A stretch of DNA of 64,000 nt, taken from Squalus acanthias. Its lineage: Eukaryota. The notes under the pieces were generated by a model. The model was not told where the DNA came from and did no database searches. It was given only the letters and a program-made list of their open reading frames with translations. Positions 1 through 64,000 of the stretch are shown here, one piece after another. The stretch spans positions 19,964,001 to 20,028,000 of the forward strand of contig CM059441.1 in NCBI GenBank assembly GCA_030390025.1, written 5' to 3'. Position 1 is the first letter of the stretch. Every line of letters begins with the position of its first letter. Made by a program: the position numbers and the translations under genes.

Positions 1-1470
1 AGGGTTTAAACTAGTTTGGCAGGGGGATGGGAACCTGAGAGTGGATTCAGAAGGGAGAGAAGCAAAGCTGGAAATAGAAGGCAGAAAATTAGTAAGCGAG
101 TTTGGTAGGCAGAGGAAACAAAGGCTAGAAAATAGACATCAAGGGAGTTTGGCAGTGCTAAATGGTATATACTTTAACGCAACGAGTCTAGGGGATAAAG
201 CAGATGAGCTGAGGGCACAGATAGACACGTGTGAGTATGATATAGCTATTACTGAGACATGGCTAAAAGGGCAGGAATGGCAGCTCAACATTCCTGGTTA
301 CAGGGTTTTCAGACGAGATAGAGAGGGGGATAAAAAAAGAGGGGGGGGTCGCAATATTGATTAAAGAATCAATTACAGCTGAGGAGGGAGGATCTCTTAA
401 AAGGATCATCAAATGAGGCCATATGGGTTGAACTGAAAAACAAAAAGAGACAATCACACTGCTTGGAGTGTACTACAGACCCCCGAACAGTCAGAGGGAG
501 ATAGAAGAGCAATTATGTAGGCAAATTTATGAGACGTGCAAAAATAGGGCAGTAATAGTAGGGGATTTCAACTTCCCTAATATTAACTGGGATAAAATTA
601 GTGTGGAAGGCATAGAGGGAGCAGAATTCTTAAAATGCATTCAGGAGAACTTTTTTAGCAAGTACGTAGCAAGCCCAACAAGAGAGGGTGCGGTTCTGGA
701 CCTAGTTTTAGGGAATGAAGCTGGGCAGGTGGAAAGGGTATCAGTGGGAGAGCATATTGGTGGTAGTGATCATAATTCAGTTAGATTTAGGGTAGTTATG
801 GAAAAGGACAATAATGGACCAGGGATAAAAGTTCTCCAATTGGGGAAAAGCTAATTTTACTAAGCTGAGAGGTGATTTAGCCAAAGTGGACTGGAGACAG
901 AAACTTGAAGGTAAATCAGTGTCCGAGCAGTGGGAGGCATTCAAGGAGGAGATAGTGAGGGTTCAGAGCAAGTATGTTCCCTCAAAGAAAAAGGGTGGGA
1001 CTAACAAATCTAGAGCTCCCTGGATGTCAAGGGGCATACAGTATAGGATAAAGAAAAAAAGGGAACCTTATGACATACCGAGGACTCAATACTATAGAAA
1101 GTGCAGGGGTGAAATCAAAAAGGAAAATAGGAAAGCAAAGCGAGGGCATGAAAAAATATTGGCAAGTAAAATCAAGGAAAACCCAAAGATGTTTTATAAA
1201 TACATTAAGAGCAAGAGGATAACTAAAGTAAGTGTAGGGCCTATTAGGGACCATAAAGGTAACCTGTGTGTGGAAGCAGAAGACATAGGTATGGTTCTTA
1301 ATGAATACTTTGTGTCTGTTTTCACAAAAGAGAGGGACGATGCAGACATTGCAATCTGGGGAGAGGCAGTGTGAAATATTAGATGAAATAAACATAGTGA
1401 AAGAGGAAGTATTAAGCGGTTTAGCATCTTTGAAAGTGGATAAATCCCCAGGCCCGGATGAAATGTTTCC

Positions 1471-1740
1471 TTAATCTGTCACATTAACACCACCTCTAGC
1501 CTTGCATATCTCTTAATGTCTCTTCATCTCCCCCTTTGTTCCTTTATCCCCTCCCCCTTTTCCCAGCTTTACCCTGGCCTTAAATCTATTTGATTTCCGG
1601 CTCTTCCCAGTTCTGATGAAAGGTCATCGACCTGAAACGTTAACTCTCTTTCTCTCCACGGATGCTGCCTGGCCTGCTGAGTTTTTCCAGCGTTTTCTGT
1701 TGTTTCGGATTTCCAGCATCCGCAGTATTTTGCTATCGTC
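1471..1740 (+). mobile_element. Non-autonomous Penelope-like element (family A) 3' end nested in CR1
   Basis: 11-bp TSD gaaatgtttcc at 1460-1470 and 1741-1751; same 3' sequence as the GIY-YIG-bearing copy at 26441-27636. Confidence 0.85.
1609..1645 (+). ncRNA. Minimal type I hammerhead ribozyme motif (family A)
   Basis: AGTT-CTGATGA-A-AGGTC-atc-GACCT-GAAAC-GTT-AACT: intact core, stem I AGTT/AACT, stem II AGGTC/GACCT, palindromic ACGT stem III; predicted cleavage after 1641. Confidence 0.75.
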
Positions 1741-3995
1741 GAAATGTTTCCCTGACTGTTAAGAGAAGTAAGAGAGGAAATAGCAGAGGTTCTGACCATT
1801 ATTTTCCAATCCTCTCTGGCTACAGGTGTGTTGCTGGAGGACTGCTAACGTGGTACCGTTGTTTAAAAAGGGAGAAAGGATAGACCGAGTAATTACAGGC
1901 CAGTCAGCCTAACCTCGGTAGTGGGAAAATTATTGGAAAAAATTCTAAGGGACGGGATAAATCTTCATTTAGAAAGACACGGATTAATCGGGGACAGTCA
2001 GCATGGATTTGATAAGGGAAGGTCGTGTCTGATTAACTTGATTGAATTTTTTGAGGAGGTAACGAGGAGGGTCGATGAGGGTAGTGCGTTTGATGTAGTC
2101 TGTATGGATTTTAGCAAGGCTTTTGATAAGATCCCGCATGGCAGACTGGTCATGAAAGTAAAAAGCCCATGGGATCCAAGGCAAAGTGGCAAGTTGGATC
2201 CAAAATTGGCTCAGACAGGAAACAAAGGGTAATGGTCGAAGGGTGTTTTGTGACTCTTTCCAGTGGGGTTCCGCAGGGCTCAGTACGGAGTCCTTTGCTT
2301 TTTGTGGTATATATCAATGATTTGGACTTGAATGTAGGAAGTATGATTAAGAAGTTTGCAGATGATACAAAAATTTGCCTTGTGGTTGATAATGAAGAAG
2401 AAAGCTGCAGGAAGATATCAATGAACTGGTCAGATGGGCAGAACAGTGGCAAATGGAATTCAATCTGGAGAAGTGTGAGGTAATGCATTTGGGGAGGGCT
2501 AACAAGGCAAGGGAATACACTATAAATGGTAGGACACTGAAGTGCAGAAGATCAGAGGGACCTTGGCGTGCATGTCCACAGGTCCCTGAAGGTAGCAGGA
2601 CAGGTAGATAAGGTGGTTAAGAAGGCATGCGGGATACTTGCCTTTATTAGCCGAGGCATAGAATATAAGAGCAGGGAGGTTATGCTTGAACTGTATGAAA
2701 CACTAGTTAGGCCGCAGCTGGAATACTGCGTGCAGTTCTGGTCACCACATTACAGGAAGGATGTGATTGCACTAGAGGGGGTGCAGAGGAGATTTACGAG
2801 GATGTTGCCTGGGCTGGGGAATTTTAGCTATGAGGAAAGATTGGATAGGCTGGGGTTTTCTTTGGAACAGAGAGGAGGCTGAGGGGGGACCTAATTATGA
2901 GGGGCCTAGATAGAGTGGCTAGGAAGGACCTATTTCCCTTAGCAGAGGGGTCAATAACCAGGAGGCAAAGATTTAAAGTAATTTGTCTGAGGTTTAGAGG
3001 GGATTTGAGGAGAAATGTTTTCACCCAGAGGGTGGTGGGGGTCTGGAACTCACTGCCTGAAAGGTTGGTAGAGGCAGAAACCCTCATCACATTTAAAAAG
3101 TACTTGGATGTGCAATTGAAGTGCCGTAACTTACAAGGCTACGGACCAAGTGCTGGAAAGTGGGATTAGGCTGGATAGCTCTTTGTCGGCTGGCATGGAC
3201 ACGATGGGCCGAATGGCTTCTTCTGTGCTGTAAATTTCTATGAAATGAAATCTTGTGGTTTTATTCATGCGTAATTCTATATTCTGTTTTGGGCGAAAAA
3301 CAGAAAGACATTCTGGATGTAAGTAATGCTGTGTAGTTACATTGCAAAACAACGTCAAGAAATAGTTGAGATATACTGCTGGGGACCCCATGCTGTGGCA
3401 CCAAGTCCTGCTCCTGTGGAGTGGTTTCTACAGTGCCTGCAGAATAGAAATACTGTACAATATTTTCTGCTTGCTATATATTCCCCAATGACTGGATGAG
3501 GTATCACAAGCCAGTGAGCGAATAACTGCATGGCAGACCTATTATGTTGGGTGTCTGAGCCTCTGTAAGCAGCACCGCTTGTTGTTGTTGAGGTAAGTCC
3601 TGCTGTTGGTTCGATTGGAAGGTATAACGTGTGCTTATTTAGGGCTTGCGTTAACAGTTGTCTAAGTGCTCGGTAATTTTAACTGCTTTTCTGTGAGCAT
3701 ATAGTATTATGTTGGTATCCTTTTTCAGTTTTAAGATGTTCATCAAACCATGTGTTTTATTTTGTCCTGTTTCTCGCGGTGAGCTGACTGGAGACAATTT
3801 TTGTTTTAAACTTGGTGGACGTCACGAAAAGTAAATGCAGGATGATTTGAAGTCTTCATTTGTTTCTGTTTCAGTGTAGATAGACGGTTAAAGGACAGGA
3901 GAGCCTCTGGTGACCCGATTTTAAGAAGGTTGCAGATTTATTGCTGGATAGTAAAAGGGGAGCATGAGGGAACTCCTTTCACCTGCAGTCCAAAT

Positions 3996-4134
3996 CAATG
4001 TGTGTTCTCTAATTTTTTTTTTTGGCTGCGCGGCCCATTCAAAATTTCGCACATGCACGAAATTTCCCATTCAAAAGCCGGTAAGCGGCCTGCGCGGGAC
4101 CTCCAGATGGCCGAGCAGCTTCGCGGGAGCATTG
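3996..4134. mobile_element. hAT-type MITE (CAATG termini)
   Basis: 8-bp TSD gtccaaat at 3988-3995 and 4135-4142; caatg...cattg ends; related to 33370-33544 and 50510-50672. Confidence 0.8.
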
Positions 4135-4604
4135 GTCCAAATAGCTTCATTTGTTGCCATTTAAGCAATTCTGGGGGTACAGTTGGAGGTGGCTAAAATA
4201 AACATGGTGGTCGTTTATCCTTTCTTAATGAATCTGGCTGGTTGGTATTCGAAAGTCATGTCATGTACATTTGCTAAATATGCTTGATCTGGACTCCACT
4301 GATTTTGAAGGCAAAAGTTCAGGAAGTTTCCCAAAGGCAAAACGTAGCCAGCATATTGTTTGCAAGCACTTACAGAAAGTTAACCTCTAGCTGATTTGTT
4401 AAATTACTATAATCTTCAATCTGCTCATTGGCAGCTGAGATTCCCGTCTGAAAGGAATGCATCTGGCCGGAAGCACGTGTCCTGTTTTGGAATCTGATCA
4501 CTCAATTTATTTATCCCTTCTTGGCTGCATGGCAGATGTAAGGATGTGTAGCAAAACATTTATTTTAGTTAAGTATGTTATAGGAAAGAGATAAAAGCAG
4601 TAGA

Positions 4605-5025
4605 AAATTTGCACCATAGATTTACTGGAATGTTACCGGGAATGAGGGGTTCTAGTTATGAAGAGACACTTGAGAAGGAAGAGCTTTTTTAATTAGGGCT
4701 GAGAAGGTTATGGGTAACCTGATGGAGGTCTTCAGGTTTGTAAAGAGTTATGATGAGGTAAATAGTGACTGTTTTCACTAGGTCAGCGAGACACTAATGA
4801 GAGGACACAAATGTAAGATGATCACCAAAAGAATTAAAGGCTTAGAATTGGAATTTTCTGCCACAAAATGTAGTTGAAGCAAATATGTACAAACTGTTCA
4901 TAAAAGAGGAAAAGAAAAGGCTATAGGGAGCAAGCAGGAGATGGTTAGAGTAGGTGGCTCAAAGAATAGTACCATTGCAGACTCAATGGGCCATTTGGCC
5001 CAGTTTCTGTGTTGTAACACTCTAC
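4605..5025 (+). mobile_element. Degenerate CR1 3' fragment
   Basis: Recognisable agatttactggaatgttacc...tatgaagagacact and CR1-like tail gtttctgtgttgtaac; boundaries approximate. Confidence 0.65.
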
Positions 5026-5480
5026 GCTTAAAATCTAACCAGTTTATAACGGAAAAGTTGTAGCCATAAAAATGCTCGAGTTGTACACTAGTTTGACTGT
5101 GTCGCCATTCAACTTCACCGAGCAATTCATCGAGCGGCATGCACTGATTGCATTAAAAGCATTTTTGAGGGCGGCTCCGTTGGGTATTCTTGTTTGGTAT
5201 GATTGTGTAAGGTGCATGTTCAACAGTTACTGCTATAACCTCCAATTTTATTAAAATATCGATGGAACAAGAGCTTAAGAGGATTGTTGCTGATTTGAGG
5301 ATTAACTTTTTTTAACCCAAACTATGGATACAAAACCTATATGGCCACAATGATAACCATTTTACCATCCATGTGGGTTGTACATTAGTGAGACTACTTA
5401 ATCCATTCCTTCTGTGAAACTCTGAATCAGATAGAATCAGTAAAGCTGATCACGGGACTGAAATCACTTCAATGATAAGA

Positions 5481-8050
5481 GAGGATTTAGAGAGGTAAGC
5501 AGCCAATGGAGACCTTATGGGTTGAATTAAGAAATAGGAAAGGATCTAAGCCTGTAGTGGGAGTTGTGTATCGGCCCCCTGGTGGCAGCTCTGAAGTGCT
5601 AGATTGTATAAATGCAGACATTAGATAAGCATGTAGCAAAGGCAGAGTGGTTTTAATGGGGGATTTTAACTTTCGTATAGGTTGGGAAAAGTAGACTGGC
5701 ACCTGTCCGAAAGGTAGTAAATTTCTTGTGTGTCTGGGATAGTTTTCTACAACAATATGTCCTAGAGGCAACAACAGGAGGAGGGGACCGAGTGTAACAT
5801 ATCAAAGTTTGCAGATGATACAAAGATGGGAGGGAAAGTAGAAAGTGAGGAGGACATAAAAAACCTACAAGGGGATATAGACAAGCTGGGTGAGTGGGCA
5901 GAGATTTGGCAGATGCAATACAATATTGGAAAATGTGAGGTTATGCACGTTGGCAGGAAAAATCAGAGAGCAAGTTATTATCTTAATGGCAAGAAACTGG
6001 AAAGTACTGCAGTACAAAGGGATCTGGGGATCCTAGTGCAAGAAAATCAAAGTTAGTATGCAGGTGCAGCAGGTGATCAAGAAGGCCAACGGAATGTTGG
6101 CTTTTATTGCTAGGGGGATAGAATATAAAAACAGGGAGGTATTGCTGCAGTTATATAAGGTATTGGTGAGACCGCATCTGGAATACTGCATACAGTTTTG
6201 GTGTCCATACTTAAGAAAAGACATACTTGCTCTCGAGGCAGTACAAAGAAGGTTCACTCGGTTAATACCCGGGATGAGGGGGTGGACATATGAGGAGAGG
6301 TTGAGTAGATTGGGACTCTACTCATTGGAGTTCAGAAGAATGAGAGGCGATCTTATTGAAACATATAAGATTGTGAAGGGGCTTGATCGGGTGGATGCGG
6401 TAAGGATGTTCCCAAGGATGGGTGAAACTAGAACTAGGGGGCATAATCTTAGAATAAGGGGCTGCTCTTTCAAAACTGAGATGAGGAGAAACTTCTTCAC
6501 TCAGAGGGCAGTAGGTCTGTGGAATTTGCTGCCCCAGGAAGCTGTGGAAGCTACATCATTAAATAAATTTAAAACAGAAATAGACAGTTTCCTCGAAGTA
6601 AAGGGAATTAGGGGTTACGGGGAGCGGGCAGGAAATTGGACATGAGGCTGAGTTCGGATCGGTCGAGGCCCTGTGGGTGGCGTAGCGGGCCCAGGGGCTG
6701 AGTGGCCGGGTCCTGCTCCTACTTCTTGTGTTCTTTAGATTTGAGGTGAGGATCAGATCAGCCATGATCTTATTGAATGGCGGAGCAGGCTCGAAGGGCC
6801 GATTGGCCTACTCCTGCTCCTATTTCTTATGTTCTTATAACAAGGGGGCAACCCATATTAGATTTAGTAATGAGTAATGAGCCAGATTTAGTTAACAGCC
6901 TAACTGCGTGAACATTTATCCAATAGCGATCATAACATGATCGAGTTCAACGTAGCTTTTGAAAGGGAGAAACGCGAAACAGCTACTAAGATTCTAGATT
7001 TAGGTAAGGTTGACTTCAACGGGATGAGGCAGAGACTGTCCACAGTAAACTGGGCAAATCTGTTAATGGGTAAAACGACAGAAGATCAGTGGGAGATGTT
7101 CAAAAAGAATTTAATGTGATACAGAACCAGTTTATACTCCTGAGGGGCAAGAGCTCTACTTGACAAAAAAAAAACGGCCACGGACAACTAAAGAGGTAAG
7201 GGACAGCATAAAACTAAAGGAAAGGCCATACAAAAATGTATGGACACACTCAAAATTCACTACCTTTCTGACAGGTGCCAGAAATAGCACCGATCCTGGC
7301 GAATGGGAAAGATGCAAAGAACAGCAAAAGTTCACAAAACAGATAGTAAGAGCTACAAAAAGGGAGTATGAAAAGAAACTTGCAAGGGATATCAAAATCA
7401 ACACAGAATTTTTGCAGTTATATTAGGAAAAAGAGGGTGGTCAGGAGCAATGTTGGCCCCTTAAAAACTGAAAGTGATATTGTCAATGACAATGTGGAAA
7501 TGGCGGACATTGTTGAATAATTACTTTGCGTCAGTATTTACAGTAGAAGAAGAGGATAGCATGCCGGAAATCCCAAAGAAACTAATATTGAATCGGGGAC
7601 AGGGACTCAATAAAAATCAATGTAAGTAAATTAACAGTAATGAAGAAGAGTGACAAATCCCCAGGGCGAGATGGTTTCCATCCCAGGATTTTAAAGGAAG
7701 TAAGTGAGCGCATTGCAGATGCCCTAACTATAATCTTCCAAAGTTCTCTAGATTCAGGAACCGTTCCTTTAGATTGGAAAATTGCACATGTCACTCTGCT
7801 TTTTAAGAATGGCTGAGCGGCAGGAGACAGAGTAGGGGTAATGGGTAGGCACTCAAATTGGCAGAATGTGACTTGTGGTGTTCCGCAGGGATCTGTGTTG
7901 GGGCCTCAACTATTCACAATATTTATTAACGACTTAGATGATGGTTTAGAAAGTCATGTATCCAAATTTACCGATAACACAAAGAGAGGCGGCTTTTGTA
8001 GGCAGTGTAGATTAAAGCATAAAATTACAACATGATCTCAATAGATTGTG
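5481..8050 (+). mobile_element. CR1 ORF2 fragment (host element) split by a younger CR1
   Basis: APE motifs VVYRPPG and MGDFN at 5520-5774 resume at 6839 (ILDLVMSNEP, SDHNMIEF); RT motifs [13 protein letters not shown] and KFTDNTK at 7841-8035. Confidence 0.85.
5776..6838 (+). mobile_element. 5'-truncated CR1/HER1 LINE (RT C-terminus + double 3' tail)
   Basis: KFADDTK, ORFs 5826-6056 and 6058-6645 with VRPHLEYCIQFW; tail ends ttcttatgttcttat. Confidence 0.93.
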
Positions 8051-8240
8051 AATGCTAGATTAGAGATCCCTGCTCCTTCAGTAACCAGAGCATCAATAAT
8101 GAGTTTGTCCTTCTGAAAGAGCTTTCAGGGGGAGGAGGCACCTTATTCGAGGAAACCTATTTCTCCCCTTCCTCCCTCCCAATTCTCGAGGCTTCAGCTA
8201 ACAAATTTTGTTCGGGTTGATGGATGGATGAATGAATACA

Positions 8241-8862
8241 TGACCAGAAACTTAACTGGACCAGCGACATAAATACTGGCAACAAGAGCAGGTCAGAGGC
8301 TGGGCATTCTTCGGCGAGTGTCCCACCTCCTGATTCCCCAAAGACCTTCCGCCATCTGCAAGGCACAGGTCAGGAGTGTGATGCCTGGATGAGTGCAGCT
8401 CCAACAACACTCAAAAAGCTCGACACCATCCAGGACAAAGCAGCCCACTTGATTGGCACCCCATCCACCACCTTAAAGATTCACTCCCTCCACCACCGGC
8501 GCACCGTGGCTGCAGTGTGTACCATCTACAAGATGCACTGCCAAGGCTTCTTCGACAGCACCTCCCAAACCCGTGACCTCTACCACCTAGAAGGACAAGG
8601 GCAGCAGGTGCATGGGAACACCATCACCTCCAAGTCACACACTGTCCTCACTTGGAAATATATCGCCGATCCTTCATCGTCGCTGGGTCAAAATCCTGGA
8701 ACTCCCTCCCTAACAGCACTGTGGCAGTACCTTCACCACACGGACTGCAGCGGTTCAAGAAGGCGGCTCAACACCACCTTCTCGAGGGCAATTAGGGATG
8801 GGCTTTAAATGCTGGCCTTGACAGTGACGCCCACATCCCAGGAACAAATAATTTAAAAAAAA
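8241..8862 (+). mobile_element. 3' fragment of a different CR1/L2-superclade LINE
   Basis: LDTIQDKAAHLIG, SLHHRRTVAAVCTIYKMH, WNSLP-type C-terminus, tail gggcaattagggatgg...cccacatccca + poly-A; related pieces at 61533-61786 and 23965-24028. Confidence 0.75.
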
Positions 8863-9104
8863 TGGAAGTTTCTTGAGAGAGATTTGACTTGTGTAGAGAC
8901 ATTAAAAAGTCCCAGGGTGTGCTGTTATGTCTCTAATGTTGGAAAAGATCCAACGGTCCTGTTGGATTTCGAGTGTTAGTTTAGGGCAGTCGGTTCACGG
9001 ATACACTGGCAAATAGAAGGAAATCTTTAGCTACATTTTGTATCCAGGTGTTATTAAACAAATAACACTAGAGTCTTCTCGGCTGAGGCACCTTTTTTAT
9101 TTGT

Positions 9105-9390
9105 TTTTGCGGTGGGTTTGTTGCCCATTGCTACTTGCCTTGACGGCATTAACATCGAAACACATTGCGTGGACTGGAATCGGGTGTAGGCCAGACCAGG
9201 TAGCAGTGGCAGGTTCCTGTCCCTGAAAGGCATTCGTGATCTAGTTGTGTTTTTAGGCAATCTGAGATTTTTCTGGTGATGGTCAATAAACTAGTAGATG
9301 TACTGAATTCAGTTTCACCGCTTGTCGTGGTGGTCTTTGACTTCACAATCTGTGGGTTTCCAGTCCAGTACTGTAACTGCTCCACCATTG
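9105..9390 (-). mobile_element. Degenerate tRNA-derived SINE (same family as 37355-37686)
   Basis: Shared blocks aggccagaccaggtagcagtggcagg and tgaattcagtttcacc; tRNA-like head at the right end. Confidence 0.5.
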
Positions 9391-9606
9391 TGTCATATAG
9401 CTTGCCTCACTGTGTGTGCTAAATAAGCATCAGCACACATTTCATGTTCGTGTTTATGAAGGAGCACAAAATGCTTTTAAAATCCTAAACTTTGTTAAAA
9501 AAATACAGCACTGTTTAAAAAATCCTGAATTGTGTTTAGTGGGACCAATATGAAAATGAGTAATGGTTGTATGGCTGAATTTCACAATTGTTCAATATTA
9601 TTATAG

Positions 9607-9762
9607 AAGGGGATTCTGGAAGTGATGCAGACTTTTATGTGGAAGATGATGATGACAGCGACTACGAGAGCTCTTTGAAGAAAAGCAAAAAGGGAAGGAA
9701 GACTAAAACAGTACCTGAAAAAAAAGAAAAGAAGACGCCCAAACCCAGGCTCAGCGCTACAG
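9607..9762 (+). CDS. NUCKS1: NUCKS1 penultimate coding exon (156 nt, phase 1-1)
   Basis: [52 protein letters not shown] matches human NUCKS1 [27 protein letters not shown]...KEKKMPKPRLKAT as I recall it; acceptor ttatag, donor G|GTAAGC at 9763. Confidence 0.93.
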
Positions 9763-10324
9763 GTAAGCTGCACGCTACTGTTAATGGAGAAGTTACCTTG
9801 CAGGGGATCGTCTCAAGTTCTCCTTGATAAACCACGGTTAAAGGCAAAGGGCCGTAGTATAGTTCACTTCCGTGAGTGTAAAAGAGAAGGCCAGGTAAAT
9901 CAAGTACTTGGGTGATGCTAAGCTTGGCTTTTAAAAGAATGCAGGTTAGAGAAAGGAGGCATGAGGTTCCACAGTTTTTAGATTCTGAGGGGAAAACTGA
10001 ATTGGTGTAGGAAACTGCGCTAAGTTTTCATTTCTACACGTGTAAGATGGGTGTATTTGGAGCCGTGAGGGAAAGTTAAAAGGAACATTGACTGACCAGA
10101 GTATCAATCAAATTGATCAGCGAGAGATGAAAAAGGTTGCAACAGAGAAAGTGGTTGGAAGTTAATTCAGGTGTGTCCTGGGGCATTGGTGCTTGTTGTG
10201 AATGGTTACTGTTGAAATCATTCTCCTGGTTTAAAAATACTCGTGCGAGGCTGCCCTGCTGGAAAAGTGATTTGCTGGTTTTATTTGCATTTGCTATCGT
10301 TTTTCATTCCCGTACTTTTGCCCA

Positions 10325-10460
10325 CTAAGGGAATCAAGGGATCGGGCAGGAAAGTGGAGATGAGGTAGAAGATCAGCCATGATCTTACTGAATGGCGGAG
10401 CAGGCTCGAAGGGCCGTGTGGCCGACTCCTGCTCCTATTTCTTATCATCTTATGACTTTT
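10325..10460 (+). mobile_element. CR1 3' tail
   Basis: aagggatcgggcaggaaagtgg...gatcagccatgatcttactgaatggcggagcaggctcg...ctcctatttcttat. Confidence 0.8.
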
Positions 10461-10957
10461 CATCGATTTGCATCCGCCCCCTGAGCTTTAGAACACCTAC
10501 TGAAACATCCTTTTTAATGTTTCAGCAGGGGTAGTCAAGATACAAAAACTAAATTTGAGAAAGGAGTATGATTTTTAAGACAATCTCTAATGTGATTGTA
10601 TATCGTACAGGTGTGTGCTCAAGCGTGTTTAAAGGTTCTAAACTTTTGTGAACACCGAATTCATGTCTCAAAGCTTCAAAATAAACACAGTTGTAACATG
10701 CAAGCAGCCTTTTTCTTTTCTCTTCCCTCAATTCTGCTAGATTGGAATTTGGGATGGATTTGCGATAGTCTATCTATCCACTAATACTAAAAATCTTACT
10801 CGGTAATGCTTCTCCAGATTTCAACAGAATTTAAGTCTTGATACTAGGTTTCTTTGGAAAAATAGTTGCGCCCAATAATGTCCAACTGTGCTGTTGCACG
10901 GCCAAGAATTGGTGCAGCACTTCAGTATTTGAGACATTATCACTCTATGATCTTTGA

Positions 10958-11073
10958 GAAGTCGCACAACACCAAGTTGCAGTCCAACAGTTTTATTTGA
11001 ACTGTTGGACTATAACTTGGTGTTGTGACTTCTCACATTTGTCCACCCCAGTCCAACACCGGCATCTCCACAT
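10958..11073 (+). mobile_element. Miniature hairpin derivative of Penelope-like family B
   Basis: 12-bp TSD tatgatctttga (10946-10957, 11074-11085); inverted arms match the outer ends of 39889-41334; same tail ccaccccagtccaacaccggcatctcc. Confidence 0.85.
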
Positions 11074-11509
11074 TATGATCTTTGAAGCACTTTTAATGAA
11101 CTTTCACCAAATTTGAACAAATTTCCCATGACCTAATTCTTGGCTCCTTTCAGCATTTGACCAGCTGTATTACTTTATTTATGCATGTATTTATGCAGTT
11201 TTGTAGAAATTAACAAGCATTAAATTTTAGCAAAACTTTTAAGTATGCTGTATTTTTACATACAGGCTTTTGAAAATTATTGCGTGCTATTGGCTTTTCA
11301 ACTTCCAAATGCAAGTAATTGGGCTGTCATTCAAATTGGATGGAAAGCGAAAAGGGACACTTCCCTTTTTAATTTTTTTTTATCACAAAACCGTGTCGGT
11401 AATATGGCCCTCCTTCACACCTGTTGTTACATGGCCTTATTCTGGAGGTACACCTCTTGTGATCACCACACAGCTCATTGTAGATTGCAGGCGGCCATTG
11501 AAGCTTTGG

Positions 11510-11949
11510 CAAAAGCAAAATACTGCGGATGCTGGAAATCTGAAGTAAAAAGAGAAAATGCTGGAAATACTCAGCAGGTTAGACAGCATCTGTGGAGAGA
11601 GAAACAGTTAACGTTTCCGATCGATCACCTTTCGTCAGAACTGGAAAATGTTAGAGATGTAACAGGTTTTAAGCAAGTGCAGGGGTAGGGAAAGGAGGGA
11701 GGGGAGGAAAGAACAAAAGGGAAGGTCTGTGATAGGATGGAAGGCAGGAGAGATTAAAAGACAAAAGGGATGATGGTGCAAGGCAAAAGGAGATGGGAAT
11801 GGGACAAGTAAAGAAGCAAAAGATAAGTCTAGAAGAGGTGTAAACAGGAAAGGCAGAATCAACAGCTGCCATGTGAAAAAATAGGGTGTCTCTCCACAGA
11901 TGCTGCCTGACCTGCTGAGTATTTCCAGCAATTTCTGTTTTTATTTATT
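11510..11949 (-). mobile_element. Penelope-like family A element with inverted 5' copy and degenerate hammerhead (11605-11643)
   Basis: 13-bp TSD attgaagctttgg (11497-11509, 11950-11962); about 11889-11946 is an inverted copy of about 11545-11600; core CTGACGA...GAAACGTT with mismatched stem II. Confidence 0.85.
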
Positions 11950-12884
11950 ATTGAAGCTTTGGGTTTGGATGGCCATTATTTGGTACGTCGATGGGTCTTA
12001 AACTTTGTAGATAGGCCAATTTTATACTAAAAATTTGAGTTTAATGTGTCTTGGGAAGTCTGCTGCAATATTTACTTCAACTACATGCTTCCACCTCCCA
12101 GAATGGAAGTATCATTTTGTTCAGAGCTGTGCGGTTCTATGTAACTGCAACCAGAGACATTTGATGGATCAAGCCAATGCCATTGCACTGCCGGGCTCCA
12201 AGCTGGCCTTGCATCATCGAGCTTCATGCCTCTGTTTTCCATAATGTTTTGTCATAGTTCATTTCTATGTGGTGGTTTAACAACTGGGGACGATTTTTTT
12301 TTAAATCACCTCCGATATGATTATGCTTCATTGTTGAATGTAGTTCAACATTCAGGTATAAACCTCCCTCCTCCCTACCTCGTGCTTCCATCTGACCTGG
12401 CACACACGGAGCTTCCTGTTTTGGTGTCTGCTGCAATGTGGTGACCTGCATCAGTAATTTAGTACCAATTTCCCCCGCTCCCTCAGTGTTTCCTTCATTT
12501 GACTGCTTATTCAATCATATGTGGATGTTTTGATTTCTAATGTTTTCCAAGTCTAGGAAGGCTCGGGTGCTGATTTATGACCTTTCAGTGCCCGGCGTGC
12601 TGCTTACTGTATCTAATGGAGTGTCTCACCTGTCTTTTTATGCTGTAAAAAAAAAAAAATGGATTTCCTATACCGTTTTTATGCAGTGTTCAAGTGTTGT
12701 AATCTCTTTTACAGTTGCACTTAAATATCTCATTCCTTTTGACTTTTTAATTGTACTCTTGTCTATTTGAATCTTGAATTGTTTTGAAATGGTCGTCTTT
12801 GTAGCATAAAAGATTATTTGTCGTAGTGCAATTTTGAAGTATGTTTTCATATAATTACTGATTTGTGTATCTTTTACTTTTAAG

Positions 12885-13111
12885 TCACCCCTGCAACTCC
12901 TAGTCCGGTAAAAGGCAAAGGAAAGGGGCGGGTTGCTGCCACGAAGGCATCACCACCTTCTAAGGGGCAACCACCTGAAAGCCCTGCTAAAGAGTCAAAG
13001 AAGGAGAAGAGTCCTCCACCAGAAACAAATGAGGAGGAAGAACCAGAAGATGAGGAGGAGGAAGAGGAGGAGGAGGAGGAAGAGGAAGAAGTTAATTCTG
13101 GGGATGACTGA
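12885..13111 (+). CDS. NUCKS1: NUCKS1 terminal coding exon
   Basis: Acceptor cttttacttttaag; spliced frame VTPATPSPVKGKGKGRVAATKASPPSKGQPPESPAKESKKEKSPPPETNEEEEPED(E)13VNSGDD-TGA; matches human VTPSPVKGKGK...SPPPEK...SGED; phase agrees with the upstream exon. This frame is not in the ORF track. Confidence 0.93.
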
Positions 13112-13940
13112 ACAATACAAGGGGATATTTTTTTATATAAGTAGAGTTAGAAAATGACTTCACTGACAGCTCGGTTCACAAGGTTTAGACACAGGACTTG
13201 TGTGTGTTTTTTTTAGAGACTGTCCCTTTTAGTGTCCTGCAGACGCTATTAACAGAATCGAATCATTTAAATTTGGCTTGGTATTTTATGGGAGTTGCTT
13301 TGATCTTTTCAAAATTAGGAACCGCAAACCTAGCACGAATTGCTAGTATTTTTGTTATTTTTTTTGTAATGGCAATTTCAAGTGAAGCTGTGAAAAATCT
13401 GACAAAAACACTACAAAAGTAGTTTAGCAGCAAAAAAATATGCTCACAGTATGTTCAGATGAAGGCAAACCCTTCGGCCTATTTGATCTCATCCTTTCAG
13501 GAAACTAACTCTACCATCTTTCCATTACAGCATCAAATTGTTGCGTGCAAAAAGGGCAAACCCAGATGCAAGCTTGTAATGTACAAGTACAGTTTATATA
13601 ACAAACGATTCATCTTTTGCATACTCGCAAAAAAAAAAGCTGCACATTTTCTTGGTCTCCAGTGTTGAATGAATCCTTCCTGTGGATTCCTTTGTCTGAA
13701 ATGTTTGACCGCAAAGTGTTTTTTTTAAACAAACGACAAGATCAAAGACTCCTGTAAATATAACATCAGCTTAACTATCTCGGCCTTGTAAAATTTAGGT
13801 GCTGTACATACACGTAGCCAAATGACCTAGAAGTTTAGATGTAGCTTCATTTTAAAAATAGGTGTAGATTTTGCTTATGACCATTTTGAATCGTAACCTT
13901 AACAGAGTAAATAAAAGTGTTTCTGGTGTCTTTTAAGGAA
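13112..13940 (+). other. NUCKS1: NUCKS1 proximal 3' UTR
   Basis: Follows the stop codon; AT-rich and TE-free; ends at a candidate poly(A) signal. Confidence 0.7.
13910..13915 (+). promoter_or_regulatory. Candidate polyadenylation signal AATAAA
   Basis: AATAAA followed by GU/U-rich gtgtttctggtgtctttt, with upstream TGTA elements. Confidence 0.5.
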
Positions 13941-14064
13941 AAGCATCTGCCATTTACAACAATGCTAACTGATTACTATGTCTCCCAGTATATTATCTAA
14001 GCAGTTTCTAAAATTTGTCTCAATAGGATTGTAATCTTTCACATGTGAATCATGAGTCGGTTAA

Positions 14065-16143
14065 ACATAGAAAACATAGAAGATAGGAGCAGGAGTAGGC
14101 CATTTGGCCCCTCGAGCCTGCTCCGCCATTCAGTGTGATCATCCAAATTCAGTACCCTGTCCCTGCTTTCTCCCCATATCCCTTGATCCCTTTAGCCTTA
14201 AATATATCTAACTCTTTCTTGAATATATTTAATGAATTGGCCTCAACTGCCTTCTGTGGTAGAGAATTCCACAGGTTCACCACTCTCTCTGGGTGAAGAA
14301 ATTCCTCCTCATCTCAGTCCTAAATGGCTTACCCCTTATCCTTAGACTGTGACCCCTGGTTCTGGACTCCCCCGCCATCGGGAACAGCCTTCCCGCATCT
14401 AGTCTGTCTAGTCCTGTTAGAATTTTATAAGTTTCAATGAGATCCCCTCTCATTCTTCTAAACTCTAGCGAATATAAGCCTAATCGACCCAATCTCTCTT
14501 CATACGTCATTCCTGCCATCCCAGGTATCAGTCTGGTGAATCTTCGCTGCACTCCCTCCATGGCAAGAACATCCTTCCTCAGATAAGGCGACCAAAGCTG
14601 CACACAATACTCAAGCTGTGGTCTCACCAAGGCCCTGTACAACTGCAGCAAGACATCCTTGCTCCTGTACTCGAATCCTCTCGCTATGAAGGCCAACATA
14701 CCATTTGCCTTCTTAACCGCCTGCTGCACCTGCATGCTTACCTTCAGCGACTGGTGCACAAGGACACCCAGGTCTCGTTGCACTTCCCCTTTTCCCAATC
14801 TGTTGCTGTTCAGATAATCTGCCTTCCTGTTTTTGTCACCAAAGTGGATAACCTCGCATTTATCCACATTATACTGCATCTGCCCAATCACCCAACCTGT
14901 CCAAATCATACTGGAGTTTCTCTGCATCCTCCTCACAGCACACACACCCACCCAGCTTTTGTGTCGTCTGCAAACTTGGAGATATTACATCTAATTCCCT
15001 CGTCTAGATTATTAATATATATTGTGAATAACTGGGGTCCTAGCACCGATCCCTGCGGTACCCCACTAGTCACTGCCTGCCACTCGGAAAAAGACCCGTT
15101 TATTCCAACTCTTTGCTTCCTGTCTGCCAACCAGTTTTCTATCCAAGTCAGTACCTTACCCCCAATCCCATGTGCTTTAACTTTGCACGCTAATCTCTTA
15201 TGCGGGACCTTATCGAATGCCTTCTGAAAGTCCAAATACACCACATCCATTGGTTCTCCCTTATCTATTCTACCAGTTACATCCTCAAAAAATTCCAGTA
15301 GATTAGTCAAGCATGATTTACCTTTTGTAAATCCATGTTGACTTTGTCCGATCCTGTCACTGTTTTCCAAGTGCTCTGCTATTACATCTTTTATAATGGA
15401 CTCTAGCATTTTCCCCACCCATGTCAGGCTTACCGGTCTATATTTCCCTGTTTTTTCTCTACCACCTTTTTTAAATAGTGGGGTTACATTAGCTACCCTC
15501 CAATCCATGGGAACTGTTCCAGAGTCTATAGAATTTTGGAAGATGACCAGCAATACATCTACTATTTCTAGGGCCACTTCCTTAAGTACCCTAGGATGTA
15601 GATTATCAGGCCCTGGGGATTTATCAGCCTTCAATTCTGTCAATTTCCCTAACACCATTTCCCTACAAATAGTGATTTCATTCAATTCCTCCCTCTCATT
15701 AGACCTTATGTTCCCCGACATCTCTGGGAGTTTATTTGTGTCCTCCTTTGTGAAGACAGAACCAAAGTATGTATTTAATTGGTCTGCCATTTCTTCCCCA
15801 TTATAAATTCCCCTGATTCTGACTGCAAGGGACCTATGCTTGACTTCACCAATCTTTTTCTCTTCACATATCTATAGAAGCTTTTACAGTCAGTTTTTAT
15901 GTTCCCTGCAAGCTTACTCTCATATTCTATTTTCCCCCTCTTAATTAATCCCTTTGTCCTCCTTTGCTGAATCCTAAACTGCTCCCAATCCTCAGGTTTG
16001 CTGCTTTTTCTGGCCAATTTATATGTCCTCTCCTTGGATCTTATGCTATCCCTAATTTCCCTTGTTAGCCACGGTTGAGTCACCTTTTTTGTTTTTTATG
16101 CCAAACAGGGATGAACAAATTCTGTAGTTCATCCATGCGATCT
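14065..16143 (-). mobile_element. 5'-truncated CR1/HER1 LINE with largely intact RT region
   Basis: ORFs 15775-16083, 14933-15790 ([30 protein letters not shown]) and 14277-14951; tail (ctatgttt)n at about 14065. Confidence 0.95.
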
Positions 16144-17714
16144 TAGTAGTAGGTAAAACTGACGTCTTAAAACAATTCCATCCATTTTAATTGAAAATGT
16201 GAACCCCTGTTGCATCCTTCCAGCATAACTAAATATCAAGTGATCACAAATGAATAGTCCCCAGTCCATTATTTCAGTCCAAATTTAAGATTTATTTGGT
16301 CCACTCTTTCAACTATTTTAGTGTTATATGTTGAGTTTTTAAAAAAACTGATTAAATGTTGTATTTTTAAGATATCTTAAACATTTTGGGTCAGCCTAGA
16401 TTTTTTTTTTAAAGAAACGCCCTGGGATTTCAACGGGCACGATCTTTTGTATTGCAAATCTAACCCGTTCACACATGGGAAATGTTGCATTGCAAGTGAT
16501 GATTGTATCTAAAATAGTACGGTCAAGCTGTTCCTAGTAAATGAGTGGTGATGTGGGATGCTGTAATCCTGAAAAGCTATCACAAACTTGTCATTGGTAG
16601 TTCTACCTTCAATACTTTAGAGGTACGATATTGAAAAACAAAGAAAGCCAGAAGGAGAAAAAAGCTGCACACCACCAAAAATCACCGAGTCATCAGGTCT
16701 GATCTTGTGAACTGAATTGTATTTTTTTTTTGCAGATTGAAATGTTTAAAAATGAATGTGATCGAATCCTGAAAAACTGCGCAATTGTTTCTGTATCAGC
16801 ATTTTGTCAAAGCAGCCATATCTTTGTAAGTTACAAAAAAAAAAGAACTTGTACAGCCAATTCTTACGATGTTAACATCCGATTCACGTGGGCTTTCAAT
16901 TTCTTTTGTTTTTATTTTCGCTACAGAACATTAAATGTCTGCTGGTGTAAGATGGTTTCTTCGAGCAATTATTTTGGAGGCTGTTAAAGGGGTGGGAGGG
17001 AGGAGCACTTTTGAAACACAACGATGTGTTCAGAGCAGTACACTTAAATGTAACTGTTGCTTGCAACAGCTTATAAAAAATCTTTGCGCATGCTATTACA
17101 TAGGATGTCTGAGATCACGAATTTTTAGACCTATATCATCCCTGGAATGCTGTTTGCAGCTGTCGGGTGCTTTCTGATACATGGTACATGTTGAGAAATA
17201 TCAATTTCCTCCCCCCCCCCCCCCCCCGCTCCCATTTCCAATTCAGAGATCATAATTTTTTTCAGCAAGGGGTATGTTCCTGTGGAGTACTTTGTGGAAG
17301 ATTAAAATACATATATTTGGTGGTGGGGTGGTGTAATTAGCTTTGACTGTGTAACCTATCCCCATTTTTAAAAAAAAAAGTCATTCTAACCCAGTGGTCA
17401 GTCAATATTTCAGTGCCTCAACTTGTTTCATAATTTTTTAACTATTGTAGTTCAGATGAATACAGTATTGTATCATCTAAATAGACTGAGCCCATCTGTA
17501 CTCTTAGATATACGATGAAACATTGTTGTTTGCAGGAGATTGTGAGCAACTAAACAGTTGCATCTTGCCAAGAAGTAGTGTTGGGAGAAATGTATCATTG
17601 CCCAATATATTGAGGAATGTACTTTTGAACTGAAACATTCTCATGGCGTATTGTAAGATTGTCTTTTTTTAAGAAAAAGTAAAAACAATGATATGGTGAC
17701 TTGGAGTCTGTAAA

Positions 17715-17880
17715 TATAACAACTTGTATTTCTATAATGCCTTTAATGTAGTAAAACGTCCCAAGGCGATTCACAGGAGTGTTATAAGACAAAAAAAACT
17801 TTGACACTGAGCCACATAAGGAGAAATTAGGGCAGATGACCAAAAGCTCGGTCAAAGAGGTAGGTTTTAAGGAGCTGCAA
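17715..17880 (-). mobile_element. L2 LINE 3' end
   Basis: Reverse complement of the tail at 22318-22666. Confidence 0.7.
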
Positions 17881-18884
17881 AGGCTGCAGGGTGAAGTCTA
17901 GAAGGACGAGGAGGGATAGTTTACCTTTGTCACAGTCACAAAGGATGTAATTTGTGACTTTGATGAGCCGTTTTGGTACTGCCGGGGCAGAAACCTGATT
18001 GGATTGGATATAATTTAATCCCTTTAAGTGACCTAGATGAAGCTAATGTGAAGGGCATGCTTGACATTCCTATAATGTAAATGAAACCATGCAGTTGCTG
18101 TAGTGTCCTCCAAGGAGAAGAAGTTATTTAACTTCTGTAAAAGTGAACTTAGATTGGTTCCACTAGCACTACTTGAGGGGATTTCCCTCTTTCTCCCTTG
18201 ATGATGTTTATTGTGTTAAGGTTTAAATTATATTAACCGTTTACTTGCAAATAACGATGGACCAGAACTGTACTGATGTAAAGAACAAAACTGGTGTAAT
18301 CTCTTGGGACTTTGAGACATATGTTGGAGAATTTGCATTCATATCAGCAAGAGAAAAAAAAGGGGAAATGGCAGGTGCCTATGTTTGAATTCAGCTGCAT
18401 TTCATTCTAATTTCCTGCCTGTGGAAATTGCCAAAAACTGGGTTAAATTTGGATCTCCCACATGTTAGCCAGCCACTCCTGTTTAGTCTTGTCTATATGC
18501 CCCCCCCGCCACTTTTCCACTCTTTTCACTGCATATTGTTCTAATAGATTATTTAAGATTCAGTTTATTAATGATTCAGTTTTGCTATGAACTAAATATC
18601 AAAATTGGAATAAGTTAGATGTGTTTGTTGAAACGACAGGTGTTTGGGTGATTCGCAACTCTACATTTCTGGAGCAATGGGGACAAAATAAACCCGAGTT
18701 AAAGTTTATGGTATGGTTCACTGTGTGATGCAATAGTTGTTTCTAAGCATGTTGAAGAGAATTGGCTGTACATTTAGAAAGAAAATATGGACAGATAAGA
18801 CAATTTCAAACTACTGTAATCTTAGTGTTATTGACTTAACCCTTTGAATAGGAATTGCTAGAGATCCATCTAGTTTGCTTTCTA

Positions 18885-19285
18885 CCATCCTGGTAGTCGC
18901 ATGATACGATAATGGGGTTGTTGACTAATCATAGCAATTAATGTCTGCAACAGACCCAGACATGACTGGAGGGAAAACCCGAGTGGCGGAGGACTAGAGA
19001 ACCATAGGTCCAAAGTCACCTGTTCCTCCCAAGCATGCTGCACTTGCCATATGTCATGTCTCAAATTACTCATGTACTGTACCTAAAATTATTTTCTGAA
19101 AGCAATCTATCTAATATGAATTTGAATGAATCAATACTGTCTGCTTCTACCATCTCCCTAGGGAGCCTGTTCCATAGATTGGCCACTCGCTCACTTAAAT
19201 ATTGTTTCCGCAGGTTAGTTTTGAATTTACCCCCCTTCAAACGCAAGCTGTATCCTCTGGTCCTATTGCTCGGGGCTGTCTGCAG
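18885..19285 (-). mobile_element. CR1-type 3' fragment with long 3' UTR
   Basis: Minus strand encodes RTRGYSLRLKGGKFKTNLRKQYLSERVANLWNRLPREMVEADSIDSFK; left boundary approximate. Confidence 0.7.
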
Positions 19286-19309
19286 TAATTTCCCTCATTT
19301 GTGTGCGTT

Positions 19310-19480
19310 ACATAGATAGACATAGAACAGTATAGCACAGTACAGGCCCTTCGGCCCTCGATGTTGTGCCGAGCATTGTCCGAGATCAAGCTATCACACT
19401 CCCTATCACTCTGGTGTGCTCCATGTGCTTATCCAATAACCGCTTGAAAGTTCCTAAAGTGTCCGACTCCACTATCACAG
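19310..19480 (-). mobile_element. CR1 3' tail
   Basis: catagatagacatagaacagtatagcacagtacaggcccttcggccc, a typical CR1/HER1 end. Confidence 0.75.
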
Positions 19481-22317
19481 CATAATTTTTATCTCGTGTT
19501 TTATATGTAAAAAGGATAAAGTAACATTTTTTCACCTGGTGCGGTGCCCCTTTTTATGTAGGTTTCTATCTTTTAATTTAAACAGCATCCAGAAAAAGTA
19601 AAAAAATTAATTTTTTTAATTGTTCCCCCCTATGGAAACTAATTTGAGATCCACTGCCACAAACTGCTTATTCTGATCGGAAGGCAAGTATTTCATTGGG
19701 AGGAAGACTGCTTTTTTGCTGGTTTCTTAAATTTGTGGCTTTTTATTATCTATACCCTAGAATGGCATTGGCTGGTAAAGGTGTTCAAGTCCATAACCAG
19801 GATTGTTTTCCCTTGGTGCCATTTGCAGAAAGATGCTGGTAAAGGCTTTTCGATCTTCCTTTTGGTTTTTAGGGGAAATTAATTTTGGGCCAAATATTTA
19901 CTTGATGTTGATTTCTGAGACCCTTGTGAGCGAGTTTTGTATCCATCTGCAGCCCACATTGATTCGCCGAATCATTTGCAATGACTTTTTTAGTGCCGCA
20001 CGCAGACTATGTAGGATAATTCATAGGCGTGAATGTATTGGTAATATACTGAGAGATTCAGATAACCATAAACTGAGAACTTGTGATGGGGTTGTTGGTA
20101 TCATCAGGTTTTGTATCTTTACATTATACTCCCAACAAGTATTTTGTTGCATACATAAAATATAGGATGGTTTCATTCAATTTTCGCAAGTTTCTTTTGT
20201 GGAATTCACGAAAAATGGATAGTAGGTTTTAGTTTTTGCAAGGTTGCAACTGAAATGCTGTTGTACAATAATACAAATAATACTGGGCCTAATTTCACTG
20301 AATATTACAGGACGGTAAAGTACCCGGTGTATTTTAGAATTGAAACACTTGCTTTATAGGAATGGCTAAGACATGTTCTTTTTGTGAGGTGAGCCAGTGC
20401 TGCAATCAATCCATTATCGGCTGGGTGGCTTGTAAGACTTTCTTTCTAACAAAGTAAATACTGTGATCCCTTGTAATGAGGGCTGATTGTGTTTTTCCGA
20501 AATAAATGGATTAATTTATAGGTAACTTTTATATTTAAAAAAAAATAGATTGAGAACTTGTGCATAGTCTTGAGCAACTTGATGGCACAGATGATTCTAT
20601 CCACCGTGTGAAAATCTGCTCGAGGGTTTCAGACTTTTGAGATCTGGAGTAGATCCAAAACATGTTGCAACTAACGGAGCTCGACATGTACGTTACTGGT
20701 GTTTCCTGATTTGGGAACATTCGGATAAAGAGAATCCTGTGGCCTTGCCATCTTGGATGCTATGGAACTTGCAGCTTTAAGAAAACTAATTTCCACAGAA
20801 CTGTGTGGCAGCCGTGCACTGTGTAGTTTTTGTGTTGGACCAGTTACTTACAATCAGCTGTTACTATGCATGTATCCAGAGGAGCAAAACCTGCTTAAAG
20901 TGGGATTTGACCTGCCAAGTAGGTAAAGGCAATAATATTGTATGTAACACTTGAAAGAAAATGGATCAGGGCAAAATGTAAATCTGTTAAATTGTAGGCT
21001 TCACTAAAAGTGATGCTGCACATTTGAGGAGCAAATGCCTGACTGAAATGTAGCTGATGCCAGTTAATTGGCACATGGTTAATGAAAGCATTTGGTTATT
21101 GGAGAGGTGAATACATCAGGTAGCTTTGAATGTGTTTAATTTAATACCCCTACAGTTTCGTGCAATAGAGGATTGTGCCAATGGCGATGGTTTAGATTTT
21201 TAGCTCAACATCACCATTAACAGGCTTTTAACTACACAAGGAGGTCCTATTTTCATGAGCCGAGGGCTGGGCCAAATAACCTTTTAACTTCCTTAACAAT
21301 TGTTGTGTTATGCGCCTGTGTGCAAAGCCATTACTTTTACGTAATCTGAAAAGGCGAGTGATTTATTGAAGTCGCTATATGTTTGAATGGGTCGTGTACC
21401 CAGGAATGGTTTTGTACATTCACAGAGGAAGGATTCGGCCGATAACGTAGCTGCCATCCACTTGCTAACAGTGTTGGGTAATGTTCATGTGCACATTTGA
21501 ATACGGTTTTAGTGAGGAAAGTATTGCGAACTGCTTTCCTGCCTTAATTAACATGAATTCCTAAGCATCCTGTTTCTTTGCATTGGTTTGTCATGGAAGT
21601 CAATGATGGGGCGGGGAGGAGGAATATCACCATATAGAAATATGGACATTTCACTATCCATGAATATAGTCACCTGTTCTGAAGTATTCCAGAAGCATGG
21701 CAGCGTTTTATATTTTACAGTCATTTAGGAACAAGACACTGTCTCCTTTTTAGGGCTTACACGACCAGGTGCTCTTAATTGTACTAAAACTGATTTTGTT
21801 TTCGCTCAAAGGGTTAAGTTGGAACACGTTTGCGTTTTAGTGCTAATTACTGTACATGTCGCCTCGTCACTTTATAAATCTAAATGTACTCAGCATTTTG
21901 GACTTGTGTCTTTGAAGATGAGATCATTATGATGAATGGGGTTCATTTTGTGTATACATCCCATTTACATTGTGTTAAAGATCTGCTTTATAAAAGGGGT
22001 TTTCTCCCTACCCTACGTGTTTTTAATTCTATTTTTGTTAAAGTATGTGTTCGTAAATGGCATTGTTTATGCTTGGTGCTGGGAAATGAGGTTTGTCACG
22101 AGGTGAGTTGGGTAACTGTCACTTAAAAGCTATTCATTGAATTTTAACAAAAGAAGATCCTTAAATTGCTGTGAACTAGGAACTGGTCATTAGGAACAAG
22201 TGGAGCTGGAAGTAGTTACACTAAAAAACAACTAAGAAATAGACTATAGGTCATGGGGGAAAAAGAAGAAACATTGGTTACTTATAAGTGGGCCATGGTG
22301 CCTAATGCATTTGACTT

Positions 22318-22666
22318 GTTTTCAAATCCCTCCATGGCCTCGCCCCTCCCGATCTCTGTAACCTCCAACAGCCCTACAACCCTCGAGATATCTGAGCTCC
22401 AATTCTGGCCTCTTGCACATCCCCAATTTTAATCTCTCCACCATTGGTGGCTGTGCCTTCAGCTGCCTGGGCCCTAAGCTCTGAAATTGCCTCCCTAAAC
22501 CTCTCCGCCTCTTTCCTCCTTTTAAGACGCTCTTTGACCAAGCTTTTGGTCATCTGCCCTAATATTTCCTATGTGGCTCAGTGTCAAATTTTGGTTGCTA
22601 ATGCTCCTGTGAAGCGCCTTGGGACGTTTTGCTACATTACAGGCACTATATAAATGCAAGTTGTTG
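22318..22666 (+). mobile_element. L2 LINE 3' end
   Basis: FKSLHGLAP motif, gccttcagc...cctaagctctg, tail gtgaagcgccttgggacg...ctatataaatgcaagttgttg. Confidence 0.8.
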
Positions 22667-23394
22667 CTTGACTTGCCAAAGCTGAAAAACTACTTGACAC
22701 AGGGTGTTTAATAAAGTGTCATTTACCAGCACTGCTGCAGGTGCTTTTACGGAAATAGAGATGGAAGTCAAGACACATTGAGAAATGGGAGTAAAGGAAC
22801 ATCATTAATTGAGGGTGGAGGAAAAACAACAAATTCAACATCCAAGAAGCTATCAGGAGAGATGCAGCGAAATAAACAGAGCAGTCAGAGAAAAGTGAAT
22901 GCAAGAAAGGATTATATATAATTAACTTTCAGTTGTAATTTTAGTCTCCGATGGGCTTTTTAAGTGGTGCGAGTATTCAAGTGGACTCTTGAGCTAACTC
23001 TACATCTTGAACCGTTGTGTTTCTACCTAATTTAATTCTAGTCCTTTTCCTATCCTCCGAACTATCAATCTGCTGCCCCATTGTGGTTTCTGCAGAAATA
23101 TTACAATGGAAACACTTCAGAGACTGGAAAGGAAATTTCAGCTTTTAAAACTTCACAGACTGGCGTGGAAGTAGACGTTTAATGTTGTGACTTCCTTGGC
23201 AACAGTAAAAATCTTGCACTTGGAAAAAGGTTGCACAGCTGCTTGGCATAGATACAGTTAGATTTAGAGAAATATTGTGAGTTGGCTGCTTCCACCATTT
23301 TGAGCGGTTGTAGTAAGTGCTCATCGGTGCTTCAGCCTTCCAAAGCTCTGGGCGCCAGATACTCGCGTAGCACCTTTTAAAAGAGTTAATCTAC

Positions 23395-23535
23395 ATAACG
23401 TTTCAGGTCGATGACCTTTCTTCAGAATGTCAACTCTGTCTCTCGCTCCACAGATGCTGCCTGACCTGCTGAGCATTTCCAGCATTTTCTCTCTTTATTT
23501 CAGATTGCCAGCTTCCGCAGTATTTTTGCTTTTGT
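23395..23535. mobile_element. Rearranged Penelope-like family A miniature (hammerhead core on -, tail on +)
   Basis: 23397-23427 reverse complement is CTGAAGA-A-AGGTC-atc-GACCT-GAAACGTT; followed on + by ctccacagatgctgcc...cgcagtatttttgcttttg. No TSD seen. Confidence 0.7.
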
Positions 23536-23714
23536 GATATTTCACTTATTTGATGGGCGTCAGTTCCACCCGTCTGGAATTCAAGGTGTTTGGGGGCGGG
23601 AGCAATCAAATTTGCTAAGTTTTGCACACCCGTGTTTAGGGCTAAAGTTAAACTAGCATCCACATGATCCATGTTTAAAGACATGAATCATTTCTTAAAT
23701 ATCCAACCTGTTAC

Positions 23715-23845
23715 TTGGTTTATGCACTTGAAGTGCCGTAACCTACAGGACTAGGGACCAAGAGTTGAAAATTGGGATTAGGCTGGATAGCTCATTTTTT
23801 GGCCGGCACCGACATGATGGACCGTAAATTTCAGTGATTCTATTA
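23715..23845 (+). mobile_element. CR1 3' tail
   Basis: Similar to 3105-3240 (gaagtgccgtaac...gggattaggctggatagctc). Confidence 0.75.
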
Positions 23846-25874
23846 GCTTATCCTATTTTTGAGACCCACAATTACCCTCGTTGCTGTGTTTTCTTTCGTG
23901 TGTTGGTGAGGGTTTTTTTGGGGGGGGGTGTCGGGCAGGTGCTTAAAATCGCATCTAGCCTTCCAGATGGGCAATAAATGCTGGCCTTGCCAGTGACGCC
24001 CACATCCCATGAACGAATTAAAAAAAAATAGCCAGAGTTATTTCAAAGTAACCTTTTTCGGGGTTTAATTCAATATTCTCAATGCATTCCGAGTGGTTAA
24101 TTGCCGCAATGATTGTCACTGCGTGCGTTTCCTTTTTACACACTTCGTCTGCTGCTACTCAATTTAGTAACGTTACAGCTGCCTTTTGAAGGCCATCACT
24201 TCCCCTTAAACTGGCCGAGTAAATGAATGTCTGAAGAAGCACTCTCCTCCGGATCACTAATAATGTAAACAGGGGAGGGCCGGGAGCCGAGCTCCAGGAA
24301 GCTTCACTCGCCGCTCATTCTATCCCAATCAGAAAAACCGAGCTTTGCATCAATTCCTGTATTCGAGTGCCAAAGTCTTTTTTCAACCCAGTTAACGGCA
24401 ACGTGAAATTCGTCTGATGTGTAAAAAGCGGCTGGGGCCGAGCCCTTTATCCAATGTCACCTGAGAATTCAGGTTGGTTGTATCCACTGAGTTTTTATTG
24501 ACTACTGATTTTAGTTGATTCCGAGTATATTCCCTTTATGCCTTCTATATCACATGGTTGAGCTTTTGATAATGTCTCCCCACTATTGATGCTAAATTAA
24601 TTCTAATTCCCCCCAATTTCCTTTTCACTTCAACCCCTGCCCGCTGAAGTACCTGCATTACGTGTGCGGTGTCCTTGGGTCCAAGAGAATAGCACCCTAA
24701 ATAACTCGGACAAATTACAATGTTTCAAAATACTTCCTCGCATCAGGATCCCGCCAATCTGAAGATGAATTTGAGTGAACTCTACTGAGGATGTGACAGC
24801 TGGCAAAGCCAATTGCACTCAAAAATACAATATTCTCTTACCATTTGTGGGACTTGGTAATTTTACTGCTAGTTTATCAACAGATTGGATGAGGGTAGCT
24901 CACATTACTAGTGTTGATGTGTGCATCTAGGAGTAAAGAAAGTTAACATTTATAAAGTGCATTATGTCATGGTAGAGTCTCCAATGGCTTTGCGTGGGAT
25001 TAATTTCCAGGGATTGCAGTGACTGTTAGGATTTGCAAGTTTTGCACCTCGCTGCATGGAGCTCAAGATGTTGCACGTGGTCCCTTTGCCTTCCCATTCT
25101 TGCCATCAGGTAGCTTGCTCAGTGCCCGTCCTCCTCTAATCTGTAACCATCTGAATTGTTACTTGTAAGGGTAAAGTACTCGCGAGTAATCTTGGGTCGA
25201 TTCGGATACTGTGGGAAATTACTGGACTGGCAAAGGCCGCACTCCCTCTGGCGGGTCCCAAAAATGAATACACGGCTGTTAAGTAAAGACACCAGAAATT
25301 GTTAACTTTTCTCTTTACCAATGCTGATTTAATTTATATGCGTTTGCAACGTTTTTTATCCTCCCAAAAATGGACGCATCTCAACTGTCCACTCCCTGAA
25401 GTATCTCTCCGATTCTCCTTTGAATGTTTCCACACTAGCTGCGCCCCTGGGCAGTCTATTCTATCTTCCGATAGTTGAATCTAGTAATCCCTCTGCCCAA
25501 TCGGAGCCCCCTGCTCCCGGTTTCTGGAGTTTGCAGCAATTTCAATAGCCTTCAATTTATCAATCCCTTTTAAGAATTTCGAAATAAAGGAGTTGGCTTT
25601 ACTTGCCGCTACACGTTGTGCTGTTGGTTTCCGTAATCTATCCTGTGTTGTGTCCTGTAGCCAATTAGTTTATATTTCCACTGTTTTAATTCCATTATTT
25701 AGACTCATTACCTTACATTAAAAGCCATTTATCACTCATCAGCCCATCTTCCCAATCTATCTAAATCCATTTTTGGATTCGGTTTGCCTGTCCCTTTGTT
25801 AGACCCCAACCGAGTGTCATCTAAATACTCGGCTTTTGTTTCTGTACTGAATTACAAATTCTATATACTGTAAA

Positions 25875-26297
25875 AAGACTTGCATTTATATAGCGCCTTT
25901 CACGACCACTGGACGTCTCAAAGCGCTTTACAGCCAATGAAGTACTTTTGGAGTGTAGTCACTGTTGTAATGTAGGAAACGCAGCAGCCAATTTGTGCAC
26001 AGCAAGCTCCCACAAACAGCAATGTGATAATGACCAGATAATCTTTTTATGTTGGTTGAGGGATAAATATGGGCCAGGATACCAAGGATAACTGCCCTGC
26101 TCTTTTGAAATAGTGCCATGGGATCTTTTACGTCCACCCGAGAGAACAAACGGGGCCTCGGTTTAACGTCTCATCTGAAAGACGGCACCTCCGACAGTGG
26201 AGTGTCAGCCTAGCTTTATGTGCTCAAGTCCCTGGAGTGGGACTGGGACCCACAACCTTTGACTCAGGCGAGTATGCTACCATTGAGCCACAGCTGT
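25875..26297 (-). mobile_element. SacSINE1-like Deu-SINE
   Basis: tRNA-like head, Deu-domain block ggaggtgccgtctttcagatgagacgttaaaccgagg...gatcccatggcac, L2-like tail ggcgctatataaatgcaag. Confidence 0.8.
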
Positions 26298-26440
26298 AAA
26301 CCATGACGACTCTCTACTTAGCCATGTGACACTCCTAGCACTCGCCATACTGTTACAGCTCCATTCACAACCACCCTTTGCTCTCTGCTTTAGCTATTTG
26401 TCTTTAATGTCACTCCAATTTACAAAAATAATATTGTGCA

Positions 26441-27636
26441 AAAGCAAAATACTGCGGATGCTGGAAATCTGAAATAGAAACAGAAAATGCTGGAAATACT
26501 CAGCAGGTCAGGCAGCATCTGTGGAGAGAGAAACCGTTAGCGTTTCAGGTTGATGACCTTTTTGTCAGAACTGGAAAAGATTAAGAGGTGTAACAGGTTT
26601 TAAGCAAGTATAGAGATGGAAAAGGAGGACGGGAGGAAAGAACAAAAGGGAAGGTCTGTAATAGGATGGAAGACAGGAGTGATTAAATGACAAAAGGGAT
26701 GATGGTGCAAGGCAAAAGCAGATGGTAATGGGACAAGTAAAGAAACAAACGATGGGTCTAGAGGAGGTGTCAATGGGAATGGCAGAATCATCAGCAACAG
26801 CTGCCATCTGAAAAAATGGGGGCAAAGGTTATGATCTGAAATTGTTGAACTCAATGCTTTAAAGTGTCTAATAGGAAGATGAGTTGCTGTTCCTCGAGCT
26901 TACGTTGAGTTTCATTGGTCAGTGTTGGAGACCGAGGACAGAGTGAGAATGCTACCAGAAGCTTGGGGTCACGCTTGTAGACTGAACGGAGGTGTTCCGC
27001 AAAGCGGTCACCCAATCTGCATTTGGTCTCCCCAATGTAGAGGAGACCGCATCGTGAGCACCGAATACAGTATACTAAATTTGAAAAAAGTATAAGTAAA
27101 TTGCGGTTTCATCTGGAAGTAGTGTTTGGGGCCCTCGACTGTAGGAAGGGAGGAGGTAAAAGTGCAGGTGTTGCATCTCCTGCGCTTGCACGGGAAGGGG
27201 AGTGGGTGTTGGGGGTGATAGAAGACTGGACCAGGGTGGCGGTCCCTTCGGAATGCTGAAAGGGTGGGGGTGGGGGGGAGGGGAAGATGTGTTTGGTGGT
27301 GGGATCACGCTGGAGGGGGCGGAAATGGTGGAGGATGATCCGTTGAATGTGGAGGCTGGTGGGGTGAAAGGTGAGGACAAGGGGAACCCTATCGTGGTTC
27401 TGGGAGGGAGGGGAAGGGGTGAGAGCAGAAGTGCGGGAAATGGAGCGGATTCGGTCGAGGGCCTTGTCATCGCGATGGAGGGGAATCCTCGGCTGAAGAC
27501 AAAAGAAAGACATATCGGAAGTACTAGTATGGAAGGTGGCATCGTTGCAACAGAGACGGAGAAATGGAATAGAGTCCTTCCAGGAAGTGGGGTGGGAGGA
27601 AGTGTAGTCAAGGTAGCTGTGGGAGGTGGTGGGCTT
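26441..27636 (-). mobile_element. Penelope-like retroelement family A, 5'-truncated, with decayed RT C-terminus and GIY-YIG endonuclease
   Basis: Minus strand RVPLVLTFHPTSLHIQRIIL and NLVYCIRCSRCGLLYIGETKCRLGDRFAEHLRSV...QRKLEEQQLIF...EFNNF; 10-bp TSD atattgtgca (26431-26440, 27637-27646); decayed hammerhead at about 26535-26573. Confidence 0.9.
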
Positions 27637-28388
27637 ATATTGTGCAGCTCATCCGGAATAGACTTTTAGCCAAGAATGCTTATTTTCTTGGCTAGAAAAT
27701 TGAATCATTTGGCACAGGGAATGTTTGAGGCAAGGATCATTGTATCCTTTCAAGTAAAATGGATAAATATTTGAAACCAAGGGAAATAGACGATGGGGAG
27801 AGTGGAGTTCAGTGGGATTAGTTTTGGAATAACCTAGCAAAGAGCTGGCATAGCCATGATGGACCGAATGGCCTCTTTCTGTGATGCAAATGTAATTGCC
27901 CTGTGAAACAAACAGAGTCACGGTTGTCATCCGCAACTTCACCTCAATTACACCTTCTAACCTTAAATGCATTCCAATGCATCAAATTCCTGTCCTTCTA
28001 ACAACACAGCAGCTGCCTTGCCACGGGAGATTTGCTTGTCTTGCCTGATTTTTCTAAACTTTCTTGGTCCCACCTTAGCGGTTATGATCCATAGTTTGAC
28101 TCTTAATCCAGTCACGTGCATGAGCTGTGAAAGACTTTGCCAAATAGAGAACCGTTGCTGCTGGCTGAGAGATCCCATCCACAATCGCCAGCCACCCAAT
28201 CATTCCGCAACCAGACAACTCTCCCTGCAGCACAGCAACAGGGCCTCTCAAATAAGGTGCTGGTGCTTTCAAAGTCCAATTAGTATAACTTTTTATGGCC
28301 TTGATTGAGGAAGTTCGATAAAAGAAAAGGCACATCACCCCAAAAAAAAAAGTGAACTTTTACACAAGCGGCATAGCAAAGAAGGTTG

Positions 28389-28450
28389 GTGTTTTAACAT
28401 TGCTGTGCCTCGGGGTGAAGTGTTTTAACATTGCTGTGCCTCAGGGTGAA
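28389..28450. repeat. 31-bp tandem duplication
   Basis: gtgttttaacattgctgtgcctc(g/a)gggtgaa twice, 1 mismatch. Confidence 0.9.
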
Positions 28451-29078
28451 AGGGTGAGAAATTGTTGCTCCCTACCACCGCCTGCTGGTGCATCTCTATC
28501 ATTGCAAAGGGAAGCTGGAAAGATGCTAGTGAGACATTCAGGCTTGGGAGCAGGACCGTTCTTGGGCACGGAATCCCACAAGGAGGCCTGGGGAGAAGGG
28601 ATGAAGCCTGGTTCAGCACTCGCCACCATCACAGTTTTCAAAAGTTCCAGCAACACCCTCTTCCTCCACTTGCCTCAATGAATTGAATACAGTAGACTTT
28701 CTTAGACCATGGTAGGGAATGTTAGTCTCAATTACAATCACAGCTATTACATGCATCCCATAAACAATTATAATCCCATGAGTTATTCCAGGTGGCCAAT
28801 TAAATACGAAACCTCATAGCTGTAATTAACCAGAACATTCTTTAATTGAATTAAACATCTCGCCAGCTTTTGCCAGAACAATTCAATATGCCTGCAGCTC
28901 TAATTGCCGCTCTATGGCAGATGCAGGCAATTATATTCCGCAATTAGTCTGTATCAGACTGCAAAATTAGAGTGGGCGGGGGCTTATGTGGAGTATAAAC
29001 ACCAGTGCAGACGAGCTGGGCCGAATGGCCTGTTTCTGTGCTGAAAAAATAATAAGTGCTTGCAAAGAGAGAGAGAGT

Positions 29079-29310
29079 GGGGCCGGTTTTTCCTGGCCCC
29101 GGGGGAGGCATCTCTTAGCACTGGAGCAGTATTCCAGTTTCTTGCCCGGTTTTCCAGCACTAGGCCCAGCCAGGGTGTGGGGTGGGGGGTCGCCCCGGGC
29201 CTCGTTAATGGCCTGGGAAGTAAATTCTGGCGCACCCGGTGTGCTGTACTTGAGATGCGCTGTTCCTGTCCAGTGCCGGGGTCAGGGTCGAGGGCAGGAG
29301 AATCGGCCCC
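29079..29310. mobile_element. GC-rich MITE, probably PIF/Harbinger-type
   Basis: TIRs ggggccggtttttcctggccc / gggcaggagaatcggcccc; TSD not conserved. Confidence 0.55.
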
Positions 29311-29624
29311 ATAGTGTAAATGCAGCCTGAATCTAGAGTCAGGGCCCAAACTGTCACCAGAACAAAGCAGAGTGCGATTCCCTGGAGCAGGGTGTGGAGT
29401 GTGAATACAGGTGCCCAACTTGTGTCTGCACACTTCAGATGTCACATTTCAAAGTATTTTGTTTTTAAAAAAAGTAAACAAAGTCAGCTATTTCCTGTAT
29501 GTTATTCTGATCTTGATAAGTTGGCTCTCTGCAAGGCCCGGAGCCAGATATTTATAAGCAGCTGTCAACCTACTGAAATTTCCTTCAGTGATAAGCCTCT
29601 AATCTGAGCACAGGATGAGAAGTG

Positions 29625-29860
29625 GCCTTCACCCCACCATTGACGGCCGTGCCTTTCAGCCGTTTAGGGCCTAAGCTCAGGAACTCCCTCCCTAAGCCTC
29701 TCCACCTCTTTTCCTCTCCTTTAAGACGCTCCTTAAAACCTCAATCTTTGACCAAGCTTTTGGTCGCCTGTCCTAATGTTTCCTCCTTTGGCTCAGTGTC
29801 CGTTTTTGTCTGATGATGCACCTGTGAAGTGCCTTGGGACGTTGCAAGTCGTTGCTGTAA
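29625..29860 (+). mobile_element. L2 3' fragment
   Basis: Similar to 22440-22666. Confidence 0.75.
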
Positions 29861-29956
29861 AAGGACAGACCGTCTTCAACACACATCTTTCTTAGCTGCT
29901 CAATATCTCCACCCTAGATTACCCAGGAGCAGTGTCACAGAAGATCAGCTAGATAT

Positions 29957-30720
29957 ATAGAATATAAAAATAGGGAGGTATTGCTTCAGTTGTACAAGGT
30001 ATTGGTGAGACCGCACCTGGAGTACTGCATACAGTTTTGGTGTCCTTACTTAAGGAAAGACATCCTTGCTCTCGAGGCAGTGCAAAAAAGGTTCACTCGG
30101 TTAATCCCGGGGATGAGGGGGTGGTCATACGAGGAGAGGTTGGGTAGATTGGGACTCTACTCATTGGAGTTCAGAAGAATGAGAGGCGATCTTATTGAAA
30201 CATATAAGATTGTGAAGGGGTTGGATCGGGTGGATGTGGGGAGGATGTTCCCGATGACGGGTGAGACTAGAACTAGGGGACATAGTCTTAGAATAAGGGG
30301 CTGCTCTTTCAAAACTGAGATGAGGAGGAACTACTTCACTCAGAGGGTGGTAGGTCCATGGAATATGCTGCCACAAAAAGCTGTAGAAGCTACATCATTA
30401 AATAAATTTAAAACAGAAATAGACAGTTTCCTAGAAGTAAAGGGCATTAAGGGTTACGGGGAGCGGGCAGGAATTTGGACATGAGTCTAGGTTCGGATCG
30501 GTCATGGCCCTGTGGGTAGTGGAGCGGGCCCAGGGACCGTGTAGCCTGATTCTGCTCCTATTTCGTGTGTGCAATTCTGTTAGATGCAGGAGATGGTTCT
30601 GTGATAGTAGATAGTAGATTGGCGGTTAGGATCAGATCAGCCATGATCTTATTGAATGGCGGAGCAGGCTCGAGGGGCAGATTGGCCTACTCCTGCTCCT
30701 ATTTCTTATGTTCTTATGTT
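29957..30720 (+). mobile_element. CR1/HER1 3' fragment (same subfamily as 5776-6838)
   Basis: ORF 29981-30484 nearly identical to ORF 6058-6645; same double tail. Confidence 0.93.
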
Positions 30721-30806
30721 TCGAAAGAATACATAGTTTGAGGAATGATTACAGTATATCTTGCATTTTTAAAGTTTTATTTTTTTATAGCGCCAGTTAG
30801 TGAAAT

Positions 30807-31258
30807 AAAGACTTGCATTTCTATAGCGCCTTTCACGACCTCAGGATGTCCCAAAGCACTTTACAGCCAATGAAGTACTTTTTGAAGTGTAGTCACTGTT
30901 GTAATGCAGGAAACACAACAGCCAATTTGCGCACAGCAAGCTCCCACACACAGCAATGTGATACTGACCAGATAATCTGTTTTTAATGATGTTGAGTGAG
31001 GGATAAATATTGGCCAGGACACCGGGGAGAACTCCCCTGCTCTTCTTCAAAATAGTGGCCGTGGGATCTTTTACGTCCACCTGAGAGAGCAGACAGGGCC
31101 TCGGTTTAACATCTCATCCGAAAGACGGCACCTCCAACAGTGCAGCACTCCCTCAGTGTCAGCCTAGATTTTTGTGCTCGAGTCTCTGGAGTGGGACTTG
31201 AACCCACAACCTTCAGGACTCAGAGGCGAGTGTGCTACCCACTGAGCCAGTGGCTGGC
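30807..31258 (-). mobile_element. SacSINE1-like Deu-SINE
   Basis: Head, Deu domain and tail all present. Confidence 0.8.
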
Positions 31259-31929
31259 AATGGTGATAGCCTGCGTGTGCAGCAGTTGCTATACTGCAAG
31301 ATGTGGTTAGTGAAGTAACATGTTGTGTGAACACTTTTTTTTTATTTTCCAGTTAGTTATCTGTAGTACTTATTATCAAACCACATTACATCCAGAATCT
31401 CTCACTGGATTGCCATGGCAATATCTCACTGGGAAATGCCATTTGTCTAAAAGACCTTCATGACCCTTGTACTAGTGGTGGTCATGAACTCTGCTGAAAG
31501 AACAATGGTAATAACTTGTAATGATCAACATAAGATCCGGCATCCTGTATGTAATGTGTTTTAAATCAAGCATTATTATTGCCAAACAAAAAAACGATTA
31601 TTTTCTCAGTGGGCATCTGGTTAATGGCAATCTGTTTCCAATGCTTATAGTATGTTTTTTGGGGGAAAAAAACAGTGGCCTTTTAAAACATGTTTTTAAT
31701 TAGAGTGTTTAGATACTCTTAGTGTAAAATTGAATACAGTTAAACAGCTTATGTGTTATAATTAGACAACACTCCTGCAATATCTGGTACCTAGCACAAT
31801 TCCATATTAATTTAATCTCAGTACTGTAGTAAGTTTTGCACTGCTTTAGTGAAGTAATGGGCAGATTTGTGTCATCCGGCAATGTTAGGATACTTGCTGT
31901 TGATCTGAAACACTCAAATGATGAACCTT

Positions 31930-32508
31930 TATAAAACACTGGTCCGACCTCAACTGGAGTATTGTGTCCAATTCTGGGCACCGCACTTTAGGAAGGATGT
32001 GAAGGCCCTTAGAGAGGGTGCAGAAAAGATTTACGAGAATGATTCCAGGGATGAGGGACTTCAGTTACGTGGATAGACTGGAGAAGCTGAGGTTGTTCTC
32101 CTTAGAGCAGAGAAGATTGAGACGAGATTTGATAGAGGTGTTCAAAATCATGAGGGGTTTCGACAGAGGAGATAGAGGCAAAATGTTCCCATTAGAAGAA
32201 GGGTTGAGAACCAGAGGACACAGATTTAAGGTGATTGGCAAAAGAACCAAAGGCAACATGAGGAAAAACATTTTTACGCGGTGAGTGGTTAGGATCTGGA
32301 ATGCACTGCCTGAAACGGTGGTGGAGGCAGATTCAATCGTGGCTTTCAAAAGGGAATTGGATAAATACCTGAGGGGAAAAAATTTGCAAGGATATGGAGG
32401 ACGGGCGGGGGAGTGGGACTAGCTGAAGTGCTCTTGCAGAGAGCCAGCACAGGCTCGACGGGCCGAATGGCCTCCTTCTGTGCTGTAACCATTCTAGGAT
32501 TCTATGAT
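31930..32508 (+). mobile_element. CR1 3' fragment
   Basis: [17 protein letters not shown] 32018-32284, tail (attctatg)n. Confidence 0.9.
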
Positions 32509-32519
32509 CTCGGGGGGGA

Positions 32520-32696
32520 GGGGGGTGTCATTTGAACTTTGGGTGGTAGTGTAAAATGGGCGATAGTGAATTGGCCGTCCATATACACCCCGCCCCTTTT
32601 CCCCATCCATTGACTTCATTGGATAGGAAAATCAGTGGTGGCGCACAACGGGCGTTTGATTCAATATTGCACGTTTTACAGTTAAAATGACCCCCT
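32520..32696. mobile_element. Palindromic MITE with central ccattgacttcattgg
   Basis: gggg...cccc ends and internal symmetry; relatives at 35884-36278 and 47276-47422. Confidence 0.55.
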
Positions 32697-32807
32697 CGGA
32701 GTTTTCTGTTTCTTTTAAAAAAGGTAACTTTTTCTCAAAAACTCCACTTGTACTCGATCACTAATTAAAGCCTATTTAAAGGTGCAGTTATACTACAGTG
32801 TGAGATT

Positions 32808-33326
32808 GATACCTTACCTAAGAAAGGATATACTTGCCATAGAGGGAGTGCAGCGAAGGTTCACCAGACTGATTCCTGGGATGGCAGGACTGTCGTATGA
32901 GGAGAGATTGGGTCGACTAGGCCTGTATTCACTAGAGTTTAGAAGAATGAGAGGGGATCTCATTGAAACGTATAAAATTCTGACAGGGCTAGACAGACTG
33001 ATGCAGGGAGGATGTTTCCCCTGGCTGGGGGGGGGGGGGTCTAGAACGAGGGGTCACAGTCTCAGGATACGGGGTAGAACATTTAGGACTGAGATGAGGA
33101 GAAATTTCTTCACTCAGTGGGTGGTGAACCTGTGGAATTCTCTACCACAGAAGGCTGTGGAGGCCAAGTCACTGAATATATTTAAGAAGGAGACAGATAG
33201 ATTTCTGGACACAAAAGGCATCAAGGGGTATGGGGAGAGAGCGGAAATATGGTATTGAGATAGAGGATCAGCCATGATCATATTGAATGGCCTACTCCTG
33301 CTCCTATTTTTCTATGTTTCTATGTT
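32808..33326 (+). mobile_element. CR1 3' fragment
   Basis: PYLRKDILAIEGVQRRFTRLIPG...WNSLP; tail ctatgtttctatgttt. Confidence 0.9.
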
Positions 33327-33369
33327 TTAGAGCAACAAGGGACTGACGAGAGCAAGTTGTACTGCCAGC

Positions 33370-33544
33370 CAATGTTCCCTGCGAGCGGTGCTGTGTTGCG
33401 CGCGGCATGCTTCTTTCAATGCGCGCTCCCTTTAAAGTTCTGCGCTGCGCGGTATTTCTAGTGTAAAAGCTCGTGAGCGGCCTGCGCGGGACCTTTCACA
33501 TTACTGCGCAGGCCGCGCACACGTGCAGCTTCGAGGGAGCATTG
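33370..33544. mobile_element. hAT-type MITE
   Basis: TIR caatgttccct / agggagcattg; 8-bp TSD ctgccagc (33362-33369, 33545-33552). Confidence 0.85.
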
Positions 33545-33784
33545 CTGCCAGCCCTGCCTCAATCTACAGTCCGGGAACTTTAAGATGCCCTCACTAGTAT
33601 CTCCATGTCAATTAAATTTTAATGATAGCAAAGAGAGCAAATGGAATGTTGGTTCTTCGTTAACATTAAAAAGGTTAAAAATGAAGACGTTAAAAATTCC
33701 CTACTGGTCTGTCGGACTGCCTGGCAATTATTACATTTCACTTTGCACGCACTGAAGTTACGATGCAGCTGTTGCCTACTACCT

Positions 33785-34155
33785 CATCGATGTTGTAATG
33801 TAGGGAAGGAAACAGATAATTTGTGCACAGCAAGGTCCCACAAACAGCATTGAGGTAAGTGGCCAAACAATTTCTTTTTTTAGTGATGTTGGGTGAGGGA
33901 GAAATGATGTCCAGGATACTTGGAGAACTCCCCCGCTCTTCTTCGAAATAGTGCCATGGGATCTTTTACATCCACCTGAGAGAGCAGATGGGGCCTCGGT
34001 TTTACATCTCATCTGAAGGATGGCACCTCCGACAGTGCAGCACTCCCTCAGCACTGCACCGGAGTGTCAGCCTAGATTATGTGCTCAAGTCTCTGGAGTG
34101 GGACTTGAACCCACGGCCTTCTGACTCCGAGGCGAGAGTGCTACCCACTGAGCCA
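33785..34155 (-). mobile_element. SacSINE1-like Deu-SINE
   Basis: Deu domain and tRNA-like head. Confidence 0.8.
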
Positions 34156-35162
34156 AGAAATGTGGAAAGGAGCACATTCACACTTAATGTTATTATTGAA
34201 GTCAAAGATAAATCTCAGGTTTGCAGAATAGATACAGACGAGGAAGCCATTCGGCCCATCTTCGCACCTCTATCCAGAAAGATGTTATCTGCATTTCACT
34301 AAACCAAAGTTCATTCCAAGTGTTGATCATTTTGTGTACAAAGAACTTCCTAACATCATTTGCAGTTGCTGCTTTCTGCCCTGAAGTTATACCCGTTTGC
34401 CCTAGTGCAATGGTATGATTTGGAGTAGTATTCCAGGTTTACCTTTTCTAAACTGTCTATTGCATTCTACACCTCTAAAGGGGGCCTGTCAGTCTCTTCC
34501 TTTTGAAGGCTGAAGTGCCCGAGGTTTATCCAGTCTTTGCCTGTAACTCAGACCCCTGATACTAGCTACCAAACTTACATTGTATACGTGTAACGGAAGC
34601 CTCACACTCACTAATGCTATTATTCTACCTACTTTTTACTCAATAAGATTCAACGTGCAGTTTCACCACGTATTGCAGATTAACTGCTACGAGGAGATCA
34701 TTAACAGCTTCCTGTCACCTGGCCGAGACAGGAAAGTACCTTTTGCTGGCAATCCAGTCAAAAACAGCAGGTTTTCTTTCTTTATTATCAGATTAATAGG
34801 TCAGTTATACCTTGCACTTTGCACATTGAAGACTGCGGCAATGCCTCTGTACTCAAGACGATGAAAGTAAGATTCCCCCAGCTCAGTGTTCTCAGCTTAA
34901 AGCTCTTCTTTCTTTGACACATTGGTTTCATTGGCTCTTGTCTGAACTTCAACCAAGTGGCCACTTTTCATGTGTGAGCCCAGAAAGTGAGTGTCAGATT
35001 GTTTTTGGTGATGGAGGATTGAACAAACAGTTCTCCAGGTCTGTGCAGTATACGCCCCACTGAGTCATTGCAGACCAAGAACAAATTGTATTCTGATCAG
35101 GGAGCAGTGAATGATTTGTGGCCTTGGGACGTTTTGCTATGTTGAAGGTGCTGTATTAATGC

Positions 35163-35540
35163 AAGATTCTGAAGGGGATTGACAGGGTAGATGCTGAGAA
35201 GTTGTTTCCCCTGGCTGGAGTGTCTAGAACTCGGGGGCATAGTCTCAGGATAAGGGGTAGTCCATTTAAGACTGAGATGTGGAGGAATTTTTTCACTCAG
35301 AGGGTTGTGAATCTTTGGAATTCTCTGCCCCAGAGGGCTGTGAATGCTGAGTCTTTGAGTATATTCAAGGCTGAGATCGATAGATTTTTGGATTCTAGGG
35401 GAATCAAGGGATATGGAGATCGGGCGGGAAAGTGGAGTTGAGGTCGAAGATCAGCCATGATCTTATTGAATGGTGGAGCAGGCTCTAGGGGCCGTATGGC
35501 CGACTCCTGCTCCTAATTCTTGTGTTCTTATGTTCTTATA
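35163..35540 (+). mobile_element. CR1 3' fragment
   Basis: ORF 35202-35441 and tail ttcttgtgttcttatgttcttat. Confidence 0.88.
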
Positions 35541-35883
35541 AGTTGTTGTATTTTGTACCAAGAAAATTTGTAGTTAATTACTCTTGAGAGACTCTTGAGA
35601 GTAGAATTTCTGATTAGTGTTACCCGTTTGTTATAATGTTGATTGGAACATCTACATGTTGCTGTTTGTGGAGTGCGATATAGTCCGTGATATTTCTTAT
35701 AGCCCCGTGATGCAGCGTAATACCATACGGTGGCGCTGCTGAGCAGCAGTTGACGCAGCCTGGCGATTTGGTTTTTTCTAATGAGATTAAAAATTGTGCT
35801 AAGAATTTGCATATAGTGGACTGTCATATGCAGAAAATACAAGTTGCTTTGAACCATGGCGTTTTGCGCACTATTGGGGGGGG

Positions 35884-36278
35884 GGGGGTGAAATTCAACT
35901 TTGCGGGGGGGCACAGAACGGGCAACAATGGATCAGCCACCCAGTATACACCCCGCTGGTGTCAGCTGTGGCTCAGTGGGCAGCACGCTCACCTCTGGAT
36001 CAGAAGGTGGTGGGTTCAAGTCCCACTTCCAGAGACCTGATTATCTGGTCGTTATCTCATTGCTGTTTGTGGGAGCTTAGCTTGCTGTGCGCAAATTGGC
36101 TGTTGCGTTTCTTACATTACAACAGTGACTACACTTCAAAAAGTCCTGAGGTGTTTATAAAAATGGAAAGTCTTTCTTTTTGAAAGGAAAATCAGGCAGG
36201 GTTGTACAGCGGGTGACCGATCCATGACTGCCTGTTTTTACCCCCCCGCCGCCGCCGCCGAAGTCGAATTTCACCCCC
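35884..36278. mobile_element. Palindromic MITE interrupted by an internally deleted SacSINE1-like copy (35959-36180, +)
   Basis: Ends ggggtgaaattcaactt / aagtcgaatttcacccc; SINE head gtcagctgtggctcagtggg and tail inside. Confidence 0.6.
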
Positions 36279-36321
36279 ACGTCTTCAAAAGCCGTTGGTG
36301 TGCTGGATATGGTTCACGGAA

Positions 36322-36780
36322 GAAAGAACGACTTGCATTTCTATAGCGCCTTTCACGACCTCAGGACGTCCCAAAGCGCTTTACAGCCAATGAAGTACTT
36401 TTTGAAGTGGAGTCACTGTTGTAATGTAGGAAACACGGCAGCCAATTTGCACACAGCAAGCTCCCACAAACAGCAAAGAGATAATGACCAGATCATCTGT
36501 TTTAGTGATGTTGATTGAGGAATAACTATTGGCCAGGACACCGGGGAGAACCCCCTGCTCTTCTTCGAAATAATGCCATGGGATCTTTTACGTCCGCCTG
36601 AGAGGGCAGCTGAGGCCTCGGTTTAATGTCTCATCTGAAAGGCGGCACCTCCGACAGTGCAGCACTCCCTCAGTACTGCACTGGAGTGTCAGCCTAAATT
36701 TTTCTGCTGAAGTGAGACTTGAACCCACAACCTCCTGACGCAGAGGCGAGGGTGCTACCCACTGAGCCACTGGCTGACAC
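36322..36780 (-). mobile_element. SacSINE1-like Deu-SINE
   Basis: Full-length copy. Confidence 0.82.
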
Positions 36781-37354
36781 TTAAAAGGGCAACAGGGATA
36801 AGTTCAGGACCTATATTCATGCAGATTTTGTTTTTGTTGTTCTGACAGCACAATCCGTAACCAATGCAGAGGTGCCTGAGCATTTAAACTATGTGTGATG
36901 GTCTCAGACAACATTAAATATCCCTTCACAAATGTAAGGAATGGATCTTAATTACTACTGTAGGTGTAAGAAGGATTATCCAATCATCTGTAGCTAAAGA
37001 AATCACAACACCCAGTCAGGCTGTAGCTGTAGTACTTGTGTAAGGACATTCTGCGGCCGCTATATTGCTCCAGGGTCGGTCTTTACTGATCTCTCTCATC
37101 TGTTGAGATCCACTGTGAACTTGCCACGAGTCAAATCATAGAACATGCCCATTCTGGGATCAGTATGGCTCCCTCCTGCCCACGTGCTTTAAATGGCACT
37201 GCAGCAACCTTTCCTTTTAGTAGGAGTCCCTATGGCAAGGTGCAACCATCCAAGTCCCACGATGCTTGGTAAGACAAATTTGTCACGAGATGTTGGGCCT
37301 TGAGATTCCTGGAACTGCCCGCCAGTCTGCCCCAGATCTTGCAGGTGGAGCCAT

Positions 37355-37686
37355 TTTAAAAATTATTTGTTCCTGGCGGCGTCGCTGGCAAGGCCAGCAT
37401 TTATTGCCCATCCCTAACTGCCCTTGCTAGGCCATTTCAGAGGGCAGTTAAGAGTCAAACATATTGCTGTGGGTCTGGAGTCACCTACAGGCCAGACCGG
37501 GTAAGTACGGCAGATTTTCCTTTCCCAAAGGGCATTATTAATACAATCCGGTAGTTTCATGGTCACCATTACTGAATTCCAGATTTATTTAATTAACTGA
37601 ATTTAAATTCCCCAGGCTGGTAGTGGTGGGATTTGAACGCTTGTCTCTGGGTTACTCATCCAGTAACATTGACACTATGCTACCGT
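37355..37686 (-). mobile_element. tRNA-derived SINE sharing its 3' tail with the LINE at 8241-8862
   Basis: Minus-strand head ggtagcatagtgtcaatg...gttcaaatcccacc; tail gggcagttagggatgggcaataaatgctggccttgccagcg. Confidence 0.65.
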
Positions 37687-38420
37687 TCCCTTATTTGCAC
37701 ACAGGCGCCACAGGGGACTATGAATCTCAGACTGGCCCTTCGCCAATTCACTGGTGGAGGGGGAGCGAACCTTTCTGCTGGAAGATCTGGGTTTTGTTTT
37801 AACACCCATTTTGCTGCTTTCCTGTCCTGTGGTCGTGACAGGTGCTATATAAATGCAATACTTTATTGTTTCCTTTTTTGCTTGAATACAGTTGGGTTGG
37901 TTTGAGCATTGCAAATATTAAGAGCACTATATAAATGTAAGCTGTTTTAGAGGCTTCTTTTAATTTAATTTTCAGTGGAAACTAAGTCACTTTGGCTAAT
38001 TAAACAGGAAACGTGTAAAATTCAGTGAGAGCATCATAAACACCAATTTTCGCACGGCGGTTTCGACAGTCAGCAGAACAAGCTTTCTTCTTACACAATG
38101 ACAGCAAGGTCAGATTTGAGAGATGCCTTTTTGAAAACAAAGGGCCAGCCACAATGGTTTCACGGAAACAGAGACGCACCCACTTGCAATCATCTCAAAC
38201 CCATGAAGGTTTCCAAGCAACCGACCTCAGACCACAAACAGGTTTGCTGTCCAACAGCATCAGCAGTGTCTGTCAGAATACATTGTGGGAGTTGTAGTTT
38301 TTGCAGTCACACACAGGAGGAGCTGTTTCTGGAGAGAACACCCCCCTCCACAATGCTGGGTATGATATTAATACTGCAGTGTACAACAACATTACCTGGT
38401 GGATAGAAAGTACTTCCTAC

Positions 38421-38872
38421 AGTGCCAGCTGTGGCTCAGTGGGTAGCACGCTCGCCTCTGAGTCAGAAGGTTGTGGGTTCAAGTCCAACTCCAGGGACTT
38501 TGAGCACATGAAGCTGGGCTGACACTCCAGTGCAGTGCTGAGAGAGTGCTGCACTGTCGGAGGTGCCGTCTTTCAGATGAGACATTAAACCGAGGTCTCG
38601 TCAGCTCTTTCAGGTGGATGTAAAAGATCCCATGGCACTATTTCGAAGTAAGAGCAGGAGAGTTATCCCCCATGTTCTGGCCAATGTTTATCTTTCAATC
38701 AACATCACAAAAACAGATTATCTGGTCATTGTCACATTGCTGTTTGTGGGAGCTTGCTGTGCGCAAATTGGCTGCCGCATTTCCAACAGTGACCACACTC
38801 CAAAACTACTTCATTGGCTGTAAAGTGCTTTGAGGTGGTCGTGGAAGGCGCTATATAAATACAAGTCTTTCT
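38421..38872 (+). mobile_element. SacSINE1-like Deu-SINE
   Basis: A box tggctcagtggg, B box ggttcaagtcc, Deu domain, tail. Confidence 0.82.
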
Positions 38873-39938
38873 TACAACCCAGTGGTTACGAAGGGGAAGG
38901 GGGAAATGTTCATCCTACATATAACCATAAAATATTTAAGGAGCCGTCAGCGTAGTAATGGATATGTCCCTTGTTTGTTGTAAATTTTTGAAGATCATGC
39001 AGTTATCACAAAGAAACACTGATTTACCATTGCATAATAACAGAGCTGGAAAATATGGGAGTCATCTCCGATCCCTCACCCCATCCCCACTCCCCCCAAA
39101 AGCAGTTCAGAGAGCAGTGGTAATATATTTATTTCTGCGCCCCAGTTCAAAAATTTCTTCTGGAAGTTGAACAATTTTAGTTGTGTAAAAACCTAATTTT
39201 ACTTTTTTTTAAATTTCCCTTTTCCCCCACAGTTGGAAAAAGTTATGCTGTGGAGTACAAGAGGGTAGAGGTCATGCTGCAGCTATACAAAGCCCTGGTT
39301 AGAACACACCTGGAGTACTGTGAGCAGTTCTGGGCACCATACCTTAGGAAGGATATGTTGGCCCTGAAATTCGCCTCTCCGGCTTGCCGCGGGGGTAAGG
39401 ATCGCGCGCGCACTTACCTACCGCGCCTGCCGTTGTGTTTTGGGCCCACGGGAACTTCAGCTCCTGGGCCTGCTCCAACTGCCGGCGCGCAGTGCTTGCG
39501 TGTCCCAGGGGCCCAGTTAGTGCGATGCGTCCCCTGAGATCACGTGGGCCATGGAGAGCCAATGGCAGCAGACCATCTTTCATTCATAGATTTGACAGGA
39601 AGACCTGTCAAATCTGTGAATTGAAATCGGCCCCAAAAGAACAGCTAAACTTCAAATAAATTTTTTTAAAAACCATCACATTTATAAAATAACTATAGTT
39701 AAATAAATTAACCACTTTAAACAAAAATTTAAATTTGAGAAATTTAAAATACTTTTTAAAAGTGAAAAAATTAACTTACCTTTCTTTAAAGTATCTAAAA
39801 AAGATAAACTTGTTGAAATTTTTTAAAAATTATACTTAATTAACCACTTACCTTGTTGAAAACGGCTCCTGCGCCTCCTTTTTATAAAAATGAGAAGTCG
39901 CACAACACCAGGTTATAGTCCAACAGTTTTATTTGAAA

Positions 39939-39975
39939 TTACGAGCTTTCGGAGCGCTGCTCCTTCGTCAGGTAA
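39939..39975 (-). ncRNA. Minimal type I hammerhead motif (family B, inverted arm)
   Basis: Exact reverse complement of 41207-41243. Confidence 0.72.
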
Positions 39976-40428
39976 AGTGAGGGAATACAAATCGATTACA
40001 AAGTATATATAGACAGAGAACAATGTGTCTGCAGAGATACAATCCGTCAGGGAGGCATTACATCAAAGACACAGCAGAATACAGCTAAGACAATGAGGTG
40101 GGGTCACAGGGGGTCCAACGTGTCAAATGCTGCAGTCTGCAGTTAAGCTTTTTACTTTTTTTAAAAACTGGAAATCACATCTGTGAACAAGACAACGACG
40201 ACTCTAGTCTGGACTCTAGTCTGGACTCTAGTCACGTCCTGTAGCGTGACATGAAACCGAGATCCCAGTTGAGGCCATCCTCATGGGTGCGGAACTTGGC
40301 TATCAGTTTCTGCTCGATGATTTTGCGTTGTCGTGTGTCTCGAAGGCCACCTTGGAGAACGCTTACCCGCAGATCCGAGGCTGAATGTCCTTGACTGCTG
40401 AAGTGTTCCCCGACTGGGAGGTAACATC

Positions 40429-40962
40429 CCCACGCCTCCACTACTCGCCTTCAAGCAGCCGCCTAACCTCAAAAGTACCATCGCTCACAGCAAATTACCC
40501 AGCTGTCAGGAGAACAGCGACCACGACACCACACAACCCAGCCACGGCAACCTCTGCAAGACGTGCCAGATCATCAACACAGATACCATCATCACACGTG
40601 AGGACACTACCCACCAGGTACATGGTACATACTCATGTGACTCGGCCAACGTTGTCTACCTCATACGTTGCAGGAAAGAATGCACCGCGGCATGGTACAT
40701 CGGCGAGACCATGCAGACACTGAGACAACGTATGAACGGACACCATGCAACAATCGCTAGGCAAGATTGTTACCTCCCAGTCGGGGAACACTTCAGCAGT
40801 CAAGGACATTCAGCCTCGGATTTGTGGGTTAGCGTTCTCCAAGGCGGCCTTCGAGACACACGACAACGCAAAATCATCGAGCAGAAACTGATAGCCAAGT
40901 TCCGCACCTTTGAGGACGGCCTCAACCGGGATCTCGGTTTCATGTCACGCTACAGGACGTGA
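40429..40962 (+). pseudogene. 5'-truncated but open GIY-YIG endonuclease domain of Penelope-like ORF
   Basis: Stop-free frame PPLLAFKQPPNLK...LCKTC...YSCDSANVVYLIRCRKECTAAWYIGETMQTLRQRMNGH...PVGEHF...RKIIEQKLIAKFRT...GLNRD. Confidence 0.88.
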
Positions 40963-41206
40963 CTAGAGTCCAGACTAGAGTCGTCGTTGTCTTGTTTACA
41001 GATGTGATTTCCAGTTTTAAAAAAAAGTAAAAAGCTTAACTGCAGACTGCAGCATTTGACACGTTGGACCCCCTGTGACCCCACCTCATTGCCTTAGCTG
41101 TATTCTGCTGTGTCTTTGATGTAATGCCTCCCTGACGGATTGTATCTCTGCAGACACATTGTTCTCTGTCTATATCTGCTTTGTAACAGATTTGTATTCC
41201 CGCACT

Positions 41207-41243
41207 TTACCTGACGAAGGAGCAGCGCTCCGAAAGCTCGTAA
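41207..41243 (+). ncRNA. Minimal type I hammerhead ribozyme motif (family B)
   Basis: TTAC-CTGACGA-A-GGAGC-agc-GCTCC-GAAA-GCTC-GTAA: stem I TTAC/GTAA, stem II GGAGC/GCTCC, palindromic AGCT stem III; predicted cleavage after CUC at 41239. Confidence 0.78.
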
Positions 41244-42823
41244 TTTCAAATAAAACTGTTGGACTATAACCTGGTGTTGTGCGACTTCTCATTTTTGACC
41301 ACCCCAGTCCAACACCGGCATCTCCGCATCATGGTCCTTTTTATAAACGTAGGTTCTTCAATACTTACCCTCCTGTAGAAACCTGAAAAAAAATCTAAGT
41401 TTGTTGCGTGCGCGCAGCCTCTACCGCGCACGCGGTTCACCTAGGAACCGCCCCCTTCACCAGACCGGAAGTTCTGGTTTCCCGTGCATGCGCAGTGCAT
41501 GCAGGAAACCGGCACTTCGGGACGCCTTACGGGTGAGTACGCACTGTGTACTCACCCGGGAAGGGCTGAATTTTTGGCCCATTGGCTTTGGAGGGAGTGC
41601 AGCGTAGGATTACCAGAATGATACCCGGACTTCAAGGGTTAAGTTACGAGGAGAGATTACACAAATTAGAGTTGCATTCCTTGGAATTTAGAAGGTTAAG
41701 GGGTGAGCTGATCGAAGTTTTCAAGACATTAAGGGGAACAGATAGGGTAGATAGAGAGAAACCATTTCCGCTGGTTGGGGATTCTAGGACTAGGGGGCAT
41801 AGTCTAAAAATTAGAGCCAGACATTTCAGGAGTGAAATTAGGAAACACTTCTACACACAAAGGGTGGTAGAAGTTTGGAACTCTCTTCCGCAAACAGCAA
41901 TTGATGCTAGGATCAATTGTTAATTTTAAATCTGAGATTGATAGATTTTTGTTAACCAAAGGTATTAAGGGATATGGGGCAAAGGCGAATATATGGAGTT
42001 AGGTCACAGATCTACCATGACCTCATTGAATGGCGGGACAGACTCGAGGGGTTGAATTACCTATTCCTGTTCCTATGTAATATTTTTCAAATTCGATTCT
42101 TCCAAGCTTTTTGAATCCTGTGGAGTGTTTCAATCGGGGGTGCTTTGCATTCTTTCTGTGAGGTGAGATGTTGTTTAGTAAGTAACAAGTGTTGTGCAGA
42201 AACTGCACCCCAGCAAGTGGTTGCCAGTGTCTGTGGAACTGTACCCCAGCAAGTAGCACTGTCTTCAGGGTGGGAGAACCTCTGGATCAATATAATGTTA
42301 AAGACAAACTGAAAATGACCTGATACCTTCGACACAACCCTATTGTCACAATGTAAACAAGGTTATAGTACATGTGTGAGGGAGGCCATTTGGCCCATCT
42401 AGCTTATCCTTCAATAGAAACCTACGATTTACACCCCTCACAACATCTAACTGCCTCTTGAATGACGCCAAAGCTTTTGCCTCCATTGCTCTACCCAGAA
42501 GACCATTCCCGGTATTAATCACCATTTGGTGAAGAAGTGCTTCCTGCCATCAACCCTAAACCAGGTTATATCTGTGCAACAAACCTATTGTGATAGTTGG
42601 TACCCTAATGAAGCACCAAAATGTTTAATGTAAAGCTTTCATCATTTGTACACCATTTTATCATTCAATTTTTACCTTGTTTTAATCCGTAAACTCTGTT
42701 CATCCTCAAATGTGGGCGGTCTGGACAGTCTAACCTGCCTTCACAGGTGCTGCCAATGCCACTCCTGATTCAGACACGAGAGGGTATTGGAGCTGTGTAT
42801 GTTGGGTGACTTCCAGTTGTTGT

Positions 42824-45800
42824 TCTCCCCTTTCTCCTCTCCTCCCCTCCCCTTTCTGCTCTCCTCTCCTCCCCTCCCCTTTCTGCTCTCCTCTCCTCCC
42901 CTCCCCTTTCTGCTCTCCTCTNNNNNNNNNNNNNNNNNNNNNNNNNNNNNNNNNNNNNNNNNNNNNNNNNNNNNNNNNNNNNNNNNNNNNNNNNNNNNNN
43001 NNNNNNNNNNNNNNNNNNNNNNNNNNNNNNNNNNNNNNNNNNNNNNNNNNNNNNNNNNNNNNNNNNNNNNNNNNNNNNNNNNNNNNNNNNNNNNNNNNNN
43101 NNCCCCCTCCCCCCTCCCCTTTCTCCTCCCCCCTCCCCCCCTTTCTCCTCCCCCTCCCCTCCCCTTTCTCCTCCCCCTCCCCTCCCCTTTCTCCTCCCCC
43201 TCCCCTCCCCTTTCNNNNNNNNNNNNNNNNNNNNNNNNNNNNNNNNNNNNNNNNNNNNNNNNNNNNNNNNNNNNNNNNNNNNNNNNNNNNNNNNNNNNNN
43301 NNNNNNNNNNNNNNNNNNNNNNNNNNNNNNNNNNNNNNNNNNNNNNNNNNNNNNNNNNTCCCCTTTCTCCTCTCCCCTCCCCTTTCTCCTCCCCCCTCCC
43401 CTTTCTCCTCCCCCCTCCCCTTTCTCCTCCCCCCTCCCCTTTCNNNNNNNNNNNNNNNNNNNNNNNNNNNNNNNNNNNNNNNNNNNNNNNNNNNNNNNNN
43501 NNNNNNNNNNNNNNNNNNNNNNNNNNNNNNNNNNNNNNNNNNNNNNNNNNNNNNNNNNNNNNNNNNNNNNNNNNNNNNNNNCCCCCTCCCCTCCCCTTTC
43601 TCCTCCCCCCCTCCCCTCCCCTTTCTCCTCCCCCCCTCCCCTCCCCTTTCTCCTCCCCCTCCCCTCCCCTTTCTCCTCCCCCTCCCCTCCCCTTTCTCCT
43701 CCCCCTCCCCTCCCCTTTCTCCTCCCCCTCCCCTCCCCTTTCTCCTCCCCCCTCCCCTCCCCTTTCACCTCCCCCCTCCCCTCCCCTTTCACCTCCCCCC
43801 TCCCCTCCCCTTTCTCCTCCCCCCTCCCCTCCCCTTTCTCCTCCCCCTCCCCTCCCCTTTCTCCTCCCCCTCCCCTCCCCTTTCTCCTCCCCTCTCCCCT
43901 CCCCTTTCTCCTCCCCCCTCCCCTTTCTNNNNNNNNNNNNNNNNNNNNNNNNNNNNNNNNNNNNNNNNNNNNNNNNNNNNNNNNNNNNNNNNNNNNNNNN
44001 NNNNNNNNNNNNNNNNNNNNNNNNNNNNNNNNNNNNNNNNNNNNNNNNNNNNNNNNNNNNNNNNNNNNNNNNNNNNNNNNNNNNNNNNNNNNNNNNNNNN
44101 NNNNNNNNNNNNNNNNNNNNNNNNNNNNNNNNNNNNNNNNNNNNNNNNNNNNNNNNNNNNNNNNNNNNNNNNCCCCCCCTCCCCTTTCTNNNNNNNNNNN
44201 NNNNNNNNNNNNNNNNNNNNNNNNNNNNNNNNNNNNNNNNNNNNNNNNNNNNNNNNNNNNNNNNNNNNNNNNNNNNNNNNNNNNNNNNNNNNNNNNNNNN
44301 NNNNNNNNNNNNNNNNNNNNNNNNNNNCCCCCTCCCCTCCCCTTTCTCCTCCCCCCTCCCCTCCCCTTTCTCCTCCCCCCTCCCCTTTCTCCTCCCCCTC
44401 CCCTTCCTCCTCCCCCTCCCCTTTCTCCTCCCCCTCCCCTTTCTCCTCCCCCCTCCCCTTTCTCCTCCCCCCTCCCCTCCCCTTTCTCCTACCCCCCCTC
44501 CCCTTTCTCCTCCCCCCTCCCCTTTCTCCTCCCCCTCCCCTTTCNNNNNNNNNNNNNNNNNNNNNNNNNNNNNNNNNNNNNNNNNNNNNNNNNNNNNNNN
44601 NNNNNNNNNNNNNNNNNNNNNNNNNNNNNNNNNNNNNNNNNNNNNNNNNNNNNNNNNNNNNNNNNNNNNNNNNNNNNNCCCCCTCCCCTCCCCTTTCTCC
44701 TCCCCCTCCCCTCCCCTTTCTCCTCCCCTTTCTCCTCCCTCTCCCCTCCCCTTTNNNNNNNNNNNNNNNNNNNNNNNNNNNNNNNNNNNNNNNNNNNNNN
44801 NNNNNNNNNNNNNNNNNNNNNNNNNNNNNNNNNNNNNNNNNNNNNNNNNNNNNNNNNNNNNNNNNNNNNNNNNNNNNNNNNNNNNNNNNNNNNNNNNNNN
44901 NNNNNNNNNNNNNNNNNNNNNNNNNNNNNNNNNNNNNNNNNNNNNNNNNNNNNNNNNNNCCTCTCCCCTCCCCTTTCTCCTCCCCCCTCCCCTCCCCTCC
45001 CCTTTCTCCTCCCCCCTCCCCTCCCCTCCCCTCCCTTTTCTCCTCCCCCCTCCCCTNNNNNNNNNNNNNNNNNNNNNNNNNNNNNNNNNNNNNNNNNNNN
45101 NNNNNNNNNNNNNNNNNNNNNNNNNNNNNNNNNNNNNNNNNNNNNNNNNNNNNNNNNNNNNNNNNNNNNNNNNNNNNNNNNNNNNNNNNNNNNNNNNNNN
45201 NNNNNNNNNNNNNNNNNNNNNNNNNNNNNNNNNNNNNNNNNNNNNNNNNNNNNNNNNNNNNNNNNNNNNNNNNNNNNNNNNNNNNNNNNNNNNNNNNNNN
45301 NNNNNNNNNNNNNNNNNNNNNNNNNNNNNNNCCCCTCCCCTCCCCTTTCTCCTCCCCCCTCCCCTCCCCTTTCTCCTCCCCCTCCCCCCCTTTCTCCTCC
45401 CCCCTCCCCTCCCCTTTCTCCTCCCCCCTCCCTCCCCTTTCTCCTCCCCCCTCCCTCCCTTTTCTCCTCCCCCCCCTCCCCTCCCCTTTCTCCTCTCCCC
45501 TCCCCTTTCTCCTCCCCCCTCCCCTCCCCTTTCTCCTCCCCCCTCCCCTCCCCTTTCTCCTCCCCCTCCCCTTTCTCCTCCCCCCTCCCCTCCCCTTTCA
45601 CCTCCCCCCTCCCCTCCCTTTCTCCTCCCCCCTCCCCTTTCTCCTCCCCCTCCCCTTTCTCCTTCCCCCTCCCCTCCCCTTTCTCCTCCCCCTCCCCTCC
45701 CCTTTCTCCTCCCCCCTCCCCTCCCCTTTCTCCTCCCCCTCCCCTCCCCTTTCTCCTCCCCCTCCCCTCCCCTTTCNNNNNNNNNNNNNNNNNNNNNNNN

Positions 45801-47193
45801 NNNNNNNNNNNNNNNNNNNNNNNNNNNNNNNNNNNNNNNNNNNNNNNNNNNNNNNNNNNNNNNNNNNNNNNNNNNNNNNNNNNNNNNNNNNNNNNNNNNN
45901 NNNNNNNNNNNNNNNNNNNNNNNNNNNNNNNNNNNNNNNNNNNNNNNNNNNNNNNNNNNNNNNNNNNNNNNNNNNNNNNNNNNNNNNNNNNNNNNNNNNN
46001 NNNNNNNNNNNNNNNNNNNNNNNNNNNNNNNNNNNNNNNNNNNNNNNNNNNNNNNNNNNNNNNNNNNNNNNNNNNNNNNNNNNNNNNNNNNNNNNNNNNN
46101 NCCCTCCCCTTTCTCCTCCCCCCTCCCCTCCCCTTTCTCCTCCCCCCTCCCCTCCCCTTTCTCCTCCCCCCTCCCCTCCCCTTTCTCCTCCCCCCTCCCC
46201 TCCTCTTTCTCCTCCCCTTCCTCCCCTCCCCTCCCCTCCCCTTTCTCCTCCCCCTCCCTCCCCTTTCTCCTCCCCCTCCCCTCCCCTTTCTCCTCCCCCC
46301 TCCCCTCCCCTTTCTCCTCCCCCTCCCCTCCCCTTTCTCCTCCCCCTCCCCTCCCCTTTCTCCTCCCCCTCCCCTCCCCTTTCTCCTCCCCCCTCCCCTC
46401 CCCTTTCTCCTCCCCCCTCCCCTCCCCTTTCTCCTCCCCCTCCCCTTCCCCCTCCCCTCCCCTTTCTCCTCCCCTCCCCTCCCCTTTCTCCTCCCTCCCC
46501 TTTCTCCTCCCCTTTCTCCTCCCCCTCCTCCCCTCCCCTTTCTCCTCCCCCTCCTCCCCTCCCCTTTCTCCTCCCCCCTCCCCTCCCCTTTCTCCTCCCC
46601 CTCCCCTTCCCCCTCCCCTCCCCTTTCTCCTCCCCTCCCCTCCCCTTTCTCCTCCCCTCCCCTCCCCTTTCTCCTCCCCCCTCTCCTCCCCTTTCTCCTC
46701 CCCCTCTCCTCCCCTTTCTCCTCCCCCTCCCCTCCCCTTTCTCCTCTCCCTCCCCTCCCCTTTCTACTCCGCCCTCCCCTTCCTCCTCCCCTCCCCTTCC
46801 CTCCCCTTTCTCCTCCCCTTCCCTCCCCTTCCCTCCCCTTTCTCCTCCCCTTCCCTCCCCTTTCTCCTCCCCTCCGCTCCCCTTTCTCCTCCCCTTCCCT
46901 CCCCTNNNNNNNNNNNNNNNNNNNNNNNNNNNNNNNNNNNNNNNNNNNNNNNNNNNNNNNNNNNNNNNNNNNNNNNNNNNNNNNNNNNNNNNNNNNNNNN
47001 NNNNNNNNNNNNNNNNNNNNNNNNNNNNNNNNNNNNNNNNNNNNNNNNNNNNNNNNNNNNNNNNNNNNNNNNNNNNNNNNNNNNNNNNNNNNNNNNNNNN
47101 NNNNNNNNNNNNNNNNNNNNNNNNNNNNNNNNNNNNNNNNNNNNNNNNNNNNNNNNNNNNNNNNNNNNNNNNNNNNNNNNNNNNNNNNNNNNN
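42824..47193. repeat. Polypyrimidine/polypurine satellite, ~23-nt unit CCCCTCCCCTCCCCTTTCTCCTC, with many N gaps
   Basis: Directly visible; about half is N, so the true length is unknown. Confidence 0.95.
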
Positions 47194-47275
47194 GTGCTAC
47201 TGATGACCTGGCTGAGATCTCCGCTGGTCATTCTGCCTGCATATTTCATTAGAGTCAGGAGTTTTGAAACTCACT

Positions 47276-47422
47276 GGGGGTAATCTTGACTCTGGGCGGC
47301 AGTGTGAAACGGGCAATATCAGATCAGCCACCCCTTGTACATCTCTCCCAATTCTCGTTCCCATTGAAGTCTGTTCCAATATCGCCCGGTTTACACTCTT
47401 GCCCAAAGTCAAAAGTACCCCC
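47276..47422. mobile_element. Palindromic MITE
   Basis: gggggtaatcttgactctgggc / gcccaaagtcaaaagtaccccc; core ccattgaagtc. Confidence 0.55.
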
Positions 47423-48174
47423 ATTGAGTCTAAGGTATAGAATGTTAGAACAGTCCATTACCTGGCTGATCATTATCATTCTGTTTGATGTACAAGGATA
47501 GTGGGTTTGTGGTAAAGTTGTTGCACAAGTTTCTATTTTTTGCATGCTCACTGCAAATGCACACATACTTTAAATATGATTATCTTGAATGAGAGGTCAT
47601 TGCCACTGAATTGAGGTTTGCCATAACTAGCAAACCATTCATTGACTTGCATCAACAAGACCTGGTTCAAATGAAAATTCTCTAGGAGGCTTTTCTGTGG
47701 AGTGAGTGATGTTTGCAGTTAAGGATGGCGGAAGTATGTTTGCTACCAGTGAGTTTCCACACCAAAATATATTTTGGCAAATAGATCATATCAAAGTGAC
47801 CATCAGTTAAATGAGCGGGGGTGAGGAAAGGTTGCAAATTCTGAAAGTGTCAATGAACATGTATGAATTAACGTACTCACTTCTCATATTTAAAATAAAC
47901 ACTTAATTACCACTCACAGTCCCATTCTTCATGAAAACCAAATGGTAGTGAAGAGTTACACTGTATCAACTACTTTTACACTTTCCCCTATCTTCCTCCT
48001 CAAGGCTCTTGTTGGTGTAGAGTTCCATGGCCACCAACAACCTTTCAGTACCTCACTTAAGCAGCCAGTCTCCATGTGTGAGCTCAGATAATGAGTGTCA
48101 ACAGGCTCTAGTTCACCCACACTTGAGCCCAACGCCATCTTCACCCCACAGCCGCATGTGGGTAAGATGGGAGT

Positions 48175-48476
48175 CACATTAAGCATTCTTACAGTAACAT
48201 CACTCACCGTCATTTCTAGGCAACAGCAGGGACATGTTGGGCATAATTTACGTCAAACATTTTTATTTCCACCAGTACTTCCCCCAAATAAATGCCACGA
48301 TAATAAATATTTCACATCAAATATTCTTTGTATAATCTTTAACCACGGGACGCCATTAGATGCCCTTCTTCAGCAAATTATGGCCCATTATCGTGACATT
48401 TATTTGGGGAAGTACCAGTCATTGCTATAGCCTGGAAATAACTGTGAGTGATGTTACTGTATGAATGCTTAATGTG
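48175..48476. mobile_element. Foldback element with ~55-bp TIRs, superfamily unknown
   Basis: cacattaagcattcttacagtaacatcactcaccgtcatttctaggc pairs with gcctggaaataactgtgagtgatgttactgtatgaatgcttaatgtg; no TSD. Confidence 0.7.
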
Positions 48477-48974
48477 TTTATTTCAAATCCCTCCCTGTAT
48501 TAAAATAAATGGATAAACGTCTCCATTAAGATAACAAAGTGAACAATTTGATGTGAGCATGATAAATGTTCATACAATAACATCCACACTAATTTCCAAG
48601 CTTATATCTCCACAGTGAGGATAACTTGGAGTGACTGGCTGAGTTGCAGCTGAGAAAAATAATATTCTGCCGCATTTAGATGGAGGGGAGACAGCTGGAG
48701 CCGTTTCAGCATGTTCTGCAATGCCATATAAAGGGCAGAAATTATGCCGTCGCATTACATCTGATGGATGTTATCCGATAGGCTGAAGAAATATTTCCTA
48801 AGATCAATCTGTTTTCATTTTTTTGTTCTTGAGGAATTTCTACGTGTGGAGGGGACACTCCAAGAGAGATTGGGCTAGAAATGTATCTTGGGCAGTAGCA
48901 AAACAGTTGGTATCGCTGTTGGGGTCACACCTGATATTCAGTTCCTTTTTTTTGGGACCAAGTTCAACATCAGA

Positions 48975-49460
48975 GGCTTCTTGGAGAGGGCGCAGAGGAA
49001 GTTCACCAGAATGATATCAGGAATGGGGGACTTCAGTTAAGTGGAGAGACTAGAGAAGCTGGGATTGTTCTCCTTAGACCAGAGAGGTTAAGGGGAGATT
49101 TAATAGAGGTATTCAAAATTAGGAGGGGTGTTGATAGAGTAAATAAGGAGATAACTATTTCAAGTGGCAGGAGGGTCAGTAACCAGAGGACACAGATTTA
49201 AGATAATTGGCAAAAGAACCAGAGGGGGAGATGAGGAGACATTTTTTTTGCGCAGCGAGTTGTTATGCCTGAAAGGGCGGTGGAAGCAGATTCAATGGGA
49301 ACTTTCAAAATAGAATTGGATTTATACTTGAAAAGGAAAAAATTGCAGGTCTATGGGGAAAGAGCGGAGGAGTGGGACTAATTGGAGAACTCTTTCACAG
49401 AGCCAGCACAGACAAAATGGGGCGAATAACCTCCTTCTGTGCTGCATGATGCTATGATTC
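48975..49460 (+). mobile_element. CR1 3' fragment
   Basis: Similar to 31930-32508. Confidence 0.85.
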
Positions 49461-49679
49461 TTGAAATTAATTTGAATACAATGGTGTTGTGACTCCATAC
49501 AGATACACCTCAACAGCAGTATAGTCATTTACAACGTCCATCTTTACCTTTGCTAAGCATTAATTGGTATGAGTTGCATCATTTCATTTAATGGATAATG
49601 ATAAATTTAAGGAATTTTTTCATTAAATGGAGTGGGTATAAATAAAGAGCTGAGCTGAATTTTCATCTTATCATCAATG

Positions 49680-50137
49680 AAAGAAAGACTTGCATTTCTA
49701 TAGCGCCTTTCATGACCACTGGACATCTCAAAGTGCTTTACAACCAATAAAGTATTTTTTGAAGTGGAGTCACTGTTATAATGTGGGAAACGCGGCAGCC
49801 AATTTGGGCACAGCAAGCTCCCACAAACAGCAATGTGATAATGACCAGATAGTGACGTTGATTGAGGGATTAATATTGGTCAGGACACTGGGGAGAACTC
49901 CCCTGCTCTCCTTCGAAATAATGCCATGGGATCTTTTACATCCACCTGAGAGAGCAGACGGGGCCTCAGTTTAACGGCTCATCCGAAAGACGGCACCTCC
50001 GACAGTGTGGCGCTCCCGCAGTACTGCACTGGGAGTGTCAGCCTAGCTTTATGTGCTCGAGTCCCTGGAGTGGGACTATGTACCCACAACCTTCTGACAC
50101 AGAGGCGAGGGTGCTACCCACTGAGCCACAGCTGACA
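49680..50137 (-). mobile_element. SacSINE1-like Deu-SINE
   Basis: Full-length copy. Confidence 0.82.
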
Positions 50138-50509
50138 GCGACTAATGAGAAGTTATCGGTTTAACCAATCTGATTTGTGGTTGGAGATGAATGGACTTAG
50201 ATTAGTTATGAAAGCAGCAGGTTAAGATTGTGAATGGAGAGTGGCTAATCCCCCTCCCCTCTCGCGTTATGAACTGTCTCCCTGTTACAGTGCAGAAAGC
50301 AGATTTAGCAATTGATGTAGTTCATCAGCAATTTCACTAGCCGCAAACACTGTAGAATTAGAAACAGATTTTGTGTTTTATGTGTGTGTGAAGCATACAT
50401 CCTGTTTTCTCAAAACCCAATATCACTTTCAGAGGGTTCTGCATTCAAGTGGCTCCGTTTTTAATTAGCCAACCCTTTAAGTGCTAACACCGTGTATAGC
50501 TCCTGTGAC

Positions 50510-50672
50510 CAATGTTCCCGCGTGGCTGCGTGGCCACACGGCGCTCTGCAGCTCCTGCGCAGCCAGATCACCGGCTTTTAAATAGGAAAAACCGTGCATG
50601 CACGGTATTTTGAATGGACCACGCAGCCCCTTAAAGGGGCCGCGCACCCAAAAAAAATGAAAGGGGACATTG
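50510..50672. mobile_element. hAT-type MITE
   Basis: caatgttccc / ggggacattg; 8-bp TSD cctgtgac (50502-50509, 50673-50680). Confidence 0.85.
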
Positions 50673-50899
50673 CCTGTGACCGTATTTTACATTTAGCCAT
50701 CACCCTTTTCCTATTTGTTAGTTCTCTGCCTAAAAGTATATGCACCCCCTCTCTAACCATTTTTAAAGTGTTCCTTCTCCCAGTTTTCTACCAAGTCATT
50801 TTTGTATAACAGCAGCCCATGGAAACTCACTTACTGGTTTTTATTTAATTATTTGCTCCACCCTTTCCATTCCTTAATGTCAAATATCAAGCCATTCGT

Positions 50900-51445
50900 T
50901 CCAATGGCTCAGTACTAAAGGCACTGCCTGATGTGGCCATACAGACTAGGAAAATCACTGGCTCCAATTTATAGAATCTTACAGCACAGAAGGAGGCCAT
51001 TCGGCCCATCGTGCCTGTGCCGGCTCTCTGAAAGAGCTACCAATTAGTCCCACTCCCCCCTGCTCTTTCCCCATCGCCCTGCAAATTTTTCCTTTTCAAG
51101 TATTTATCCAATTCCCTTTTGAAAGTTATGATTGAATCTGGTTCCACCGCCCTTTCAGGCAGCGCATTCCAGATCACAACAACTCGCTGCGTTAAAAACA
51201 TTCCTCTCATCTCCCCCCGACTTTTTAGCCAATTATTTGGTTAGCTGACTTTAGTTGGGCAGTAGTGACAACACTACAATCGGTCTTCCTGAGGGAAAGG
51301 AGGAACTCAGCCAAGATTCCCGCTTGTTAATGTGTTCTGGCTTTCCCCTTTGGGAGCGTGCGTGTTTGTGGGCCTCAGGCTCTGACTTGGCCATGATGCC
51401 TGTCCTGATTGAACAGTCCATCAACACTGACTGTCTGAGCTCAGT
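50900..51445 (+). mobile_element. Ancient SINE (unnamed family) split by a CR1 3' end (50970-51225, -)
   Basis: Head tggctcagtactaaaggcactgcc; body resembles 57240-57600; CR1 tail atagaatcttacagcacagaaggaggccattcggccc. Confidence 0.55.
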
Positions 51446-51850
51446 TGGTTTAGATACTGGAGGATGGCTGACCCTCATAGAACACGAATACAGTGAATAC
51501 CATCAGATTAGCAGGTGGGGTGAAAATTGGAGGGGAAAAAAAAATCAAGCCTTTGATTACCACCTTCTCCAACTGATAAGATTGGGAAATCAGATGTCTG
51601 ATTTGGAGTGCTTTTCAAGACAACGAGTTCAGTTAATTGTCTAAATTTTGAATCCGGTCTCAGTGATGAACACTTCCTGCATGGGCTAGCACTTGTATCT
51701 CAACTCCAATCTTAGGTAAAATCCTAAAAAGCACATCCAGGTGATATCTATTTTTCTATACCGGCTATCTTTCTGGCCAGTTTACGCTGTTGTATCCAAA
51801 GAGCAATGGAGTCATGGACCACATTACCGGGGATGACAGTTGACGTATAG

Positions 51851-52335
51851 TGTCAGCCGTGGCTCAGTGGGCAGCACCCTTGCCTCTGAGTCAGAAGGTT
51901 GTGGGTTCAAGTCCCACTCCAGAGACTTGAGCACAAGAATCTAGGCTGACACTTTAACGTCTCATCTGAAAGACGGCACCTCCGACAGTGCAGTGCTGAG
52001 GAAGTGCTGCACTGTCAGAGGTGCCGTCTTTCAGATGAGACGTTAAACCGAGGCCCCGTCTGCTCTCTCAGGTGGATGTAAAAGATCCCATGGCACTATT
52101 TCGAAGAAGAGCAGGGGAGTTATCCCTGGTGTCCTGGGCCAATTTTTGTCCCTCAATCAACATCACTAAAACAGATTATCTGGTCATTATCACATTGCTG
52201 TTTGTGGGAGCTTGCTGTGCGCAAATTGGCTGCCGCATTTCCTTTCCTACATTACAACAGTGACTACACTTCAAAAGTACTTCATCCGGTGGTCGTGAAA
52301 GGCGCTATATAAATGCAAGTCTTTCTTTTCTTTCT
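51851..52335 (+). mobile_element. SacSINE1-like Deu-SINE with internal foldback duplication
   Basis: Standard head and tail plus 41-bp inverted arms at 51953-51993 and 52007-52047. Confidence 0.85.
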
Positions 52336-52532
52336 ATTCAGTGTAAATGGGCTCAATTGGCAATTCGATGTAAGGGATTAAGGATATGGTGAGAGGATGG
52401 GTGGCTGAGATTGATCTATGAAAAAGGGCTGAGCGCATTGGCTAAAATGCTTTTTCCTGTTCCTAAACGTTCTTATATTTTTATCAAAAATGAAATGGTA
52501 GCTAGTAGTTTGAGAAGTGTTGCAGACACATT

Positions 52533-54950
52533 GGGCTGGATTTTCCGGGGGGTCAGTGGGCGCGATCGGTGACGGGCCAGGTGGGAAAGTTTTTTTCCCC
52601 CACCGGGTCGGGACCCCGCTGTGAACCCGTCACCACGTGCCTTTCCCCAATCTCGGGTCTGTCAGTGCTGAGCAGACCCAACACGTGGCGGTGGGGGACC
52701 CAATTCACATAATTATGATCTTGTTTAGAGATAATTAAGAACATATTTGAGCTCACCTTTTGATATTAGGTGCTCGCCCATGGGGTCCTCGCTGCTCGGG
52801 GTTCACGTCTGTGAAGCTGAGGCGGGAGTTCAGTGGCCATTGAATCAGCTGTTGAGTTGACAGCTTCAAATGTAAAGTAAAAGCTCCCACCTTACAGTGA
52901 TATCTTCCCTCAGCCACAAGCTCTTCCTTACTGCATTTCCACAACAGATTCACCATGCTGCAAGTCTTTACTGAAGTCTCCATCCAGTCCGACCTCATTA
53001 CTTCTCCCACCATTGACAGATCGCTTCTGTCATCTCTACTTCTCCTGCCATCTATTCCATCAGCACGGGTGCCCTTTATACTCTCTCACATTAGTCCTCA
53101 GAATCCCACCATGATCAGTCCCAACACCAGCAGCACCAGGCACACCAGCAGCACCAACAACAACATCAACCTTCTCCGCAATCACCTGATGCTGCACAGG
53201 ACACAGGGCATCAGCACCCGACCACATTGCTGCCCGGGAGGCCAGATTTACTTCACTTGACGCTGTACACCCTGGCTGCCACAAGATGCGCCAGGTTGGC
53301 ACCACCCCACACCAACACCATAAAGCATCCCTACAATGCCCAAGCCATTCCTTTCACACTCATCAGCATTGCGAGGGGTACCATTATGTCTCACCATTCA
53401 CTGCAACTCACTGAGCCACTTCCAAAGGTGCACACAGATCTGTCCAAGAACGCAAAGAGTTGAAAATAAAGGTTTCAATGTTTGACCACATTAACAGAAA
53501 CTTTACATGAACATTGCATAAAACACCCAAGTGCCTACCCTTGCGTGTCATTAGTTGGTGTGATTGCACTAGGATGAGGATGAGTGTGAGGGGTGGCTAC
53601 TGAGATGGGGATGTGATAATGTAGAGAGAGTGGGATGGGTGGAGATGCAAGGTAGGTTTGTGTCGGTAAGGATGTGCAGGAGTACGGTAGGGGAGGCAGA
53701 GTGATGGGGATGTGATGAGAGGCACAGCAGGATGAGGTTGAGTGTGGCGTTGTAATAACGTTTCCTGATCTACTGAGATCATTGAAATGTTTGCGGCACT
53801 GCACCCACATCCTCCTGACCACATCTCTTCTTGTGCCCTCCTCTGCAGTGTGCAAACAGGCTGCGTTGGTGTCCTGGGAAGGTCTCTTCCATCCATGGGA
53901 AGGGAAGAGGACCTACCTGCGTGCAGTGACTCCCTCCATAAGCAAATGGAGGGAGTCATGGGAGAGCCTGGGTGCAGCCCTGCACCTCTCTGCAGTGATT
54001 GTCAGTGTTTGCAGCACCTCAATGCTGCAGAACACTGACAGCACCAAGCTCATGGTCTACAGAGCAGTAGTGATACCCGCCTCAGAGACATGGACCATGT
54101 AGAGCAGGCAACTCAAAGCACTGGAGAGGTACCACCAACGCTGCCTCCGCAAGATCCTGTAAATCCATTGGCAGGATAGGTGCACCAACATCAGTGTTCT
54201 CGCTCAGGTCAACATCCCCAGCATCGAAGCTTTGACCACGCTCGATCAGCTCCGATGAACGGGCCACATCGTCCGCATGCCTGATACGAGACTCCCAAAA
54301 CAAGCGCTCTGCTCAGAGCTCCGACATGGCAAGAGAGCCCCAGGTGGGCAGAGGAAATGCTTCAAGGACACCCTCAAAGCCTCCTTGAAAAAGTATAACA
54401 TCCCCACCGACACCTGGGAATCCCTGGCCCAAGACCGCACAAAGTGGAGGAGAAGCATCCGGGAAGGCGCCGAACACCTCAAGTCTCTTCACCGTGAGCA
54501 AGCGGAAGCCAAGCGCAGGCAGCGCAAGGAGCGCACGTCAACCCAAGCACCCCACCCACCCGCCCCTTCAACCACCGTCTGCCCCACCTGTGACAGAGAC
54601 TGTAGGTCTCGCATTGGACTCATCAGCCACCTGAGAACTCATTTTTAGTGTGGAAGCAAGTCATCCTCGGTTCCGAGGGACTGCCTAAGAAGAAGAGAAG
54701 AACATTGACAGCACAAATGTCAAAATAAAGTTGGCCATGGCCCCTTTAAGGAAACCGGCTGATGACACATCATCAAATGATGTCACCAGACCCGCTTCCT
54801 CTAATTGGCCGGCAAATGCACTGGGCGGGGCTTAACAAGCCCCATCAAGGGAAATTCATTTCAGACAGCGGGATGGAGCCAGCAGCGGGGTCGGGACCCG
54901 CCACTGGCGTCGCCCGCCATGGACCTGCCGAGGTCAGCAAAATCGCGGCC
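52533..54950. mobile_element. Deleted PIF/Harbinger transposon with Myb/SANT-like ORF remnant
   Basis: 3-bp TSD ATT (52530-52532, 54951-54953); TIRs gggctggatttt / aaaatcgcggcc; minus strand about 53765-53975 gives APRLSHDSLHLLMEGVTARR*VLFPS...TNAACLHTAEE...RRMWVQCRKHFNDL. Confidence 0.75.
54045..54698 (+). mobile_element. RTE-clade LINE 3' fragment nested in the Harbinger element
   Basis: LERYHQRCLRKIL, GHIVRMPDTRLPKQ, AQDRTKWR and C-terminal CPTC...HLRTH zinc finger; (aag)n tail; 16-bp TSD agaaca(c/t)tgacagcac (54029-54044, 54699-54714). Confidence 0.9.
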
Positions 54951-55298
54951 ATTGTTTGGGATATAGCAGAAAAATGCTCAATTTTCCCAGGGTGGCCCAT
55001 TGGACAATTTGTCAGATCATGGGGATAACAAAGAAAATTAATGTTCAGAGGAAGGGCAAACAAAACATTTATTACAAAGATTTAACACCGATACAAAATC
55101 CCCTGTAGATTCAGTGTGTGTCCAGCATCAAGGTTACTCCATAGAAGCATTTGTGGCATTACATAGAATATGCAGCACAGAAACAAGCCATTCGGCCCAA
55201 CCAGTCCATGCTGACGTTTATGCTCCACTCGAGCCTCTGTCTGTCTTTCCTTATCTAACTCTATCACATTGATCGGCAGTCTTGGAGAATTTGAGTCA

Positions 55299-55393
55299 GT
55301 GAGATGTATAAGTGTGGTGTTACTGTGGGAGTGAGATGTATAATCGTGGTGTTACCGTGGGAGTGAGTTGTATAGCATGGTGTTACCTTGGGA
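55299..55393. repeat. Minisatellite, 3 x ~32 bp
   Basis: Variants of gtgagatgtataagtgtggtgttactgtggga. Confidence 0.85.
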
Positions 55394-55767
55394 GCTGTGT
55401 GATGTTCCTTTTAGACAGCTCATTGTATACAGGTCTCTTTTGCTAAATTCATGTGCGTGCTGGTTTCTATGGTGGAAGAGCAGGACCTGATGGTAACCAG
55501 AAGAATGGCTCCTTGGGCACTTTACTGGAGGGCTCCCAGCATCAGTGGAACCGTGCCCCAGCATGCTCAGGAATGAAGGGATATGAGGAAAATTATCCAG
55601 TGACCTCTGCTGGAGAGAGTTCATCTTCAGAGCATGAGAGGAGAAAATGCGAGGAAAATTAAAAAGGAAATCTCATTTGTTTCGGTTTTCTGCACAAGTC
55701 AGGAGACACCAGGGGCACAATTTCCTCGCCATTTTTGGGATGTAAATAGGACAAGAACATCTTTGTG

Positions 55768-56095
55768 ACTGAGGGATTGCTGCACTGTCGGAGGTGCCGT
55801 CTTTCAGGCCCCGTCCGCTCTCTCAGGTGGACGTAAAAGATCCCATGGTGCTGTCTTGAAGAAGAGCAGGAGAGTTCTCCCCGGTATCCTGGCCAATATT
55901 TATCCCTCAAGCAGTACCTAAAAACTGATTATCTGGTTATTGTCAAATTGCTGTTTACGGGACCTTGTTGTGTGCAAATTAGCTGCCGTGTTTCTTACAT
56001 TAAAACAGTGGCTACACTACAACAAAAAAGTATTTCATTATCTGTATAGGGCTGTGGGACATCCTGAGGTCGTGAATGGCGCTATTCTTTCTTTC
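55768..56095 (+). mobile_element. 5'-truncated SacSINE1-like Deu-SINE
   Basis: Deu domain and tail. Confidence 0.75.
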
Positions 56096-56276
56096 TTATT
56101 CTGCTAGTTATCTTCTATATCTCCGTAAAATCCCTCCGTGGAAGCTCCGCATGTTGTGTGCTCAATGGGAACTCTGTGACAAATTTAAACCCCGATTTGA
56201 CTCCGATTTCTTCATCTCTTTAGGCTTTGAAACTGTTAACCAGAAGCAGCAGCAGACAGACATTGCATCATTCCAA

Positions 56277-56396
56277 AGGCAAAATACTGCAAGATGCTGG
56301 AAATCTGAAATAGAAACAGAAAAATGCTGGAAATACTCAGCAGGTCAGGCAGCATCTGTGGAGAGCGAGAGTTAACATTTCAGGGCGATGACCTTT
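56277..56396 (-). mobile_element. Penelope-like family A 3' end, truncated within the hammerhead
   Basis: gcaaaatactgcaagatgctggaaatctg...gttaacatttcagggcgatgaccttt. Confidence 0.75.
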
Positions 56397-56674
56397 ATAA
56401 TTCCCCTCTGCAATGACATCATGAATGGAGACAGAGGGCTGTGAGCAGTGCACCGACTCCATTCATGATGTCACTGGATGATAGTTCATGAGGTAACTGC
56501 AGGGAAAATTCTATACAAAATATCGTTTGCCCCTGACTAGGATCTTTCAGATACAGCGAGCAGACGTCACTGCGACCCCGGTAAGTGTGCAGATACATTA
56601 TTTTAATAGAATTTTGGACTGTGTGGCATCTCGGACGAAATGCTTTTTCCCTTTGAATAATATTTGTATATTAT

Positions 56675-57225
56675 GTACTGTGTACAGTTCTGGTCTCCTT
56701 ACCTAAGGAAAGACATACTTGCCTTAGAGGGAGTGCAACAAAGGTTCACTAGACTGGTTCCTGGGATGAAGGGATTGCCCTAAGAGGAGAGATTGAGTAG
56801 ATTAGGCCTATATTCCCTAGAGTTTAGAAGAATGAGAGGTGATCTAATTGAAACATATAAAATTCTTAAGGGGCTTGACGGTTAATGCTGAGAAAATGTT
56901 TCGCCTGGCGGGGGAATCTAGAACACGAGGTCACAGTCTCAGAATAAGGGGTCGGCCATTTAGGACTGAGATGAGGAGAGATTTCTTCAGTCAAAGGGTT
57001 GTGAATCTTTGGAATTCTCTACCCCAGAGAGCTGTGGATGCTCAGTTGTTGAGTATATTCAACACAGAGGTCGATAAATTTTTGGGAACTAAGTGAATCA
57101 AGGGATATGGGGATAGTGCGGGAAGGTGGAGTTGAGGTAGAAGATCAGCCGTGATCTTATTGAATGGCGGAGCAGGCTCGAAGGGCCAAATGGCCTACTC
57201 CTGCTCCTATTTCTTATGTTCTTAT
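56675..57225 (+). mobile_element. CR1 3' fragment
   Basis: YCVQFWSPYLRKD...WNSLP, tail ttcttatgttcttat. Confidence 0.88.
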
Positions 57226-57239
57226 TTGGCTCCATTTTC

Positions 57240-57605
57240 GGACCAGAAAGGCTTCAGGTTTAATTCCTGCTCTGCACTATCAGCTGACTAGGGGTATGGA
57301 AGAATGGGGGTTGGGGGGGGTGGTGGAGGATAGCAGCAATGGCATCAGAATTAGCTTCAGTGTCCCTGGGTAGGGAGAAAATTGGCTAGAGTTTCCCTCT
57401 CCCGCTCACTATCCAGTGACAGCTGCTGGAAGGTTTACGCATGTGGCCATCAAATCAAGGGGCAAGATCAGGTTGGCTTAGACGGCCTCCAGTGTCGAAT
57501 AGCCTGCCAACTACGCTCGCCGGTCTCTGGTGAGGTATCAGCGGAACCGTACCTCAGCATTGAATCTTCAGAAGAGGAAGAGGGAAGATTGGGAGTGGCG
57601 GGGGA
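57240..57605 (+). mobile_element. Ancient SINE (unnamed family)
   Basis: Blocks ctatccagtgacagctgctggaa, gtcgaatagcctgcc and ggaaccgtacctcagca resemble degenerate copies at about 34940-35010 (-), 42209-42280, 51240-51445 and 55497-55570. Confidence 0.5.
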
Positions 57606-58094
57606 AGGGAAGACACTTTAGATAGGATTACGGTTGCCACTGCATTCAGTTGCTGCTGGTCTGAAGTGGCCCATATCTGTCATATGATGAAAAATATTAC
57701 TGCCTTACCTCTACGGGTATGTAAAGCCAGAACTATAATCTCCACAGGCTGGGCTGAACATTATATAGTAACTTGGCAAGTGTAGTCCAGTCAGAAATGT
57801 GAGGCCAATGTCACGTGACGGTTTATGATTTCCATGAAGTATTCATAGCTATCAACGTTGCAATCGCATTGGCTCTGAAACAGTGAGATCGCCGAGCAGC
57901 GAGAAAATATTTTTTTTTCCTTCTGCACAAAAAGTCTTTTGCGTTCCTCCCAAGGCTCAGGTAATAAGTGGACGGACTAAGTGCGGAATTGAACCATCCA
58001 GGACAGGGAGGTGCCCGGTTTGATTCCCAATCCGACGCTGATTTACCTCACCTTAACTGGGATAGCAATAAGGGAAATATTCTGTGCTTGTGGG

Positions 58095-58360
58095 TAAGGT
58101 TGTTACCAACTCTCCAGGATTGCCCTGGAGTCTCCAGGAATGAAAGATTGACCTTCTACACGAGCAACCCAGCCGAAAATAATCATAAAGGCTTTTAAAA
58201 AAATGTGGTTTTTTTCCACATTCTTTTATTAGCTATAAAAATATTGGAAGAGATTTGGGGGGGGTGGGGGGAAGGCTGTTTGACTGGACGGGGCGGTTGG
58301 AAGTGGGAGGTCATGTGATGAAACCTCCAGGAATCCAGCCAACCAGAGTTGGCAACCCTG
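58095..58360. mobile_element. hAT-type MITE (TAGGGTTGCCA-like TIR)
   Basis: taaggttgttaccaactct / agagttggcaaccctg; TSD cttgtggg/cctgtggg (7 of 8 match). Confidence 0.7.
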
Positions 58361-58464
58361 CCTGTGGGGAACGGGAAGATTTGGCTCATTCTCCTGCCGA
58401 TTGCTGTCTATTGATCCCTGTCAGAAAGTGTGCAGCAGGAGTCATCAGGTGAGGACAACAGCAG

Positions 58465-58595
58465 CACAAAAGCAAAATACTGCGGATGCTGGAAATCTGA
58501 AATGTAAACAGAAAATGCTGGAAATACTCAGCAGGTCAGGCAGCATCTGTGGAGAGAGAAACAGAGTTAACGTTTCAGGTCGATGACCCTTTGTC
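58465..58595 (-). mobile_element. Penelope-like family A miniature (hammerhead + 3' tail only)
   Basis: 13-bp TSD aggacaacagcag (58452-58464, 58596-58608); 5' end falls at the CTGA core. Confidence 0.85.
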
Positions 58596-58614
58596 AGGAC
58601 AACAGCAGGTTTGG

Positions 58615-59048
58615 CTGTGACCTGCCCGATGATCAAGTAGCCGACTGGCACGCGGGACCTCGGTTTTTCAGTCGGGGCGGGATCTGGATAAGCAACAAAC
58701 GAACATGCTGAGGCCCGGAGAGATTTTGACTCCCAGGCCTCATTTAAATATTCAGGCTCGGAGTCCAACCCGAACCCGGCAGGAATCGGAGTCTGGCCGG
58801 CGGGCAGGAGCAGGATTTTGGGCAGCAGGAGGCTGTCGCCAGGGACCCACGGGAACAATCCTTTAAGGATCGTTGGTTAGGCCACATTTAGACCTGTTTT
58901 TCCTGAGCACAGCCGACCTGGCACCAATATGGCGGGCAGTGTCCTCCTGGCTCGTAATAAGCATGCACTTCCTGCCCGCCATATTGGAGGCTGAGGTGCC
59001 CGTTTGGTGCATGAAAAATGGACGTGGCACCATCCAATTTCTAGGCCT
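58615..59048. mobile_element. GC-rich DNA-transposon-like remnant
   Basis: CpG-rich, catttaaatat core, end aatttctaggcc resembles the Harbinger-type TIRs; left end unclear. Confidence 0.35.
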
Positions 59049-59253
59049 ATATTTTTTGCTTGTATTGTTTTATGTGTTGATAGATTTTCAAGCAGTAGGA
59101 AACAGCCTCTTGTAATAATGAGAGAAACCAAGGGCTCCCGTGAGGGGGGTGGTGTGTGAAGCAGTGAGATCACCCTTTCCTTTGTATATTTTTAAAGGGA
59201 AATTGTCATTGGGAATGACTTGCAAGCCAACAATTCCTCATGTAAACCAATTC

Positions 59254-59727
59254 TGTCAGCTGTGGCTCAGTGGGTAGCACACTTGCCTCTGAGCCAGAAG
59301 GTTGTGGGTTCATAAACCCCACTCCAGGGACTTGAGCACATAAAACTAGGCTGACACTCCAGGGCAGTGCTGAGGGAGTGCTGCACTGTCGGAGGTGCCG
59401 TCTTTCGGATGAGATGTTAAACCGAGGCCCCGTCTGCTCTCTCAGGTGGACGTAAAAGATCCCACGGCCACTATTTCGAAGAAGAGCAGGGGAGTTCTCC
59501 CCGGTGTCCTGGCCTAATATTTATCCCTCAATCAACATCACTAAAACAGATTATCTGGTCATTATCACATTGCTGTTTGTGGGACCTTGCTGTGCGCAAA
59601 TTGGCTGCCGTGTTTCCCACATTACAACAGTGACTACAATTCAAAAAGTACTTCATTAGCTGTAAAGCGCTTTGAGACGTCTGGTGGTCGTGAAACGCGC
59701 TATATGAATGCAAATGTTTCTTTCTTC
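59254..59727 (+). mobile_element. SacSINE1-like Deu-SINE
   Basis: Full-length, near-consensus copy. Confidence 0.85.
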
Positions 59728-60246
59728 AATTATGAATCTGCAGTCAGTGGCCTTGCCAATAAAATTGAAATTTTTTTCTCCCAAGTGTTTACAGTCCCAG
59801 CTCCACGTCGCTGCTCTCTAACCCCATCTTGTAGAAAATGTAAGAATAACATGGACAATATTACCACTGTGGAAAATCACAATTCACAAAAGACTCCTGT
59901 CTTTAGCAGCTGTCTCGCAAAGTTCTTGGCAACACTCCAACAATATAACACTGACATATATTGATGGAAGTCACTTGTATTCACGTATTGCTATAAATAG
60001 AGCCGTATGTTTTGTTTCGTGCAGTGCACGCCTCATCCGTTTATAACTGATTTTCCACAGTATTCAACGAAATATACACTTACTGGCCAACAGTGCCGCA
60101 ACACGCAGTTGAATTTCTTTTTCGTTTGAGGGTAAGGCTCTCTCTAAGTTCCTGGACCGTGCACCAATTGCCACTGAACGATCAGGAAGGCTCCTAGGCA
60201 TTGGTCAATGCCAGCTCTGATACAACAGCTAGAGGATGTGTCGGAG

Positions 60247-61378
60247 AACATAGCAACATAGGAACAGGAGGAGGCCATTCAGCCCCTCGAGCCTGTTCCT
60301 CCATTCAATGAGATCATGGCTGACCTGCGACCGAACTCCATATACCCGCCTTTGCCTCATATCCTTTAATACCTTTGGTTAACAAAAACCTTGCTGGGGT
60401 ACAGTTCCACGGACACTGGCAACCACTTGCTGGGGTGCAGTTTCTGCACGACACTTGTTACTTACTAAACAACATCTCACCTCACAGAAAGAACGCAAAG
60501 CACCCCCGATTGAAACACTCCACAGGATTCAAAAAGCTTGGAAGAATCGAATTTGAAAAATATTACATAGGAACATAAGAACAGGAGTAGGCCATTCAAC
60601 CCCTCGAGCCTGTCCCGCCATTCAATGAGATCATGAGTGATCTGTGACCTAACTCCATATACCCGCCTTTGCTCCATATCCCTTAATACCTTTGGTTAAC
60701 AAAAATCTATCAATGTCAAAATTAATAATTGATCTAGCATCAATTGCTGTTTGCAGAAGAGAGTTCCAAACTTCTACCACCCTTTGTGTGTAGAAGTGTT
60801 TCCTAATTTCACTCCTGAAAGGTCTGGCTCTAATTTTTAGCCTATGCCCCCTAGTCCTAGACTCCTCAACCAGCGGAAATAGTTTCTCTCTATCTATTGC
60901 TGTGTCCCTTCCATCCCGATGTGGAAAGATAGGAACAGGAGTGGGCCATTCAGCCCCTCGAGCCTGTTCTGTCATTCAGTTAGATCATGGCTAACCTGTA
61001 TCTTAAGTCCATTTACCTGTCTTGGTTCCATAGCCCTTGCAGAACAAAAACCTCAGTTTGGAAATTTTCAATTGACCCCTAGCTGCAACAGCTTTTTGGG
61101 GGAGAGAGGTCCACCACCTTTTGTGTGAAGAATTGCTTCTGACTTCACCCCTGAACGGCCAAGCTCTAATTTTAAGGTTATGCCCCCTTGTTCTGGACTC
61201 GCCCACCAGAGAAAATAGTTTCTCCCTATCTACACTGTCAAATCCTTTAATCATCTTAACCACCTCAATTAGCTCACCCCTTAATCTTCTATACTCAAGA
61301 GAATACAAGTCTAGTCTTTGCAACCTGCCCTCACAATTTAACCTTTATCGCTCTGGTATCATTCTAGTGAATCTGCAT
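60247..61378 (-). mobile_element. Cluster of three CR1 3' fragments with a captured ~175-bp segment (60390-60565)
   Basis: CR1 tails start at about 60247, 60566 and 60928; ORFs 60649-60975 and 61003-61323. Confidence 0.85.
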
Positions 61379-61532
61379 CTAGCCTTCATAGAACAGGAAA
61401 GTTTTTAGCTAAAGGAAAAGACCATTAGGCCTAATAAATATGTGTCTTCTTCATAGACCGACACCATCTACTTGCTTTCACACCATATCCTTCATACCCT
61501 TCTCTCTCCAAGAGCACGCCCATTTGTCTCTT

Positions 61533-61786
61533 GGCGCATGGGAACACCACCACCTCCAAGTTTCCCTCCAAGTCACACACCATCCTGACTTGGAAGTATA
61601 TCGCTGTTCCTTCATCGTCGCTGGGTCAAAATCCTGGAACTCCCTCCCTAACAGCACTGTGGGAGCACCTTCACCGCACGGACTGCAGCGGTTCAAGAAG
61701 GCGGCTCACCACCACCTTCTCAAGGGCAATTAGGGATTGGCAATAAATGCTGGGCTTGCCACATCCTATGAACGAATATAAAAAAG
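61533..61786 (+). mobile_element. LINE 3' end (family of 8241-8862)
   Basis: Near-identical to 8610-8860. Confidence 0.8.
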
Positions 61787-62222
61787 CCCAAACACCTGTA
61801 AACGGGCACAGCAATGAACTCATCCAGCTGTTTCTCTCCTCCTCTCCTCTCCTGCCGTTGGTCTTTTTCCAGGAGAGGCGATAAAGAAATACTTTCTTTT
61901 ACTTCATTCACATTCTTTTCCTATGGAATGGAATGACCAGCTGGAAACCTAACGTACACTCTGCCTGGAAACCTGCATCAGATGTCCTGTAACTTAATGC
62001 AGGGCATTTCGAACCATAGAATTTTATAAAAGGGGATCACTCAGCCAATCGTGTGTGTGTGTCAGCTCTTTGCTAGGGCCGTCAAAACTTACCCTGCTGT
62101 CCCCCATCTTCCCCATAGCCCTGTATCTTTCTCTGCTTCAAATAGTTATCCATTTTTCTCTTAAAAGAGGCAATGACCTCTTGCTCAACCATTCCTTGTG
62201 GTAAAGCATTCCATTCTACTAT

Positions 62223-62657
62223 GGCAACACGGTGGCATAGTGGTTAGCACTGGTGCCTCACAGCGCCAGAGACCCGGGTTCGAATCTGACCTCGGGTGAC
62301 TGTCTGTGTGGAGTTTGCACATTCTCCCCGTGTCTGCGTGGGTTTCCTCCGGGTGCTCCGGTTTCCTCCCACAGTCCAAAAATGTGTGGGTTAGGTTGAT
62401 TTGGCTATGATAAATTGACCCTTAGTGTTAGGGGGGATTAAATATGTGGGGTTATGGGGATAGGATGGGATATGTTAGGGGGAATTAAATACGTGGGGTT
62501 ACGGGGGTAGGGTGGGATATGTGTACTGTGGGGATTAAAAAGCAGGGACAGGGTACTGGATTTGGATGATCAGCCATGATCGTATTGAATGGCGGAGCAG
62601 GCTCGACGGGCCGAATGGCCTACTCCTGCTCCTAGATTCTATGTTTCTATGTTTCTA
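62223..62657 (+). mobile_element. HE1-like V-SINE with CR1/HER1-derived tail
   Basis: A box tggcatagtggt, B box ggttcgaatc, V domain tgtgtggagtttgcacattctccccgtgtctgcgtgggtttcctccgggtgctccggtttcctccca, CR1 tail ending (ctatgttt)n. Confidence 0.9.
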
Positions 62658-62896
62658 TTCTCCAACAAGCCTCCAGCAAGATTTACGATACTCCATCATA
62701 ACATGTACTGAAGGAAAGCATTGATGCCCATTTTATGCATTGTGCACATTATCGGGTGGACTCACGCAAGTGATTTTGGGCTGGTGCTCTCAAAGATTGA
62801 TTTAATTGCTTTACATTGATAGCAAGTCTTTTGTTATACTTTAATAGGTAATACCAATTACTTGAGCAGCTACCTGATGTACAGAACAGTCACATT

Positions 62897-63720
62897 GGGC
62901 GCGATCTTGCCAGCCCAGGGGAGGCGGGTTTGGAGGCGGGCCTGCCGGGAAAATGGCAGAATCTGGGGGCGGGTGCCCAACCGGTCCCCAACCCACCTCC
63001 GTGCCATCTTCCTGGGAGGCGGGTAGCCGACCCGCGCCGGGTCCTGTCTCCTGGAGGCGGGAAGGGGATTACAGCCACTTAACTGCCTGTTAACAGAGGA
63101 TTATCCCCATTTTACCCACACAAGTGCGGGCTTCCCGAAGGCTGCAAACCCCGCCAGGGTCAGCGAAGTGAGCAGTGGGTCTGCGGGGGTCTGCGGGGGG
63201 CAAAAGTGCGCTGTGAAGGTAAGTGATGGGTGCAAGTGTGGAGAGGTGAGTATGTGAGGTGAGTGGAAAGTGATAGAAAATGTTTACTTACCTTTGTTTC
63301 TTCCTGCAGGCTTCAACAGTTGGGGATGTGGAGAGTCTCGCATCTCACCGGCAGAGATGACAGATGGCTGCTGCATTCTCCAATGCAACAGCCATCTAAT
63401 TTCTGCTCACAAAAGAGGTTTGATGAGTCTTGAATACAAGAACTCACCAAACAACATAGAATGTCAGTGTTTGACAGCTTCACAGAGCTGTCAAACGATG
63501 ACAATTCATCTGTCAAAAATTTTTGAAAATGAAACGTCATACGCTGACGTTCTCTGTAACCGGCTTCCCCTTAATTGGCCTGCTAAGCCCGCTGGGCGGG
63601 TTTAACAAGGTCAATCAAGGCAAAATAGCATGGGTTGGCCTGAAGTCGATGGAGGCGGGACTAAAACCCGACAAGCAGCAGTCCCACCTCCAACGCGCCC
63701 CCATTGACAAAATCGCCCCC
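62897..63720. mobile_element. Non-autonomous PIF/Harbinger-like element
   Basis: TIRs gggcgcgatcttgcc / gacaaaatcgccccc; flanks att/aat; GC-rich subterminal gaggcggg repeats. Confidence 0.65.
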
Positions 63721-64000
63721 AATGAGTCTGTTCCAATCCCTTCCAGGGAAGCAAAGGTCTGCTTCAGGCTGCACCAGCCCATGTTTGATAGACTATTTAT
63801 CAGAGGGCATCACTGGGTTAGAGGTTCCAATTTCTGCAAACAACGAGGGTCACTGGGGCAATACCGAAACGATGTTGAAACATTTACACTGCTTTGCAGG
63901 GACTAAAACTGGTGCTCAGCCCACAGCTTATTTAACCAGCCCTGTGTATCATGAAAGAAGATCTGGACACATACAATGGAATTGTCTTATTACAGACCTC

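What the first reader, a model, noticed from the sequence alone, without database searches (positions are those of the whole stretch)
1609..41243. Two sequence-unrelated Penelope families share an identical 37-nt minimal hammerhead architecture
Seen: family A (1609-1645) reads AGTT CTGATGA A AGGTC atc GACCT GAAAC GTT AACT; family B (41207-41243) reads TTAC CTGACGA A GGAGC agc GCTCC GAAA GCTC GTAA. Most stem positions differ, yet all pairing is kept. Both have a 4-bp stem I, an extra A after the CUGANGA core, a 5-bp stem II with 3-nt loop, and a loopless palindromic stem III (ACGT vs AGCT). Known: Penelope-like elements carry minimal type I hammerheads thought to cleave as dimers via palindromic stem III. 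Inference: these shark motifs are functional self-cleaving RNAs that process element transcripts; the GUU and CUC triplets and A insertion may make standard models miss them.
Basis: partly seen in the sequence, partly recalled or inferred. Interest (0 to 1): 0.8.

Follow-up and report, generated by a model that had tools for sequence, protein, structure and literature searches.

The report
Known-type hammerheads in two Penelope retroelements
The two 37-base motifs are real copies of the stripped-down hammerhead RNA motif already described in the ends of Penelope-like jumping genes; they come from two related, very abundant families of this genome and likely cut their own element's RNA only in pairs, but cutting is untested and the kind is ordinary.

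Summary
Observation confirmed letter for letter. Both motifs sit in the terminal repeats of Penelope-like retroelements. A ends a 3,199-bp unit with a long open RT/GIY-YIG frame; B follows a GIY-YIG frame. The families share no DNA similarity, but their proteins are 32% identical with Neptune-type motifs, so the shared shape is most simply inherited. In 1.39 Mb of evenly spaced genome, 40 motifs passed a structure filter (shuffles 0-3), all A or B: about 100,000 genome-wide. Only 20 of 40 have the exact 37-nt geometry. The extra A, short stem I, palindromic loopless stem III, GUU/CUC triplets and covarying families within one genome are all in Cervera and De la Pena 2014. Rfam misses both motifs. 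Cleavage is untested: the two window copies are truncated or inverted and have no same-strand partner in the window, no RNA run was available, and copies do not start at the cut site. The scan reported this before on other DNA (e1-7857333, e1-7858245). New member of a known kind.

The parts
1609..1645 (+). Family A minimal type I hammerhead motif; predicted cut after 1641 (GUU)
   Evidence: sequence; descriptor hit
1471..1740 (+). 5'-truncated 3' end (part of pseudo-LTR plus tail) of family A Penelope-like element, inserted in a LINE-like coding remnant (host repeat read by eye)
   Evidence: 41 scored genome matches of 448 candidates share it; GIY-YIG hit in 14 of 30 loci
1460..1470 (+). left copy of 11-bp target-site duplication of insert A
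1741..1751 (+). right copy of 11-bp target-site duplication of insert A
41207..41243 (+). Family B minimal type I hammerhead motif; predicted cut after 41239 (CUC)
   Evidence: sequence; descriptor hit
39939..39975 (-). second, identical family B motif in the inverted arm of the same insertion
40402..40962 (+). C-terminal piece of family B ORF: CX4CxxC linker and GIY-YIG endonuclease with CCHH residues
   Evidence: 186-aa stop-to-stop frame; about 35% identical to frames upstream of family A copies
39886..41334 (+). whole family B insertion: 541-bp inverted arm (39886-40426, 94.8% identical to 40768-41296) plus direct arm ending in the tail; flanked by a 10-bp target-site duplication (39876-39885 and 41335-41344)
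11514..11717 (-). older family A copy; motif at 11606-11642 keeps the core but only 3 of 5 stem II pairs
26443..27642 (-). older family A copy with ORF remnant (26829-27642, 78% identical) and a mutated core
58471..58600 (-). short family A 3' end with G8 changed
23398..23526 (.). short inverted pair of family A fragments, motif split

Best explanation
The two motifs are minimal type I hammerheads in the pseudo-LTRs of two homologous Penelope-like retrotransposon families (likely Neptune clade) and likely cut the element's own RNA only when two copies of the same family pair, probably with protein help. Shown: intact family A elements are direct tandems with one motif at each end of a 3,199-bp unit, so one transcript holds two motifs. 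Inferred: the palindromes (ACGU in A, AGCU in B) of two copies pair into a shared 4-bp helix III, the stem I strands swap, and each core cuts its partner after U17/C17, releasing unit-length RNA with ends that could be ligated. Inferred: the shared geometry was inherited from a common ancestor and kept by selection in the mobile master lineages. The two window copies are likely inert by-products of 5'-truncated or inverted insertion. Cleavage is likely a side step or late step, not a requirement for insertion.
For: Element context: GIY-YIG upstream in 14 of 30 A loci; A and B proteins 139/432 identical, both with CX4CxxC and CCHH residues, the pattern Craig et al. give for Neptune-type endonucleases (PMC8557442 passages). 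11 of the 12 A loci fetched for a 1004-codon frame show a motif at both ends of the unit (in L169 the fetched stretch ends before the 3' repeat); unit 3,199 bp. Enrichment: 40 descriptor hits in 139 stretches (1,389,500 bases) vs 0-3 per shuffled set, 7 in 20 sets; 40 of 40 have the extra A, 39 of 40 have ACGT or AGCT after GAA. Constraint: departures from the majority base at 11 core positions vs 3' flank: A 19/427 vs 266/3328, B 1/280 vs 58/1660 (Fisher p 0.008 and 0.002; cells are not independent). Within B a stem I pair switches between C-G and U-A, while N7, H17 and loop II vary freely. Literature: same consensus, dimer model and low dimer cleavage in PMC4209133; core-dependent, protein-assisted cleavage for the anole element in PMC11167929.
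Against: No cleavage was measured. The catalytic dimer fold is far from the minimum-energy fold (AA -9.7 vs -19.3, BB -15.1 vs -24.3 kcal/mol), and monomer A prefers a hairpin that buries the core. Family A mostly has A-U or G-U at pair 10.1-11.1, not the consensus G-C. Genomic copies give no sign of templates cut at the site: all 11 full-length A loci run through both motifs; the 4 of 73 A hits that start at the cut are not cDNA ends where this could be checked (2 have the missing half about 750-850 nt upstream of another insert, 1 is target-site overlap, 1 unresolved); 0 of 33 B hits start there. For the anole element the ribozyme was not needed for insertion in vitro and no RNA reads ended at the cut; only 1 of 9 Xenopus dimers cleaved. 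The alignment behind one search was hand-picked from intact copies and two clades dominate it.
Confidence: 0.7

Rival explanations
1. The motif is a hammerhead by descent but is kept as a protein-binding or folding element of the pseudo-LTR (near where reverse transcription starts) and rarely or never cuts in the cell.
For: Weak predicted dimer fold; no fossil of cut templates; core mutants do not affect insertion in vitro for the anole element and Naiads thrive without canonical motifs; the two fixed 3' ends lie 50-110 nt past the motif in both families.
Against: The positions conserved are the catalytic ones, while N7, H17 (C or U in nearly all) and loop II drift as a cleavage model predicts; the anole motif does cut in a core-dependent way when protein is present.
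Confidence: 0.2
2. The cut serves translation control: it removes the capped leader and leaves the ORF to be started from a downstream AUG on an uncapped or circular RNA.
For: In intact A elements the frame is open through the motif; in 11 of 12 the first AUG is A6-U7-G8 of the core, 26 nt before the cut, with further in-frame AUGs 22 and 139 nt after it; in B the likely AUG is 91 nt after the cut. The anole ORF also starts inside its hammerhead. Viral type I hammerheads have been tied to translation (PMC13725137, title and passages).
Against: Only 5 of 18 sampled A motifs have U7, so the core AUG is not family-wide; one intact A frame has ACG there (L169); B has no such overlap.
Confidence: 0.07
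3. A and B acquired or converged on the same geometry independently.
For: No DNA similarity outside the core; 32% protein identity means a deep split.
Against: Same position in homologous elements; the same consensus runs through 56 motifs of 40 animal species; half of the sampled motifs depart from the 37-nt geometry.
Confidence: 0.03

Closest known systems
Minimal hammerheads (min-HHR) of metazoan Penelope-like elements (Cervera and De la Pena 2014, PMC4209133)
   Same: Type I; CUGANGA-H core; short helix I; no loop 3, palindromic 15.2/16.2; NUH triplets including GUU, CUC, CUU; in both pseudo-LTRs of about 3-kb elements; mostly solo or opposite-strand pairs; several covarying families per genome. 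The lamprey example has the same stem I strands as the commonest B subfamily.
   Different: No cartilaginous fish among the 56 motifs of 40 species. Estimated 76,000-146,000 intact motifs here vs about 4,000 and 9,000 in coelacanth and Xenopus (different descriptors). Family A mostly lacks G10.1-C11.1 (a few published examples do too).
PAc, Poseidon element of Anolis carolinensis (Frangieh et al. 2024, PMC11167929)
   Same: Hammerhead in the pseudo-LTR overlapping the ORF start, cut 26 nt after an AUG; two fixed 3' ends 30-40 nt apart (the tail), seen here at about +68/+100 (A) and +55/+94 (B) from the cut.
   Different: Poseidon, without the CX2-5CxxC linker found in A and B; its AUG lies at the start of stem II, in young A copies inside the core; PAc was assayed, A and B were not.
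Small Penelope-associated hammerhead variants that cleave as dimers (Lunse, Weinberg, Breaker, RNA Biol 14:1499)
   Same: Dimer cleavage of small PLE hammerheads, as summarised in review PMC6765202.
   Different: Paper not held: I saw only its title and the review's sentence, so I cannot say whether it lists shark examples.
Non-LTR retrozymes (Li et al. 2026, bioRxiv 10.64898/2026.07.22.740005)
   Same: Type I hammerheads derived from PLE pseudo-LTRs; reported in the one chondrichthyan genome sampled, with canonical and minimal models.
   Different: Retrozymes are short non-coding tandem repeats; the window copies are dispersed truncated ends of coding elements. Supplements not seen.

Membership tests
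PLE minimal type I hammerhead | Core C3 U4 G5 A6 N7 G8 A9 / G12 A13 A14 A15.1 / U16.1 H17 | tested here: met
   both motifs; all 11 core bases intact in 20 of 29 A and 23 of 24 B copies spanning the motif
PLE minimal type I hammerhead | One unpaired base between A9 and 10.1 | tested here: met
   40 of 40 descriptor hits, although the descriptor allowed none
PLE minimal type I hammerhead | Palindromic 15.2/16.2 with no or palindromic loop 3 | tested here: met
   39 of 40
PLE minimal type I hammerhead | Short open helix I, paired helix II, with covariation | tested here: met
   8 of 11 pairs change on both sides in 10 chosen copies; slid controls 20-44% paired; mostly between families, one stem I pair within B
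PLE minimal type I hammerhead | G10.1-C11.1 pair (consensus above 80%, not universal) | tested here: inconclusive
   met in B; A mostly has A-U or G-U; exceptions exist in the published list
PLE minimal type I hammerhead | Located in the pseudo-LTRs of a Penelope-like element | tested here: met
PLE minimal type I hammerhead | Self-cleavage as a dimer | not testable with these tools
   needs an assay; no run on record as RNA was listed
Penelope-like element, EN+ Neptune clade | Single ORF with RT and C-terminal GIY-YIG with CCHH | tested here: met
   Pfam RVT_1 and GIY-YIG hits are weak, below curated cut-offs
Penelope-like element, EN+ Neptune clade | CX2-5CxxC linker before the endonuclease | tested here: met
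   CX4CxxC in both families; definition from PMC8557442 passages
Penelope-like element, EN+ Neptune clade | Partial tandems, inverted 5' copies, 30-40 bp tail | tested here: met
Penelope-like element, EN+ Neptune clade | RT groups with reference Neptune elements in a tree | not tested
   no named reference proteins were fetched
Rfam hammerhead families | Score against a curated model | tested here: not met
   no hammerhead family at E up to 5 (whole window) or 10 (181-base stretches)
Non-LTR retrozyme | Short non-coding tandem repeat with a hammerhead in each unit | tested here: not met
   window copies are solo or inverted ends of coding elements

The most novel reading that the evidence does not exclude
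This genome holds on the order of 100,000 intact minimal hammerheads from just two Neptune-type families whose stem I and helix III strands cannot pair across families, a family-specific self-recognition code; and in the youngest family A elements the start codon is part of the catalytic core, so dimer cleavage would act as a switch between two ways of translating the element's protein.
Probability: 0.1. Interest if true: 0.55.

Novelty: new member of a known kind. Interest (0 to 1): 0.2.

Why it matters
The kind has been known since 2014, so the catch adds a lineage, not a mechanism. Its practical value: family A has many near-identical copies with open 1004-codon frames in natural tandems, which makes it a clean substrate for the still open question of what Penelope hammerheads do in the cell; and Rfam scans miss what is probably the commonest ribozyme-like motif in this genome (about 29 per Mb).

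Tried and rejected
Rfam: no hammerhead hit; the MIR3627 hit at 51953-52047 is below its gathering score and was not followed. Expression: no RNA holder listed; only assembled contigs were available, which cannot show ends, strand or level. Laying 4 of the 17 runs on B and 4 on an adjacent A+B stretch showed both families in runs labelled with other organism codes but no joint with splice-type ends among the 15 listed, so the idea of an intron acceptor in or after the motif is neither supported nor excluded. Fossil of cleaved templates: an apparent pile of A 5' ends at the cut (4 of 73, plus 2 within 3 nt) was rejected: in 3 of the 6 examined the missing half lies about 750-850 nt upstream (another element inserted at the triplet), 1 is target-site overlap, 2 unresolved. 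Variant cores (U3-A8, G3-C8): 1 hit each in 1.39 Mb, neither family-like. Apparent 2-5 kb tandems on C3546, C2835 and C3249 are truncated A ends carried within a 29-bp satellite, not full elements. A-B heterodimer: rejected by sequence (stem I 0-1 of 4 pairs, helix III 2 of 4) and by an unfavourable forced-fold energy. Shark-specific literature: searches and the supplement search found no description of these families; Repbase/Dfam, the Lunse paper and bioRxiv supplements were not visible, so absence from print is not shown.
Full report
Observation. The predicted cuts fall after 1641 and 41239. A loose core pattern is not enriched in the window (6 matches, shuffle mean 5.22), but a descriptor that demands the core, stem II, A15.1...U16.1-H17 and stem I finds 3 sites, the third being an identical B copy on the minus strand, against none in 100 shuffles. 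Rfam finds no hammerhead family in the window or in 181-base stretches around each motif.

Family A. The motif lies in a 270-bp insert (1471-1740) between 11-bp target-site duplications. A genome search scored 40 of 448 candidates and gave 41 matches. In 14 of the 30 loci fetched, a GIY-YIG frame about 35% identical to B's lies upstream. A protein search with a 456-aa piece scored 93 of 94,563 candidates, all 98-100% identical, many in long open frames. I fetched 12 loci chosen for a 1004-codon frame: 11 show a motif at both ends of the unit, and the twelfth stretch ends too early to tell. The unit is 3,199 bp; the two ends within a locus differ by 0-2 substitutions in 190 bases, mean 2.2 between loci. 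So A is the 3' end of a young Penelope-like element organised in direct tandems.

Family B. The motif follows a 186-aa GIY-YIG frame. The insertion 39886-41334 has an inverted 541-bp arm and a 10-bp duplication. A genome search gave 45 matches from 40 scored of 2,191 candidates; 20 fetched loci share the 3' end within a few bases, and about half have an inverted arm. Long frames of up to 908 codons exist but many carry stops.

Relationship. A and B show no DNA similarity but their proteins align at 139/432 identities, E 3e-60, both with CX4CxxC and CCHH residues. By the definitions in Craig et al. 2021 (PMC8557442, passages) that points to the Neptune clade; no tree was built.

How common, and how identical. 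In 139 evenly placed 10-kb stretches of the large contigs (1,389,500 bases) the descriptor found 40 motifs, 18 A and 22 B and no third family; 20 shuffled sets gave 0-3 each (an earlier run on the first 79 stretches gave 14). That is 29 per Mb, or about 107,000 (76,000-146,000) if small contigs behave alike. All 40 have the extra A, 39 have ACGT or AGCT, but only 20 have the exact 37-nt geometry: B's loop II is 3, 4, 8 or 9 nt and its stem II 5 or 6 bp. Core positions depart from the majority less often than the 3' flank (A 19/427 vs 266/3328; B 1/280 vs 58/1660), with the caveat that inherited changes count many times. Within B one stem I pair switches between C-G and U-A. This reads as selection on the master lineages; dispersed copies decay (9 of 29 A copies spanning the motif have a damaged core, 1 of 24 B).

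Mechanism. Shown: two same-family motifs per transcript unit in intact A tandems; palindromes able to form a 4-bp intermolecular helix III; no such pairing between A and B. Inferred from the published dimer model: strands swap and each core cuts its partner, giving unit-length RNA. Against: the dimer fold is 9-10 kcal/mol above the minimum-energy fold; A mostly lacks G10.1-C11.1; full-length insertions run through both motifs; 5' ends do not mark the cut once other inserts are accounted for. Both families have two fixed 3' ends 30-40 nt apart, 50-110 nt beyond the cut, the tail signature that Frangieh et al. tie to internal priming on uncut RNA. The window copies themselves are unlikely to act: A has no intact same-strand partner in the window, and B's twin is antisense, so a read-through RNA would form a long hairpin. 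No RNA data could test this.

Comparison with what is known. Cervera and De la Pena 2014 (PMC4209133; I read parts 1-2 of 4 of the text and parts 1-2 of 3 of supplementary file 2; file 1 unreadable) give the consensus NNN CUGANGAH GNNNNN...NNNNNC GAAAN-palindrome-NU H NNN, list the extra base, the palindrome and covarying families per genome as hallmarks, and show GUU, CUC and CUU triplets; dimers cut weakly. No cartilaginous fish is in their list. Frangieh et al. 2024 (PMC11167929, parts 1-2 of 4) found the anole motif protein-assisted and dispensable for insertion in vitro. Li et al. 2026 (bioRxiv 10.64898/2026.07.22.740005, parts 1-3 of 5, no supplements) report such motifs in one chondrichthyan genome and cleavage in 1 of 9 Xenopus dimers. 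PMC6765202, PMC6155905, PMC8557442 and PMC13725137 were seen as passages. Lunse et al. was not held. Earlier notes of this scan reached the same reading on other DNA; they are not evidence.

Verdict. A correct catch of a known motif in a lineage for which my searches found no description. What stands out is the number, the intact young family A, the lack of cross-family pairing, and an in-frame AUG inside the core of the youngest A copies (11 of 12 intact frames, but 5 of 18 sampled motifs). Interest 0.2; new member of a known kind.

Noticed in passing
L164 2396-2432 and ten other full-length family A loci: The 1004-codon frame runs through the hammerhead; its first AUG is A6-U7-G8 of the core, 26 nt before the cut. 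L169 has ACG there.
   Followed up: partly
   Followed up: partly
L005-L009, just past the family A tail: 5 of 30 loci continue with the same 50 bases after the tail, so another element sits at a fixed point there; earlier notes call it a Tx1-type LINE.
   Followed up: no
G000 C3546:216000-235999, C2835:264000-273999, C3249:52000-61999: Truncated family A ends recur every 1.8-3.6 kb inside a 29-bp satellite array, apparently amplified with it.
   Followed up: partly
window 1604-1610 and 1646-1664; window 41296-41311: Pyrimidine tracts ending in AG, like splice acceptors, overlap stem I of A, precede a conserved ATG 20 nt after A's cut in older copies, and lie in B's tail; Drosophila Penelope has an intron ending at helix I. 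Contigs showed no splice joint.
   Followed up: partly
window 41250-41255: AATAAA about 10 nt after the predicted cut in family B, conserved in sampled copies.
   Followed up: no
window 10955-11083: Small inverted pair made only of family B sequence downstream of the motif.
   Followed up: no
L165 (minus strand 9236-9472) and L169: Family A and family B insertions lie directly adjacent or nested, in line with PLEs inserting near each other.
   Followed up: no
window 51953-52047: Near-perfect long inverted repeat that scores weakly against MIR3627 (43 bits, gathering 64); related sequence at 38571-38604; probably two opposed SINE fragments (label recalled).
   Followed up: no
family A motifs in all loci: The core can pair with the helix III strand in an alternative hairpin; none of the listed A variants has both C7 and C17, the combination that would make it fully Watson-Crick. 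May be ancestry only.
   Followed up: partly
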